NCBI GenBank assembly: GCA_002104905.1 | Contig: MCFE01000091.1 | Coordinates: 62,001 to 126,000, forward strand | Length of the DNA: 64,000 nt | Origin: Basidiobolus meristosporus CBS 931.73 | Lineage: Eukaryota > Fungi > Basidiobolomycota | Direction: 5' to 3' | Shown: positions 1 to 64,000 of the stretch, one piece after another | Layout: every line of letters begins with the position of its first letter | Numbering within the stretch: the first letter of the stretch is position 1 | Translations under genes and position numbers: made by a program | Notes under the pieces: model-generated | What the model was told of the DNA's origin: nothing | Databases searched by the model: none | Seen by the model: only the letters and a program-made list of their open reading frames with translations

Positions 1-848
1 CTAAGGTCTGAGATTTGAATCCTTGAGGGATCCGCTTTCCCACCTGCGTAGGAGGTGCTGATAGCCTAATGAATGTATGAGGCTAGGTTCGCATTGTCCA
101 TAAAATGGCGATATCACCTACCCGAAGCTGGTGATCGTGGCAGTATTTCAAGAGGTCAACTTTCGTCTGGAGATCTTGAACACAATCTAGCACGTAATCG
201 GGCTGTCCTAAAGAATTGACGGTTGAGTTCGGTTGGATGCGAGTGTGGTTGTCGATGCTTCCTAATAAAGGGGTTTCTACCTTCGAGCATCCAAGAGGCC
301 GTATCTTTACTGAAGCTGTCGATGACTGCCTCCACCTTCGCGTGGGGTACTATCTCTCTGATATGCTTCTTCAACACAACTGCGTTGGGAATCCCAATGT
401 CCTCAACTGTGGCCAAAGCATGTTGGTTCATGGTCTCTCGGGTCACCTCACCGTGGTCGATAATCTTCACGCTCCCCACACCAGAGCGAAGTAACATAAG
501 CGCGACCCAGGAGCCGATACTTCCACAGCCGACGATCACTACCGAAGCGTTGCGCAATTTCTGCACCCCTTCCTCTCCCAGAAAGGCGATGTTTCTCGAG
601 AACTGCTCCCGCAACAAGCGGTCATCTGCTGCTGCCGCCACCGTGGCTTGGGGCAGAAGGGGGTCCTCGACGGAATACTCCTGGTAATCCTCCTTGACTT
701 CCGCCTTCAGCTTCTTCGAGATTCTCTCGGCCTGGGCTTTCTGGAGTCTCAGAAGGGTGAGCGCGGTGACCAGCGAGCTTACACCGGCCGTGAGGAGGAC
801 CTGGACCTTGTGGTCCTTGAGGAGATGGGTGAGGTTTTCAAGGTTCAT
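1..848 (-). CDS. TCD1/TCD2-like: ThiF/E1-like tRNA threonylcarbamoyladenosine dehydratase homolog (TCD1/TCD2 family), 3' end runs off the window; exons 848-281, 207-122, 65-<1
   Basis: N-terminal hydrophobic anchor (VQVLLTAGVSSLVTALTLL), then EQFSRNIAFLGEEGVQKLRNASVVIVGCGSIGSWVALMLLRSG. Removing GT-AG introns 280-208 (73 bp) and 121-66 (56 bp) restores the frame as LEG-QPDYVLDCVQDLQTKVDLLKYCHDHQLR-AISTSYAGGKADPSRIQISDL, which matches the TcdA/TCD family pattern. Confidence 0.9.
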
Positions 849-1335
849 GGGTTTCTGGACGGTAGAGGGGAGTGCGTTGATGGTGGGGATTTTTTTGGAC
901 CGCTTGATGAGGGAAAATTTCCTACGGATTATTGGATCATATTGGTCTGCTGGGATGGGAAAAAAATCCGCTGGATTTGTGGGTCAAGCACATCACCCAA
1001 GTGACTGCTTTCAGAGTTGAGAGTTGACCGGTCATTCACAGTGCTGTGTGGTTGTCCTTGGATCAGACAAAGCCGATGGAATTCGTATGGATTCATTAGT
1101 GGCTTTTATTAGAAATCGGCTGTACATTAGAGAGATGATGAATGGTGGTATTCTCTGAAAGGAGGGCTGTGGGGGTTGATGATCACGGATATATGGTGTA
1201 GGAGGTGGAGGTGGATCAACTTTCACGATTCACTTGTCATTACTTTCCAGATCCCTGTTGAGTCTGAACAAACATAGAGTCGTGAGGGGAGGGAGGGAAG
1301 TTAGTGATGCAAGCCTGAGGTCAAGCGGGTTGACT

Positions 1336-1852
1336 CTATGGTTCGTTAAGCTCTCGTAAAAAGACCGTATCATTGCGGTTGTTCGAGTGGTCAGGTGGTC
1401 GGAAGAAAGTGTCGGCCTGGAGTTTGTTTTCGAATTTTTGCGTGGGCTGGTTGGAGAAGAGAATGAGGTGAGTGCAGGAAACATGGCGGTATTGGTGCTC
1501 GATGTGGAACTACCTTTAATTTCCACTTGCGGAATATGAAGATACCTATGGCCGAGAGGACCACAACCACTCCAACCGACACTCCAGCTATGATCACGGT
1601 CTTGCTTCCGCTGCTGCTTCCACCACCGCTCCCGCCACCGCTATTGCCTTGGCCGCCGTCGTTTGAGGGGGGTTGTGGCTGTACCGGAGTTGGGTAGTCA
1701 GTTTCGGTGGCGACGATTTTTGTCACTGTGCTGCCGGCTCCAGTGGCAGTCACTATGTTTGTGCTTGTGCGGGTGCTTTGGGCAGTTGCCTGAAGACATG
1801 CGGCGAGGAGAACCAAGACAAAGTAGGTCAGAGAGGATTTTGTGTAGAGCAT
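1336..1852 (-). CDS. Small type-I membrane protein, 149 aa (signal peptide, S/T/G-rich ectodomain, one TM helix, short tail); exons 1852-1514 and 1446-1336
   Basis: Signal peptide MLYTKSSLTYFVLVLLAACLQATA, TM segment TVIIAGVSVGVVVVLSAIGIFIF followed by RKWKLK. A 67-bp GTAGTT..CCAG intron (1513-1447) joins in frame to PTQKFENKLQADTFFRPPDHSNNRNDTVFLRELNEP*. Confidence 0.85.
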
Positions 1853-2364
1853 ACTCAAACGGACGAGTGGGCAGAAAAACCGGGAACGTGAGCAAGTGGA
1901 CAAGGGGAGGCAGAAGGGGGAGAAGGAGAAGGAGAAGGAGGAGGGGAAACAGGATTTCTTTGCAAAAGTGGCGAGGCCAAAAAGTGGACGAGTTAAGGGG
2001 GAAGTATTTGGGGGGAAGGCCGACTAGGAGAATAATTATATGGAGATATGTAGGAAACGATGCCACTCATGTGCATGAAACCCATTAGCCCAAACACAAC
2101 AAGAAATTTCGTTAGGGATCAAGGAGGCTGATTATATTGGATTGGAAATGTTGGGATTCCATGTCAGACTGGCGTGGTTTCATTATCTAATGTCATCTCT
2201 GATTGTTCAGGCCCGTCACGTGGGGCTTCTATTTTTAGTATGGTGGATTGTCAGGATTGCTTCATCACACGGGCAGGATGACGCGCAGAGTACAGTCGGT
2301 CGATCTCTCGTTGGTGTTCAGGGTTTCAGGATGGTCAGAAGTGATCATTTTATTGAATTTTATT

Positions 2365-2419
2365 GATTGTTCGTGGATTGTTGGTGGATTGTTCGTGGAT
2401 TGTTCACGGATGGTTCATT
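2365..2419. repeat. 11-bp tandem repeat (GATTGTTCGTG)x5, degenerate
   Basis: Units gattgttcgtg, gattgttggtg, gattgttcgtg, gattgttcacg, gatggttcatt, just downstream of the 2455-2928 ORF. Confidence 0.8.
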
Positions 2420-2454
2420 AATTAGTGGGGATCTTCAGCAAATGACGAGCGGCA

Positions 2455-2928
2455 TTAAGAAAAGGAATCAGCAGTCAGTCGCCAAGCCTGTTGCAGCCTG
2501 GTGCTTATTATGACACTAAGAATCAGCAGTGGTGAGGAAAAGACGCTCGCCTGCCCAGCCATGTTCTGATTGGCCCTGGCGATGGATGGTCGCAGAATCC
2601 CAGTTTGCACAACACAGGATGACGCGCAAGGCGGATGCTGGCTTTTCCCTGCTAACGATCTAGATGGCCCATTCGCTGGGACCGTGGTTGGCATTGCCTT
2701 GTCCGTGACAACACCGGTGGAGAGAACCAGGATCGAAGTCGGTGAAGGCGTTGTCACGATCGGATTGGATGTGGGCGTGTATGGATCGAGGTCATCACTG
2801 GGCTCTTCGGAATCCTCTGCAGTGTCATCCTCTCCTTCTGCGGAATCGACCAGCTCTTCCTCTTGCCCCTTGACTATCACCAGGTTGACAAGGATCACGA
2901 TGTAGAGCAAGATGAGCATGAACCTCAT
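2455..2928 (-). CDS. Putative secreted or GPI-anchored low-complexity protein (157 aa)
   Basis: Signal-peptide-like start MRFMLILLYIVILVNLVIVKG, an acidic D/E tract, an S/T/P tract and a hydrophobic C-terminal patch (SPLLILSVII). CpG-rich like the other host genes. The 3' exon structure is uncertain. Confidence 0.6.
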   Translation of the reverse strand: MRFMLILLYIVILVNLVIVKGQEEELVDSAEGEDDTAEDSEEPSDDLDPYTPTSNPIVTTPSPTSILVLSTGVVTDKAMPTTVPANGPSRSLAGKSQHPPCASSCVVQTGILRPSIARANQNMAGQASVFSSPLLILSVIISTRLQQAWRLTADSFS

Positions 2929-3374
2929 CGCAACGTTTGTTTCCCAATTCTCAGCTGGGAGGCCGTAGCGTCAGGTTCGCATTTATACATCGTGGGGGGA
3001 ATGTTCCGGTTCTGAGGAGAATTCCGCATGTTTCAACCCTCGATGATGGAGCACTGTACCAGGATTCGAATCTCTCCGTCAGTTTCACGAGACCCAACTA
3101 TATACGCTCGGGATGACCGTATAGTTGCCACATGCTGTTCCTAGAAACAGGAAATGTACTCCCTACATATGGGTTGTCAGATCATCTCATGCAATTTCCT
3201 TTTATCCACCACTTCCTGCTCAACAAGTTGTTCGCACTTGTTTTACACACATGGAAAGTGTATGCTGTTAACGGATGATCGCTGGATTTCATAACTACAA
3301 GTGGTAGCATGATTCTACTTAGTTCTCATGTTATGAGGTGTTGTAAGCTTTGTAATTACACCAAAGTATTCCAT

Positions 3375-3494
3375 TGACTTGGGCGCTATTATTCCCAACT
3401 GATTCTATCTGGCATTATAATTAAATATTAGCCTCAAAGTAGAACTGACACAAAGGACTTATTGTGCCAGATGGTGTCAGTTGGGAATGATAGT
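3375..3494. mobile_element. Miniature hairpin relic of the GACTTG foldback/MITE family
   Basis: Starts tgacttg. Arms ttcccaactgattctatctggcattataa and ttattgtgccagatggtgtcagttgggaa flank a loop (ttaaatattagcctcaaagtagaactgacacaaaggac) that resembles the loop of the 10905-11529 element. The right end abuts an LTR-A fragment. Confidence 0.6.
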
Positions 3495-5361
3495 GTTGTA
3501 AGAGTTTTGGAGATATTGGAAGTGATTGGGGGAACAGGTAGATTATGTTGTTTTCTCTTGATCATCTATTTGTTGTAAAAGTTTTGGAGATATTGGAAGT
3601 GATTGGGAGAACAAGTAGATTATGTGGTGTTCACTCAATGATTTACTGAATGTAAACATAATATTTGTACTTTTACATGGTCTTGGCAAAACAAATGCAT
3701 ATAATATGTTTAGGAAGGTCCAAGGAACATGTGTGCAAAGTCTGGGGCTGTTTGGACAACTTTGAGAATTCTCATGTTCTGTGTACCTGATATTTTGGTA
3801 AGAATATTCCAAGTAAATCATGACAAGGAATTTGGTCAGTATTCTCTAAGATTTGTATGTATTGATTTAAGTGACTAAGCTAGGTGAATATTTAGGTAGA
3901 GTTACAAGCTTTCACAACACTCCCACTCAACTAAATTTTCATACTGAGTAGTCCTAATTTTGACCAAGATATTCAAGCTTGTCTCTAGCTAATGGTTTGG
4001 TAAATATGTCTGCAATCATTACATTTGTAGGACAGTAAACTAAGCTAACTAAGTTATTCTCTATAGCTTCACATATGAAATGATGTCTATATCTATGTGC
4101 ATAATTCTAGCATGAAAAGTTGCATTTCTACCTAATTATGTACATCCTGAATTATCTTGAAATAAAGTAATAGGCAATGGCATATATTCTGTGTTGTGCA
4201 TCAAAATTTAAAAACTTAGCCAATTTTACTACATAGGAAAATCTATTACCCTAACTGATTTTCCCTAACCCAAACACAACCAATCCCAGTTATAACTTAT
4301 TTTATCCTCCACTGAGTCTATTTTTAGCTGTCACACCAGATCAATTTTCATGTGGCCATTGCATTATCAGCTTATCTGCCAAGCCTTCCTAAGTGATTAG
4401 TTCTCTGAGATCTATCCAACCACTTGGCAGTTGCCAAGACATCAGCTGATTGACAATGCAATTTCATCTATCTTATGCACCTATCAACACCCAAAATTGA
4501 TTTCATTTAGCCCAGTATCATGGTGCTTACTAATTCAACTTGATCAGAAAAGTATAAGTAAAGTTTACCAAGCCTTTTGGTTTAGTGTGTGTCTCAACAA
4601 AATCAAGATTGTGTCTCAGCAAAGTTAAGAATCCAACAATTCTGTTCTAGTATCCACCCAAGCCTAGCATATCTAGCACTCCCAAGAATTCCAAGCCATG
4701 CCTGCATAGCAAACCAACTCCATTGCCTTTATAGCCAAACCCAGCTATACAACACCAATATTAGACCAGAATCTCTCTGCTAATACTTCTGCTACTCTCA
4801 GACAAATCTAAGATTTTGCACTTAATTATCCCTTTGGTTCAGTTAAACCATTCAACAGTACAATTACACCTCTCTCTTGGATACAACACTCTGCCTCTGT
4901 AATAGAAAGTGCCACAGTTGGTTGCTTTCTTGAGTTCCATGATATTGCTCCTTTACAGTAATAAAAGGTGTATACTCTGATGGATCATCTGACTTCTAAG
5001 TATTGTCCCTAATCAGCATCAGAGTATCCCACAAGATCTTGTCTTGAATCCTCACAGGTGTACCTTAAGCAGATATCAGCAGTTCCTTTTAGGTATCTAA
5101 AAATCTGCTTAACTGCTGCAATGTAATTAGATCCATAGTTCTTAATATGCTGGCTGACAACTCCCCCTGAGTATGAGATATCTGGACATGTTCCATGCAT
5201 ACTATACATCAGAATGCCAGCCTTGAATTGATAAGGAAAGTCAGGGCATTTGGGTGCCACCAAGCTCTCTTGATTTGGTTGAGTTTTGACCAAGTCAAGG
5301 TTTGTTTCCATTGGGGTAGCTGCCTGATACAGTCTTCCATTTGGCACTTCTTTTATATATC
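3494..5361 (-). mobile_element. Ty1/Copia family A, 3' fragment: RT end, RNase H, PPT, 3' LTR (3571-3919), plus a 77-bp duplicated LTR end (3494-3570)
   Basis: Minus-strand RT/RNase H peptides (MYSMHGTCPDISYSGGVVSQH..FRYLKGT..VGYSDAD; MIADIFTKPL). PPT tttagttgagtgggag lies next to a ~349-bp TG..CA LTR. Confidence 0.9.
4192..4888 (+). mobile_element. Solo LTR, family B (697 bp), inserted in Copia RNase H
   Basis: TGTTGT..ACAACA termini and a 5-bp TSD TTCTG/CTCTG. Removing it restores the Copia sequence catatactctgcctctgt. It is homologous to 44606-45302. Confidence 0.85.
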
Positions 5362-5929
5362 AGTATGTAGAAATCCAACTTTTCATGCTAGAACTAAGCA
5401 CATAGATATTAGACATCTTTTCATATGTGAAGCTGTAGAGAATAACTTAGTTAACTTGGCTTACAGTCCCACAGAAGAAATGATTGCAGACATATATACT
5501 AAACCATTAGCTAGAGACAAGTTTGAATATTTTAAGTCAAAATTGGGACTAGTCAGTATGAGCATTTAGTTAGGTGGCAGTAATGTAAGAATTTGTAATT
5601 CCACCTAAATATTCACCTGACTTGGTCACTTAGATCATTACCTTCAATTCCTAGAGAATATTGACCAAATCCCTTGTTGGGGTTTACTTGGAATATTTTC
5701 ACCAAAATTTCAGGCACCCAGAACACAAAAATTAGATAAGTAGTCCAAATAGTCCCAAACTTTGCACACATGCTCTTGGGACCATCCTAAACCTATTCAG
5801 TGTGTTTGTTACACCAAGACCATATAACAGTATAAATACTACTTTTATGTTCAACAAAGCATTGAATGAAAACTGCATAATCTACTAATCCTCCCAATCA
5901 CATCCAATATCTCCAAGACTCTTACAAGA
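5362..5929 (+). mobile_element. Ty1/Copia family A, 3' fragment (RNase H, PPT, LTR 5581-5929), opposite orientation to the preceding fragment
   Basis: RNPTFHARTKHIDIRH..EEMIADIYTKPLARDKFEYFKSKLGL*, then PPT tttagttaggtggcag and an LTR-A copy. Confidence 0.9.
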
Positions 5930-8275
5930 AGTATGCCCCAGATGTAGTTAGTCCAATTCAGCACAATAGTTTGTGTAGATATCTTCAATTTAACCTGTTC
6001 TAATAGTCAAGAGGTCTTAGAACTGGTGGAGTTACTAAGGCCTCATTAAGTAATTGCATGGCCTCTTCTTGTTCTTCACCCCCAGATAAATGGGGTATTC
6101 TTTTTCTGTAGTTGGTAAATTGGTTCTGCTATCTCAGAAAATCTTGGGATCCAGATCCTAAAGAATCCACAAGCTGCCACAAAGCCATGGGCTTGTAAAA
6201 GATTTGTGGGAGTAAGCCAGTTGCATATCTTTTGTGTCTTGGAGTCTCCAGGTGAACAACCAAAGGTGTTGCATTTTTGTCCAACAATGGATATCTCTGA
6301 TAACCAAAGCTGCATTTCTCACCACTGATAGTGAGTTCAGCTCCTTCAATGGCTCCTAATATAGCATCATTGTCTGAAATCTGGGCATAGGCAAACTTTG
6401 TTACTCCAAGCATAACCTCAATGGTATCTCAGAATTTTGGTCCTTAGATGCCTACAACATCAACAAAAACAGCATGTTTCTCAGGTATAAACTGGTACAG
6501 CACATTCACCAGCGCTCTCTGTAACTGAGCCATGGAGTTTGTAGCCCCTTGGCTGAGTCTTGTCATTCTTAACAGTCCAAATAGTGTCTGGAGTGCAAAC
6601 ATATCTCTTGATGTCTCATCTAAGAGGATCTGGCCATATCCTGAGTAGAGATCATATGCTGAGTAGATGGAGTGGCCACTAAAGCACTCTGAAAAATCAT
6701 CAATAGATGGAGGTATTGCAGCATCTCTGATAGTGACAGCATTTGCAGGTTGCATATCCTGAATGAATTGGAGCTTCCCATTCTTTTTTTGGTCACAAAC
6801 CATCTGTTAGCATAAGGTCCATGGCAAGGCTCTAGGATACCAGCATCAATCTTCTTCTGAGTAGATCATGCACATTAGCTTGGAGTCCACTGGGCAGAGG
6901 GTAAGGCTTGAATGACCAGGGTGTATGGGGCAGAGTATGAATCCTGATAGGTTCTTCAACCAATGTCTTTAAGAGCCCCATCTCCTTGTCATTATATCAG
7001 AAGACCTTATCATGCCTTTTCAAGGTTTCTTCAAATAATAATATATCCTATGGTGTTAGGTTTCCATTGGCAATAATAAGTTGCTTAAGTCTCTCAGGTG
7101 TATGTTGCATATATTCTGGTGCTTCATCTGGTGGTCTGATGTAATCAGCAGGATGAAATTCATCAGTCAAAGGTGTAAGTGATGGTCAGATCTTCTGCTC
7201 AACTTTCTTGTATTTTGTTTGAACTATGGCTGTCTGCTCCTGTATGCCTAATCAGCAGCTCCAAATGTTGAGGTGTACATTGTCAGGTTCCTCATCTTCT
7301 TCTAGGACAAGATGTGTCTTCTGGCAAGCAGTATGTGTCCTCTTATTGTTGGGTATTACACCACAGAAGGTTGACTGTAGTCCTGGGCTGTATCCTTGTA
7401 TAGTGTACCATACTGACCACTGGGAATAGTTAGTAGTTGTAGCATTAGTTCTAGTTTCCCATGGACTGCCTAGCAGAAGGTTAAAGTTTGCCTTCTGGCA
7501 GATGAAGAGGGGTAGCCAGACCTTGATTCCTTGTATCTTGATAGGGAACTTGTGCACTACACCAAATAGTGGACTAGATCCCAAATTTGCATCAGTCACA
7601 TTCCATACAATATCTCTATCAACAGGCAGCAGCTCCTTGCTTCTAAGTGTATTCCAGAAGTCTAGTGGCATAACACAAATCTCTGGGCCACTGTCAATAT
7701 GACTGTCAACAGGGTCATCATATATATATGCTTTCACCACAGCAGTTGCAACTGGGTAAAAGGTTATATCCAGCACCATTGTCAGCCTTTTTATGGTCTT
7801 CATGGCTTGTCTGAATTATATGGGTATCCATATGCTCAACAGCTTGTTGTCTTATTGTAAGCTGCTCATCAAAGGCCTTCCAAACAGACAGGGATATACT
7901 CATGATCTCTCCAACTAACAAAGTGAGGTTCTGTTTCAACAGCTACTCAGTAATCTGTTGAGGGCTTGAGTAGCTTGCTATCTTTGAGGTCATCTGAGAA
8001 CAAGGCAATGTGGGCAGCATACTAGACCTCTTGTCAATGACAACTTCAGGCTCTTCAGTTTGTGGTCTTCTGAGGATGGGTTTGACAGCTTCTTCAGTGA
8101 GGTGTCTTTTGGTAGCAAAGGCATCAACTTTGGATTGTCTGTTGTCAGGACTGGTTGGATTCACTGTATGAGTCCTAACAGGGGAGTCAACTGTAATCTT
8201 TTGGATTGCTGAGTTGGATTTCTGGAAAAGGGCTATCTTCCCTCCTCTTTGGAAATTGGTGTGGATCTTTCTTCC
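5930..8275 (-). mobile_element. Ty3/Gypsy family B pol relic (gag end, protease, RT)
   Basis: Protease HIDSGPEIC..NLLLGSPWE (7252-7803). RT KKNGKLQFIQDMQPANAVTIRDA..DLYSGYGQI..QGATNSMAQ..FVDVVGI (6444-6803). These motifs differ from the [13 protein letters not shown] Gypsy-C family. Confidence 0.85.
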
Positions 8276-9151
8276 TGTTGTAAGAGTCTTGGAGATATTG
8301 GAAGTGACTGGGAGGACAAGTAGATTATGTAGTTTTCACTTAATGATTTATTGAATGTAAAAGTAGTATTTATACTTTTACATTGTCTTGGTAAAAAAAA
8401 CACATAGAATATGTTACAAAAGGTCCCAAAAACATGTGTGCAAAGTTTGGGGCTGTTTGGACAACTGTGAGAATTTTCATTTTCTGGGTACCTGGTATTC
8501 TGGTGAAAATATCCTAAGTCAATCCCAACAAGGAATTTGGTCAGTATTTGCTAGGATTTGAAGGTGATGATCCAAGGGACAAAGTTAGGTGAATATTTAG
8601 GTGGAATTAAGAATTTCTACAACACTCCCACTCAGCTAAATCTTCATACTGACTAGTACTAATTTTGACCTAAGATCTTCAAGCTTGTCTATAGCTAGTG
8701 GACTTGTTCCATCATTCCAGCTGATCATAGTGCCCAATAGTGCCATAGCATGCCAGATGGTGCCTGATCATGCCACAGAGTGCCAGATGGTGCCATACAG
8801 TGCCAATTTGGGATCAAAATTGACATGCATATGACCCTAAAATATCAAATTAATAACAAAATATACAGCACTTTCTGGCACTATGATCAATGGCACAATG
8901 GAACAAGTCTAGTGGTTGGGTATATATGTTTGCAATTGTTTCATCTGAAGGACAGTAAACTAAGCTAACTAAGTTATTCTCTATAGCATCATGTATGAAA
9001 TGATGTCTAATATCTGTGTGCTTAGTTCTAGCATGAAAGTTAGATGTCTGCCTAATGGTAAACATCCTTGTTATCTTGAAATAAAGTAATAGGCGTTTTT
9101 TGACATAGGCCTAAATCGGTAAAAAGCTTTCTTAACCACATTGCTTCTTTT
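8276..9151 (-). mobile_element. Copia-A 3' fragment (RNase H, PPT, 3' LTR 8276-8624)
   Basis: NFHARTKHTDIRHHFIHDAIENN on the minus strand. PPT (reverse complement of ctcccactcagctaaa) is next to LTR-A. Confidence 0.9.
8700..8910. mobile_element. 211-bp MITE with GACTTGTTCCAT terminal inverted repeats and 3-bp TSD AGT
   Basis: Termini ggacttgttccat..atggaacaagtct and internal RTGCCA repeats. Removing it restores Copia gctagtggtt. A near-identical copy sits at 55593-55802. Confidence 0.9.
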
Positions 9152-9500
9152 TGTTGTAAAAATTTGTAATTCCACCTAAATATTCACCTAACTTAGTCAC
9201 TTAGATCATTACCCTTAAATCCTAGAGAATACTGACCAAATTCCTTGTCGGGATTGACTTAGGATATTTTCACCAGAATACCAGGTACCCAGAAAATGAA
9301 AATTCTCACAGTTGTCCAAACAGCCCCAAACTTTGCACACATGTTTTTGGGACCTTTTGTAACATATTCTATGTGTTTTTTTTACCAAGACAATGTAAAA
9401 GTATAAATACTACTTTTACATTCAATAAATCATTAAGTGAAAACTACATAATCTACTTGTCCTCCCAGTCACTTCCAATATCTCCAAGACTCTTACAACA
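9152..9500 (+). mobile_element. Copia-A LTR (349 bp), inverted relative to 8276-8624
   Basis: tgttgtaaaaatttg..ctcttacaaca with TATA box gtataaata and aataaa. Confidence 0.95.
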
Positions 9501-10904
9501 GGAAGAAAGATCCACACCAATTTCCAAAGAGGAGGGAAGATAGCCCTTTTCCAGAAATCCAACTCAGCAATCCAAAAGATTACAGTTGACTCCCCTGTTA
9601 GGACTCATACAGTGAATCCAACCAGTCCTGACAACAGACAATCCAAAGTTGATGCCTTTGCTACCAAAAGACACCTCACTGAAGAAGCTGTCAAACCCAT
9701 CCTCAGAAGACCACAAACTGAAGAGCCTGAAGTTGTCATTGACAAGAGGTCTAGTATGCTGCCCACATTGCCTTGTTCTCAGATGACCTCAAAGATAGCA
9801 AGCTACTCAAGCCCTCAACAGATTACTGAGTAGCTGTTGAAACAGAACCTCACTTTGTTAGTTGGAGAGATCATGAGTATATCCCTGTCTGTTTGGAAGG
9901 CCTTTGATGAGCAGCTTACAATAAGACAACAAGCTGTTGAGCATATGGATACCCATATAATTCAGACAAGCCATGAAGACCATAAAAAGACTGACAATGG
10001 TGCTGGATATAACCTTTTACCCAGTTGCAACTGCTGTGGTGAAAGCATATATATATGATGACCCTGTTGACAGTCATATTGACAGTGGCCCAGAGATTTG
10101 TGTTATGCCACTAGACTTCTGGAAGATACTTAGAAGCAAGGAGCTGCTGCCTGTTGATAGAGATAGTAGTGACTTCAGCAGAGCCATTAATATTGAGGTA
10201 TAGCCTTTGCAGTTGTTCAGCAAGTTGGTCAATTCTGTTGGTAGTAAATGTTTGCTTGTCAGCAACAGCCTCCTTGACTCCTTGGTCAACTGGTCTGGCA
10301 GATTATACTTCAAGAGTCTCATAGAGGTGGAAGTCTGCTCTGCCCCTAGGAGAACATGTTTCATCTCTGCAAAGCAGGGAATGCCAGACTTGTTATCCTT
10401 GGCTGCATGTAGGTCAAATTTCTTTGCCAAGTCCTGGGGAAGTCCTTGTGTAAGGTAACATATGAAGGTAGGCTCAGTTAGAGCCTGTGAGTCTAGGAGT
10501 GGCTCAACTATGTCTTTATATTGTTGAGTGAACTCTTCATGTGGTAGCTTGGAAAGTCCAGTCCTTCCAAAGTGTCTCAGGTCTTCAATTCCATAGTATA
10601 AATGTTGTAAAAAATTTGTATTTCCACCTAAATATTCACCTAACTTAGTCACTTAGATCATTACCTTCATATCTTAGAGAATACTGACCAAATTCCTAGT
10701 CAGGATCTACTTAGAATATTTTCACCAAAATATCAGGTACCCCAAACATGAAAATTCTCAAAGTTGTCCAAACAGCCCCAAACTTTACACACATGTTCTT
10801 GGGACCTTCCTTAACATATTCTACGTGTTTGATATGCCAAGATGATGTAAAAGTATAAATAGTACTTTTACATTCAATAAATCATTAAGTGAAAACTACA
10901 TAAT

Positions 10905-11529
10905 TGACTTGTTCCGTTGGATAGTGCCACATTGAGCCATGAGTACCATATGATGCCATAGTGTGCCAGAGAGGCCAGGTGAGCCTCTACCTGGCCACAG
11001 AGTGTGAAACATAGCTCCGCATCTTCATGCAAAGCAGCCACTGTGTTTCACCCATTGTGTTGGAGAAAATCCATTTTTTGACCTTTTTTTTGGATCAATG
11101 TTGTGCAGGATGTGTTAGAGAACAAGCAGATTGAAGATATGCATCTGGTACTCAATACCCATGGCACTCTGAATCTGGCTTCTGTAGCTTGTATCATGTC
11201 ACAAAAATGAATGGCACTATCTCGGTCCACTGGTACTATCTGGCGCTATATTTAAATATTAGTCCTAAAGTAAGATCTATACAAAGCACTTATAGTGCCA
11301 GATAGTACCAGTGGACCAAGATAGTGCCATTCATTTTTGTGACATGATACAAGCTACAGGAGCTAGAGTCAGAGTGCCATGGGTGAAACACAGGGGCTGC
11401 TTTACATGAAGATGCAGAGCTATGTTTCACACTCTGTGGCCAAGTATAGGCCCACTTGACCTCTCTGGCACACAATGGCATTGTTTGGCACGCATGGCTC
11501 AATGTGGCACTATCCAACGGAACAAGTCT
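10905..11529. mobile_element. 625-bp foldback (hairpin) non-autonomous DNA transposon in the Copia 5' LTR
   Basis: TSD AAT and termini tgacttgttccgttggatagtgcc..ggcactatccaacggaacaagtct. Arms are 10905-11055/11379-11529 and 11158-11250/11291-11383, with a 40-bp loop. It is absent from the 3' LTR. Confidence 0.95.
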
Positions 11530-11580
11530 AATCTACTTGTCCTCCCAATCACCTCCAATATCTCCAAGATTCTTACAACA

Positions 11581-11592
11581 GGCTATGAGCCC
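11581..11592 (+). promoter_or_regulatory. Copia primer-binding site GGCTATGAGCCC
   Basis: Directly follows the 5' LTR and resembles the GGTTATGGGCCC half-tRNA-iMet PBS of Drosophila copia. Copia-B has GGTTATAAGCCC at 47599-47610. Confidence 0.75.
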
Positions 11593-14500
11593 CAAGCTGG
11601 CACTCTCTGCAATGTCTACTACTGTTATTACTGGAATTTTCCCTTCTACTGAAAAATTGGATGGATCTAACTACCCAGTGTGGATGGTGCAGATGAAGAT
11701 GCTGCTGCAAGAGAGAGGCCTGTGGGATATTGTCATGGGAGAAGAATTGCCTCCTAAAAACATGGGAGAGGAAGCCTTGAAGTACCAGAAGAAAGAACAA
11801 AGTGCCTTTATCTGCATTTTCCTTAATGTTGAGGACAAATTGCTAATTCAATGCTCAAGAGCAAAAACAGCAAAGAATGACTGGAAGGCATTAGAAGGCA
11901 CCTACCAGTCATGTTCAGCTGCTAAGATAATGAATCTGAGACAAAAATTCTTTACTACAAAGATGCTGCCAGGAGAAGAAATGAAATATCTAATCTACAG
12001 AATAACCCTGCTGGTGGATGAAATAGAATCCGTGGGCATACCAACCACTGTTGAGAATGTGATACATAGCATCCTGAATAGCCTGACAGACAGGTTTCAG
12101 GCCCTTGTATCAGCCCTAGAGTCCAGAACTGAAGATTTGACCTTAAATTAGGAGTATGGAAGGCTCCTGGATGAAGAATTAAGAAAATCAAGCACAAATA
12201 AGAAGGAAGAAGAAAATGCTTTAATAAGCAAAGATAACCAACAAAGGAGGTACCCAAGACCCTACAAAGGCAACAGAAACCTGTTTTGCAACTACTGCAA
12301 AAGGAAAGGACACACATCAGACTGGTGTCTCAAAAAGAAAGGTAATCAGCAAAAGAAGCCTGAATATGGAATGCTGCAACAACTGAAGATATACTATACA
12401 TATCTGCACTGAATATGACCACAAACAAGGATTCTCAGACGTGATACATTGACTCTGGAGCATCTCAACACATTACACACCAAAGAGAACTTTTTACCCA
12501 ATATCAAGAAATTCCAATTAAGGAAGTTTTCATGGGTGACAATAGAACACTTGATGCAGTGGGAGAAGGAACTATCCAAGTAAACCTAAGAAGCAGTGAA
12601 GGAGGCCATACACAGACCTTTAAAGAAGTACTCTATGTACCAGAAATAGCCAAGAACCCACTATCTTTAAGCAAGGCCACTGCAGAAGGACTCAGTGTCA
12701 GCTTTGACAACTCTGGATATAAGATCACTGTGCAAAGTGGTGCCCATATTGCTTTAGGTATCAGAGATCAGAACCTATACAAGTTGACTTATACTCCATC
12801 ATATATGGAAGCCAGTATAAGTAACTTAAATGAAGAAACACCAATGCATTGGCACATGAGATTTGGGCACATCAATTTTGATATTTGCACAAAATGATCA
12901 AAGATCAGCTAATTTCTGGGGTAAAAATTAATCCCCCAGCTAATTTGGAGCAGTGTGAAGCCTGGTTATATGGGAAACAAGCCAGACAACTGTTCAAGAG
13001 CTCTAGGTTAATCAAAACTAAGAAAAAAATTAGATCTAATTCACTCAGATCTGCGTGGACCTATGCAAAATTTATCCTTAGGTGGGATGAAGTATTTAAT
13101 CACTTTTATTTATGATTATACAAGAAAAATGTGGGTCTACTTCATGGGGAGAAAGGAAGAAGCTCTTTCTAAGTTCAGGGAGTTTAAAGCCATGGTGGAG
13201 AGAGAAACCTGTGAAAAAATCGAGAAAATACACTCTGACAATAGTGAGTATACCTCAAAACTCTTCATCCACTTCTGCAAAATTAATGGGATAAGGCAAG
13301 AGACTACTTTACCATACTTCCCACAACAAAATGCAGTAGCAGAATGTGCAAACAGATCAATAATTGATATGGCAAGATCTATGATCCAAGATCAAAAATT
13401 ATCCTATGATTTTTGGGCGGAATCAGTTGCCACTGCTGTATATCTTAAAAATAGGAGTTATAACAGAATACATTGTTATTCTACTCCATTTGAAGCATTA
13501 TATGGATACAGACCAAGTGCAGAACATCTAAGAATAATTGGGTGTACTGCATATGCCAAGAAACTGCCTGGAAACAGTCAATATTTGAGCCAAAAAGTGC
13601 AAAGTGCATATCTTTGGGCTACTGCAATGAGAGTAAAGCATACAGGCTCTACAATACTGAAGCAAAGAAGCTAGTCAAGTCCAGGGATGTGTTGTTTGAT
13701 GAAAATTCAAAATCTTCACAAAAATTGACATCAGATGATGACAAAAATCTGATCCCAAATCCACCAATTGTCAGGATTGAATCCAAGCAAAAAAATGAGA
13801 ATTTTTTCACTCCAGAGGACTCTTCAGCCCTTATTCAGCCAGAATCAGTTCCCAGGAATATCCCAGAAGCAATCATTCCAGTATCAAATGCCTGGAGATC
13901 CAATTGGACAACAAATAGCCCAAATTACTATATCAATGAGGGCACAAACTTAGCCCATGCCCATTCAGTCCATATTGATGAGCCCCAGACTGTAAAAGAG
14001 GCCCCAAATGGCCCTCAGACAAAGTTTTGGAGATCTGCAATGACTGAGGAATATCAGGCCCTGATGGAAAATCAAACTTGGGACTTTGTCAAGTTACCAA
14101 TCAACCAAAAATCAATTGGATGCTGATGGGTCTTCAAGACAAATATAAGGCTGATGGTACAATTGAAAGATACAAAGCAAGACTTGTGGCCAAAGGATAC
14201 TCTCAAACAAAAGGACTTGACTATATTGAGACCTTTGCACTGGTAGCCAAGTTTAATTCCATCAGATTAATATTGACTATTGCAGCCAAATATAAGTTTT
14301 TTATTCATCAAATGGATGTAAAACAGCATTTTTGAATGGAGAACTTGATGAGGATGTGTCTATGGACCAGCCTGATAGGTTTGTTGACCATGATAACCCC
14401 CATTCAGTTTGCAAGCATAAAAAGTCTATATGGTCTCAAATAATCACCAAGAGCCAGGAATTGTAAGATAGATGCATATTTAGAGTCTCTGAGTTTCAAA

Positions 14501-16289
14501 AGGAGCAATGCTGACTATAGTATGTACTATAAGCCAGATAGAGCAAATCCAGTTCTGTTAGCTCTATATGTAGATGATCTAATTATAGCCAGCAATAACC
14601 TAGAAACATTAGAAGAGACTAAATCCAGCCTATCTAAGGAGTTCAAGGTGTCCAATCTAGGAGAACTTAGTTACTACTTAGGGATTAAGTTCTCCATAGA
14701 CAGAAGTACCCAGACTATCACCCTAAGTCAATCCAAGTATATTCAAGATATACTAAAGAAGTACAAAATGAAAGACTGTAAACTGGCAGCTACTCTAATA
14801 GAGACAAACCTTAACTTGGTCAAAACTCAACCAGATCAAGAGAGCTTGGTGCCATCTGAAAGCCCTGACCTTCCTTATCAATTTATAGTCAGTAGTCTGA
14901 TGTATATCATGCTTAAAACATATCCAGATATCTCATACTCAGTAGGAGTTGACAGCCAACATAATCAGAACCATGGATCTGAACATATTGCAGCAGTTAA
15001 GCGGATTTTTAGATACCTAAAAGGAACTACTGATATCTGCTCAAGATACACTTCTAAGGACTAAGAACAGGATCTTGTGGGATACCCTGATGCTGATTGG
15101 GGACAAAACTTGGAGGACAGATGATCTACCACAGGATACACCTTTGTTTACTGCAAAGGAGCAAATTCATGGAACTTAAGAAAGCAACCAACCATAGCAC
15201 ATTCTACCACAGAGGCAGAGTATATGGCAGCCTGTAAAGCTACAGAAGAAGCAATGTGGTTAAGAAAGCTTTTTACAGATATAGGCCTATGTCAAAAAAC
15301 GCCTATTACTTTATTTCAAGATAATCAAGGATGTACACAATTAGGTAGAAATCCAACTTTTCATGCCAGAACCAAGCACACAGATATTAGACATCATTTC
15401 ATATGTGAAGCTATAGATAATAGCTTAGTCAGCTTAGTTTACTGTCCTACAGATGAAATGATTGCAGACATATTTACCAAACCATTAGCTAGAGACAAGT
15501 TTGAATATCTTAGGTCAAAATTAGAACTAGTCCATATAAACATTTAGGTGAGTGGGAGTGGTCTAAAAAGTTGGTGTTTCCACCTAAATATTCACCTAGC
15601 TAGTCACTTAGATCATTACCTTCATATCCTAGAGAATACTGACCAAATTCCTTGTTGGGATTTACTTAGAATATTTTCACCAAAATACCAAGTACTCAGA
15701 ACATGTAAATTCTCAAAGTTGTCCAAACAGCCCTAAGCTTTGCACACATGTTCTTGGGACCTTCCTTAACCTATTCTATGCATTTGCAATGCCAAGACCA
15801 TGTAAAAGTATAAATACTACTTTTACATTCAATAAATCATTAAGTGAAAATCAAATAATCAACTTGTTCTCCCAATCACTTCCAATATCTCAAACACTCT
15901 TACAACAATAAATGGTGTCTACCATACTCAGCTTGTAGGTAGGTCCTCATTAAGGCCCAATCAGTGAGAATGTCTCCTTGTCTGAGAAGCTTAGTGGTTA
16001 TATCATCCGTGCAGTAGTAGGGGAAGTCTTCAGCCATTTCTTGCTCACAGATGCTGCACATCTTGCAAAGTTTGTCCCACTTGAATATGAAGCTCTCCAC
16101 ATTCTTTCCATCAAGCTGTGAGGCTCCAGGCACAAGTAGTAACAGCATAGTATTCATCTTGAATAGGTATGCTGGCATTGTAATCTTGCTAATATTGGTA
16201 GCCTCTTTTCATAAAATCATCAGGCAAGGCTTGTTGGGTCATAGGATGCTTATATGAACCCCCCAGATTGAGTGGTAAATATGTGAATG

Positions 16290-17012
16290 TGAATGAGTCT
16301 AAGAGAGAGATATGTCCAATGCTTCTCAAGTGTCTGGTATGTGGGGTGTTCACTGGGTGCAATAATCTCTGGCAAAAACTTGCTAGGAGTACTTGGTGTC
16401 ATGATCACATGACAACCATGAGCACCCATGCCAAGCTTCAGCTTCCTAGCTCAATTTCTAAGAGATTCCTTCTGGAGCCTTCTACCACCTTCCAGAAAGT
16501 TCCTGACCATTCCAAACCCGTGTTACACAATGGAACATTCCATGGAAGCTTCCCATTGTATTTTTCATAGTCCAGTACCATATATGGAAATACCAGATCA
16601 CATGACTTAGTCACATGATCAGGTGACCCAATCCATTTCCCCATCCTGTCTCAGTGCCTTGCCTTCTATATAATTATCCCCAGCACATTGCTGTGCCTCA
16701 CCCCACAACCCCATTAGTATTAGCCAATATCTCTTGGCATCAGTATAACCAAAAAGTATATATAGTCCTATCCCCCCTTAAGTATTCCTCAGTCTGATAA
16801 ACACAGGTCTTGAATAAACAGCCTTGCCTTGGAAATCCGCCTTGCCTTGGAAATCCACCTTGCCTTGTTCATCCACACCTAAGTCCTTTCCTGGTCCTGC
16901 CTTGCCTAGCCCTACTCTCCTGCCTTGTGTCTATTCATAACACTTGGGGTCTTGGCACTAATCTAACAAGAAGGTGCATAAAGCCACAAGCTTGTCAAGG
17001 GAGAGCTATTGA
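16290..17012 (-). mobile_element. Partial LTR, family D (interrupted by a solo LTR-G)
   Basis: gtctaagagagagatatgtcc..gcttgtcaagggagagctattgag matches 20692-21750 and 34912-35982. Confidence 0.8.
16397..16942 (+). mobile_element. Solo LTR, family G (546 bp)
   Basis: TGTCATGA..TCATAACA termini and a perfect 5-bp TSD CTTGG. It has a TATA-like gtatatatag, aataaa, and an internal 18-bp tandem repeat ccttgccttggaaatcc. Confidence 0.9.
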
Positions 17013-17014
17013 GA

Positions 17015-20000
17015 TAATTCATACTCATGAGCAAAAACAGCAAAGAATGCTTGGAGGCATTAGAAGGCACCTACCAGTCATGTTCAGTTGCTACAAAAAT
17101 GTATCTGAGACAAAAATTTTACTACAAAGATGCTGCAAGGTGATGATATGAAAAATCTAATCAACAGATTACCCTGCATATAGATGAGATGAAATCTGTG
17201 GGAGTACCAACTGCTGATGAGGATGTAATAGTTATCATCCTGAATAGCCTGACAGACAGATTTCAGGGTCTTGTATCAGCCCTAAAGCTCAGAACTGAAG
17301 ACTTGACTTTAAATTATATATATGGAAGGTTCCTGGATGAAGAATTAAGAAAATCAAGTGCCAATAAGAGTGAAGATGAAATGCTTTAATAAGCAATGAT
17401 AACCAACAAAGGAGGTACCCAAGACCCTACAAAGGCAACAGCAACCATATCTGTAAGCAAGGCCACTGCAGAAGGACTCAGTTTCAGCTTTGACAACTCA
17501 TGATGCAAGATCGCTGATCAAAATGATGCCCATATTGCTTTGGGTATCAGAGATCAGAATCTATACAGGTTAACTGATATTTCATCATATTTGGATGCCA
17601 ATATAAGTAACTTAAATGAAGAAACACCAATGCTTTGGCACAGGAGACTTGGGCACATCAATTTTGATCATTTGCACAACATGATCAAAGATCAGTAAAT
17701 TTCCAGAGTAATAATTGATCCCCCAGGTAGTTTGGAGCACTGTGAAGCCTCCATATATGGAAAACAAGCCAGACAACTGTTCAAGAGCTCTGGGTCAATC
17801 AAAATCACGAAAAAATTAGATCTAATTCACTCAGATCTGTATGGACCTATGCAAAATTTATCCTTAGGCAGGATTAAGTACTTAATCACTTTATTGATGA
17901 TTATATGAGAAACATGTGGGTTTACTTCTTGGAGAGAAAGGAAGTAGTACTGTCTAAGCTCAGGGAGCTCAAAGACATGGTGGAGAGAGAAACTGGTAAA
18001 AATATTAAGAAAATACATGCTGACAATGGTCTAGAATAAACTTCAACACACTTCCTCCACCTCTCAGAATTCATGGGATAAAGCAAGAGAATACTGTACA
18101 TACTACCCCTGGCAAAGTGGAGTAGCAGAGTGTGCTAACAGATGAATAATGAATATGGCAAGATCTATGATCCATGATCAAAAATTATCCTATGATTTTT
18201 GGGCAGAATCAATTGCTACAGCTATATACCTTAAAAATAGGAGTTATAACAGAATACTTTGTGATTCTACTCCATTTAAGACATGGTATGGGTACACACC
18301 AAGTGCAGATCCTCTAAGAATATTTGGGTGTACAGCATATGTCAAGTAACTACCTGGAATTCAGTCAAAATTTGAGCCAAAAAGTGTAAATTGCATAATA
18401 TTGGGCTACTGCTGTCAGAGTAAGGCAAACAGACTCTACAATACTGAGGCAAAGAAGCTGATCAAGTCCAGGGATGTGTTGTTTGATAAAATTCAAATGT
18501 CACAAAAAATGACATTAGATGATGTCAAAAATCTGATCTCAAGTCCACCAATTTTCAGGATTGAATCAGAGCAGGGCAGTGAAAATAATTTCATTCCAGA
18601 GAACTCTACAACAGTGGCTCAGCCTGAAGCAGTGCCCAGGAATTTCTCAGAAGTGATCATTCCAGTATCATATGCCCGGAGATCCAATTGAACAACATAT
18701 AGCCAAAATTACTATATCAGTAAGGGCATAAACTTAGCCCCTGCCCATTCAGTCCATATTGATGAGCCCCAGACTGTGACAGATGTCCTAAATGGCCCTT
18801 AGACAAAGTTTTAGAGATCTGCAATGACTGAGGAATATCAGGCCTTGATAGAAAATCAAACTTGGGACTTTGTCAAATTACCAATCAACCAAAAATCAAT
18901 TGGATGCTGATGGGTCTTCAAGACAAATATAAGGCTGATGGTACAATTGAAAGATACAAAGCAAGACTTGTGGCCAAAGGATACTCTCAAACAAAAGGAC
19001 TTGACTATATTGAGACCTTTGCACCGGTAGCCAAGTTTAATTCCATCAGATTAATATTGACTATTGCAGCCAAATATAAGTTTTTTATTCATCAAATGGA
19101 TGTAAAACAGCATTTTTGAATGGAGAACTTGATGAGGATGTGTCTATGGACCAGCCTGATAGGTTTGTTGACCATGATAACCCCCATTCAGTTTGCAAGC
19201 ATAAAAAGCCTATATGGTCACAAATAATCACCAAGAGCCAGGAATTGCAAGATAGATTCTTATTTAGAGTCTCTGAGTTTCAAAAGGAGCAATGCTGAGT
19301 ATAGTATGTACTATAAGTCAGACAGAGCAAACTGAGTTCTGTTAGCTCTATATGTGGATGATCTAATTATAGCCGCCAATAACCTAGAAACATTACAAGT
19401 GACCAAATCCAGCCTATATAAGGAGTTCAAGATGTTCAATTTAGGAGAACTTAGTTACTACTTAGGGATTAAGTTCTCCATAGACAGAAGTACCCAGATT
19501 ATCACCCTAAGTCAATCCAAGTATATTCAAGATATACTAGAGAAGTACTAAATGGTAGACTGTAAACTGACAGCTACCCCAATGGAGACAAACCTTAACT
19601 TGGTCAGAACTCAACCAGATCAAGAGAGCTTGGTGCCATCTGAAAGCCCTGACCTTCCTTATCAATCTATGGTTAGGAGTCTGATGTATATGATGCTTGG
19701 AACATGTCCAGATATCTCATATTCAGTAGCAGTTGTGAGCCAGCATAATCAGAACTATGGATCTAATCATATTACAGCAGTTAAGTGGACTTTTAGATAC
19801 CTATAAGGAACTGCTGATATCTGCTTATGATACACTTACATGGATTCAGAACAGGATCTTGCGTGATACTCTGATGCTGATTGGGGAGAAAACTTGGAAG
19901 ACAGAAGATCCACCAAAGGATAAACCTTTCTTTACTGTAAAGGAGCATTTTCATGGAATTCAAGAAAGCAACCAACCATAGCAATTTCTACCACAGAGGC

Positions 20001-20691
20001 AGAGTATATGGCAGCATGTGAAGCTACAAAAAGAGCAATGTGTTTAAGAAAGCTTTTCACAGATTTAGGCATATGTCAAAAAATGCCTATAACTTTATTT
20101 TAAGATAATTAAGGGTGTATACAATTAGGTAGAAATCAAACTTTTCATGCCAAAACCAAGCACATAGATATTAGACATCATTGCATACATGAAGCTATAG
20201 AGAGTAACTTAGTTAGCTTAGTTTACTGTCCTTCAGATGAAATGATTGCTGACATATTTACCAAGCCATTAGCTGTAGACAAACTTGAATATCTTAGGTC
20301 AAAATTAGGACTAGTCAGTACAAGCATTTAGCTGAGTGGGAGTGTTGAAAAATTCTTAATTCCACCTAAATATTCACCTAACTTAGTCACTTAGATCATT
20401 AACTACAAATCCTAGAGAATACTGACCAGATTCCTTGTTTGGATTGACTTAGAATATTTTCACCAAGATACCAGGTACCCAGACCATGAAAATTCTCAAG
20501 GTTGTCCAAACAGCCCCAAATTTAGAGCACATGTTTTTAGAACCTTCCTTAGCCTATTATATGTGTTTGCTATGCCAAGACCATGTAAAAGTATAAATAC
20601 TACTTTTACATTTAATAAATCATTAAGTGAAAACAACATAATCTACTTGTTCTCCCAAATCACCATCAATATCTCCAAGACTCTTACAATA
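17015..20691 (+). mobile_element. Second Copia-A copy, 5'-truncated, with a deletion of the zinc knuckle and protease; 3' LTR 20343-20691
   Basis: Collinear with 11840-15907. The deletion junction is near 17450. PPT tttagctgagtgggag. Confidence 0.92.
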
Positions 20692-21750
20692 GTGGTGGTG
20701 TAGAAGTCTAAGGGAGAGATATGTCCAACTCTTCTCAAGTGTTTTGTGTGCAGGGTGTTTACTGGGTGCAATAACCTCTGGTAAAAGCCTGCTAGGAACA
20801 CTTAGGGTCTTGTCACTAATCTAACAAGCAGGAGCATAAAGCCACAAGCTTGTCAAGGGAAAACTATTGAGACACAATCCCCACCTTTGTTGGTGTCTTA
20901 ACAAAAGTATGTGCTGGGTTCAGCATCCTTTGCGATGATTATGAACTAAAGCTTCCAAAGTCAAAACAACTGTAAACTCCACCAGCAGGGACTTGATAAG
21001 AATGCAGCTGTGGTCAATAGTTTTAAAAACAGAAAAGTATCTTTGCCTGCACAAGAACAAACTTGAGCAAGAATCAAATACAATTAAAGATACCTACTCT
21101 GAGTATTTCTCACAAGTAATGCCTCCAATACCAGTTGCCTATCAGCACAGTTTTCTGGGAGTGTCCTGTGGTCTGTGGATGGAAGTTCAGGTAGCTGTGA
21201 TCACATCAATCAACAAGTTGGTATATTGATAAAAGGGATTATGATTTATTGTTGAAGGATTGTCTCCCTTTTATACTTTTCTCAATGGCTAAGTGATTAC
21301 TAATCAAAGTATTCCAGAAGGTTCTGAAGATCAATAGTAATCTGAATGACATCAGAATGACCTAAGAATGTTCTAAGTATGTCCCAGAAGGTTCCAAGAG
21401 CCACAGCACATACAACCAATCAGAATCAGTATTCTGATGCCTGTGTAGAGTAGGGATACCATATATGGTATTAAAGTGGTAGGGATAATGACACAGATTG
21501 ATCATGTGTCATGGATACCAACACAGGTGCTTGACTAATAGAGAAGTACCTACTTTTAGCAGTCTTACATAAAGTGAGGGATAACTTATGCAATAAGGTA
21601 AGCAGGTGTGATAGTCAGCTGGCTTATAGGGTAGTAGTGATCAAATAAGACAAATGGCATAAAACTAAAGTATGGGTAGTGGAAAATAGGGAAGTAGCAA
21701 ATATGGGAATGAGCACATCTGTCAGTGGGTGCCACTGTGACTCCACTACA
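20692..21750 (-). mobile_element. LTR family D copy (~1.06 kb), apparently solo
   Basis: gtggtggtgtagaagtctaaggg..ctccactaca. TATAAAA and AATAAA are on the minus strand. Homologous to 34912-35982. Confidence 0.8.
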
Positions 21751-21754
21751 GCAG

Positions 21755-23195
21755 GATAACAGTAACTGGCCATCAGGTCAAAGCATATAATATTATCTGC
21801 ATTGTAGCACTGGGAGTCATATGTGGACATTGTAGGAATATTTATTCACAAGTGGATCACCAATGCCAACTTGATGCATCTATGGCTTTTGTTCAGAGTT
21901 TGTGACAAGATTTGAGCAGCTATACTACAAACATAAGCTGAGCACATAGATCTCTGCTGCTACTGTATCCATCTGCTACTCCATCTTGCTTGGTGTATTG
22001 AGAATATTGGGCCTTGCTTCACCTTATAGGAGTTTCTTATGGAGCAGATGTGTAGGGAGATAGGATGACAAGTCAAGTTGCAGGTGCTACCGTATCCTAA
22101 TCTCATCTAGAACATTACCTTCAGGTCAATCACTGATGTGAGGAGATGGCACATTGACAACACCCAGGAAGAGCTAGAAAATACTGAGGACAAATGTGCA
22201 CATGGAGACATCAATGCCTATGGCACTAAGCAGTTAAGCAGCCCCAATGCATGAGTAATCAGTTAAGTAGTGCAAAGTTGGGTTGGGAGCAACAAGCAAC
22301 TGATTTTTACTAGGAGAGCTTTACCAATGTATGCTGGGTTTCTCTTGGTCACACAGCAATTTCTACTCCATTCAATACAAAATTCACATAAGCAAAAGCC
22401 AGAGTGCACCTTTACAGGGGACTAGAATCCAGCAGGGAGAAGGAATATATAGGCTGCATAACAAAAGCTCTTTGTGTATGCTCAGAAGGCATTCATGGTA
22501 AAAGTAGTGGCAGTCAAGTATTTGTTTGCAAGATGTATATGTTACGGGCAATACAAGGTATATGGCAACATTGCAAGTATCATAGTAAAATGCCGTAAAG
22601 TTGAGGTGATAGAAGTATGTCAATAGCAGCAGGTGTGTGTATTAGTAGTGGTTAATAAGCAGGAGGCCATAGTATTTTCTGATTAGGGCCATATGTGGAA
22701 TACCCAGGGCAGTAGTACGTAAGCAAATAAAGAGGGGTGATTCTACAGTGGAATATATGAATTGCACAAGGGGAGGCAGAAAAAGGATATACCACTTGGT
22801 AAATTGGTACTGTAGCATAATAAAGAACTAGCTGTAGGTTGCCATACTGCCAAGATAATACCATCAGGGGCCTGCCAAGAGGCTGTCCAAGCACCATTAA
22901 GTTCTTGCCATATAAGACAATTGGATGTACTTGTGGGTTAGATCCACTCCAATAGTTGTAGGGTGCACTAAGGCAGCAACAATGCAATGTCACCCTTGGC
23001 AAAACACTGTACAAACATCATTGTGTTTTTTAACTCTATTTAGCTGTAAAATTAGCCAAACACTATAGTGATCCCATCATAAGATTGTGTAGATGGTCAT
23101 TAATTCCAAGCTGCTGGTATTATTTTGGTCTCTCAATGGCATCTTCACAGGTGATTGAGATTGGATCCACCCACAGAACCAAATTATATTTCATA
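21755..23195 (+). mobile_element. CACTA/EnSpm-like transposase relic (C-terminal part)
   Basis: IHLLLHLAWCIENIGPCFTL*EFLMEQMCREIG..VKLQVLPYPNL fits the H-LLH..GP..W.FP.ER..PY.NL pattern of CMC/EnSpm (tnp2-type) transposases. It parallels 26700-27720. Confidence 0.7.
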
Positions 23196-24440
23196 GGGTG
23201 GAGTGTAGCACAACTGGCTGCGCTTCCAACTCTTATGAAAACAGCTGCTTTCTTATTGGTAATTCTTTTATGCTATGATGGGAATCAGTCTTTTACAGGC
23301 TTACAGCATTAATTGGCAAAAACTGCAGCTTTTTTCTCATGCTTCCCTGTCTCTGGCTTGGATAGACTTTTTCCCTGTATCATTTTCTATATCACTGCCA
23401 GGTCTTTCACTGTACTTTGTTTGAGTGCTTCTTGTATTGGACTACACTTGCTCCTTAATAAATCCTACTCTGATGCATCTGTTTGGCCTGCTTGTCCCTT
23501 ACTGGCACTCTGCAGGCAACCTGATGCTTTTTTTCCCTCTGGTTTCAAGCTCTCAGCCCATGCTGTGATGGTGCCCCAAAGTAGCCACTGGTTTTTGTCA
23601 TTGCCAGGTCCTTCACTACTACTTTGACTGAGTGCTTCTTGAGTGGAACTATGCTTTTTCCTTGATAAATGTTGTGCAGGTGTATATGTGTCTGCCTACC
23701 TTCCCTTTTTGGCACTCTTCCAGCAACATGATTTATCTTTAATTCTTGTTTAGAGCTTTTGGCCCTGCTTGTAACAGGCTAATGAGGAAGCTGTTGGTCT
23801 TTAACCATTGTACCCTTGTTCTTCTGCTGTAGATAGTTTCCCCAATTCTTACAATACTTTCTTATCATACTAATGCTGGCCCAAAATTCATCTGCTTGTT
23901 TGAGTCCACAACAATGCTTGTGGAGCAAGTCAAGCACATTATGCTTGTCCATGAATACCTGAAGGTCCCAGGGTATGCTGGCTTAAGGTGTTGGCATGCT
24001 AGACTTCTGATGGCCACCTGAGTATTAGCCTACTCTTCATAATTGCACCTAATGGCTTGATGGATCTTCAATTTCTCTTGATATTTAGGCTTTGGTATAA
24101 GTACTACCCCTAAGAAAAAATTGAGAAAAGGCCAGCACAATACCATTGAATTATCAGCTGAATTCCAAGTTGCTCATAATTGACAACTCTCAATATCTCT
24201 GTTCTTAGCTGATGGGCATGAAAGTAAATAAGTTCTCCAGGAGAAGACTAGGCAAACTAACATCCATACTAAATTTGGCAATTAGCTGCCCATTACTTCC
24301 ATCACAAATTGCACTTGAAATTTTGAACCCAAAACACCAGCTAAATATCAACAAAATACCTTTCAAATACCAGCTGAATACCAGCTAAAAGTCAGATGAA
24401 TTCCTAGTTTGAGATTTTTATAGGGTACATTTTCTCACTC
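23196..24440 (-). pseudogene. Degenerate second copy of the unclassified ORF-X plus its upstream region
   Basis: The reverse complement of 23196-24110 aligns with 36625-37550, and 24110-24430 aligns with 33065-33365. Confidence 0.75.
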
Positions 24441-24446
24441 CCATGC

Positions 24447-25290
24447 TGTGATAGGTTTTTCTGTGGGCTTTATCTTGAAGCATTGTTGTTGTGCTTATAA
24501 GACTCTATGGTGCTCCTCTGCTGTTACATCAGGAAATTGCTTAATTCCTGGCAGTGACATTGTGCAACTTGTGTTCCTTCTTTGCAGCAAAGAAACTGGT
24601 TTCTTTACCTGGGATATTGATTGCTCTACACCTTTTATCCACTCATCCTGCTTCTGGACTCTTTCCTGATTTCTCTGGGCCATTGTATCTATCATATCAG
24701 CCACCACACCTAATTGCCTCACTAATGCTACACTATGATCTGACAACATACTTGCTAAAACAAGTGGTGGTGATATTGTGACAGCCACTTGCTGGACTTC
24801 AACTGAGGCTACTGCTTTTGCTACATTCTCATTTGCCTCAGCATTATAGTCAGCTTGCGGCTCCACAGAGATTCCCAATTACCTACTTGAATGAGAGCCT
24901 GAGGAGTTTGCATTATTACCTTGAGTGGGCATACTGTCCACAGGGCTTTTTTAACTCTGCTTGTTGCACTGAAGGTCAAAGCAAGTGGTTGTCCAGCTGT
25001 TCTTCTACTGCTTTCAGTGGTAGGATTTGGTTGGGAACCAGACAGCTTTGCTTACTCTTTGGTGGCATATACATAAAAGAGAGTCAAGCCAAAGGGGAAA
25101 TGGTGTTACATATACATGTGTATGTGGTGCCACAACCTTAATTGTAATGCCCACAATGGCGGGTCATCATTGAATCTTAAATTCAGGTAGGTATAATGTC
25201 CCAAATACAAGACTCTTAAATTCACAGGAGTATTGACAAGAAAATGATATAATAGCAAAACATTGTTATTGCCAAACTGTTTGCCCCTCA
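24447..25290 (-). mobile_element. Unclassified repeat H with a coiled-coil-like ORF relic
   Basis: ORF 24495-24878 (GISVEPQADYNAEANEN..QRNQERVQKQDEWIKG) is homologous to 31034-31480 on the opposite strand. Confidence 0.55.
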
Positions 25291-25309
25291 AACAAGATTA
25301 CTTTGATTC

Positions 25310-27720
25310 AACACTGTAAGAGAAGGGTGAAAAGACCGTGTGGCTATTATAGCAAGCCTCTTGACCATGGAGTATGCAGACAGCATAGGAAGTACTACAA
25401 GGATCATGGCCAGTGTTTTGCCACACAAGTCAAATTTTACCATTTGCCAGTAACCACTGTACCAACAATATCTTGCTGGCCACTTGGCTCTTTATAATGG
25501 TACCTGGACATACTTGTCACCTTGCGCAAACTGAGTCAGGTGAGTTAATGATGCCTTTAGGCTCACCCTGGCCTTCTCAACATGGAACACAGAGTGATAG
25601 CTCTGAAGAAGCAGGCATCATGATGGCTTGTGAGACTATTTCCCCTAACAACAGTACCCTGCATAAGCCCAGTAATTTATTGCTTGCACTCTGGATATAT
25701 TCTGGTAAAACCCCATCTAAAGAAGCTCATGCAGTCCAACAAGTATTTTGAAGTAATAAAGTACAGCACTTGGTATCAATCAGGTGCAATCATATCTAAT
25801 ATATCTGATGGCAAATATTACAAACAGCTAAGAAGCCAGGGCTACTTTGAGGGTATGTATGACCATGCCTTGCCTTGGCACTTGGTGAATTCTCATCAAA
25901 CAAATACTCTTCAAGCAAAGCCCAAAGGCCACTGATTCTCATCAACCTAAGTGTGCTGCCTATCTTACAGTATCAGAGCAGAAATCAGATGGTAGTCTCA
26001 CTAGTATCTGGGCCTAAATCACTGTCCAACCTGGATAGCTGTATGTGTCCATTGCTGGATCAATTTTGTATGAGTTGCAGTGAGATAACAGTAAATGACT
26101 GTTATGTTAAAGCACATATGGCTATCTGAATTGGAGATACCCCAGCCATCAGCAAGATAGCTGGCTTCTCTGGGCACAATGGACAGTATTGCTGCTGAAT
26201 GTGCAAGATTCAGGGGACTTACTCCATGACCCACACACATTATTATTACCCAAACACCAGCACTAGGATGATTGTGTTCCTGCCAAGTGAACACACAGAA
26301 GTCAGCGTTCATTTGCAGCAAAGTTGGCAAGCTATAAGCCATTGGCCAGAGAATGGAACTAATCAGAAGCCAGAGATACTTAAGATAGAGGGTATCTTTT
26401 AGAGCAAAACCTTCCCACTGCAAGCAATGCGTTTGCCTTTCAATAATATAGCTATACTGATGACCATGCTGTGCTTAGGGCATTTCAAGCTCAATGAGCC
26501 CTTTGAAATAATGGAGAAACTTGCAAGAATTGGGAAGACATATAGAGTATCTACTATCCTAAGTACTTCTCACAGGCCCCTATCAACATTCATACACATA
26601 TGCTACATTACAAGTGAGTGGACAGTATGAACTGGATAAGTATTTATTCAAGTGGCCTTCTGAAGCCATTTCTACCAGTAGCAATTTGGAAGCATTAGAA
26701 GTCATATATGGAAATTGTAGCAATGTTTATTTAGAAGGGGATCACCAATGCCAACTTGATGCATCTACAGCTTTTGCACAAGAAGTGTATGTCAGGATTT
26801 GAGCAGCTAAACTACAAATATAAAGCTGAGCATGTAAATCTCCGCTGCTACAGTATCCATTTGTTACTCCATCTTGCAGGGTGTATTGACAATATTGGAC
26901 CTTGCTTCATCTTTTGGGAGTTTCCTATGGAGACACCTATGCCTATGGCATTAAGAAGCTAAGCAGCCCCAGTGTGTGAGTAAACAGTTAAGTAGTGCAA
27001 AGTTGGGTTGGGTGCAACAAGTATCTAATTTTTATTAGGAAAACTCAGCTAAAGTATGCCAAGTTTCTCTTGGTCACCATCAAATTTCTACACCATTCAA
27101 TACAAAATTCACCTAAATAAGTGCCAAAGGGCACCTATATGGGGGGCTTGAATCTAGCAGGGAGAAGGAATACATAGGCTAAATACCAAAAAGTTCTTTG
27201 CAAATATTAAGGATGCATGCATGGTAGAAGTACTGGCCACCATGCATTTGTCTGCAAGATGTTTATGTTACCAGCAATATGGGATATATGGCAACTTTGC
27301 AAGTACTGCACTAAAAAGCCACAAAGTTGAAGTGATAGTAGTATGTCAATTGCGGCACATGGGTGAAATTGTAGAGGTTAGTAAACAGGAGGTCATAATT
27401 TTTACCATATACGGCAATTTGAAGTACTAGCCAGTTAGATCCACTCAGATAACTGCAGAGTACACCAAGACCACAACAATGCCATGCCACTCATGGCAAA
27501 ACACCATCCAAGTACTGTAAAGTTTTAACTTTATTTGGAGGTAAACTGGCCAAACACTGTTATAATCCCATCATAAAACTGTGTAGAGGGTCATTAATTC
27601 CAGCCTATTAGTAGTATCACAGTCTTCTGACAGGACTGTGATGACTGATCTGGATTTGATCTGCCTGCAGGACTAAATTATTTCTCATGAGGTAGCTTAG
27701 TTATGCAAGATTTTTCAACA
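25310..27720 (+). mobile_element. CACTA/EnSpm-like transposase relic, second copy
   Basis: LVSGPKSLSNLDSCMCPLLDQF..GDTPAISKIAGFSGHNGQYCC*MCKIQG and YSIHLLLHLAGCIDNIGPCFIFWEFPME match the GP..P..L.PL, GD.PA..K..GF.GH..C..C and LLH..GP..W.FP motifs. Confidence 0.75.
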
Positions 27721-27774
27721 CAGACTTGTTGAAGATTCTCTAAATTTCCTGTTCAATGCCTCATGATTGCTTGT

Positions 27775-30700
27775 TGTTTTAAGATCCACTGCTTGAATAT
27801 CTATGTTAGATTTGTCTTTAGTCAATCAGTTACTTTTATGTGTAGCCTATTGCAATATCAGTGCTATATATCAGGTTGACAGTATCAGTCAGCAGATAAA
27901 TCAGTAGATCCTTACCAGATAGTAATGGATATATTAAGCAGGATCTAATTCTGTGATCATGATGCTATCAAATGAGTCATCAACCACAACCTGCATCAGA
28001 AGCACCACTATTCAGCAATTGATCTAGAAAAATGTATATAAGGAGCTGTAGGAATCTCAATAAAAATCAGTGCAAGTTCTAGTAATTACAATACTAGTTA
28101 AATCCCTACTTCTCTACAACTTTTATATCATTGTTGTTACATTGGTAGCAACAATAATCAGAAACCTCCCTCCTGAAGAATGAAGAAGCCACTCCCAAGA
28201 AGTCAAATGATCAGGAATGGAGGAATGCTATACAGCATATTGTGGCCCAACAGTGGCAGTTACTCCCAATCCTTAGCCAGCAATAACAAGGAATGACTAC
28301 AATGGCCCAGAACCAGCAAAGCCCAGTCAAGAGCAACTCTATTTTGAAGGTAAACCAGTACCTTGGTAGAGCTTATGAGAGCCAGGGAACTTGGCTCTTT
28401 CAGATTGAAGAAGCTTTTACAGTGAGAGGAATTGCCCCAGAATGCAAGCTGCATCATGCAGCTTCTTACTTGGCAGATACAGCTTAACAGTGCTGCCACA
28501 AGAAGATTAGGTCAGCCACTATAATAGGAAGCTCAGCTTTTGCTACCTGGGATGCATTTGTGCTGGAAGTTCAGGATACTCTGTGTCTCCACATTAGCAG
28601 AGACTACTACAAAACAAGCTGAAGACACTCAGACAGAGAGAAATGGCTCAGGAATATATCTATCAGTATAGATATTCTCTTGGGCAGATTAAAAAAATGG
28701 ACATCCTTGATCAATTTGAACACTTTATTGAAGGGTTAAAGAATGAACATGCAGAGAGGTGGTTTATCAAAGACCCTAGACTATTGACAAAGCCATCAAG
28801 ATTGCCACTGACTATGACTCAGCTATGTTTGGAGTTGCTAAGCCTACAAGGACAAATCAGAAAAGCTACAATTGCAATGAAAGAAAACAACCAGAAGCAG
28901 TTCCAATGGAGATAGACTCTATGCAGAAGAATCCCAGTTGGAAGAACGCAAGAAGAAAAGACTTTGCTTGAGTTGCCACCAACACAGGCAAATCCTAGAG
29001 TACTACCCTCAGTGAAGAAATGGACACCAGTCCGCAAGAACCTTAAACCGCATTGAAGCCCAAAAACATAGTGAAGTGGAGGATGAGCTTGAAGAGGACT
29101 CAAAACTCACCTTGCATATGACAGGAGAATACTATCCCAAATGTAATCAAGCTCAGGGAAACTATTTTGCTTGAGTGAAGTATGGTAATGGAAAGTATTC
29201 CATTACTATGATATCTCTAAACCAATATTGCACTCATTTCTTTATTTTGCTTTTTGCTATTGCAACACACAAGTGAAAGATCAAGAATTCCAACTTTGAA
29301 TGACAAATGCTCCAGACCCTGACAAGCAATCCACCCAAGAATATTATGTCATACAAAACACGTAGTAGCCAACACATATATTGAGTTACAGCTCATTTGA
29401 AGCAGTACTTAAGGAGTTATGACCAAAAGAGTCCAATTATTATATATACTATTCCTTATTGCTAAGATTACTATGGTGACTTTGATTGCATGTAACTTTC
29501 AAACCAGCCAATCAAATCACGTGAAACTCTCTCAGGTGCTGTGCCTATGTCTGATTGGCACCACTGCAAAATGTTAGCTTTGTATCACATGTATTGCCTG
29601 CACAATTGCCCAAAAGCTTTGATCCTTCAGAATTTTCATATATATAACTTCCCCAGCTGAAAAATTAGGGGAGAGCCTCTCCTTCCAGAATCTCCGCACT
29701 ACAATTACAAACTTAAAGGTTATAAGACTTCCTCAGCATCCCTTGCACTGTTGAGTGCTCTGACTTTGATTGGTACTACATCAGTAAAGAGATTGCAAAG
29801 CTCACAAGAATCCAATCTAAGTTCTACAAGAAACTACCACTTTTCTGTTGGAAAAGTCCCCTCTAAGAAACCCCTTTACTCTAGAGACACCCCTTTAGTC
29901 TAAAGACCCCTTCAGAGACCCCTTTTAGTAACTCCTTTACTCTAAAGAAGCCTCTTTAGGCACCCCTTTAGTGTAAAGTCCACTTTAGAGACCACTACAA
30001 GAAGCCCCTTTAATCTAAAGACACCCCTTTTGGTCTAAAGACCCCTTTAGAGACTTCTGCAACACACCCCTTTAGGTTAAAGAGGAGGTCAGAATTTCCA
30101 TATTAGAAAATTTTCTCTCAGAAAGGAAAGTGAGTCTCAAGTAAGGAAAAGTTACTATAAAAGTAATTAAGCCCACTAGTTGACAAAAGGTCCGAACACA
30201 GTTGTAGAAGTGATAAACACTGCCTATAGTGTATTTTGAGCCTAAGATTGAGGAAATTAGTGAAAGTTATATCTTCTATTGGTATATCAAACTCCCAATA
30301 AACTATTTCAGTATTGGCATACTGGAAGTTGTTGTATATTGTTGATTAGCCTCTACATTGTAGAACAAGCCCCAAACTAATCATAATACAACACAACAGA
30401 AGTAGTCAATGGATTACCTGCCAAGACCATGATTGACTCAGGAGTATTGCACAGTTACATTTCAGAATAACTTGCTTTGACAGCTGGTGTCAGCTTAGAA
30501 TGTACCAAATAAAATTCAGTTTCAACAGCTGATGAGAGCTCTCACATTATCAACCTATTATGCAGCCAGTCAGAATGAATATCAATGACTATGAAGAGGA
30601 CCTACTGGCCTATATATTGGCAACTGCAAATTTGACTTGGCAATTGGAAAAGTAAGGCTATGCAACTGTGATCCATCAATCAATTGGAGAACCCATGCCA

Positions 30701-31033
30701 CTCAGATCTAAAAATGCAACCAGAGCTTTGAGCCACTACCCACCAGACAGGACTTCAACTTGGTCAGTTCCAGTGAATTGGACACCAGGGACATTAGCAA
30801 GAGACAGTCCTGTAGAACCCATAGGAATGGTATGCAGATGCTCCTCATGGCAGTATTGCAGGATGATTTCTCTAGCCCAGTTGCCCAAAAAGTCCAAGCC
30901 CTTTTGCAGAAAAACTCAGACATGTTTCTAGAAGAGCTTGTAATCCTGACACCAGTCAGAGATGTGGTTCATGTCATGGACACACAAAATAGCCCCACTG
31001 TGAGAAAGACACCTTTCAGGAAGAGCCCCATTA
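27775..31033 (+). mobile_element. Ty3/Gypsy family C partial copy (LTR ~27775-28141, PBS, gag, protease), split by a 1.2-kb insertion
   Basis: PBS ttggtagca at 28142. gag GTWLFQIEEAF..HHAASYLAD. Collinear with the reverse complement of 41540-43578. Confidence 0.85.
29183..30398. mobile_element. 1216-bp TG..CA insertion with a GAAGTA duplication (possible long solo LTR)
   Basis: GAAGTA at 29177-29182 and 30399-30404. Removing it restores the Gypsy-C sequence gagtgaagtagtcaatgg. An internal cluster of ccccttta..aaga repeats lies at ~29860-30085. Confidence 0.75.
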
Positions 31034-31480
31034 AATGTGGCGCCATATATGCATATTCATACAGCACTATCTCACCTTTGGCTTGACTCACCTCCACATA
31101 TGCCACTAAAGAATAAAGTAAAGCTGTCTGGTTTGCAACCAGACCCCACTGTAAACAATAGCAGAAAAACAAGCAGACAGCAACATGTGTGGAAATTTAT
31201 TTCAGCAAGCAGGGCTATGTCCATTGATGACCATACTAACATTGTGACCACTGAAGGCAGTGCAGACTCTTCAGGCTCTCCTTCAAGTAGACAGTTGGGA
31301 ATCTCTGTGGAGTCACAAGATGACCATAATGCTCAGGCAGATGAGAATATGGCACATGCAATTTCTCTGATGAAAGACCAGCATGTGGTCTTCATAACAT
31401 CACTATCACCAGAAACTGCAAGTTTGCTCTTAGCTGATACCAAAGCATTAAGGAGGCAATGAGGTGGAGTGGGTGCAGAG
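31034..31480 (+). mobile_element. Repeat H fragment
   Basis: LGISVESQDDHNAQADENMA matches MGISVEPQADYNAEANENVA at 24495-24878. Confidence 0.6.
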
Positions 31481-31511
31481 AAGCATATCACATCAAGGGA
31501 GGGAGAGATGG

Positions 31512-32640
31512 TGCTGAAATAATGAACTATACACTATCATTCAACAGCTAAATGTTATTTAGCAATTTTGGACTAGTCTTGGTCCTCTTAGAACTGATTT
31601 ACAGCTCTAACTTTGCCACTCTCATTTCTATCTATGATCCTATAATTATTCCCTTGCAGTGTGGTGGTGTAGAGGTACTCCTGGGAGAAGCTACACAACT
31701 CAAGGTGTGTGAGGTGTCTGATGGGAGCAATAACCTCTGGGTCTAAACTGCTGGTGTCTTTGTCAATATGTCACTTTGGTAACAGCTCCTGCTTCTCTAG
31801 CTTCCTAGGTGCTCCAATTGTCTCCAAAGGCCTCTGTGTGTCTTGTGCACTACCCTGAAAAGCTCCTTGATGGCAGGTATGAGATGTACTGTTGAAGGCA
31901 AGTGCAGTGATCAACTGCTAATCAATAAGGTAGAAGTGCTACTGATAGAAGGGATGATTTATTGATGAGGGATTGCTTTCCCTTAAATACTTTTCCTGAT
32001 TGCCAAGTGATTACTAATGACAAGGTTCTAGAAGATTCTAGGTATCAGTGGAATTCTTGCTGACATCACTATGAGCTAAAAATTTGCCAAGAATGTCCTG
32101 GAAGGTTCTAAAAGGCACAGCACATTCAACCAATCAGGAATCATTAGTCTGAAGCCTGTGCAACATAGAAATACCATATACGGTATTGAAATGGTAGGGA
32201 TGTAACACAGGCCTAGGTAATATGTCACAGGTAGAGACATGGGTACTTGCCTTATGTAGATACATATACTGATCACAAAGCTGAATAACATCTGGGATAA
32301 CTAATGCTAATAACTAATCAGGGTAAACATCATATGGGGATAATACTGATAATATGGGCAAAAGAAGAATGGGATAATACTGATAAGATAAAATATGGAT
32401 AAGTATATCATAATGACTATATGAATAAACTTGTCTGTGGTAGGTATGTTTACCCTACCACAGTGGTCAGGATCAAATTAGTACTTTTAGCAAACATTAT
32501 GTACTCACCCTAAAACTATTGCTGAATGCTGCTGAATGTAGTGAAGCTCAACATACTTAGAGTTGCAATTTTGTTGCATCTACAAAGATTTAAGTACTGA
32601 GGTTCCTTGTGAATAAACTAGGGTTCAACTATTATCAATA
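31512..32640 (+). mobile_element. Copia-B-type LTR (family F) relic carrying a solo LTR-E
   Basis: 31512-31659 plus 32463-32640 resemble 47221-47598 and 51350-51718. Confidence 0.65.
31660..32462 (-). mobile_element. Solo LTR, family E (803 bp)
   Basis: TGTGGT..ACCACA termini with 4-bp flanks GCAG/GTGG. Near-identical to 39050-39853. Confidence 0.9.
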
Positions 32641-32800
32641 TGCTATGATATGCTGCTTGGATGTCTAAGATAGAGCAGTTTATAGTCCAATTAATTATAT
32701 TTACGCTCAGCCTAACCATATATCAGCATTATCTATCAAATCAGTAGTATTAGTCAGCAGACAAATCAGCCAGTCCTTATCAGACAGAAATGAATACATT
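32641..32800 (+). mobile_element. Gypsy-C LTR 5' fragment
   Basis: tgctatgatatgctgcttgg..cagtccttatcagacagaaatg matches the first part of 52243-52611. It is cut by the TIR at 32801. Confidence 0.7.
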
Positions 32801-34195
32801 AGACTTGTTCCACCAGAATGTGCCATACAGTGCCAGCCTGTTTATAGTGCCAAATTGATCTGGCACTCAATGGTACTATATTTACCTATAAAATATACCA
32901 TGATGCCAGTGGTAGGATACAACTACTGGTAATCTGACTCAACTTTACTTATGTTGCTCAGAATAGTGCTTTTATTGCTTTATTTACTCTTGGTAATGCT
33001 CTAGACACACTTCTCACAGTGGATGTCCTCCTGTACAAAAACACTGTGCATTAATAACCCTGTGAAAAATCCCAAGCTTGGAGTTCATCTGATCCTTAGC
33101 TGTATTCTGATTGTATTTTGCAGGTATTCAGCTGGTGTTTTGGGTTAAAAATTTCACATACAATTTTGATGGAAGTAGCAGGTAACTAATTACCAAATCT
33201 GTCAAGGATGCCAGTTTGCCTATTCTCCTCATGGAGACCTTGATTGCTTGCCTGCCCATCAGCTCAGAACAGAGATATTGAGTGTTGTCAATTTTGAGAA
33301 ACTTAGAATTCAGCTGATACTATGAAGGTATTTTGCTGGCCTTTTTCAACTTTTTTTCTTAGGGAAAGTATTGTAACTATTTCACCCATTCTGTCATTTT
33401 CTCATACTTAGGACTTTCCTCTGTATTTGCCTGCCAATATGCTGAATCTCTTTAGATATCTAAATGTATGCTCTACTCTCACACTCAAATGATTAAATAT
33501 ATTGTTGCAGAACGTCAACTTCCTGCTAGGCACACCAATCTATGACTTCCAATAAAGTGTAATATATTCTAGTCTCTGACAATCCTCTTCTATGTGAGCC
33601 AAGTATGCCTTACATTTCTCCCCAGTAACAAATTCAGGGTGATTCACTACCCAGAATGTTTTGTCATCCCTACTTCCTGCATATGGTCCATTAAGCCAGA
33701 TGATGTTACTCCCAATGTCAGAGAGTACTTGAAACTTCACACAGTGTACCTTGTGCTTGCCAGAATAAAAGTGCCTCTGCCCTCTAGAAGGTCTGTCAAT
33801 CCTGACTAGGAAGGTATTCAGAATACTCTTGATATTGAACCTGTTGCCTAACACTCTGGAATACGGAAGTCAATTGGAGCTCTGAGCCTAGTATTCCAAG
33901 CTTGTTCTATGTCATTCATATCCTCTATAAGGTGGTTCTCATTGCTCACAGCTGGGAATGAAAGCTTCTAGTACTTTTATTGCCATGGGTGGTGGGATGA
34001 AACCTTGTGAGGTGATAGTTTATAAAATAGCTGAGAAGCTCAATAAGGAATCCCCTTGAGTAGATTGGGGTAGATAGTCCACAGTACTTAGTATAGATCT
34101 TCTCTGACATGTCAGAAGGAAATCTAGTGGTTATGATGAGATTGATGAGAATAGACCATTGAGATAAGTAAGTCAAACTAACATTGGTAGGTGAT
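32801..34195 (-). mobile_element. PIF/Harbinger-IS5-type (PHIS, DDE_Tnp_4) DNA transposon relic: TIR at 32801, transposase pseudogene ~33395-34190
   Basis: att|AGACTTGTTCC terminus with RTGCCA subterminal motifs. Minus-strand peptides VRIDRPSRGQRHFYSGKHKVHCVKFQVLSDIG..GPYAGSRDD and NHLSVRVEHTFRYLKRFSILAGKYRG are typical of DDE_Tnp_4. I did not find the other TIR. Confidence 0.75.
33042..33365 (+). mobile_element. Fragment of the ORF-X upstream region, starting with CACTG (possible CACTA-type terminus)
   Basis: Aligns with the reverse complement of 24110-24430. It begins cactgtgcatt. No TSD is resolvable. Confidence 0.5.
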
Positions 34196-34199
34196 TGAG

Positions 34200-34911
34200 T
34201 AGATGTGAACCAGATTGATTCAGTGCAATCAGCTTAATTTATCTGATTTTTTACACTGTATGCGTAAATCTCCACCAGTTGCCATGCATCCTATCCTTGT
34301 GTAGCAAAAGTCACCCTCAAGCAATGACTTGGTGATTCTATTGATTATTTAACCATTGATACTAGTGTACTTCTACATGAGTTTTCATATCTGTCACCAT
34401 GGTCCCTATACTAAGTTTGAGCTCTTCTTCAGTACAACCCAGACAAAACCCATCCCCCAGCTCACAAGCAAGGTCTGGACTGGAAAAGTCAATATTGATT
34501 CTGTTTAAGTTGTTGCCAAATGAATTTAGTATGGCCTAAATGTATATGATGGGCCATCATACAGATATATCCCAATGAAAAATAATTTGGTCCTGTGGGT
34601 GAATCTAATCCAGATCAGCCATCAGGATCCTGTTTAGAGACCTTCATAATACCTGCAGCTTGGAATTAGTGACCCTCTAAAGCAGTGTTTTGCTAATTTC
34701 ACTACTAAATAAAGGGAAAAAACTTGACAAGATTTGATTGGTGTTGTGACAATAATTGCATAGTATTGCTGCAGTCTTATTGTGCTCTACAACAATCTTA
34801 ACTGGATCCAACTGCCCAGGACGTCCAATTGCCTTATATGTCAAGAAACTTAACGGTATTTTGACGGCCTCACAGCAAGACTCTGATGGCATTATATTGG
34901 CAGTATGATGG
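34200..34911 (-). mobile_element. CACTA-family internal fragment
   Basis: The reverse complement of 34560-34910 aligns with 22840-23195. Confidence 0.6.
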
Positions 34912-35982
34912 TGTGGTGGTGTATAAGTCCAAGGGAGAGATACATCCATCACTTCTCAAGTGTTTTGTGTGTGGGGTGTTCACTGGGTGTGATAACCTCT
35001 GGCAAAAACTTGCTAGGAATACTTGGGTTCTGTCTCTAATCTAATGTGATGGGGAATAAAGCAATAAGCTTGTCAAGGGAGAACTATTGAGCTACAATCC
35101 CAAACTTAGTTGGCATCTTAACAAAAGTATGTGCTGGGTTCAGCATCCCTTGAGATGACAATGTACTAAAACTTCCAAAGTCAAAACAACTGTAAACTCC
35201 ACCAGCAGGGACTTGATAAGAATGCAGCTGTGGTCAATAGTTACAAAGACAGAAAAGTATCTTTGCCTGTACAAGAATACACTTGGGAAAGAATCAAATA
35301 TAATAAAAGATACCTACTCTGAGTATTCCTCACAAGTAGTGCCTTCAAGGACAGTTGGCTGTCAGCACGGTTTCCTGGGAGTGTCCTGTGGTCTGTGATT
35401 GGAAGTTCAGGTAGCAGCAGGTAGCAGTGATCACACTAATCAACAAGTCAGCTTATTGATAAAAGGGATAATGATTTATTGTTGAGGGATAGCCACCCTT
35501 ATGTACATTTCTTATTGGCTAAGTGATTACTAATCATGGTGTTCCAGAAGGTTCTGGATATCAATAGAAATCCTAATGACATCAGAAAGACCTAAGTATG
35601 TACTAAGTAGGTGCTGAAAGGTTCTAAGAGGCACGGCACAGCCAACCAATCAGGAATTAGTACTCTGAAACCTGTGTAATATAGGGATACCATATATGGT
35701 ACGGAAATGGTAGGGATGGTGAAACGGATTGATCATGTGTCACAGGTACTGGCACGGGTACTTGTCTAATATAGAAGCACTTATAGCTAGTAATCTTACA
35801 TAATGTGAGGGGTAACTTATGCAATAAGGTAAGCAGGTGTGATAGTGAACCAGCTTATGGGATAATACTGATCAGGTAAGACAAATGGGATAAAACTAAA
35901 ATAAGTGTAATAGAGATATAGGGAAGTAGAAAACATGGGAATGAGCATATCTGTCAGTGGGTGTTACTGTCACCCCATTACA
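34912..35982 (-). mobile_element. LTR family D copy (1071 bp), apparently solo
   Basis: TGTGGTGGTG..CCATTACA with flanks ATGG/GCGG. Confidence 0.85.
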
Positions 35983-36009
35983 GCGGCATTGCATACACAA
36001 TTTGAGCAG

Positions 36010-36606
36010 CACAAAAGTATATAATGGAGGCTATCCCTTAAAAATAAATCATCCCTCTTCCAATATTCCAACTTATTGATTGGTGAGATTGCCGCTGCCT
36101 ATTACCACCACTTTCTGACTCAGACCTGACAACACTCCCAGGAAACCATGCTGGCAGCCAACTGACCTTGGAGGCACTACTTGTGAGGAATACTCAGAGT
36201 AGGTATATTCTATTATATTTGATTTTTTTCCCAAGCTTGTTCTTGTACAGGCAAAGATACTTTTCAGTCTTTGTAACTATTGGTCAAAGCTGCATTCTTA
36301 TCAAGTCCCTGTGGGTGGAGCTTACAGTTGTTTTGACTTTGGAAGCTGTAGTACACTGTCATCTCAATGGACGTTGAATCCATTATAAACTTTTGTTAAG
36401 ATGCCAACTAAGTTGGGGATTGTAGCTCAATAGTTTTCCCTTGACAAGCTTGAGGCTTTATCCTCCTTCACATTAGATTAGACAAAAGACCCAGCATTCC
36501 TAGCAAGCTTTTGCCAGAGGTTATTGCACCCAGTGAACACCCCACACACATTCACACTTGAGAAGTGTTGGCCATATTTCGCCCTTTGAACTTATACACC
36601 ACCACA
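36010..36606 (+). mobile_element. Partial LTR-D, inverted relative to 34912-35982
   Basis: Ends cttatacaccaccaca|gcgt. The reverse complement aligns with 34912-35510. Confidence 0.8.
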
Positions 36607-37834
36607 GCGTGAGATGAAGACAATGTGGTGTTTATACCAAAGCCTAAGAATCAAAAGACACTCAAGATCTGTGAAGCCATTGAGTGCAATAATGAAGAGT
36701 GGGCTAATATTCAAGAGGCCTTCAGAAGTCTAGCAAGCCATCACCTTAAGGCCAGTATACCATGGGACTATCAGGAGCTCAAGGCTATGCAGAATGCACT
36801 TGACTTGTTCCATGAGCATTATCCTGGATTCAAACATGCAAACAGATTGTGGGCAAGTATTGGTATCCGAAGAAAGTATCTTAAGAATTGCAGAAACTAT
36901 CAAAGGCAGAAAAACAAGGGTTCCATGGCTAAAAACCAGCAGCTTCCTCAAGAGCCTGTTGCAAGCAAAGCTAAAAGCTGCAGAAAAGCATCAAGGAGAC
37001 AGCAGGTAGCTGGAAGAGTGCCAATCAGGGACAATCAGGCAGACACAGATGCACCAGCACAACGTTTATCAAGGAAAATGTGTAGTACCACTCAAGAAGC
37101 ACTCAGTCAAAGTAGCAGTGAAGGACCTGGCAGTGATAAAGACCAGCAGCCTTTACAAGAGCCCATCATAACCATGGTTGAGGGCTTGAACCAAGTGGAA
37201 AAGAAACATCCAGTTGCTAGACAAGTGCCAGCAAGGGACAAGCAGGCCAAAACAGATGCGTCACAGCTGAATTTATCAAGGAGAAAATGTAGTTTCTTAC
37301 AAAAAGCACTCAGATAAAGTACCAGTGAAATACCTAGCAGTGATAAAGGAAAAGGTAAAGGGCAAAATGTCTACCAAAGCCTGAGACAGGGAGGCATCCA
37401 AAAAAAACTGCAGTTCTTGCCAATTGATGCCCCAAGCCCAGAACAGACTGAATCTCATCATTGCCAAGAAGAATTACCAACAAGAAAACAGCTGTTTTCA
37501 TCAGAGTTGGAAGTGCAGCCAGTTGAGCTGCACTCCAGCAAGGTAGATGGGTTTGCAGAAAAAGGCAATTTGTTTACCACAGCCTTTGCATCCTCCATTG
37601 TTAAGAGAGTGGAGATCCCACTGACAGACATGGCTACAGCAGCAGGAACTCAAAAGACTATCACAATGCCTTCAGTGGAACTTTAGAACATTAATAGGCA
37701 CACCAAGAGGTTGCAGCACTTCTTCAAGAGTGGTTCTCAAGAAAATGCACTTGAATATGGCAAGGACTTATTGCAAAGACTAGCAGCTGAGGCGCTAGAC
37801 CTTGCAATGCTGGCTGAGGACCAGGACATATGGG

Positions 37835-40800
37835 TGTTACAAGTCTTGGTATAAGAGTTGTAGAGGAATAGGGAGTTTAGCTAGTATTGTATTCACTAAA
37901 ACTTGAACTGATTTTTATTGAGGTTCCAGCATCTCCTTATATACATTTTGCCAAATCAATTGCTGACTAATTGTATTTCCTAATGTAGGTTGTGGCTGAT
38001 GACTCATTGAATGCATCATCATCACCCAATAAGATCCTACTTAATATATCTATTTCTGTCTGATAAGGATCTGCTGATTCATTTGCTGACTAATGCTACT
38101 GATTTCATAGATAATACTGATATACTGATAACCTAAACATATACTAATTGATTTGACTAAAAACTGATCTAACTTAAACTTTCAAGCGGCAGATCATAAC
38201 ATTCTCCCCTACTAAAGTTGAGAGGGTTCTCCTGAATCTCTTTTCTTGCAATACCAATATCTTGATGGTTCAGTATTATCAGCAAGTCTTGCAAGCCTGA
38301 GTCTGTCCCTATGCACTAAGTCTTTCCAGATATTGCCTTGTTTGTCCACCAGTTGGTAAGTTGCAAATGGACATTCTCTGATGATCTTGAATGGTCCTGT
38401 CCATTGTGGCTCAAACTTCTTCCAAGTGTTGTTTCTTAGCAATACAAAGTTCCCAACTGTCAATGCTTCTGGTGCTATAGTCTTATCAAATCTCTGCTTC
38501 ATCATTTCTGCGCTTTGAGATACTTTGGTCTGTGCCTCTTGACGTCTTTGTTCCAGTTGCTGGTGTCTACTTGGTTGACTGAGTTCATCTTCTAAGGTGT
38601 CTGTAAGTTTTGGTTGTGTGAGATCTCCTGGAATCCTTGGTTCACATCCATAAACTAAGTAAAATGGTTATTGCTGGGTGGTGTTGTGTACTCTGAATCT
38701 GCATGCAAAGAGTGCTTGGTCTATATACTCATCCCATCTAATGACAACTCCATTTGCATACTTGGTCAGCATTTTTCCAAATAATCCATTAAACCGCTCA
38801 GTGACTCCATTAGTTCTGGGGTGATATGCCAAGGTTCTCAAGTGTCTGATCTGCTGCATTTCCAGGTAAGCCTCTAATGTCTTTGCCATAAAGTTTGCAC
38901 CTCTATTGGATAAGATCTCCACAGAGCATCCAAACTTCATCAGGATCTCATGGTAAATGAAACTTGCAACTTCTTTTTCACTGGCTATTGGTACAGCTTT
39001 AGCAACTGGCCATTTAGTGGCATGGTCAATTGCTACTAGGATCCAACGGTGTGGTGGTGTAGAGGTACTCCTGGGAGAAGCTACACAACTCAAGGTGTGT
39101 GAGGTGTCTGATGGGTTCAATAACCTCTGTGTCTAAACTGCTGGTGTCTTTGTCAATATGTCACTATGGTAAAAGCTCCTGCTTCTCTAGCTTCCTAGGT
39201 GCTCCAAGTGTCTCCAAAGGCCTCTGTGTGTCTTGTGCACTACCCTGAAAAGCTCCTTGATGGCAGGTCTGAGATGTACTGTTGAAGGCAAGTGCAGTGA
39301 TCAACTGCTAATCAATAAGGTAGAAGTGTTACTGATAGAAGGGATGATTTATTGATGAGGGATTGCTTTCCCTTAAATACTTTTCCTGATTGCCAAGTGA
39401 TTACTAATGACAAGGTTCTAGAAGATTCTAGGTATCAGTGGAATTCTTGATGACATCACTATGAGCTAAAAATATGCCAAGAATGTCCTGGAAGGTTTTA
39501 AAAGGCACAGCACATTCAACCAATCAGGAATCATTAGTCTGAAACCTGTGCAACATAGAAATACCATATATGGTATTGAAATGGTAGGGATGGTAACACA
39601 GACCTGGGTCATGTGTCACAGGTACTGACGCGGGTACTTGCCTTATATAGATACATCTACTGATCACAAAGCTGAATAACATCTGGGATAACTAATGCTA
39701 ATAACTAATCAGGGTAAACATCATATGGGGATAATACTGATAATATGGGCAAAAGAAGAATGGGATAATACTGATAAGATAAAATATGGATAAGTATATC
39801 ATAATGACTATATGAATTAACTTGTCTGTGGGAGGTATGTTTACCCTACCACAACAGTTGCATTTCCTGGTAGCTGGCAGTCTTCCAATAAAGTCAATTC
39901 CCCATCTCTCAAATGGTCTTACAGGCTCCAAAGGGAAGAGTTTGCCAATTCTTTGTGGCTGGCCTTGATTGATTTGGCAGTTTGGGCATGTTTTTACTAG
40001 CTTCTCAATGACTTGTTTCATTCTGGGCCACCATGCTCTGGCTTTCACAAGGCTATAGGTTCCTTCAATCCCAAGATGTCCATATCCATTGTGTAGCTTA
40101 TGTATTAAATCCAGGCGAGCAACATAAGGACAATAGGCAATAGGGCTTCCATCAACAATTCAGTAGAGTGTTTCATTCTGTACAACAAATTTGCTGGCTT
40201 CATCATGGATTATCTTCTTGATATCTTCATCCACCTCATTAGGAATGGCTTGGTCCTCCAAGTACTTTGGTAATAGGCTAGGCCAATCTGATTCATGCAC
40301 CAAGTTGAGTTGTGCAACTTGATCTAATCTTGATAAGGCATCAGCTACCGTGTTGTTTTTTCCAGGACAGTAGACAATCTCCAGGTCAAATTGCTGAATG
40401 TATTCACTCCATCTTGTCATTCTTCTAGAGAGTACCTTCTGAGTAAATATATACTTGAGGGAGGCATGATCAGTCTTCACAGTGCATTTAACTCCTTCAA
40501 TATAGCATCTCCATGTCTTCAAACAGTGTATTATAGCAAGCATCTCCTTCTGATGGACTGGATAGTTTTGTTCTGCTGAGTTCAGTTTCTTGGATTCAAA
40601 GGCAACAGGGTAGTCCTTTCCCTTGTGTTCTTGGCTCAGCACTCCACCAATTACATAATCTGAAGCATCTGTGCACAGAGTGAACTCTTTTCTGAAGTCT
40701 GGTATTCTTAAGCTTGGCAGCTTAGCAAGTTCATTCTTTAGCGTCTGGAAGGCAGTCTCACAAGCTATGTCCCACTTGTAGGTATTGTCTTTCTTGAGGA

Positions 40801-43578
40801 TATGAGTTAAAGGGGCTGCAATACTTGCAAATGACTTGACAAATCTCCGGTAATAGGAAACCATTCCAAGGAAGGATCTGAGCTCTGATATGCTATGGGG
40901 CTGCTTCAAATTCTTGATTACTTCCACCTTCTTAGGGTCTAAGGTTACTCCTGTGCTAGTCACTATTTGTCCCAGATATTCTATGTGTTCCTTGAAGAAT
41001 TCACACTTGGCTAGCTTGCCATATAGCTTGTTCTCTCTTAGTTTCTTCAAGACCTTTTCAATGTGCACCATGTGATCCTTTTCTGTCTTGCTGTATATCA
41101 ATATGTCATCCAGGTAGATTATCACAAAGTTGTTTTAGTACTCCTGAAAGACAGTCTGCATCAGCGTCATGAATGTTGCAGGGGCATTAGTGAGGCCAAA
41201 ACTCATGACTAAGTACTCGTAATGTCCATATCTGGTCCTGAATGCTGTCTTAGGGATATCTTCTGGTTTCACCCTAATCTGGTTGTATCCTGACATGAGG
41301 ACAATCTTGCTGAAAATAGTGGCTCCATTAAGTTGGTCCAAAAGCTCATCAATCCGAGGTATGGGGTACTTATTCTTGACGGTAACTGAGTTCAGGGCTC
41401 TGTAGTCAATGCACATCCTAAGTGTTCCATCCTTCTTTTTCACAAAAAGCACTGAAGCTCCCCAAGGTGACTTGCTGGGCCTGATGTATCCTTGCTCCAA
41501 TAGCTGATCAATTTGTCTCTTCATTTCCTCCAATTCCAATGGACTCATTCTGTAAGGTGTCTTGCTCACTGGAGGGCTATCTCCTGTGTCAATGGCATGA
41601 TCCATGTCTCTGACTGGTGGTAGGCTTACAAGCTCATCTGGAAACACATCTGAATATTTCTTCAAGAGAGCCTGGACCTGCTGGGGTGCTGGGGTAGAGG
41701 AATCCTCCTGTAATACCGCCATGAGGAACATCTCAGTACCTTTTCTAAGTGCTCTACAGAACTGGGTCTTGCTAAGTTCACTTTTCTCACACACACTGGA
41801 ATTGACCAAGTTGAAATCCAGCATGGCAGGTAATAACTCATAGGTCTTGTTGTCTTTTTGGATCTGAGTAGCATGGGTTCTCCAGTTGATTGATGGATTA
41901 CAACAAAATAGCCAGGTTTTTCCAAGTACAAGGTCAAACTTGCAGTTCCCAAAAATATAAGCCTGTAGGTCTTCTTCATAGTCATTGATCCTCATTCTTA
42001 CTGGCTGGGTAATACGGTTGATTATGTGGGAGTTCCCATCAGCTGTGGAAACTGAAGTTGATTTGGTAGGTTCCAAGTTGATTCCAGCTTTCAAAGCAAA
42101 TTGCTCTGACATGTACTCATGCGATGCTCCTGAGTCAATCATGATCTTGGCAGGTACTCCATTGATTACTCCATTTAAGTACAATAACTTCCCTGAGTTT
42201 GAAGTCATTTGGGACAAGTACTCTTCTGTCATATGGAAGGTGAATTCTGAGTCTTCTTCAAGCTCATCTTCCACATTACTGTGTTCATGGGACTCAATAT
42301 GGCTGAAGGTTCTTGTTGGCTGGTGTCCATTTCTTCTCTGAGGGCAGTACTTTGCAATATGTCCCTGCTGGTGGCAATTGAAGCAAAGTCCTCTCTTCTT
42401 GCATTCTTCTGAGGAGGGATTCTTCTGCATAGCGTCTATTTCCATTGGTACTGCTTCTGATTGTCTTCTTTCATAATGATTATAGCCTTTCTGATTAGTC
42501 AATGTAGGCCTCCTAACTCCAAACATAGCTGAGTCATAGTCAATGGCAATCTTGATGGCTTCTTCAATAGTCTGAGGTCTTTGGTAATTGACTTCCTTGC
42601 AAGTTCTTTCTTTCAACCCATCAATAAATTATTCAACTTGATCCAAGGGGTCCATTCTTTCAATTTGTCCAAGTAGACATCTGTACTCATAGATGTATTC
42701 TTGCACCATTCCTTTCTGTCTGAGTGTCTTTAACTTCCTTCTTAGTAGTGTCTGCTGGTGTGGAGGTTCAAAAGCATCCTGAATTTCCGACACAAACTCA
42801 TCCCAGGTAGAGATTGTAGAGCATCCCATCATAGTAGCTGACCTGATCTTGTTGTGGTACCACTGTAAAGCTGCATCTGCCAGGTAAGAAGCTGCATAAT
42901 GCAACTTGCTCTCTGGAGCAATTCCTTTAGCTTTAAAAGCTTCTTCAATCTGAAAGAGCCAAGTTCCCAGTTTTCATTGACTCTGCCATGGTACCAGTTG
43001 ACCTTCACACTAAAGTTGCTCTTGACGGGGCTTTGCTGGCTCTGAGCCATGGTAGTCACTCCTTGTTGCTGTTGGCTGAGGATCTGGAGTAGCTGCTGCT
43101 GTTGGGCCAGGATTTGCTGCATGGCATTCTTCCATTCTTGATTGTCCGACATCTTGAGGGTGGTTTCTTCTTTCTTCAGGAGGGAGGTTTCTGGTTATTG
43201 CTGCTACCAATGTTACAAGTCTTGGTATAAGAGTTGTAGAGGAATAGGAAGTTTAGCTAGTATTGTATTCACTAAAACTTGAACGGATTTTTATTGAGGT
43301 TCCAGCATCTCCTTATATACATTTTGCCAGATCAATTGCTGACTAATTGTATTTCCTAATGTAGGTTGTGGGTGATGACTCATTTGATTGCATCATCATC
43401 ACCCAATAAGATCCTACTTAATATATCTATTTCTGTCTGATAAGGATCTGCTGATTCATTTGCTGACTAATGCTACTGATTTCATAGATAATACTGATAT
43501 ACTGATAACCTAAACATATACTAATTGATTTGACTAAAAACTGATCTAACTTAAACATTCAAGCAGCAGATCATAACA
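37835..43578 (-). mobile_element. Full-length Ty3/Gypsy family C element (5' LTR 43211-43578, gag-pol 43152-38212, 3' LTR 37835-38201)
   Basis: 4-bp TSD TGGG, PBS TTGGTAGCAGC, PPT tagtaggggagaa. [18 protein letters not shown], protease [34 protein letters not shown], RNase H TDASDYVIGGVLSQ, integrase PFERWGIDFIG, GPY/F-like WTGPFKI. No chromodomain is seen. About 8 differences between the LTRs by eye. Confidence 0.97.
39050..39853 (-). mobile_element. Solo LTR, family E (804 bp), inserted in the Gypsy-C integrase
   Basis: TGTGGT..ACCACA termini and a 4-bp TSD ACGG/ACAG. Removing it restores ggatccaacagttgc (compare 59771-59790). Confidence 0.92.
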
Positions 43579-44605
43579 TGGGAACTAGTAAATGAGCAGT
43601 GGCATAGAGCCATTGGTTTCCTGCCAAAGCTGTGGAACCAGAGCATTACAGCAGAAATACTGATTGACTAGTGGATTTTAATGGAATTACTAGTTGAGTG
43701 TGCAGTTGAGCTTAATGTTGGTGTAGGGTATAGGGACTTGTATAGGTTAATAAAATTGGCAATTGAGGTACAACAGAGTTTCAACAGAATTAAATCAACT
43801 TGTACACATGAAAAGTAGAGAAACAGGTGAGTCAGGAAGTAAGGAGTGCAAAAAAGAGTCAATAGCCAATCAATGCACACAAATATAGGAGGTGATAGAG
43901 TATCTGAGATCAGAAAGTGAGCAAATTGGCAGGGGACCAATTGACAGTCACTTATACACTGTTCCGATGAAAAATTTTGGCTATGCTTTTTGTGAATTCT
44001 GGGGTTCAATTATTGTTCAACAATCTCTGGACAGTGTCCTAACAGGATCAATACCTCTTAGTCATGGGACTTGGACTTTGTGATGGCCTTTTGATGGGAT
44101 CATTACAATAGCTTTTCATAGTGTATATATGTGCCCTACTCATTACTCTAGCAGAACTGGATATCTCAGAGAGTTGACAGCAATGAAAGAATTGGAATTA
44201 AAGTGGTGGCATGAGCTCTACATCAAGATGCCAGCAGATTTATATACAAAGATCTATAACCAGACAAGTATTGAAGTCCAGAATGAACCAAGAGTGAGGG
44301 GATTTGATGAGGTAGCCATAAAAGAAAAATTCCACGTGCAATCTGAACTCTACAGGCCAGATGTGCTTGCTTGTGCCTCAACTTTGGGAACTAAAGAGAT
44401 TTTAAATGTGTTTTGCAATAATTGATTAATCTACAATATGATATATTAGTGGAGCCAAGTGGCTTCCAAGAGCAAAATATGCAGGACTTGTCAAGGAGCA
44501 GCTCAATAGTATCAGACAGAGGTTAGCATATACACTAAGAAATCAGAAGGTGAGCTTCAAGAGAAAAAATACAGACTGCAAGCAACTGCATCTAGATTGC
44601 ACCAG

Positions 44606-45302
44606 TGTTGTGCATAAACATTAAAGACTTGGCCAATTTACTTTGTAAGAAAATTTGGTACCCTAACTGATTTTCCTTAACCCAAACATACCTAAGCCCT
44701 ATTGTGAAATATCTTATAACTTCTCAAAATCCATTTTTAGCTGTTGCACCTGATTAATTTTCTTTTGGTCCTTACTTCCTCAACTGATATGCTAAGCATT
44801 TCCAAGTAATCAGTCATCTGAGATCTATCCAACCACTTAGCAGTTGCCAAGACATCTGCTGATTGATGATGCAGTATTCATTTATTTTATGTGCCTATTG
44901 AAATCCTAACTAAAACAATTAGCCCAGTCTCTAGGTGCTTAGTAATTCAACCTGATCAGAAAAGTATAAATAAAGTTTACCAAACCACTTGAACCAGTGT
45001 GTGTCTCAACAAAACTTAAATTGTGTGTCAGCAAAATTAACAATTCAGCAATTCTGCTCCAGTTTCTACCCAAGCCTAGCATACAGAGCACTCCCACAAA
45101 CGCCAAGCCTAGACTACATTGCAAACCAACTCTGTTGCCTTTATAGCCAAACCCAGCTATCTACAAGACCATTATTAGACCAGAACCTCTTTACTAATAT
45201 GTCTGCCAGTCTCCAGCAATTCCAAGATTCTGCACTTGGATGTCACTAAGGTTCAGTTAAATCATTGAGGAGCTTTTTCATACTTTTCTCTTGGATGCAA
45301 TA
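44606..45302 (+). mobile_element. Solo LTR, family B, second copy
   Basis: TGTTGTGCAT..GATGCAATA with TSD ACCAG/GCCAG. Homologous to 4192-4888. Confidence 0.85.
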
Positions 45303-46252
45303 GCCAGCATGCCTTCCTGGATTCCTACCATCCCTTGCAACTCCAGCACACTGGTGCATGCCAGTCCAGTCTATGCCAACACCCTTCAGAAGAGCAACCT
45401 GTAATGAGTCAACATGTGTGAGGTCAACACATGCACTTTGAAGCAAAACTACCAGTACTTGCCTAACTGCTCATATTGTCGTAAGTCCATTTGAGTAGGA
45501 CAAGTTAGGGTTGCATGTTGCATTGTATTAAACTCAGCCAAGAGCCTTGCCTACACATCAGGTAGCACCTGCTTGTACCATCACACCTGACCATCATCAA
45601 GTTACTTCTGCTGAACTGATTGACAATGACCAACTGGAAGTGCCTCTACTACCAGAGCCTTTGGCAACTAAAAGAACACATTGGCCCATGGCACTTCAAG
45701 CTAGTTCTGAAACATCATCTGGAGCAATTCAGCATGGCTAATCTCCAGCCCTGCACTCATCAACTAGGAGGCAAAACACTGACTACAAGTACATAAGTAG
45801 CTAAGAAGATAGTCAAGAAGGAAGTAATATAGGTATGCAAAGTGAATCACTAGCAAACACTTCAATAGTAATGTTGGTGAGAAAAAACCTATGAGAAGAT
45901 GATGCAACTGCGTTGAGATGCTATCATTTATTGTGATCCAAACTACACAATTTTTTTCATTCCAAAATAGGCATTGTCAATTAATGATCACCAAGTTTCT
46001 GATTTAAGTAATATCAGAGTCTTCTCACATTTGTGATAGAACATTGATAAGTAAAGCCTGCATACATATACATCATTTGCAACACCAGTGCAGCCATTTG
46101 ATCTGACTTGATCTACCTAATTGGTTGCGTGCTAGCTAGACAGCTTGTCCAATCACGGAAATTAGGGATTTACTTGCTCAGTGAGCAAAATGGGATATTT
46201 GATGGCAAATCAGGTAGCAGGTGTGTTGGTCAGTAAGCAAGTTGGGGACTAG

Positions 46253-49200
46253 TGCTTTAATCTTTTGCATTAAGGCTTGAGTTAGATCAGTTTTTAGTCA
46301 AAATGATCAGTTTTGTGTTTAGTGTATCAGTATATTGGTGTTATCTATAAAATCAATAGTATTAGCCAGCAGATGAGTCAGCAAATCTTTATCAGACAGA
46401 AATAGATAAAATAAGTAGGATCTAATTGGGTGATGATGGTGTAGTCAAATGAGTCATTAGCCACAACCTACATTGGGAAATACAATTAGTCAGCAATTCA
46501 TCTGGCAAAGTGTATATAAAGAGTTGCTGGAATCCCAATATTGATTAGTTCAAGTTTTAGTAAATGCACCACTAGCTAAACTCCCTATTCCTTTACAGCT
46601 CTTATATTAAAACTTCTACAATTGGTAGCAGCAATAACCAGTGACCCCCCTCCTTAACAAAGACAAAGCCACTCTCAAGATGTCAGAAGATCAAGAATGG
46701 AAGAATACAATGCAGCAAATTCTGGCTCAACTGCAGCAGCAATGAATGACAACTATGGCACAGAACCAGCAAAGCCCTGTCAACAGTAACTTTAGTGTGG
46801 AAGTCAGCTGGTATAGTGGTTTAGTCAATGAAAATTTGGGAACTTGGCACTTCAGAGAGTTGAATACATTGTTGATGGGTTGAAAGAAATAACTAGCAAG
46901 GAAGTGAATTATCAAAGACCTCAGACAATCAAAGATGCTATCAAGATTGAAATTGAAAATGAACTTGCAATGTTTGGGGTTGGAAAGCCCACAATGACCA
47001 CTCAGAGAGGCTGCTATCACTATGAAAGGATATAATCAGAAGCAGCGTCAATGGAAGTATATGCTATGTGGAAGAATCCCTACTCAGAAGTATGTATAAA
47101 GAAAAGATCTTGCTTGATGGCCACCAGCAAGGGCATATCCACAAGTACTGCCCTCAGTGAAGAAGCTGACACCAGTCAACAAGAACCTTCAACCACATTG
47201 AAGCCCTTGAGTATGGAAACTGCTGAGATATTGGACTATTTGGTACCATTCAGCAGCTAAAAATTCACTTAACAGCTCCAGACTAGTCTTGGTTACTGTA
47301 GGACTAATTTGCAGCCCCTACACTGCCAGTTTCTTCAGGTCTTTGATCTTGTGATTTTTCTAGTTTAGTGAAGAACAAATTAACAAATTAACAATTTCAA
47401 TCAAGCATTATACACTAGCTCTAAGAATGCTACCAAATGCTCCTGAATGTTGATAAACCCTCCTTACGTAGTATTACAGCTGTATTACTTCTACAAAGGT
47501 ATAAATACTGACCTTCTTTAAGAAAGAACAACAGGTTAACTATTATTACTATTTCTGGATCAGTTCCCTATATCTAAGTCACTTCTTGAATTGCAACAGG
47601 TTATAAGCCCCAATTGCCTTGACCTATTCAAAGGAAGACTTCTACCAGCAAACAGAATAATACAATCTTCTTTGCAGTAAAGGAGAGGTTTGATGGCAAG
47701 AACTACGGACTTGGAGAATCAAGATGTTGATCCACCTTAAGGAAAGAAAACTTTGGAAAATAGGAGGAGGAAAAGAAGTTGAGCTTAAAGGAACAGCAGA
47801 AGTAGTGGAAAGCTTCAAGAAAAGGAGAGAAAGGCCTTTCATGCAATATGTATCAATGTGCAAGGTTCCTTCATTGGGCAAGTCCATGCTTGAAATACTG
47901 CCAAAGCAGCATGGATATCCTTGGAGAAAATCTTTAGAGCAAAGTCAGTATCAAGCAAGCATTAATTAAAACAAAAGCTCTTCAACATGAGGAAGAAGCC
48001 AAATGATGATATGCAACAACCCAATACCAGAATGGCAACACTTGCAGAAGTACTTAACAGTAATAATACTGGTGCAGATGATGAAGAGAAGATACTCTGT
48101 CTGCTTTGCAGCTTACCAGACAAGTATGAACTACTCATATTTTATTTTGAAAGCAGAGAAGACAACTCAACTATAGATTATGTCAAAGGATGACCTCTCC
48201 ATGAAGAACTCTGACGTAATGATGAAACAAAGAAAATGAAGACAATACTTTATTCCGCTCAAAAAGACATACAGAAAAGAAGGGAAAGCAACAAAATCAA
48301 AGAAAATCTGGTTGCTGTAACTACGGTAAGAAGCCAACACACTTGACAAGAGAATGCAAGAAGAAACAAGCAGACAAAAAACACAAACTAGAGCAGGCAA
48401 ACCATATAGCAACTGATGAACAGCTATTTGTAACTGTACAAGAGAGTGCAGGTAGCCAAAGTAATGAATGGTATATAGACTCTAAAGCATCACAGCATAT
48501 TTGTGGTATAAAGAAGTGGTTCAGCAACTTAAAGACTATTCCTGCAAGAAAGGCTTATCTGGGAGACAACTCTGCACTGGTAGCTACTGTCCATGAGTCT
48601 ATACAACTAAATATAAATGATATCTCAGGAGCTACAACAGCAAAACTGACTGACACACTCAATGTACCTGGAATAGATAGGAACATACTCTGAGTCAGCG
48701 AAGCAGCTGCTCAGGGACTGAGATTAGTTTCTACTGAGCTGAGCTGCTCAATAGTGAGTGAAATTGGACAAAAATTAGATTTGGAAATCTGAGACTACAA
48801 TAAATCCAGGTTACAGTGCAAGATAATTGTACCTGAGTATGTTAACATTGCTGAAACTGATGAAACCAGCTGGGATATGTGGCATAGGAGGCTCGGACAC
48901 ATTGGGCAACAGAAAATGAGCCAATTTGGGAGAAATCAACTTGTTTTATGCCTGAAAACTCAATTCCCATCAAATTGACTGTCTGTAAGGAATATTCAGG
49001 TGGTCAACAAGCTAGACAACATTCCGGGAGCTCAGGAAGCATTGACCCCTCAGAAATATTGGCTATTGTACACTCAGACTTGTATGGGTGCATGAGAACA
49101 TTGTCCATTGAAGCTCACAACTACTTTATGACACTTATCAATGACAAGACAAGATATACATGGGTTTACTTACTCAAAACAAAGAATAAGGCCTTGGAGT

Positions 49201-52200
49201 TGTTTCAACACTTTAAGAACATGGCAGAGAAAGAAACTGGGTTTAAATTAAAGATACTTCAAAGTGACAATGGTGGGGAATGCTGCTCAAAGGAGTTTGC
49301 AAAATACTGCTCATCAACTGGTGTACTACAACAGACCACTGTTACACATACTCCACAGCAAAATGGAGTAGCAGAAGATGCAAATAGAACAATAGCAGAT
49401 ATGGGGTGATTTTGCTACATGATAAGGGAGTGGACTACAAGTTCTGGGCTGAATCTGTTATTGCCGCAGTTTACCTCAAGCATATATGCCCAACAAGGGC
49501 ACTACATGATTCTACTCCCTTTGAAGCACATACATGCAAACATATGGACATCCAGCACCTCAGGATCCTTGGCAATGGTGTCTTTTATTACATCCCTGAC
49601 AAACAACACTCAAAGCTGGAACCAAAGGGTAGAGAAGGGATCTTTCTTAGGTATTGTGATGATACTAAAGGGTATAGCATGTATGATGGCAAAACTCAGA
49701 AGCTGATCAAGAGCAGGGACATTGTATTTGAGGAAATTTCAGATCAGAAAACCACTGAAATCGTTGGCCAGTTGCTGGATAGTGCAATCAACATTGCTGA
49801 AGAGAATACAGACCAAATTCATCCAGATATGGAAGATGACTCTACCATTTCCAGATCATGGCATATTATCCTAGTTAGGAGATCCACCAGAATAAAAAAT
49901 GCCTCCAGATCCTGGTGGCAGATATCCAATGATGAAGAAGAAGCTTATTTTGCCTTATGTGCCAAACTCCAGAATCTGAAACAGGTAATGCAAAGTCTAG
50001 ATGCTACTATATGGCAACAAGCTGTGCAGGAGGAGTACTAATCACTGAGCAAGGCAAAAATGTGGGAACTGGTTGTTAACCAAATGGGAGAAAGTCAATA
50101 GGACGTAGATGGGTCTATCAGATCAAGATAACCTCATATGGTACTGCTGATAAGTACAAGGCTAGATTGGTGGCTAAAGGCTATTTGCAAAAGCAGGGAC
50201 TAGACTTTAAGGAAACATTTACCCTGATTGCCAATTTTAACTTCAGTAGGACAGTTCCAGCCATGGCAGCTGGACAATGTCTAGATTTACTCCAAATTCA
50301 CATAAAAGCAGCCTTTCCAAATGGGGATTGGCAGGAAACTATATGTATATGGATCATCTACAAGGTTTTACCAATCCAACAGGCCCCATGAGGTGTGCAG
50401 ATATTAGAAACTGCTGTATCAGCATAGGCAGGCACCTAGAGCATGATATATCAAGATTGAGACATACCTAGAGCAGATTGAGCTCATTTGTAGCACTGCA
50501 GATCACAGTTTATGTGTGAAACAGCTCAAAAAGGGTATGAACATCCTGGTCCTTTATGCAGACAACCAAATAATAGCTACAGGTGACCAGGAGGCACTAA
50601 AACAATAAAAGATTGAGCAAATCTGAGCCAGTTTAGGTGAAAATGGCTCAAGTATGGACCAAAACTTGCCCTATCAGCAAATTATTGGTAGCCCAATGTT
50701 CTTCATGGTGTCTACAAATCTAGATTTTGCAGTAGCTTATGGAAAAGTCAGTCAATCCATGCAGACATATGGATCAGATCAAATTAGAGCAGTTAAGCAG
50801 ATTTTCAGATATCTGCAAGGTACCATAAATATGGTACTGTAATATTCTGAAGCAGCTAATAAGCATAAGTTTGATTTCCATAGTAATTCAGATTGTAGAA
50901 GGGATTTGATTGACCAACACTCTACTGCTGGGTATGTATTACTTTATGATGGTGAGGCTATTACTTGGAAATACAAGTAACAACCATCTGTGGCCCTATC
51001 TACAATTGAAGCTGAATATACGGCTCTTTTGCAAGCAGCTAAGGAGGCTATATGGCTACAGAAATTATTCAAAGACTTGGGCTTTAGTCCAGATGAGCCA
51101 ATATGTATTTACAAATATAATTAAAGTTGTATTTCATTAGCTATAAGTCCTACTAATCATACCAGAGTTAAGCACATATATGTACATTGCCACTTTGTGA
51201 GGGAAGCTGTTTAAAATAGCAAAGTAGAGTTGGCTTACTATCCAGTTGACAAAGTGGTGGAAAATATATTGACAAAACCATTAGCTAGACCACAACTTGA
51301 GAATCTCAGAGAGGAATTAGGATTAAGAAATTATTTAGTTGAGGGAGAGTGTTGAAATATTGGACTATTTAGTATCATTCAGCAGTTAAAAATCACTTAA
51401 CAACTCTAGATTAGTCTCAGTCACTGTAGGACTAATTTACAGTCCCAACTCTGCCAGTTCCTTCAGGTCTATGATCTTGTGATTATTCCACTTTGGTCAA
51501 GAGCAAATTAACAATTTCTACCAAACATTATTTATTAGCTCCAAAAATATTACCAAATACCCCTAAATGTTGAGAAACCCTCCTTGAGTAGTGTTACAGC
51601 TGTAATACATCTACAAAGGTATAAATACTGACCTACTTTATCATTATACTACAGTTCAACTAAAATCACTATTTCTTGATAAGTTCCTTATTTTCAAATC
51701 ACTTTTTAAAATGCAACAGAAACATGGAGGATGAACTTCAAGAAGACTCAGAGCTCACCTCACATATCATAGAGGCATTTTGATCCCAAATGACTTCAAA
51801 CTCAGAAAGCTATTATACTTGAATGGAGTAATCAATGGTAACCTGCCAGGATTATGTTTGACACAGGAGTATTGCATGAGTCTACATCAGAGCAATTTGT
51901 CTTGAATGCTGGAATCAACTCAGAGCCCACCAAAGCAACTTAAGTCTCAAAAGCGGATGGGAACCCTTACTTAATCAATCATAATACTCTGCCAGTAAGA
52001 ATAAAGATCAATGACTATGAAGAAGACCTCTAGGTCTACATACCTGGGAACTGCAAATTTGATCATGTACTTGGGAAAACATGGCTATTCTGCTGTAATC
52101 CATCAATTAACTGGAGAACCATGCCACCCCAATCCAAAGAGACAACAATACTGATCAGGTCTTACCTGCCAGACTGGATTCAGATTGACCAACTACAGTT

Positions 52201-52242
52201 TGTGTAAAAATATTGAACTTAGCAAAATTCATATCCATGGGG
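46253..52242 (+). mobile_element. Gypsy-C partial copy (LTR ~46253-46621, gag to 47220, protease 51719-52242), split by Copia-B
   Basis: PBS ttggtagcagc at 46622. The gag/protease sequence resumes after the GAAAC TSD. Confidence 0.8.
47221..51718 (+). mobile_element. Ty1/Copia family B element with both LTRs, degenerate (LTRs 47221-47598 and 51350-51718)
   Basis: 5-bp TSD GAAAC and PBS GGTTATAAGCCC. gag MLIHLKERKLWKI, protease WYIDSKASQH, integrase HSDLYGCM..QSDNGGEC..TPQQNGVAE, RT and RNase H, PPT tttagttgagggagag. Confidence 0.93.
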
Positions 52243-55200
52243 TGTTATGATCTACCACTTGAATGTTTAGGTTAGATCAGCTTTTAGTCAAATCAATTAG
52301 TTATATGGTAAGCCTATCAGTAAATCAGTGTTATCTATCAAATCAGTAGTATTAGTCAGCAAATGAAAGATCAGATCCTTATCAGACAGAAATAGGTATA
52401 TTATGCAGGATCTTATTGGGTGATGATAATGCAATCAAATGACTCATCAGTTACAACCTACATTAGGCAATACAATTAGTCAGCAATTGATTTGGCAAAA
52501 TGTATGTAAGGAGCTGCTGGAACCTCAATACAAATCAGTTCAAGTTTTTGTGATTACAATACTGGCTAAACTCTGCTTTCCTCTACAACTCTTATATCAA
52601 GACTTGTAACATTGGTAGCAGCAATAATCAGAAACTTCCCCAAGAAAGAAGCAGCCTTCCTCAAGATGTTCAATAATGAAGTATGGAAGAATACTATGCA
52701 GCAGATCCTGGCCCAGCAGCAGCAGTTACTCCAGATCCTTAGCCAGCTACAGCAAGTAATGACTACCATGGCCCAAAGCCAGCAAAACCCTGTCAGTAGC
52801 AACTTTGGTGTGAAGGTCAAAGAGTACCATGGTAAAGTCAATGAAGACATGGGAACCTGGCTCTTTCAGATTGGAGAAGCTTTCAAGGCTGGGGGAGTTG
52901 CTGCAGAAATAAGTTACATTATGCAGCCTCTTACCTGGCAGATTCAGCTTTACAGTGGTACTATTACTAGATCAGCTCAGCCACCATGATGGGATGCTCT
53001 ACAATCTCTACCTGGGGTGAGTTTGTGCTGGAAATTCAGATTGCTTTTGAACATCAACACCAGCAGTCACTGCCAAGAAGAAAGTTGAAGACACTCTGAA
53101 AGAAAGGAATGATTCAAGAGTACTTCTATTAATATAAATATCTACTTGGTCATATTGAAAGAATGAACCCCTGGATCAAGTGGAATACTTTATTGATTGA
53201 TTGAAATATAGAACTTGCAAAGAAGTGAATTATCAAAGACATCAGACAATTGAAGAAGCCATCAAGATTGCTGTTGACTATGACTCAGCTATGTTTGGAG
53301 TTGGGGAGCCCACAAAGACTAATCAGAGAGGCTACAATCACAATGAAAGAAGACAATCAGAAGCAGTGCCAATGGATATAGATTCTATGCAGAAGAATTC
53401 TCCCACTGAAGAATGCAAGAAAAAAGGAATTTGCTATAATTGCCACCAGCAGGAAAATATTGCAAAGTGCTGCCATTGGGGGAGAAACAGTCACTAGCCA
53501 TCAAGAACCTTCAACCATGTTGAGACCCTTGAGCATAGTAACATTTGGGGATGAGCTTGAAGAAGACTCAGAACTCACCTTCCATATGACAGAAGAATAC
53601 CTATCCCAGATGGCCTTGAACACAGGAAAGCTACTATATTTGAATGGAGTAATTGATGGAGTGCCTGCCAAGATTGTGATTGACTCAGGAGCATTGCATG
53701 AGTACATGTCAGAGCAATTTGCTTTGAAGGCTGGAATCAACTTGGAAACCAACAAATCAACTTTATTGCCAACAGCAGAAGGGAACTCTCATATAATCAA
53801 CTATATTACACAGCTACTGAGGATAAAGATCAATAACTATGAAGATGACCTATATGCCTATATGTTTGGGAACTGCAGGTTTGACCTTTTACCTGGAAAA
53901 ATCTAGCTAATCCTTCCACTCCAGCACCCCAGAAGGTCCCGGCCCCCTTGAAGGAACATTCAGATGTATTCCCAGATGAACTTGCAAACCTACCACAAGT
54001 CAGAAATGTATATCATGCCATTAACACAAGAGATAGCACACCAGTGAGTAAGACACCTTACAGAATGAGTCCATTGAAGTTGGAAGGGATGAAGAGATAA
54101 GTTGATCATTTATTAGAGCAAGGATATATCAGACCCAGCAAGTCACCTAGGGGAGCACCAGTGCTTTTGTGAAAAAGAAGGATGGAGAACTTAGACTGTG
54201 CATTAATTACAGAGACCTCAACTTGGTTACCATGAAGAATAAGTACCCTATTCCTTGGATTGATGAGCTTTTGAACTAACTCTATGGAGCTGCCATATCC
54301 TGAAAGATTGGCCTTATAACAGGATACTATCAGATTAGGGTGAGACAGAAGTCATCCCTAAGACAGCATTCAGGACTAGTTATGGATATTGCAAGTACTT
54401 AGTCATCAGTTTTGGCCTTGCCAATGCCCTTGCAACATTCATGGCCTTGTTGTAGACTGTCTTACAGGAGTACTTTGAAAAGATTGTGATAATCTACCTA
54501 GATGACATACTGATATACACCAGGACAGAAGAGGATCACTTGATCCACATTGAAAAGGTCTTGAAGAAGGTAAGAGAGAACAAGCTATATGGAAAGCTGC
54601 CCAAATGCAAATTCTTCAAGGAACAAATTGAATATCTGGGACACATAGTGACTAGTGCAGGAGTGATCTTAGACCATAAGAAGGCTAAAGTTATCAAGAA
54701 TCTCAAGCATCCCTATAGCATAATAGAACTCAGATCATTCCATGGAATGGTCTCCTTTTGTTGGAGATTTGTCAAGTCCTTTGCAAGTATTGCAGCCCCT
54801 TTGACCAATATCCTCAAGAAAGACAACACCTTCAAGTGGGACAAAGCCTGTGAGACTGCCTCTTAGACTCTCAAAAATGAACTTGCTAAACTGCCACACT
54901 TAAGAATACCTGACTTCAGAGAGAGTTTACTTTGAGCACAGATGCTTCAGATTATGCAATTGGGGGAGTGTTGAGCCAAGAACACAAGGGAAAGGACTGC
55001 CCAGCTGCCTCTGAATACAAGAAACTGAACTCAGCAGAACAGAACTTTCCAGTGCAGGAGAAGGAGATGTTTGCTATAATTCACTGCTTGAAGACATGGA
55101 GATGCTATATAGAAGGAGCCATATGCACTGTGACAACTGATCATGCCTCCCTCAAATATATATTTACTCAGAAGGTACTCTGCAGAAGTATGACAAGAAG

Positions 55201-57140
55201 GAGTGAATAAACTCAGCAATTTGATTTGGAGATTGTCCACTGCCCCAGGAAAAACAACACTTATGACTTATGGGATATAGCCAGCGCAACTGCCTTATGG
55301 ATGCTCAAGAAGGAACTTGCTAAGCCACCAAGTTTAGGAATACCAGACTTCAGAAAAGTGTTTACTTTATGCACAGCTGCTTCAGACTATGCAATTGATA
55401 GAGTACTGAGCCAAGAACATGAGGGAAAGGACTAACCAAGTGCATTTGAGTAGAATAAACTGCACCAAGCAGAATAAAGCAATTCAGTGCATGAAAAGGA
55501 GATACTTTCCATAATACACTGCTTGAAGACCTGGAGATATTGCATTGAAGGAGTCAGGTGCAAACTGTCCATGCCTCACTCAAGTATACATTGGACTTGT
55601 TCCATCATTCCAGCTGATCATAGTGCCCAATTGTGCCATAGCATGCCAGATGGAGCATCATCATGCCACAGAGTGCCGGATGCGCCATACAGTGCCAATT
55701 TGGGATCAAAATTGACATGCATATGACCCTAAAATATCAAATTAATAACAAGATATACAGCACTTTCTGGCACTATGATCAATGGCACAATGGAACAAGT
55801 CTATTTACTCAGAAGGTACTATCAGAAGAATGTCAAGATGGAGTGGATAAATTCAGCAATTTGACTTGCAGATTGTCTACTGTCCTGGGAAAAGCAATAC
55901 AGTTGCTGATGCCTTATCAAGATTAGAACAAGTTGCACAACGCAACCTGGTGCATGTATTGGATTGGCCTAGCTTATTACGAAAGTACTTGGATGACTAA
56001 GCCATTCATAATGAGTTAGATGAAGAGATTAACAAGAAAATCCAGGATGAAGCCAGCAAACCATTAATACAGGATTGAAAACTCCACCAAATTGTTGATG
56101 GAAGCCATATTGCCTATTGCCCTTATGTTGCTTGCCTAGATTTGATGCATAAGCTACACAAGGTATATGGACATCTTTGAATTGAAAGAACTTATAGCTG
56201 TGGGAATGCCAGAGCATGGTGTCCAAGAATGAAGCAAGATATTGAGAAGCTAGTGATAAAATGTCCAAATTGCCAAAACAACCAAGACAACCACTAAGAG
56301 TTATTTACTCTTTCTCCTGGAGCCTGTAGGATCATTTGAGAGATGAGGAACTGACTTTACTGGAAGACTGCCAACCACTAGGAAATACAACTTTTGGATA
56401 CTAGTAGGAATTGAACATGCCACTATATGAACCATGGTGAAAGCAGTACCTGTAGCCATTGAACAAGAAGTTATAGTATGTATCTACCAAAAGATCCTTA
56501 CAAAGCTTAGATGCCCTGTAAAAACTTCATCCAATTGAGGAGCAAGCTTTGTGGCAAAGACGTTGGAAGTTTAGCTAGAAACAAGGCAGATCAAACACTT
56601 AACAACCCTGGCATATCACCCTAGAACTAATGGAGTCACTGAGAGGTTTAATTGATTATTTGGAAAAGCACTGACCAAGTATGCAAATGCAGCAGTCAGT
56701 AGATGGGATGAGTATTTGGACTAAGCACTTCTTGCCTGCTGACTCAGAGTGCATACCATCACCAAACAATAGCCATTTTACTTGGTGTATGGATGCAAAA
56801 CAAGGATCCCTGGAGATCTAACACAACCAAAGCTTACAGATGCCTCAGAAGATGAGCTCAGCCAGCCAAGTAGATACCAGCAGCTGAAACAAAGATATCA
56901 GGAGGCACAGGTCAAAGTATTGCAAAGTGATACAAAGTCAAAGCAGAGATATAATAAAATTATATCACCAGAAGCATTGATAGTGGGCATATTTGTATTG
57001 CTGAGAACAACACTTGGAAGAAGTTTGAGCCACTGTGGACAGGATGTTTCAAAATCATTAGAGAATGTCTTTTGGAACTTGTCAACTAGTGGACAAGCAA
57101 GATATTACCTGGGAAGATTTAGTGATAGTTACCATCCTGG
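52243..57140 (+). mobile_element. Gypsy-C copy with 5' LTR (52243-52611), gag, PR, RT, a duplicated RNase H and integrase; no 3' LTR
   Basis: PBS at 52612 and peptides YLDDILIY and TDASDYAIGGVLSQ. Collinear with the reverse complement of 38212-43578. Confidence 0.9.
55593..55802. mobile_element. 210-bp MITE, GACTTGTTCCAT TIR, TSD ATT
   Basis: Near-identical to 8700-8910. Removing it restores the Gypsy sequence caagtatacatttactcag. Confidence 0.9.
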
Positions 57141-57164
57141 ATAGCCAGCAGACAGGTTTCACAC

Positions 57165-58551
57165 CCTTGTAGCAGCCCTAGAGTCCAGAACTGAAGACAT
57201 GACCTTGTCACATATACGGACAGCCTTTGGATGAAGAATTAAGAAAATTAAGCACCAACACAAAGGAAAATGAATATGCTTCAATAAGCAATGATAACAA
57301 CCAAAGGAGATACTTATGACCCTTGTAAGGCAAGAGCAACCTGTCATGTAACTGTTGCAAAACAAAAGGACACACATTGGGGTGGTAGCGCAAAAAGTGA
57401 AATAATCAGCAATAAAATCCTAAATATGGAAATGCTGCAATAATTCAAAAACAGAATAAAAGAATAATCATATCTGCACTCAATTTGACCACAAACAAGG
57501 ACTCCCAGACATGTTGTATCAACTCTGGAGCGTTTCAACGCTTTACTCCTCAAAAACAACTTTGGAAATCAGTCATAATTTGAGCCAAAAAGTATAAAAT
57601 GCTTATTTTTAGGCTAATGCAATAAGAGTAGGGCATACTGACTCAAAAATACCAAAGCAAAGAAGCTGCGTATATTGAGACCTACATACTGGTATCCAAG
57701 TTTATTTCTTTCAGACTTATATTGACTATTGCAGCCAAATATAAGCACTATATATATCAGATGGATGTAAAAGTGCATTTTAGAATGGAGAACTCAATGA
57801 GGATGTGTATATGAACCAACCTGATGTGTTTGCTGATCAAGATAATCCCATTTGGTCTGCAAGTTTATAATATCTCTGAATGGATTCAAGCAAACACCCA
57901 GAGCCTGGAATTGCAAGATAGATTCTTATTTGGAATTTTTGAGTTTCGGAAGGAGTGATGCTGACTATTATATTTACTATAAGCCAGATAGTCCAGATCC
58001 TGCTTTATGAGCTTTACATTTGGATGATCCTATTATAGCTCCTAATAACCTAGAAATATCAGAAGAAGCTAAATCCAATTTATCTAAAGAGTTCAACATA
58101 TTTAGTCTAGGGGAACTCAGTTACTACTTACAGATAAAGTTTTCTATAAACAGTTGTACCCAGACTATCACCCTGAGCCAATCCTGTGAACAAGCAGATA
58201 CCCCAATAGAGAAAAACCTTCACTTAGTCAAAGCCAAAACAAATCAATAGAGTCACTGATATCATCATCTTCATATCCTAGAGAATCCTGACTAATTTTT
58301 TTGTTGGGACTTACTTCAAATCTTTTTACCAAGACATCAGGTACCCATAACATTAAAATTCTCAAAATCATCCAAATAGTCCCAAACTTTGCACACATAT
58401 TCTTAGGATCTTCCTAAGCATTTTCTATGTGTTTTCTATGCCAAGACCATGCAAAGGTCTTAATACTTTCTTTACATCAAATAAATCATCAAGTGAAAAT
58501 CATAAGACCTACTTGTTCTCCCAATCACTTACAATATCTCCAAGACTTTTA
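57165..58551 (+). mobile_element. Multiply deleted Copia-A derivative (gag, integrase and RT pieces; LTR relic ~58270-58551)
   Basis: Segments match 12105-12470, ~13580-13660 and ~14250-14850, followed by an LTR-A body. Confidence 0.8.
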
Positions 58552-61500
58552 TGTTACAAGTCTTGATATAAGAGTTATAGAGGAAAAGGGAGTTTAGCTA
58601 GTATTGAATTCACTAAAACTTGAACTACTTTTTATTGAGGTTCCAGCTGCTGCTTATATACATTTTTGCCAGATCAATTGCTGACTAACTGTATTTCCTA
58701 ATGTAGGTTGTGGCTGATGACTCATTTGATTGCATCATCATCACCCAATAAGATCCTACTTAATATATCTATTCCTGTTTGATAAGGATCTGCTGAATCA
58801 TCTGCTGACTAATGCTACTGATTTAATTGATAACACTGATATACTGATAGGCTAATCATATAACTAATTGATTTGACTAAGAACAGATCTAACTTAAACA
58901 TTCAAGCGGTAGTTCATAACATTCTCCCCTACTAAAGTTGAGAGGGTTCTCCTAAATCTCTATTCTTATGATACCAATATCTTGCTGGTTCAGTATTGTT
59001 GGCAAGTCTTGCAAGCTCAAGTCTGTCTCTATGAACTAAGTCTTCCCAGATATTTCCTTGTTTGTCCACTAGTTGGTAAGTTGCAAATGGACATTTTCTG
59101 ATGATCCTAAGATGACCCATTCATTGTGGCTCAAACATCTTCCAGGTATTGTTTCTCAGCAATACAAAGCTTCCAACTATCAATGATTCTGTTGATATAG
59201 TTGTGTCAAATCTCTGCTTCATCTTTTCTGCACTTTGAGATACTTTGGCCTGTGCCTGTTGATGTGTTTGTTTCAGCTGCTGGTGTCTACTTGGCTGACT
59301 GAACTCATCTTCTAAGGTGTCTGTAAGCTTTGGTTGTGTGAGATCTCTTGGAATTGTTGGTTTACATCTATACACTATGTAAAATAGCACTAAGTAAAAT
59401 AGCAATTGTTGGGTGGTGTTGTGTACTCTAACACTGCATGCAAAGCATGCTTAGTCTACATACTCATCCCATCTACTAACAGCTCCACTTGTATACTTTG
59501 TCAGCATTTTTCCAAATAATCCACTAAGCTGCTCAGTGACTCCATTAGTTCTAGGGTGATATGCCAAGGTTTTCAAGTGTCTGATGTGCTGCATTTCCAG
59601 GTAAGCTTCCAATGTCCTTGCCATAAATTTTGCACCTCTATGATATAGAATCTCTGCAGCGCATCCAAACATCATAAGGATATCCTGGTAGATGAAAACT
59701 GCAACTTCTTGCTCACTGGCTACAGGTACTGCTTTGGCCACAGGCTGTTTAATGGCATGGTCAATTGCTACTAGGATTCAACAGTTGCACTTCCCAGTAG
59801 TTGACAGTCTTCCAATAAAGTCAATTCCCCATCTTTCAAATGGTCCTATTGGCTCCAAGGGAAAGAGTTTGGCAATTCTCTGTGGTTGCCTTGGTTGATT
59901 TGGCAATTTGGGCATGTTTTCACTGGCTTCTCAATGTCTTGTTTCATTTTGGGCCATCATGCTCTGGCTTTCACAAGGCTATAGATTCCTTCAACTCCAA
60001 GATGAACATATCCATTGTGTAGATTATGTATTAAATCCAGGCAAGCAACATAAGGGTAATAGGCAATAGGGCTCCCATCAACAATTTGGTAGAGTGTTTC
60101 ATCCTGTACCACAAATTTGCTGGCTTCATCCCAGATTATCTTCTTGATCTCTTCATCCACCTCATTAGGAATGGCTTGGTCCTTCAAGTACTTTGGTTGT
60201 AGGCTAGGTCAATCTGATTCATGCACCAAGTTAAGTTGTGCAACTTGTTCTAATCTTGATAAGGCATCAGCAACTGTGTTGTTTTTCACAGGGCAGTTGA
60301 CAATCTCCAAATTAAATTGCTGAATGTATTCACTCCTTCTTGTCTTTCTTCTAGAGAGTACCTTCCAAGCAAATATATACTTGAGGTGGGCATGGTCAGT
60401 CTTCATGGTGCATTGGATCCTTCAATATAGCCTCTCGATGTCTTCAAGAAGTGTATCATAGCAAGCATCTCCTTCTCATGCACTGGATAGTTTTGTCAAT
60501 GTGCACCATGTGATCTTCTTCTGTCTTGCTCTATATCAATATGTCATCTACGTAGATTATCACAATCTTTTCAAAGTACTCCTGTTAGACAGTCTGCAAC
60601 AGGGTCATGAATGTTGCAAGGGCATTGATGAGGCCAAAACTGATGACTAAGTACTTGCAATATCCATATCTGGTCCTGCAAAAGAGTCTGGACCTTCTGG
60701 GGTACTGGAGTAGAGGAATCCTCCTGTAATACTGCCATGAGGAACATCTGGGTGCCTTTTCTAAGTGCTCTACAGAGCTGTGTCTTGCTAAGTTCACTTG
60801 TTTCACACACTCTGGAATTGACCCGGTTAAGATCTAGTCTGGCAGGTAATAGCACATAGGTCTTGTTGTACTGCTGGATCTGAGTAGCATAGGCTCTGCA
60901 GTGGATTGATGGATTACAACAAAATAGCCTGATTTTTCCAAGTACAAGGTCAAACTTGCAGATCCCAAATATACAGGCCTGTAGGGCTTCTTCATTGCCA
61001 TTGATCTGCATCCTTGCTGGCTCAGTAACATGGTTGATTATAAGAGAGCTCCCATCAGCTGTTGAGACTGAAGTTGATTTGGTGGGTCCCAAGTTGATTC
61101 CAGCTTTCAAAGCAAATTGCTCTGACATGTACTCATGCAATGCTCTTGAGTCAATCATGATCTTGGCAGGTACTCCATTGATTAGTTCATTGAAATATAA
61201 TAGCTTTCCTGTGTTCAAGGCCATCTGGGATAGGTATTCTTTTGTCATATGGAAGGTGAGTTCTGAGTCTTCTTCAAGCTCACCCTCCATGTTACTATGC
61301 TCAAGCGCTTCAATCTGGTTGAAGGCACTTGATGGCTGGTGTCCATTTCTTCTCTGAGGGCAGTACTTTGCAATATGTCCCTGCTGGTGGCAATTGAAGC
61401 AAAGTCCTTACTTCTTACATTCTTCTGAGGTAGGATTCTTCTGCATAGCATCTATTTCCATTGACACTGCTTCTGACTGTCTTCTTTCATAATGATTGTA

Positions 61501-61848
61501 GCTGCTTGGATTAGTCATTGTGAGCTTCCCAACTCCAATCATAGCTGAGTCACAGTCAATGGCAATCTTGATGGCTTCTTCAATAGTCTGGGGTCTTTGA
61601 TAATTCACTTCCTTGCAAGTTCTTTCTTTCAACTAATCAGTAAAATATTCCACTTGATCCAGGGAGTCCATTCTTTGAATTTGTCTAAGTAGACATCTGT
61701 ATTCACAGATGTACTCTTGAACCATTCCTCTCTGTCTGAATGTCTTCAACTTTCTTCTTAGTAGTGTCTGCTAGTGTGGAGGTTCAAAAGCATTCTGAAT
61801 TTCCAACACAAACTCATCCCAGGTAGAGATTGTAGAGCATCCCATCAT
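58552..61848 (-). mobile_element. Gypsy-C copy, 5'-truncated with internal deletions; 3' LTR 58552-58921
   Basis: PPT next to 58922. gag [15 protein letters not shown], protease IDSRALHEY, integrase HPRTNGVTE. Confidence 0.9.
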
Positions 61849-62129
61849 GGGAATGTATAAAAATGTATGGATTTTATGGAAAATGTGATAAAAGATGAAT
61901 TTTTATCACAAAACAAATAATTACCAACTGCAACATACCAATTATGTGATGATACAACAATGCTAACAAATGGAACAAACTATATGTTGTTTAATGTACA
62001 ACAATTTTTCTATTATATTTGTAGGAAGAAGAATACAGGCAAAAAGAAGGAGAAGGAGGAAAACAAGGTTTAGTAAGATAAACAGTTAAAACTAAAACAA
62101 GGGTTGCAGATAAATAAGGCAGTAGAAAC

Positions 62130-62366
62130 TGTTGTAAAAATTTGTATTTCCACCTAAATATTCACCTAACTTAGTCACTTAGATCATTACCCTCAAATCC
62201 TAGAGAATACTGACCAAATTCCTTGTCGGGATTTACTTAGAATATTTTCACCAAAATACCAGGTACCCAGAACATGAAAATTCTCAAAGTTGTCTAAACA
62301 GCCCCAAACTTTGCACACATGTTCTTGGGACCTTCCTTAACCTATTCTACGTGTTTGTAATGCCAA
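62130..62366 (+). mobile_element. Copia-A LTR, 3'-truncated
   Basis: tgttgtaaaaatttgtatttccacc..gtgtttgtaatgccaa, joined directly to the foldback element. Confidence 0.9.
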
Positions 62367-62935
62367 ATCAATTTTTTAACCTTTTTTTTGGGATCAAAAT
62401 TGAGCATGATGTAAAAGAGCACAGACAGACTGAAGATATACATCTGGTACATAATACCTATGGCACTCTAAGTCTAGCCCCACAGGCTTGTAGCATGTCA
62501 CAAAAATGCATGGCACTATCTTGGTCCACTGGTACTATCTGGCACTATACTTAATTATTTGCCCTAAAGTAAGATCCATACAAAGCATTTATAGTACCAG
62601 ATAGCACCAGTGGACCAAGATAGTACCATGCATTTTTGTGACATGGTACAAGCCACAGGAGCTAGATTCAGAGTGCCATGGGTATTGAGCACCTAATGCA
62701 TGACTTCAATCCTTTTATGCTCTTACACATCCTGCACAAAACTGACCTAAAAAAAAGGTCAAAAAATGGATTTTCTCCAACACAATGGGTGAAACACAGG
62801 GGCAGCTTTGCATGAAGATGCAGAGCTATGTATCACACTCTGTGGCCATGTATAGGCTCACTTGGCCTCTCCGGCACACTAGGGCATTATTTCGCACTCA
62901 TGGCTCAATGTGGCACTATACAATGGAACAAGTCA
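62367..62935. mobile_element. Left-truncated foldback element of the 10905-11529 family
   Basis: Same 40-bp loop, inner arms, and a complete right arm ending atggaacaagtca. Confidence 0.9.
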
Positions 62936-62939
62936 AGAG

Positions 62940-63420
62940 CCATACTGTAGCTACTGCATCTCATTGCCTAATTCATGCTTTGGCACAAGCCCTATAGACA
63001 ATGCTACTTTGGTCTAATGCCATAAGAGAGAGAAAAAAGATCATGAGAGTATTGTTACAAGACTCCTGGCCATGAATTCCACAGAGAGCATTGGAATTAG
63101 TGCAAAATTACAGCCAGTAATTTGCCATACCAGTTGTATTAGAGCATTTGTTTTTCAATACTGTACAAACACCATCTTGCAGACTGCTTGATGCTTCTAT
63201 AATGGTACCTAGCCCCACTTATCACCTTATGCAAACTGAGTCAGGTGAGCTTGTGAAGCCTATTGGCTCACCTCAACATTCTGAATATGACCTGCAGAGT
63301 GATAGCTCTCTAGAAGAAGGCTAATTGATGGAGTCAAGTGAGCCCGGTAATCCATCTGTAGGTGAATGATGCAATTTTATGGCTAGAGAAGTGGCATGTT
63401 TCCACCATTATTGGTAATGA
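62940..63420 (+). mobile_element. CACTA-family N-terminal fragment
   Basis: ataatggtacc..caaactgagtcaggtgag..cagagtgatagctct matches 25490-25610. Confidence 0.6.
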
Positions 63421-63469
63421 GTGCTTTGAGGATTTACTACTACTTCTTGCCAAAATCATCCCACAATGC

Positions 63470-63850
63470 AATTTACCATGTACTTGGTATAAATAGACAA
63501 CCATCATGCAGCAGTGATCCATCTGACAACTTTGTATGGGCCTTCATATTTAGGGTTAAGTGCAGATAGTTGGATTGGATCTAGTGTCATGACATATGAC
63601 CCATCTGGGAAGCTGCTGTTCCTGTGTCTTGAGGTGGATGTTGAAGTCATCTTTTGCTGTGATGTCTTACTTCTGGCACTGATAGCAGGGTAGACAATGT
63701 TGGTAAAGTACTCAAGTTAGTTCTTTAGCTTGTCTGTATTTGATTTTGCTAACTCTGTATTCTGGTAGTCTCCAAAGTGGTTGAATTTTCTTCCAAACAT
63801 CAAGGAAAATGGCATTTATCCAGGTAGAGCAGCAAATTTGGTGTTGATAA
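63470..63850 (-). mobile_element. Integrase C-terminus of a third Gypsy family (D)
   Basis: Minus-strand PFSLMFGRKFN..LEYFTNIVYPAI..FPDGSYVMTLDP..PKYEGPYKVV (GPY/F motif). Confidence 0.7.
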
Positions 63851-64000
63851 TGTTGTAAAAATTTGTATTTCTACCTAAATATTCACCTAACTTAGTTGCT
63901 TAGAGCATTACCTTCAATTCCTAGAGAATACTGACCAAATTCCTTGTGGGGATTTACTTAGAATATTTTCACCAAAATACCAGGTACCCTGAACATGAAA
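63851..64000 (+). mobile_element. Copia-A LTR, cut by the window end
   Basis: tgttgtaaaaatttgtatttctacc matches the LTR-A consensus. Confidence 0.9.

Follow-up and report, generated by a model that had tools for sequence, protein, structure and literature searches.

The closest described system to the elements reported here is Pangu, which is listed in Repbase as Harbinger2. Han et al. (2015, Mob DNA 6:12, PMC4482050) described Pangu as generating 5'-ANT-3' duplications and as having inverted ends of 11-40 bp that usually start with AG or GG. According to the same authors, autonomous Pangu elements encode a bare DDE transposase and a second ORF of approximately 170-590 aa without a known domain, and the group was placed next to bacterial IS5, with the A-N-T target common to both (PMC4482050). 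A 199-bp Pangu MITE family, Pangu_PStr, has already been published, and the fungi represented in Table S3 of that study are Melampsora, Puccinia, Talaromyces, Tremella, and Tuber (PMC4482050). An earlier note on the present DNA had attributed ANT duplications to the Pangu group, which is correct according to Han et al. (PMC4482050). The window analyzed here, a 64-kb stretch of the genome of Basidiobolus meristosporus CBS 931.73, holds a set of elements that we consider quite likely to be a cut-and-paste family of the Pangu (Repbase Harbinger2) group in the PIF/Harbinger-ISL2EU-Spy superfamily.

Exact matches to the motif GACTTGTTCC numbered 9 in the 64-kb window compared to 0.18 expected, and 0 of 100 shuffles reached 9 matches. 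Eight of the 9 were transposon ends: 2 each on MITE1, MITE2, and the hairpin element FB1, 1 at the right end of the hairpin FB2, and a lone end at position 32801. All 8 ends read NGACTTGTTCC, with N being A in 4 cases and G or T in 2 cases each, which agrees with the earlier description of the outermost base as G, T, or A. The family end is (A/G/T)GACTTGTTCC, an 11-bp terminus common to all 8. The earlier note had placed one terminus on the MITEs, the foldbacks, and 32801, and was confirmed with its coordinates right; it overlooked the ninth match, at 36802. That match was considered as a terminus and rejected as a chance occurrence because it lies inside a 230-aa ORF in a coding-type context, is mutated to GACTTGCTCC in its paralog (23922-23931), and is not surrounded by a motif cluster in an RTGCCA scan of the window.

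An AGTGCCA-type subterminal repeat was present at each of the 8 ends. The density of RTGCCA was 8.8-38 per kb in the elements compared to 2.0 per kb in the window, a 4- to 19-fold enrichment that bears out the claim that this motif is repeated in all of the elements. When the window was scanned in 200-bp bins, those with at least 5 RTGCCA motifs were solely from these elements. Shared sequence also connects individual members of the set: MITE1 has a 16-nt double motif in common with the transposase-copy end at 32801 and a 17-nt internal stretch in common with FB2.

MITE1 (8700-8910, 211 bp) has the ends GGACTTGTTCC...GGAACAAGTCT, contains 8 RTGCCA motifs, and is flanked by AGT at 8697-8699 and 8911-8913. 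MITE2 (55593-55802, 210 bp) is of the same subfamily, with 96.2% identity to MITE1, and is flanked by ATT at 55590-55592 and 55803-55805. The inverted ends of the MITEs reach approximately 40 bp, imperfectly. FB1 (10905-11529) is a 625-bp non-autonomous hairpin flanked by AAT at 10902-10904 and 11530-11532. Each of the 3 triplets was single-copy in 3 to 7 paralogous empty sites of the same window. AGT was found once in each of 4 paralogous empty sites for MITE1, ATT once in each of 3 paralogs of MITE2 in gypsy-type copies (40487-40419, 60410-60346, and 55125-55193), and AAT once in each of 7 paralogs of FB1 in a copia-type LTR. The duplications AGT, ATT, and AAT that had been read from the filled sites are thus borne out by the empty ones. 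Comparison of filled and empty sites identified all 3 complete elements, a small sample, as precise insertions with a 3-bp A-N-T duplication; the lone end at 32801 is also preceded by ATT. The elements are real insertions, with one terminus family, into older retrotransposon copies.

The length of the duplication can be read in another way, with 4 or 5 bp duplicated (TANT or TANTA-like) and GACTTGTTCC as the true end. TAGTG is present on both sides of MITE1, a T precedes the target triplet in the empty-site paralogs at 4 of 4 sites, and a T adjoins the right end in all 3 complete elements, so a 4-bp TANT duplication fits three sites. However, the 5-bp TANTA duplication was rejected for the window because the flanks disagree for MITE2 (CATTG vs TATTT) and FB1 (TAATT vs TAATC). 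The odd left base is G in both MITEs despite their different targets, which argues that this base travels with the element, and a 4-bp duplication needs an extra base at one end only, which would be unexpected of a symmetric transposase complex. A 3-bp duplication makes both ends read NGACTTGTTCC, matching the AG or GG start published for Pangu. We therefore regard a 4- or 5-bp duplication as quite improbable. The outermost bases of the 2 ends were non-complementary in all 3 complete elements (G/A, G/A, and T/A), and asymmetric integration, or one nucleotide carried over at the ends, is a very improbable reading of these sites. Such sites could arise if TANT (4 bp) were duplicated and one side carried an extra base, or if the first-strand cut were offset. 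If this were true, the asymmetric integration would represent a variation of mechanism inside the PHIS superfamily and not a plain point mutation at position 1.

The hairpin elements were examined for the extent of their arms. The left arm of FB1 is complete (approximately 366 bp) and its right arm is short by approximately 107 bp; the inverted arms match over 150 nt at 91% and over 94 nt at 95%, and the DNA fold had an energy of -259 kcal/mol (z = -29). FB2 (62367-62935) is a left-truncated copy of the FB1 hairpin family that has the right end only, with approximately 162 bp missing from its left arm. Its right arm is intact, which implies a full hairpin length of approximately 730 bp. A 347-nt segment of FB2 is 88% complementary to the left arm of FB1. 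The right flank of FB2 is AGA, not A-N-T, and has no partner flank for comparison. Like fold-back MITEs, FB1 and FB2 are nearly perfect long inverted repeats with a loop of approximately 40 nt. The family terminus and the target duplication delimit them, they moved as single units, and there is nothing unusual about them among fold-back MITEs.

In the copy that carries a transposase, the left end (32801-33365, plus strand) has the terminus AGACTTGTTCC and a GTGCCA subterminal cluster, and includes the region 3' of the transposase. This end interrupts a gypsy LTR after ATT (32798-32800); paralogs of the LTR read ...TATATT followed directly by AAGTAGG..., so that homology stops exactly at the 32801 terminus. 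The remainder of the interrupted LTR was found in the window only within complete LTRs. The transposase pseudogene (33366-34158, minus strand) matched DDE_Tnp_4 (Pfam, E 3.7e-9), which supports the claim that the gene near the terminus is of PHIS type. It consists of three reading-frame pieces, with two frameshifts and at least three in-frame stops; of its catalytic residues, the first D has changed to N and the second D and E are conserved. In tblastn, the relic aligned with residues 8-272 of the 294 residues of a related transposase, P0001, at 49-53% identity (combined E 9e-61), and P0001 found no second DDE_Tnp_4 relic in the window. The last aligned codon lies 565 bp from the 32801 terminus. 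The earlier placement of a DDE_Tnp_4 relic approximately 600 bp from this terminus holds for both domain and distance; the relic itself is near full-length and not a small fragment.

Upstream of the transposase, the region 34159-34911 (minus strand) is contiguous with the relic and is cut at 34912 by an inverted LTR copy pair. It is probably still part of the transposase element, with an uncertain extent, and paralogs of its segment 34571-34907 are present at 22843-23198 and at 27406-27688. For the right terminus of this copy, the window had no reverse-strand match to the motif even with one mismatch, no further RTGCCA cluster, and no inverted copy of 32801-33056. This transposase copy is truncated and dead. 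Since neither the far end nor the second gene can be recovered from the window, a single end connects the terminus with the transposase.

That link would be lost if 32801-33056 were a non-autonomous fragment lying by accident beside the relic of a different Harbinger-type family, in which case another transposase would drive the MITEs and hairpins. Such a juxtaposition would suit a region in which nested and rearranged repeats form a mosaic and a copy with no right end present in the window. The 256 bp by the terminus (32801-33056) occurred only once in the window, and the sole paralog of the adjacent segment (33057-33370), at 24102-24426, is without these 256 bp. However, this paralog is also colinear with the gypsy sequence left of the terminus (25134-24698 with 31036-31475, and 24463-24433 with 31476-31506), so its appearance is that of a segmental duplicate from which a deletion has removed the terminus and its surroundings, and not of an independent copy with a different end. 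There was no repeat boundary or duplication at 33056/33057 and no repeat boundary from 33057 to the transposase gene. The transposase type, the AG-starting terminus, and the A-N-T target all fit one described group. Taken together, these data make an accidental juxtaposition unlikely, and we favor a single element that includes both the terminus and the transposase.

The 11-bp end and subterminal motif common to the MITEs and the hairpins suggest, at the level of sequence, that one transposase lineage may mobilize both. Intact copies at other genomic sites would produce a DDE transposase of the relic type (34158-33366), and a second element-encoded protein could possibly assist it. The transposase would recognize the subterminal RTGCCA repeats as well as the 11-bp terminus itself, excise the element, and insert it at an A-N-T target opened by cuts staggered by 3 bases. 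Neither the 210-bp MITEs nor the hairpins of approximately 730 bp encode anything; they retain the terminus and the candidate binding-site repeats and so would be moved in trans. Harbinger elements with MITE derivatives are represented by Pong and mPing, and the trans-mobilized MITEs of that system, which keep only the ends, resemble the situation proposed here.

Relatives of the transposase (P0001-P0003) had Pfam matches to DDE_Tnp_4 and DDE_Tnp_1 only. They also matched the bacterial IS5 model NF033581 with E values of 1e-12 to 1e-15, a match far under the NCBIfam cut-off (55 vs 140 bits). Relatives of P0001 were found neither in a metagenome scan nor among solved structures. The metagenome matches to terminus plus motif were attributed to chance; the sole inverted pair (L067) was an assembly palindrome on an unrelated G+C-rich bacterial contig. 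Between the relic and the 230-aa ORF (36625-37317) are 2.4 kb that include an LTR insertion. This ORF had no Pfam match, its ESM Atlas matches were unnamed fungal clusters only, and the paralog at 22843-24426 has it in a different order with respect to the other segments. In the ORFs around the relic and in P0001-P0003, Pfam identified no Myb/SANT or MADF domain, and no THAP or YqaJ domains were found in these proteins.

Several properties of the family are those of Pangu. The 3-bp ANT duplications were confirmed by paralogous empty sites, the short inverted ends are within 11-40 bp with AG or GG as first bases, and the transposase is of the DDE_Tnp_4/DDE_Tnp_1 type, approximately 300 aa, with similarity to IS5 and no other domains. 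Short non-coding derivatives and presence in fungi are further likenesses. In contrast to the published families, long hairpin derivatives of approximately 730 bp occur here and the outermost base varies (A, G, or T). The terminus and the host lineage are both absent from the 34 families of Table S3 of Han et al. The suggestion that the family may be undescribed applies at most to this particular family, whereas its kind has been described. Bacterial IS5 shares the A-N-T target and a related transposase core (NF033581, E 1e-15, below the family cut-off); however, the element here is eukaryotic, with long subterminal repeat arrays and with MITE and hairpin derivatives.

A canonical PIF/Harbinger family with Tourist-like MITEs, such as Pong/mPing, would agree with the present elements in Pfam domain, transposase superfamily, duplication length (3 bp), and the occurrence of MITE derivatives. 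However, canonical Harbinger elements have a TWA (TAA/TTA) duplication and a Myb/SANT-type partner ORF. None of AGT, ATT, and AAT is TWA, and the ORFs neighboring the relic included none of the Myb/SANT or MADF type. Harbinger ends typically start with GG(G/C), whereas the ends here start with AG. A canonical Harbinger family in place of Pangu is accordingly exceedingly unlikely. The other groups of the superfamily also differ from these elements: the 3-bp duplication at all 3 complete elements is neither the 2-bp AT duplication of ISL2EU, which has THAP/YqaJ genes, nor the absence of duplication in Spy, and the targets AGT, ATT, and AAT, with flanks T_G, T_T, and T_C, are not the CWG or C|TNA|G targets of Nuwa I/II. 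The Pangu group remains the assignment that we favor.

The family is ordinary for a repeat-rich genome and fits the already described Pangu/Harbinger2 group, and knowledge of how such elements work is unchanged by the finding. It extends the annotation of a genome very rich in repeats and represents a group of transposons that has received little study, here in a fungal lineage unsampled by Han et al. (2015). The RTGCCA repeats are supplied as candidate transposase-binding repeats, together with small hairpin and MITE substrates that are usable in a transposition assay. With three insertions for which it contains both the filled site and empty counterparts, the window is a self-contained record of the mobility of this family.

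Nine matches to GACTTGTTCC were found on both strands of the whole window, compared to 0.18 expected, and 8 of these were ends of elements located where the earlier note had placed them. Both ends carried it in 2 short non-coding elements, MITE1 (8700-8910) and MITE2 (55593-55802), and in a hairpin (fold-back) element, FB1 (10905-11529). A second hairpin element, FB2, carried it at its right end (62935); the eighth end, at 32801, was a left end with no partner. In an alignment of the 8 ends, GACTTGTTCC was invariant, the base before it was A (4), G (2), or T (2), and an AGTGCCA-type repeat came after it. RTGCCA density was 8.8-38 per kb in the elements compared to 2.0 per kb in the window, where 200-bp bins with at least 5 copies coincided with these elements only. 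The earlier description of one terminus with repeated RTGCCA motifs and a variable outermost base (G, T, or A) on MITEs, fold-backs, and the 32801 end was thus borne out. The ninth match, at 36802-36811, was rejected as a terminus and ascribed to chance because it lies inside a 230-aa ORF, its paralog at 23922-23931 reads GACTTGCTCC, and no motif cluster accompanies it.

Since the insertion hosts are themselves repeats, the window contains paralogous empty sites, that is, host-repeat copies without the element. The flanks of each complete element were joined with a single triplet and aligned to window paralogs, and they aligned straight through the junction in 4 paralogs for MITE1, 3 for MITE2, and 7 for FB1. 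The filled MITE1 site reads GCT-AGT-[G GACTTG...CAAGTC T]-AGT-GGT and its empty paralogs GCT-AAT-GGT; MITE2 has ATT on both sides (empty, TAT-ATT-TAC), and FB1 has AAT on both sides (empty, CAT-AAT-CTA). Three bp was the sole length at which both duplication copies matched in all 3 complete elements, a set (n = 3) too small for a logo. The A-N-T duplications proposed from the sequence (AGT, ATT, and AAT, respectively) therefore held when tested against empty sites. A 5-bp duplication fits MITE1 (TAGTG/TAGTG) but fails for MITE2 (CATTG/TATTT) and FB1 (TAATT/TAATC). The same left outer G is present in both MITEs despite their different targets, which assigns it to the element. A 4-bp duplication, TANT, is still formally compatible with three sites, as T invariably adjoins the right end and also precedes the target in all 4 reconstructed targets; however, it would need an extra base at one end only. 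The non-complementary outermost bases of the two ends, together with the T before every target, are slightly odd and are most simply explained by a position-1 mutation plus a target preference. FB2 has a single flank, AGA, with no partner or empty site for comparison.

MITE1 and MITE2 were 96.2% identical, and MITE ends paired imperfectly across approximately 40 bp. The FB1 hairpin had arms of 150 nt (91%) and 94 nt (95%) with a 40-nt loop, and its fold was -259 kcal/mol (z = -29). The left arm of FB1 was colinear with the right arm of FB2 (347 nt, 88%), and approximately 107 nt of this left arm were missing from the right arm of FB1, which together indicate a full length of approximately 730 bp for the hairpin family. 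FB1 is a deletion derivative; FB2 lacks approximately 162 bp on its left. MITE1 had a 16-nt double motif beyond the terminus in common with the transposase-copy end and a 17-nt internal stretch in common with FB2; otherwise, the terminus and the motif array were all that the three subfamilies had in common. Such limited sharing is usual for trans-mobilized elements. FB1 and FB2 each adjoin an LTR of one copia-type family, equally oriented in both cases (10595-10904 and 62121-62366), and their right flanks differ. The LTR at FB2 ends 64 bp short of the FB1 insertion site, beside the arm lacking 162 bp. A single old insertion may have been duplicated along with its host and then have suffered a 226-bp deletion; alternatively, the shared LTR context could reflect site preference.

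An ORF at 33543-33854 on the minus strand matched DDE_Tnp_4 (E 3.7e-9). Used as a query against 1.84 billion representative proteins, it yielded a 294-aa relative, P0001 (E 6.7e-24, 52% identity), and the 376-aa P0002. By tblastn with P0001, this decayed transposase copy was nearly full length, with residues 8-77 at 34158-33949, 80-101 at 33943-33878, and 100-272 at 33884-33366, all on the minus strand; a second relic of this type was not found in the window. The three pieces are in 3 different frames with in-frame stops, and the first catalytic aspartate is lost (LNTF vs LDTF in P0001), with the GS..D and RVEH motifs retained. The terminus at 32801 is separated from the 3' end of the relic by 565 bp, close to the approximately 600 bp noted earlier.

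The 32801 terminus interrupts a gypsy LTR: the gypsy element at 37835-43579 has 368-bp LTRs, and 32640-32800 corresponds to their positions 1-161. In four LTR paralogs, TATATT is followed by AAGTAGG, whereas the window reads TACATT followed by AGACTTGTTCC at 32801; because the paralogs run on uninterrupted there, this end marks a genuine insertion boundary following ATT. The right terminus of the transposase copy and the remainder of the interrupted LTR were looked for and were absent from the window, where the putative link between terminus and transposase rests on one end. Metagenome scans for relatives of the family gave nothing relevant. Beyond the gene, the locus is interrupted by a 1.7-kb inverted LTR pair (34912-36606) without a duplication, which suggests a rearrangement where the transposon copy is broken, and further on by the gypsy element at 37835-43579, with its TGGG duplication. 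The inverted pair consists of two head-to-head LTR-like copies, 84% complementary, with ends TGTGGTGG...CCACCACA.

A paralog at 22843-24426 (reverse orientation) contains 33057-33370 (from the 3' end of the transposase region), 36632-37537 (the 230-aa ORF), and 34571-34907, in that order and without gaps. It lacks both the transposase and the 256 bp carrying the terminus, which might have implied an accidental juxtaposition of terminus and gene. Its colinearity extends, however, to gypsy sequence left of the terminus (25134-24698 with 31036-31475; 24463-24433 with 31476-31506), so that it does not look like an independent copy with another end. Compared with 31036-37537, 22843-25134 is probably an old segmental duplicate (70-79% identity) from which 31507-33056 and the gene have since been lost; the two remaining segments are in swapped order. 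The 230-aa ORF (36625-37317) had no Pfam match, and its only Atlas matches were unnamed fungal clusters; it is possibly the second ORF of the transposon. It recurs at 23199-24100 (79% identity) and has an internal 150-bp tandem duplication (36993-37141/37200-37348).

The window is eukaryotic and nearly all repeats, with 40% G+C, nested retrotransposons of the copia and gypsy types in several copies, and nothing pointing to a human contig. CpG observed/expected was 0.12 across the repeats (TG+CA excess 1.34), a strong depletion compared to the near-normal 0.71 in the first 4 kb (1-4000), which holds a ThiF-family host gene fragment (159-848, minus strand). The gypsy-type element at 37835-43579 (minus strand) is young (LTR identity 98%; TGGG duplication), codes for protease, RT, and RNase H, and contains an 805-bp LTR-like insertion (39049-39853) 97% identical to 31659-32462. 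A 2.55-kb inverted duplication at 7611-10165 (1014-nt arms, 99% complementary) has MITE1 in its 527-bp spacer and the empty version of the FB1 insertion site in both arms.

Han et al. (2015, PMC4482050) defined the Pangu group, which is Harbinger2 of Repbase (Kojima 2025, PMC12730594), by 5'-ANT-3' duplications that paralogous empty sites confirm and by inverted ends, 11-40 bp long, that usually begin with AG or GG. Autonomous copies of approximately 3.5 kb combine a bare DDE transposase with a second ORF in which no known domain is present, and Pangu adjoins bacterial IS5 in their tree. The duplication, ends, and transposase type of the window family all agree with this definition, as does the attribution of ANT duplications to Pangu in the earlier note, and P0001-P0003, the protein relatives of the relic, match the IS5 model NF033581 (E 1e-12 to 1e-15). 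In contrast, its duplication lies outside the definitions of canonical Harbinger, ISL2EU, Spy, and Nuwa. Large PIF/Harbinger expansions are reported in Basidiobolus (Muszewska et al. 2017, PMC5751038); none of the 34 families in Table S3 of Han et al. (2015, PMC4482050), where five hosts are fungal and a MITE family of 199 bp also appears, is from the Basidiobolus lineage. The suggestion that the family may be undescribed holds at most for the family itself and not for its kind: it is a real, new family of a described kind, probably Pangu by duplication, ends, and transposase type. The non-complementary outermost base, together with the T before every target, is the one slightly odd detail of an otherwise known kind of element.
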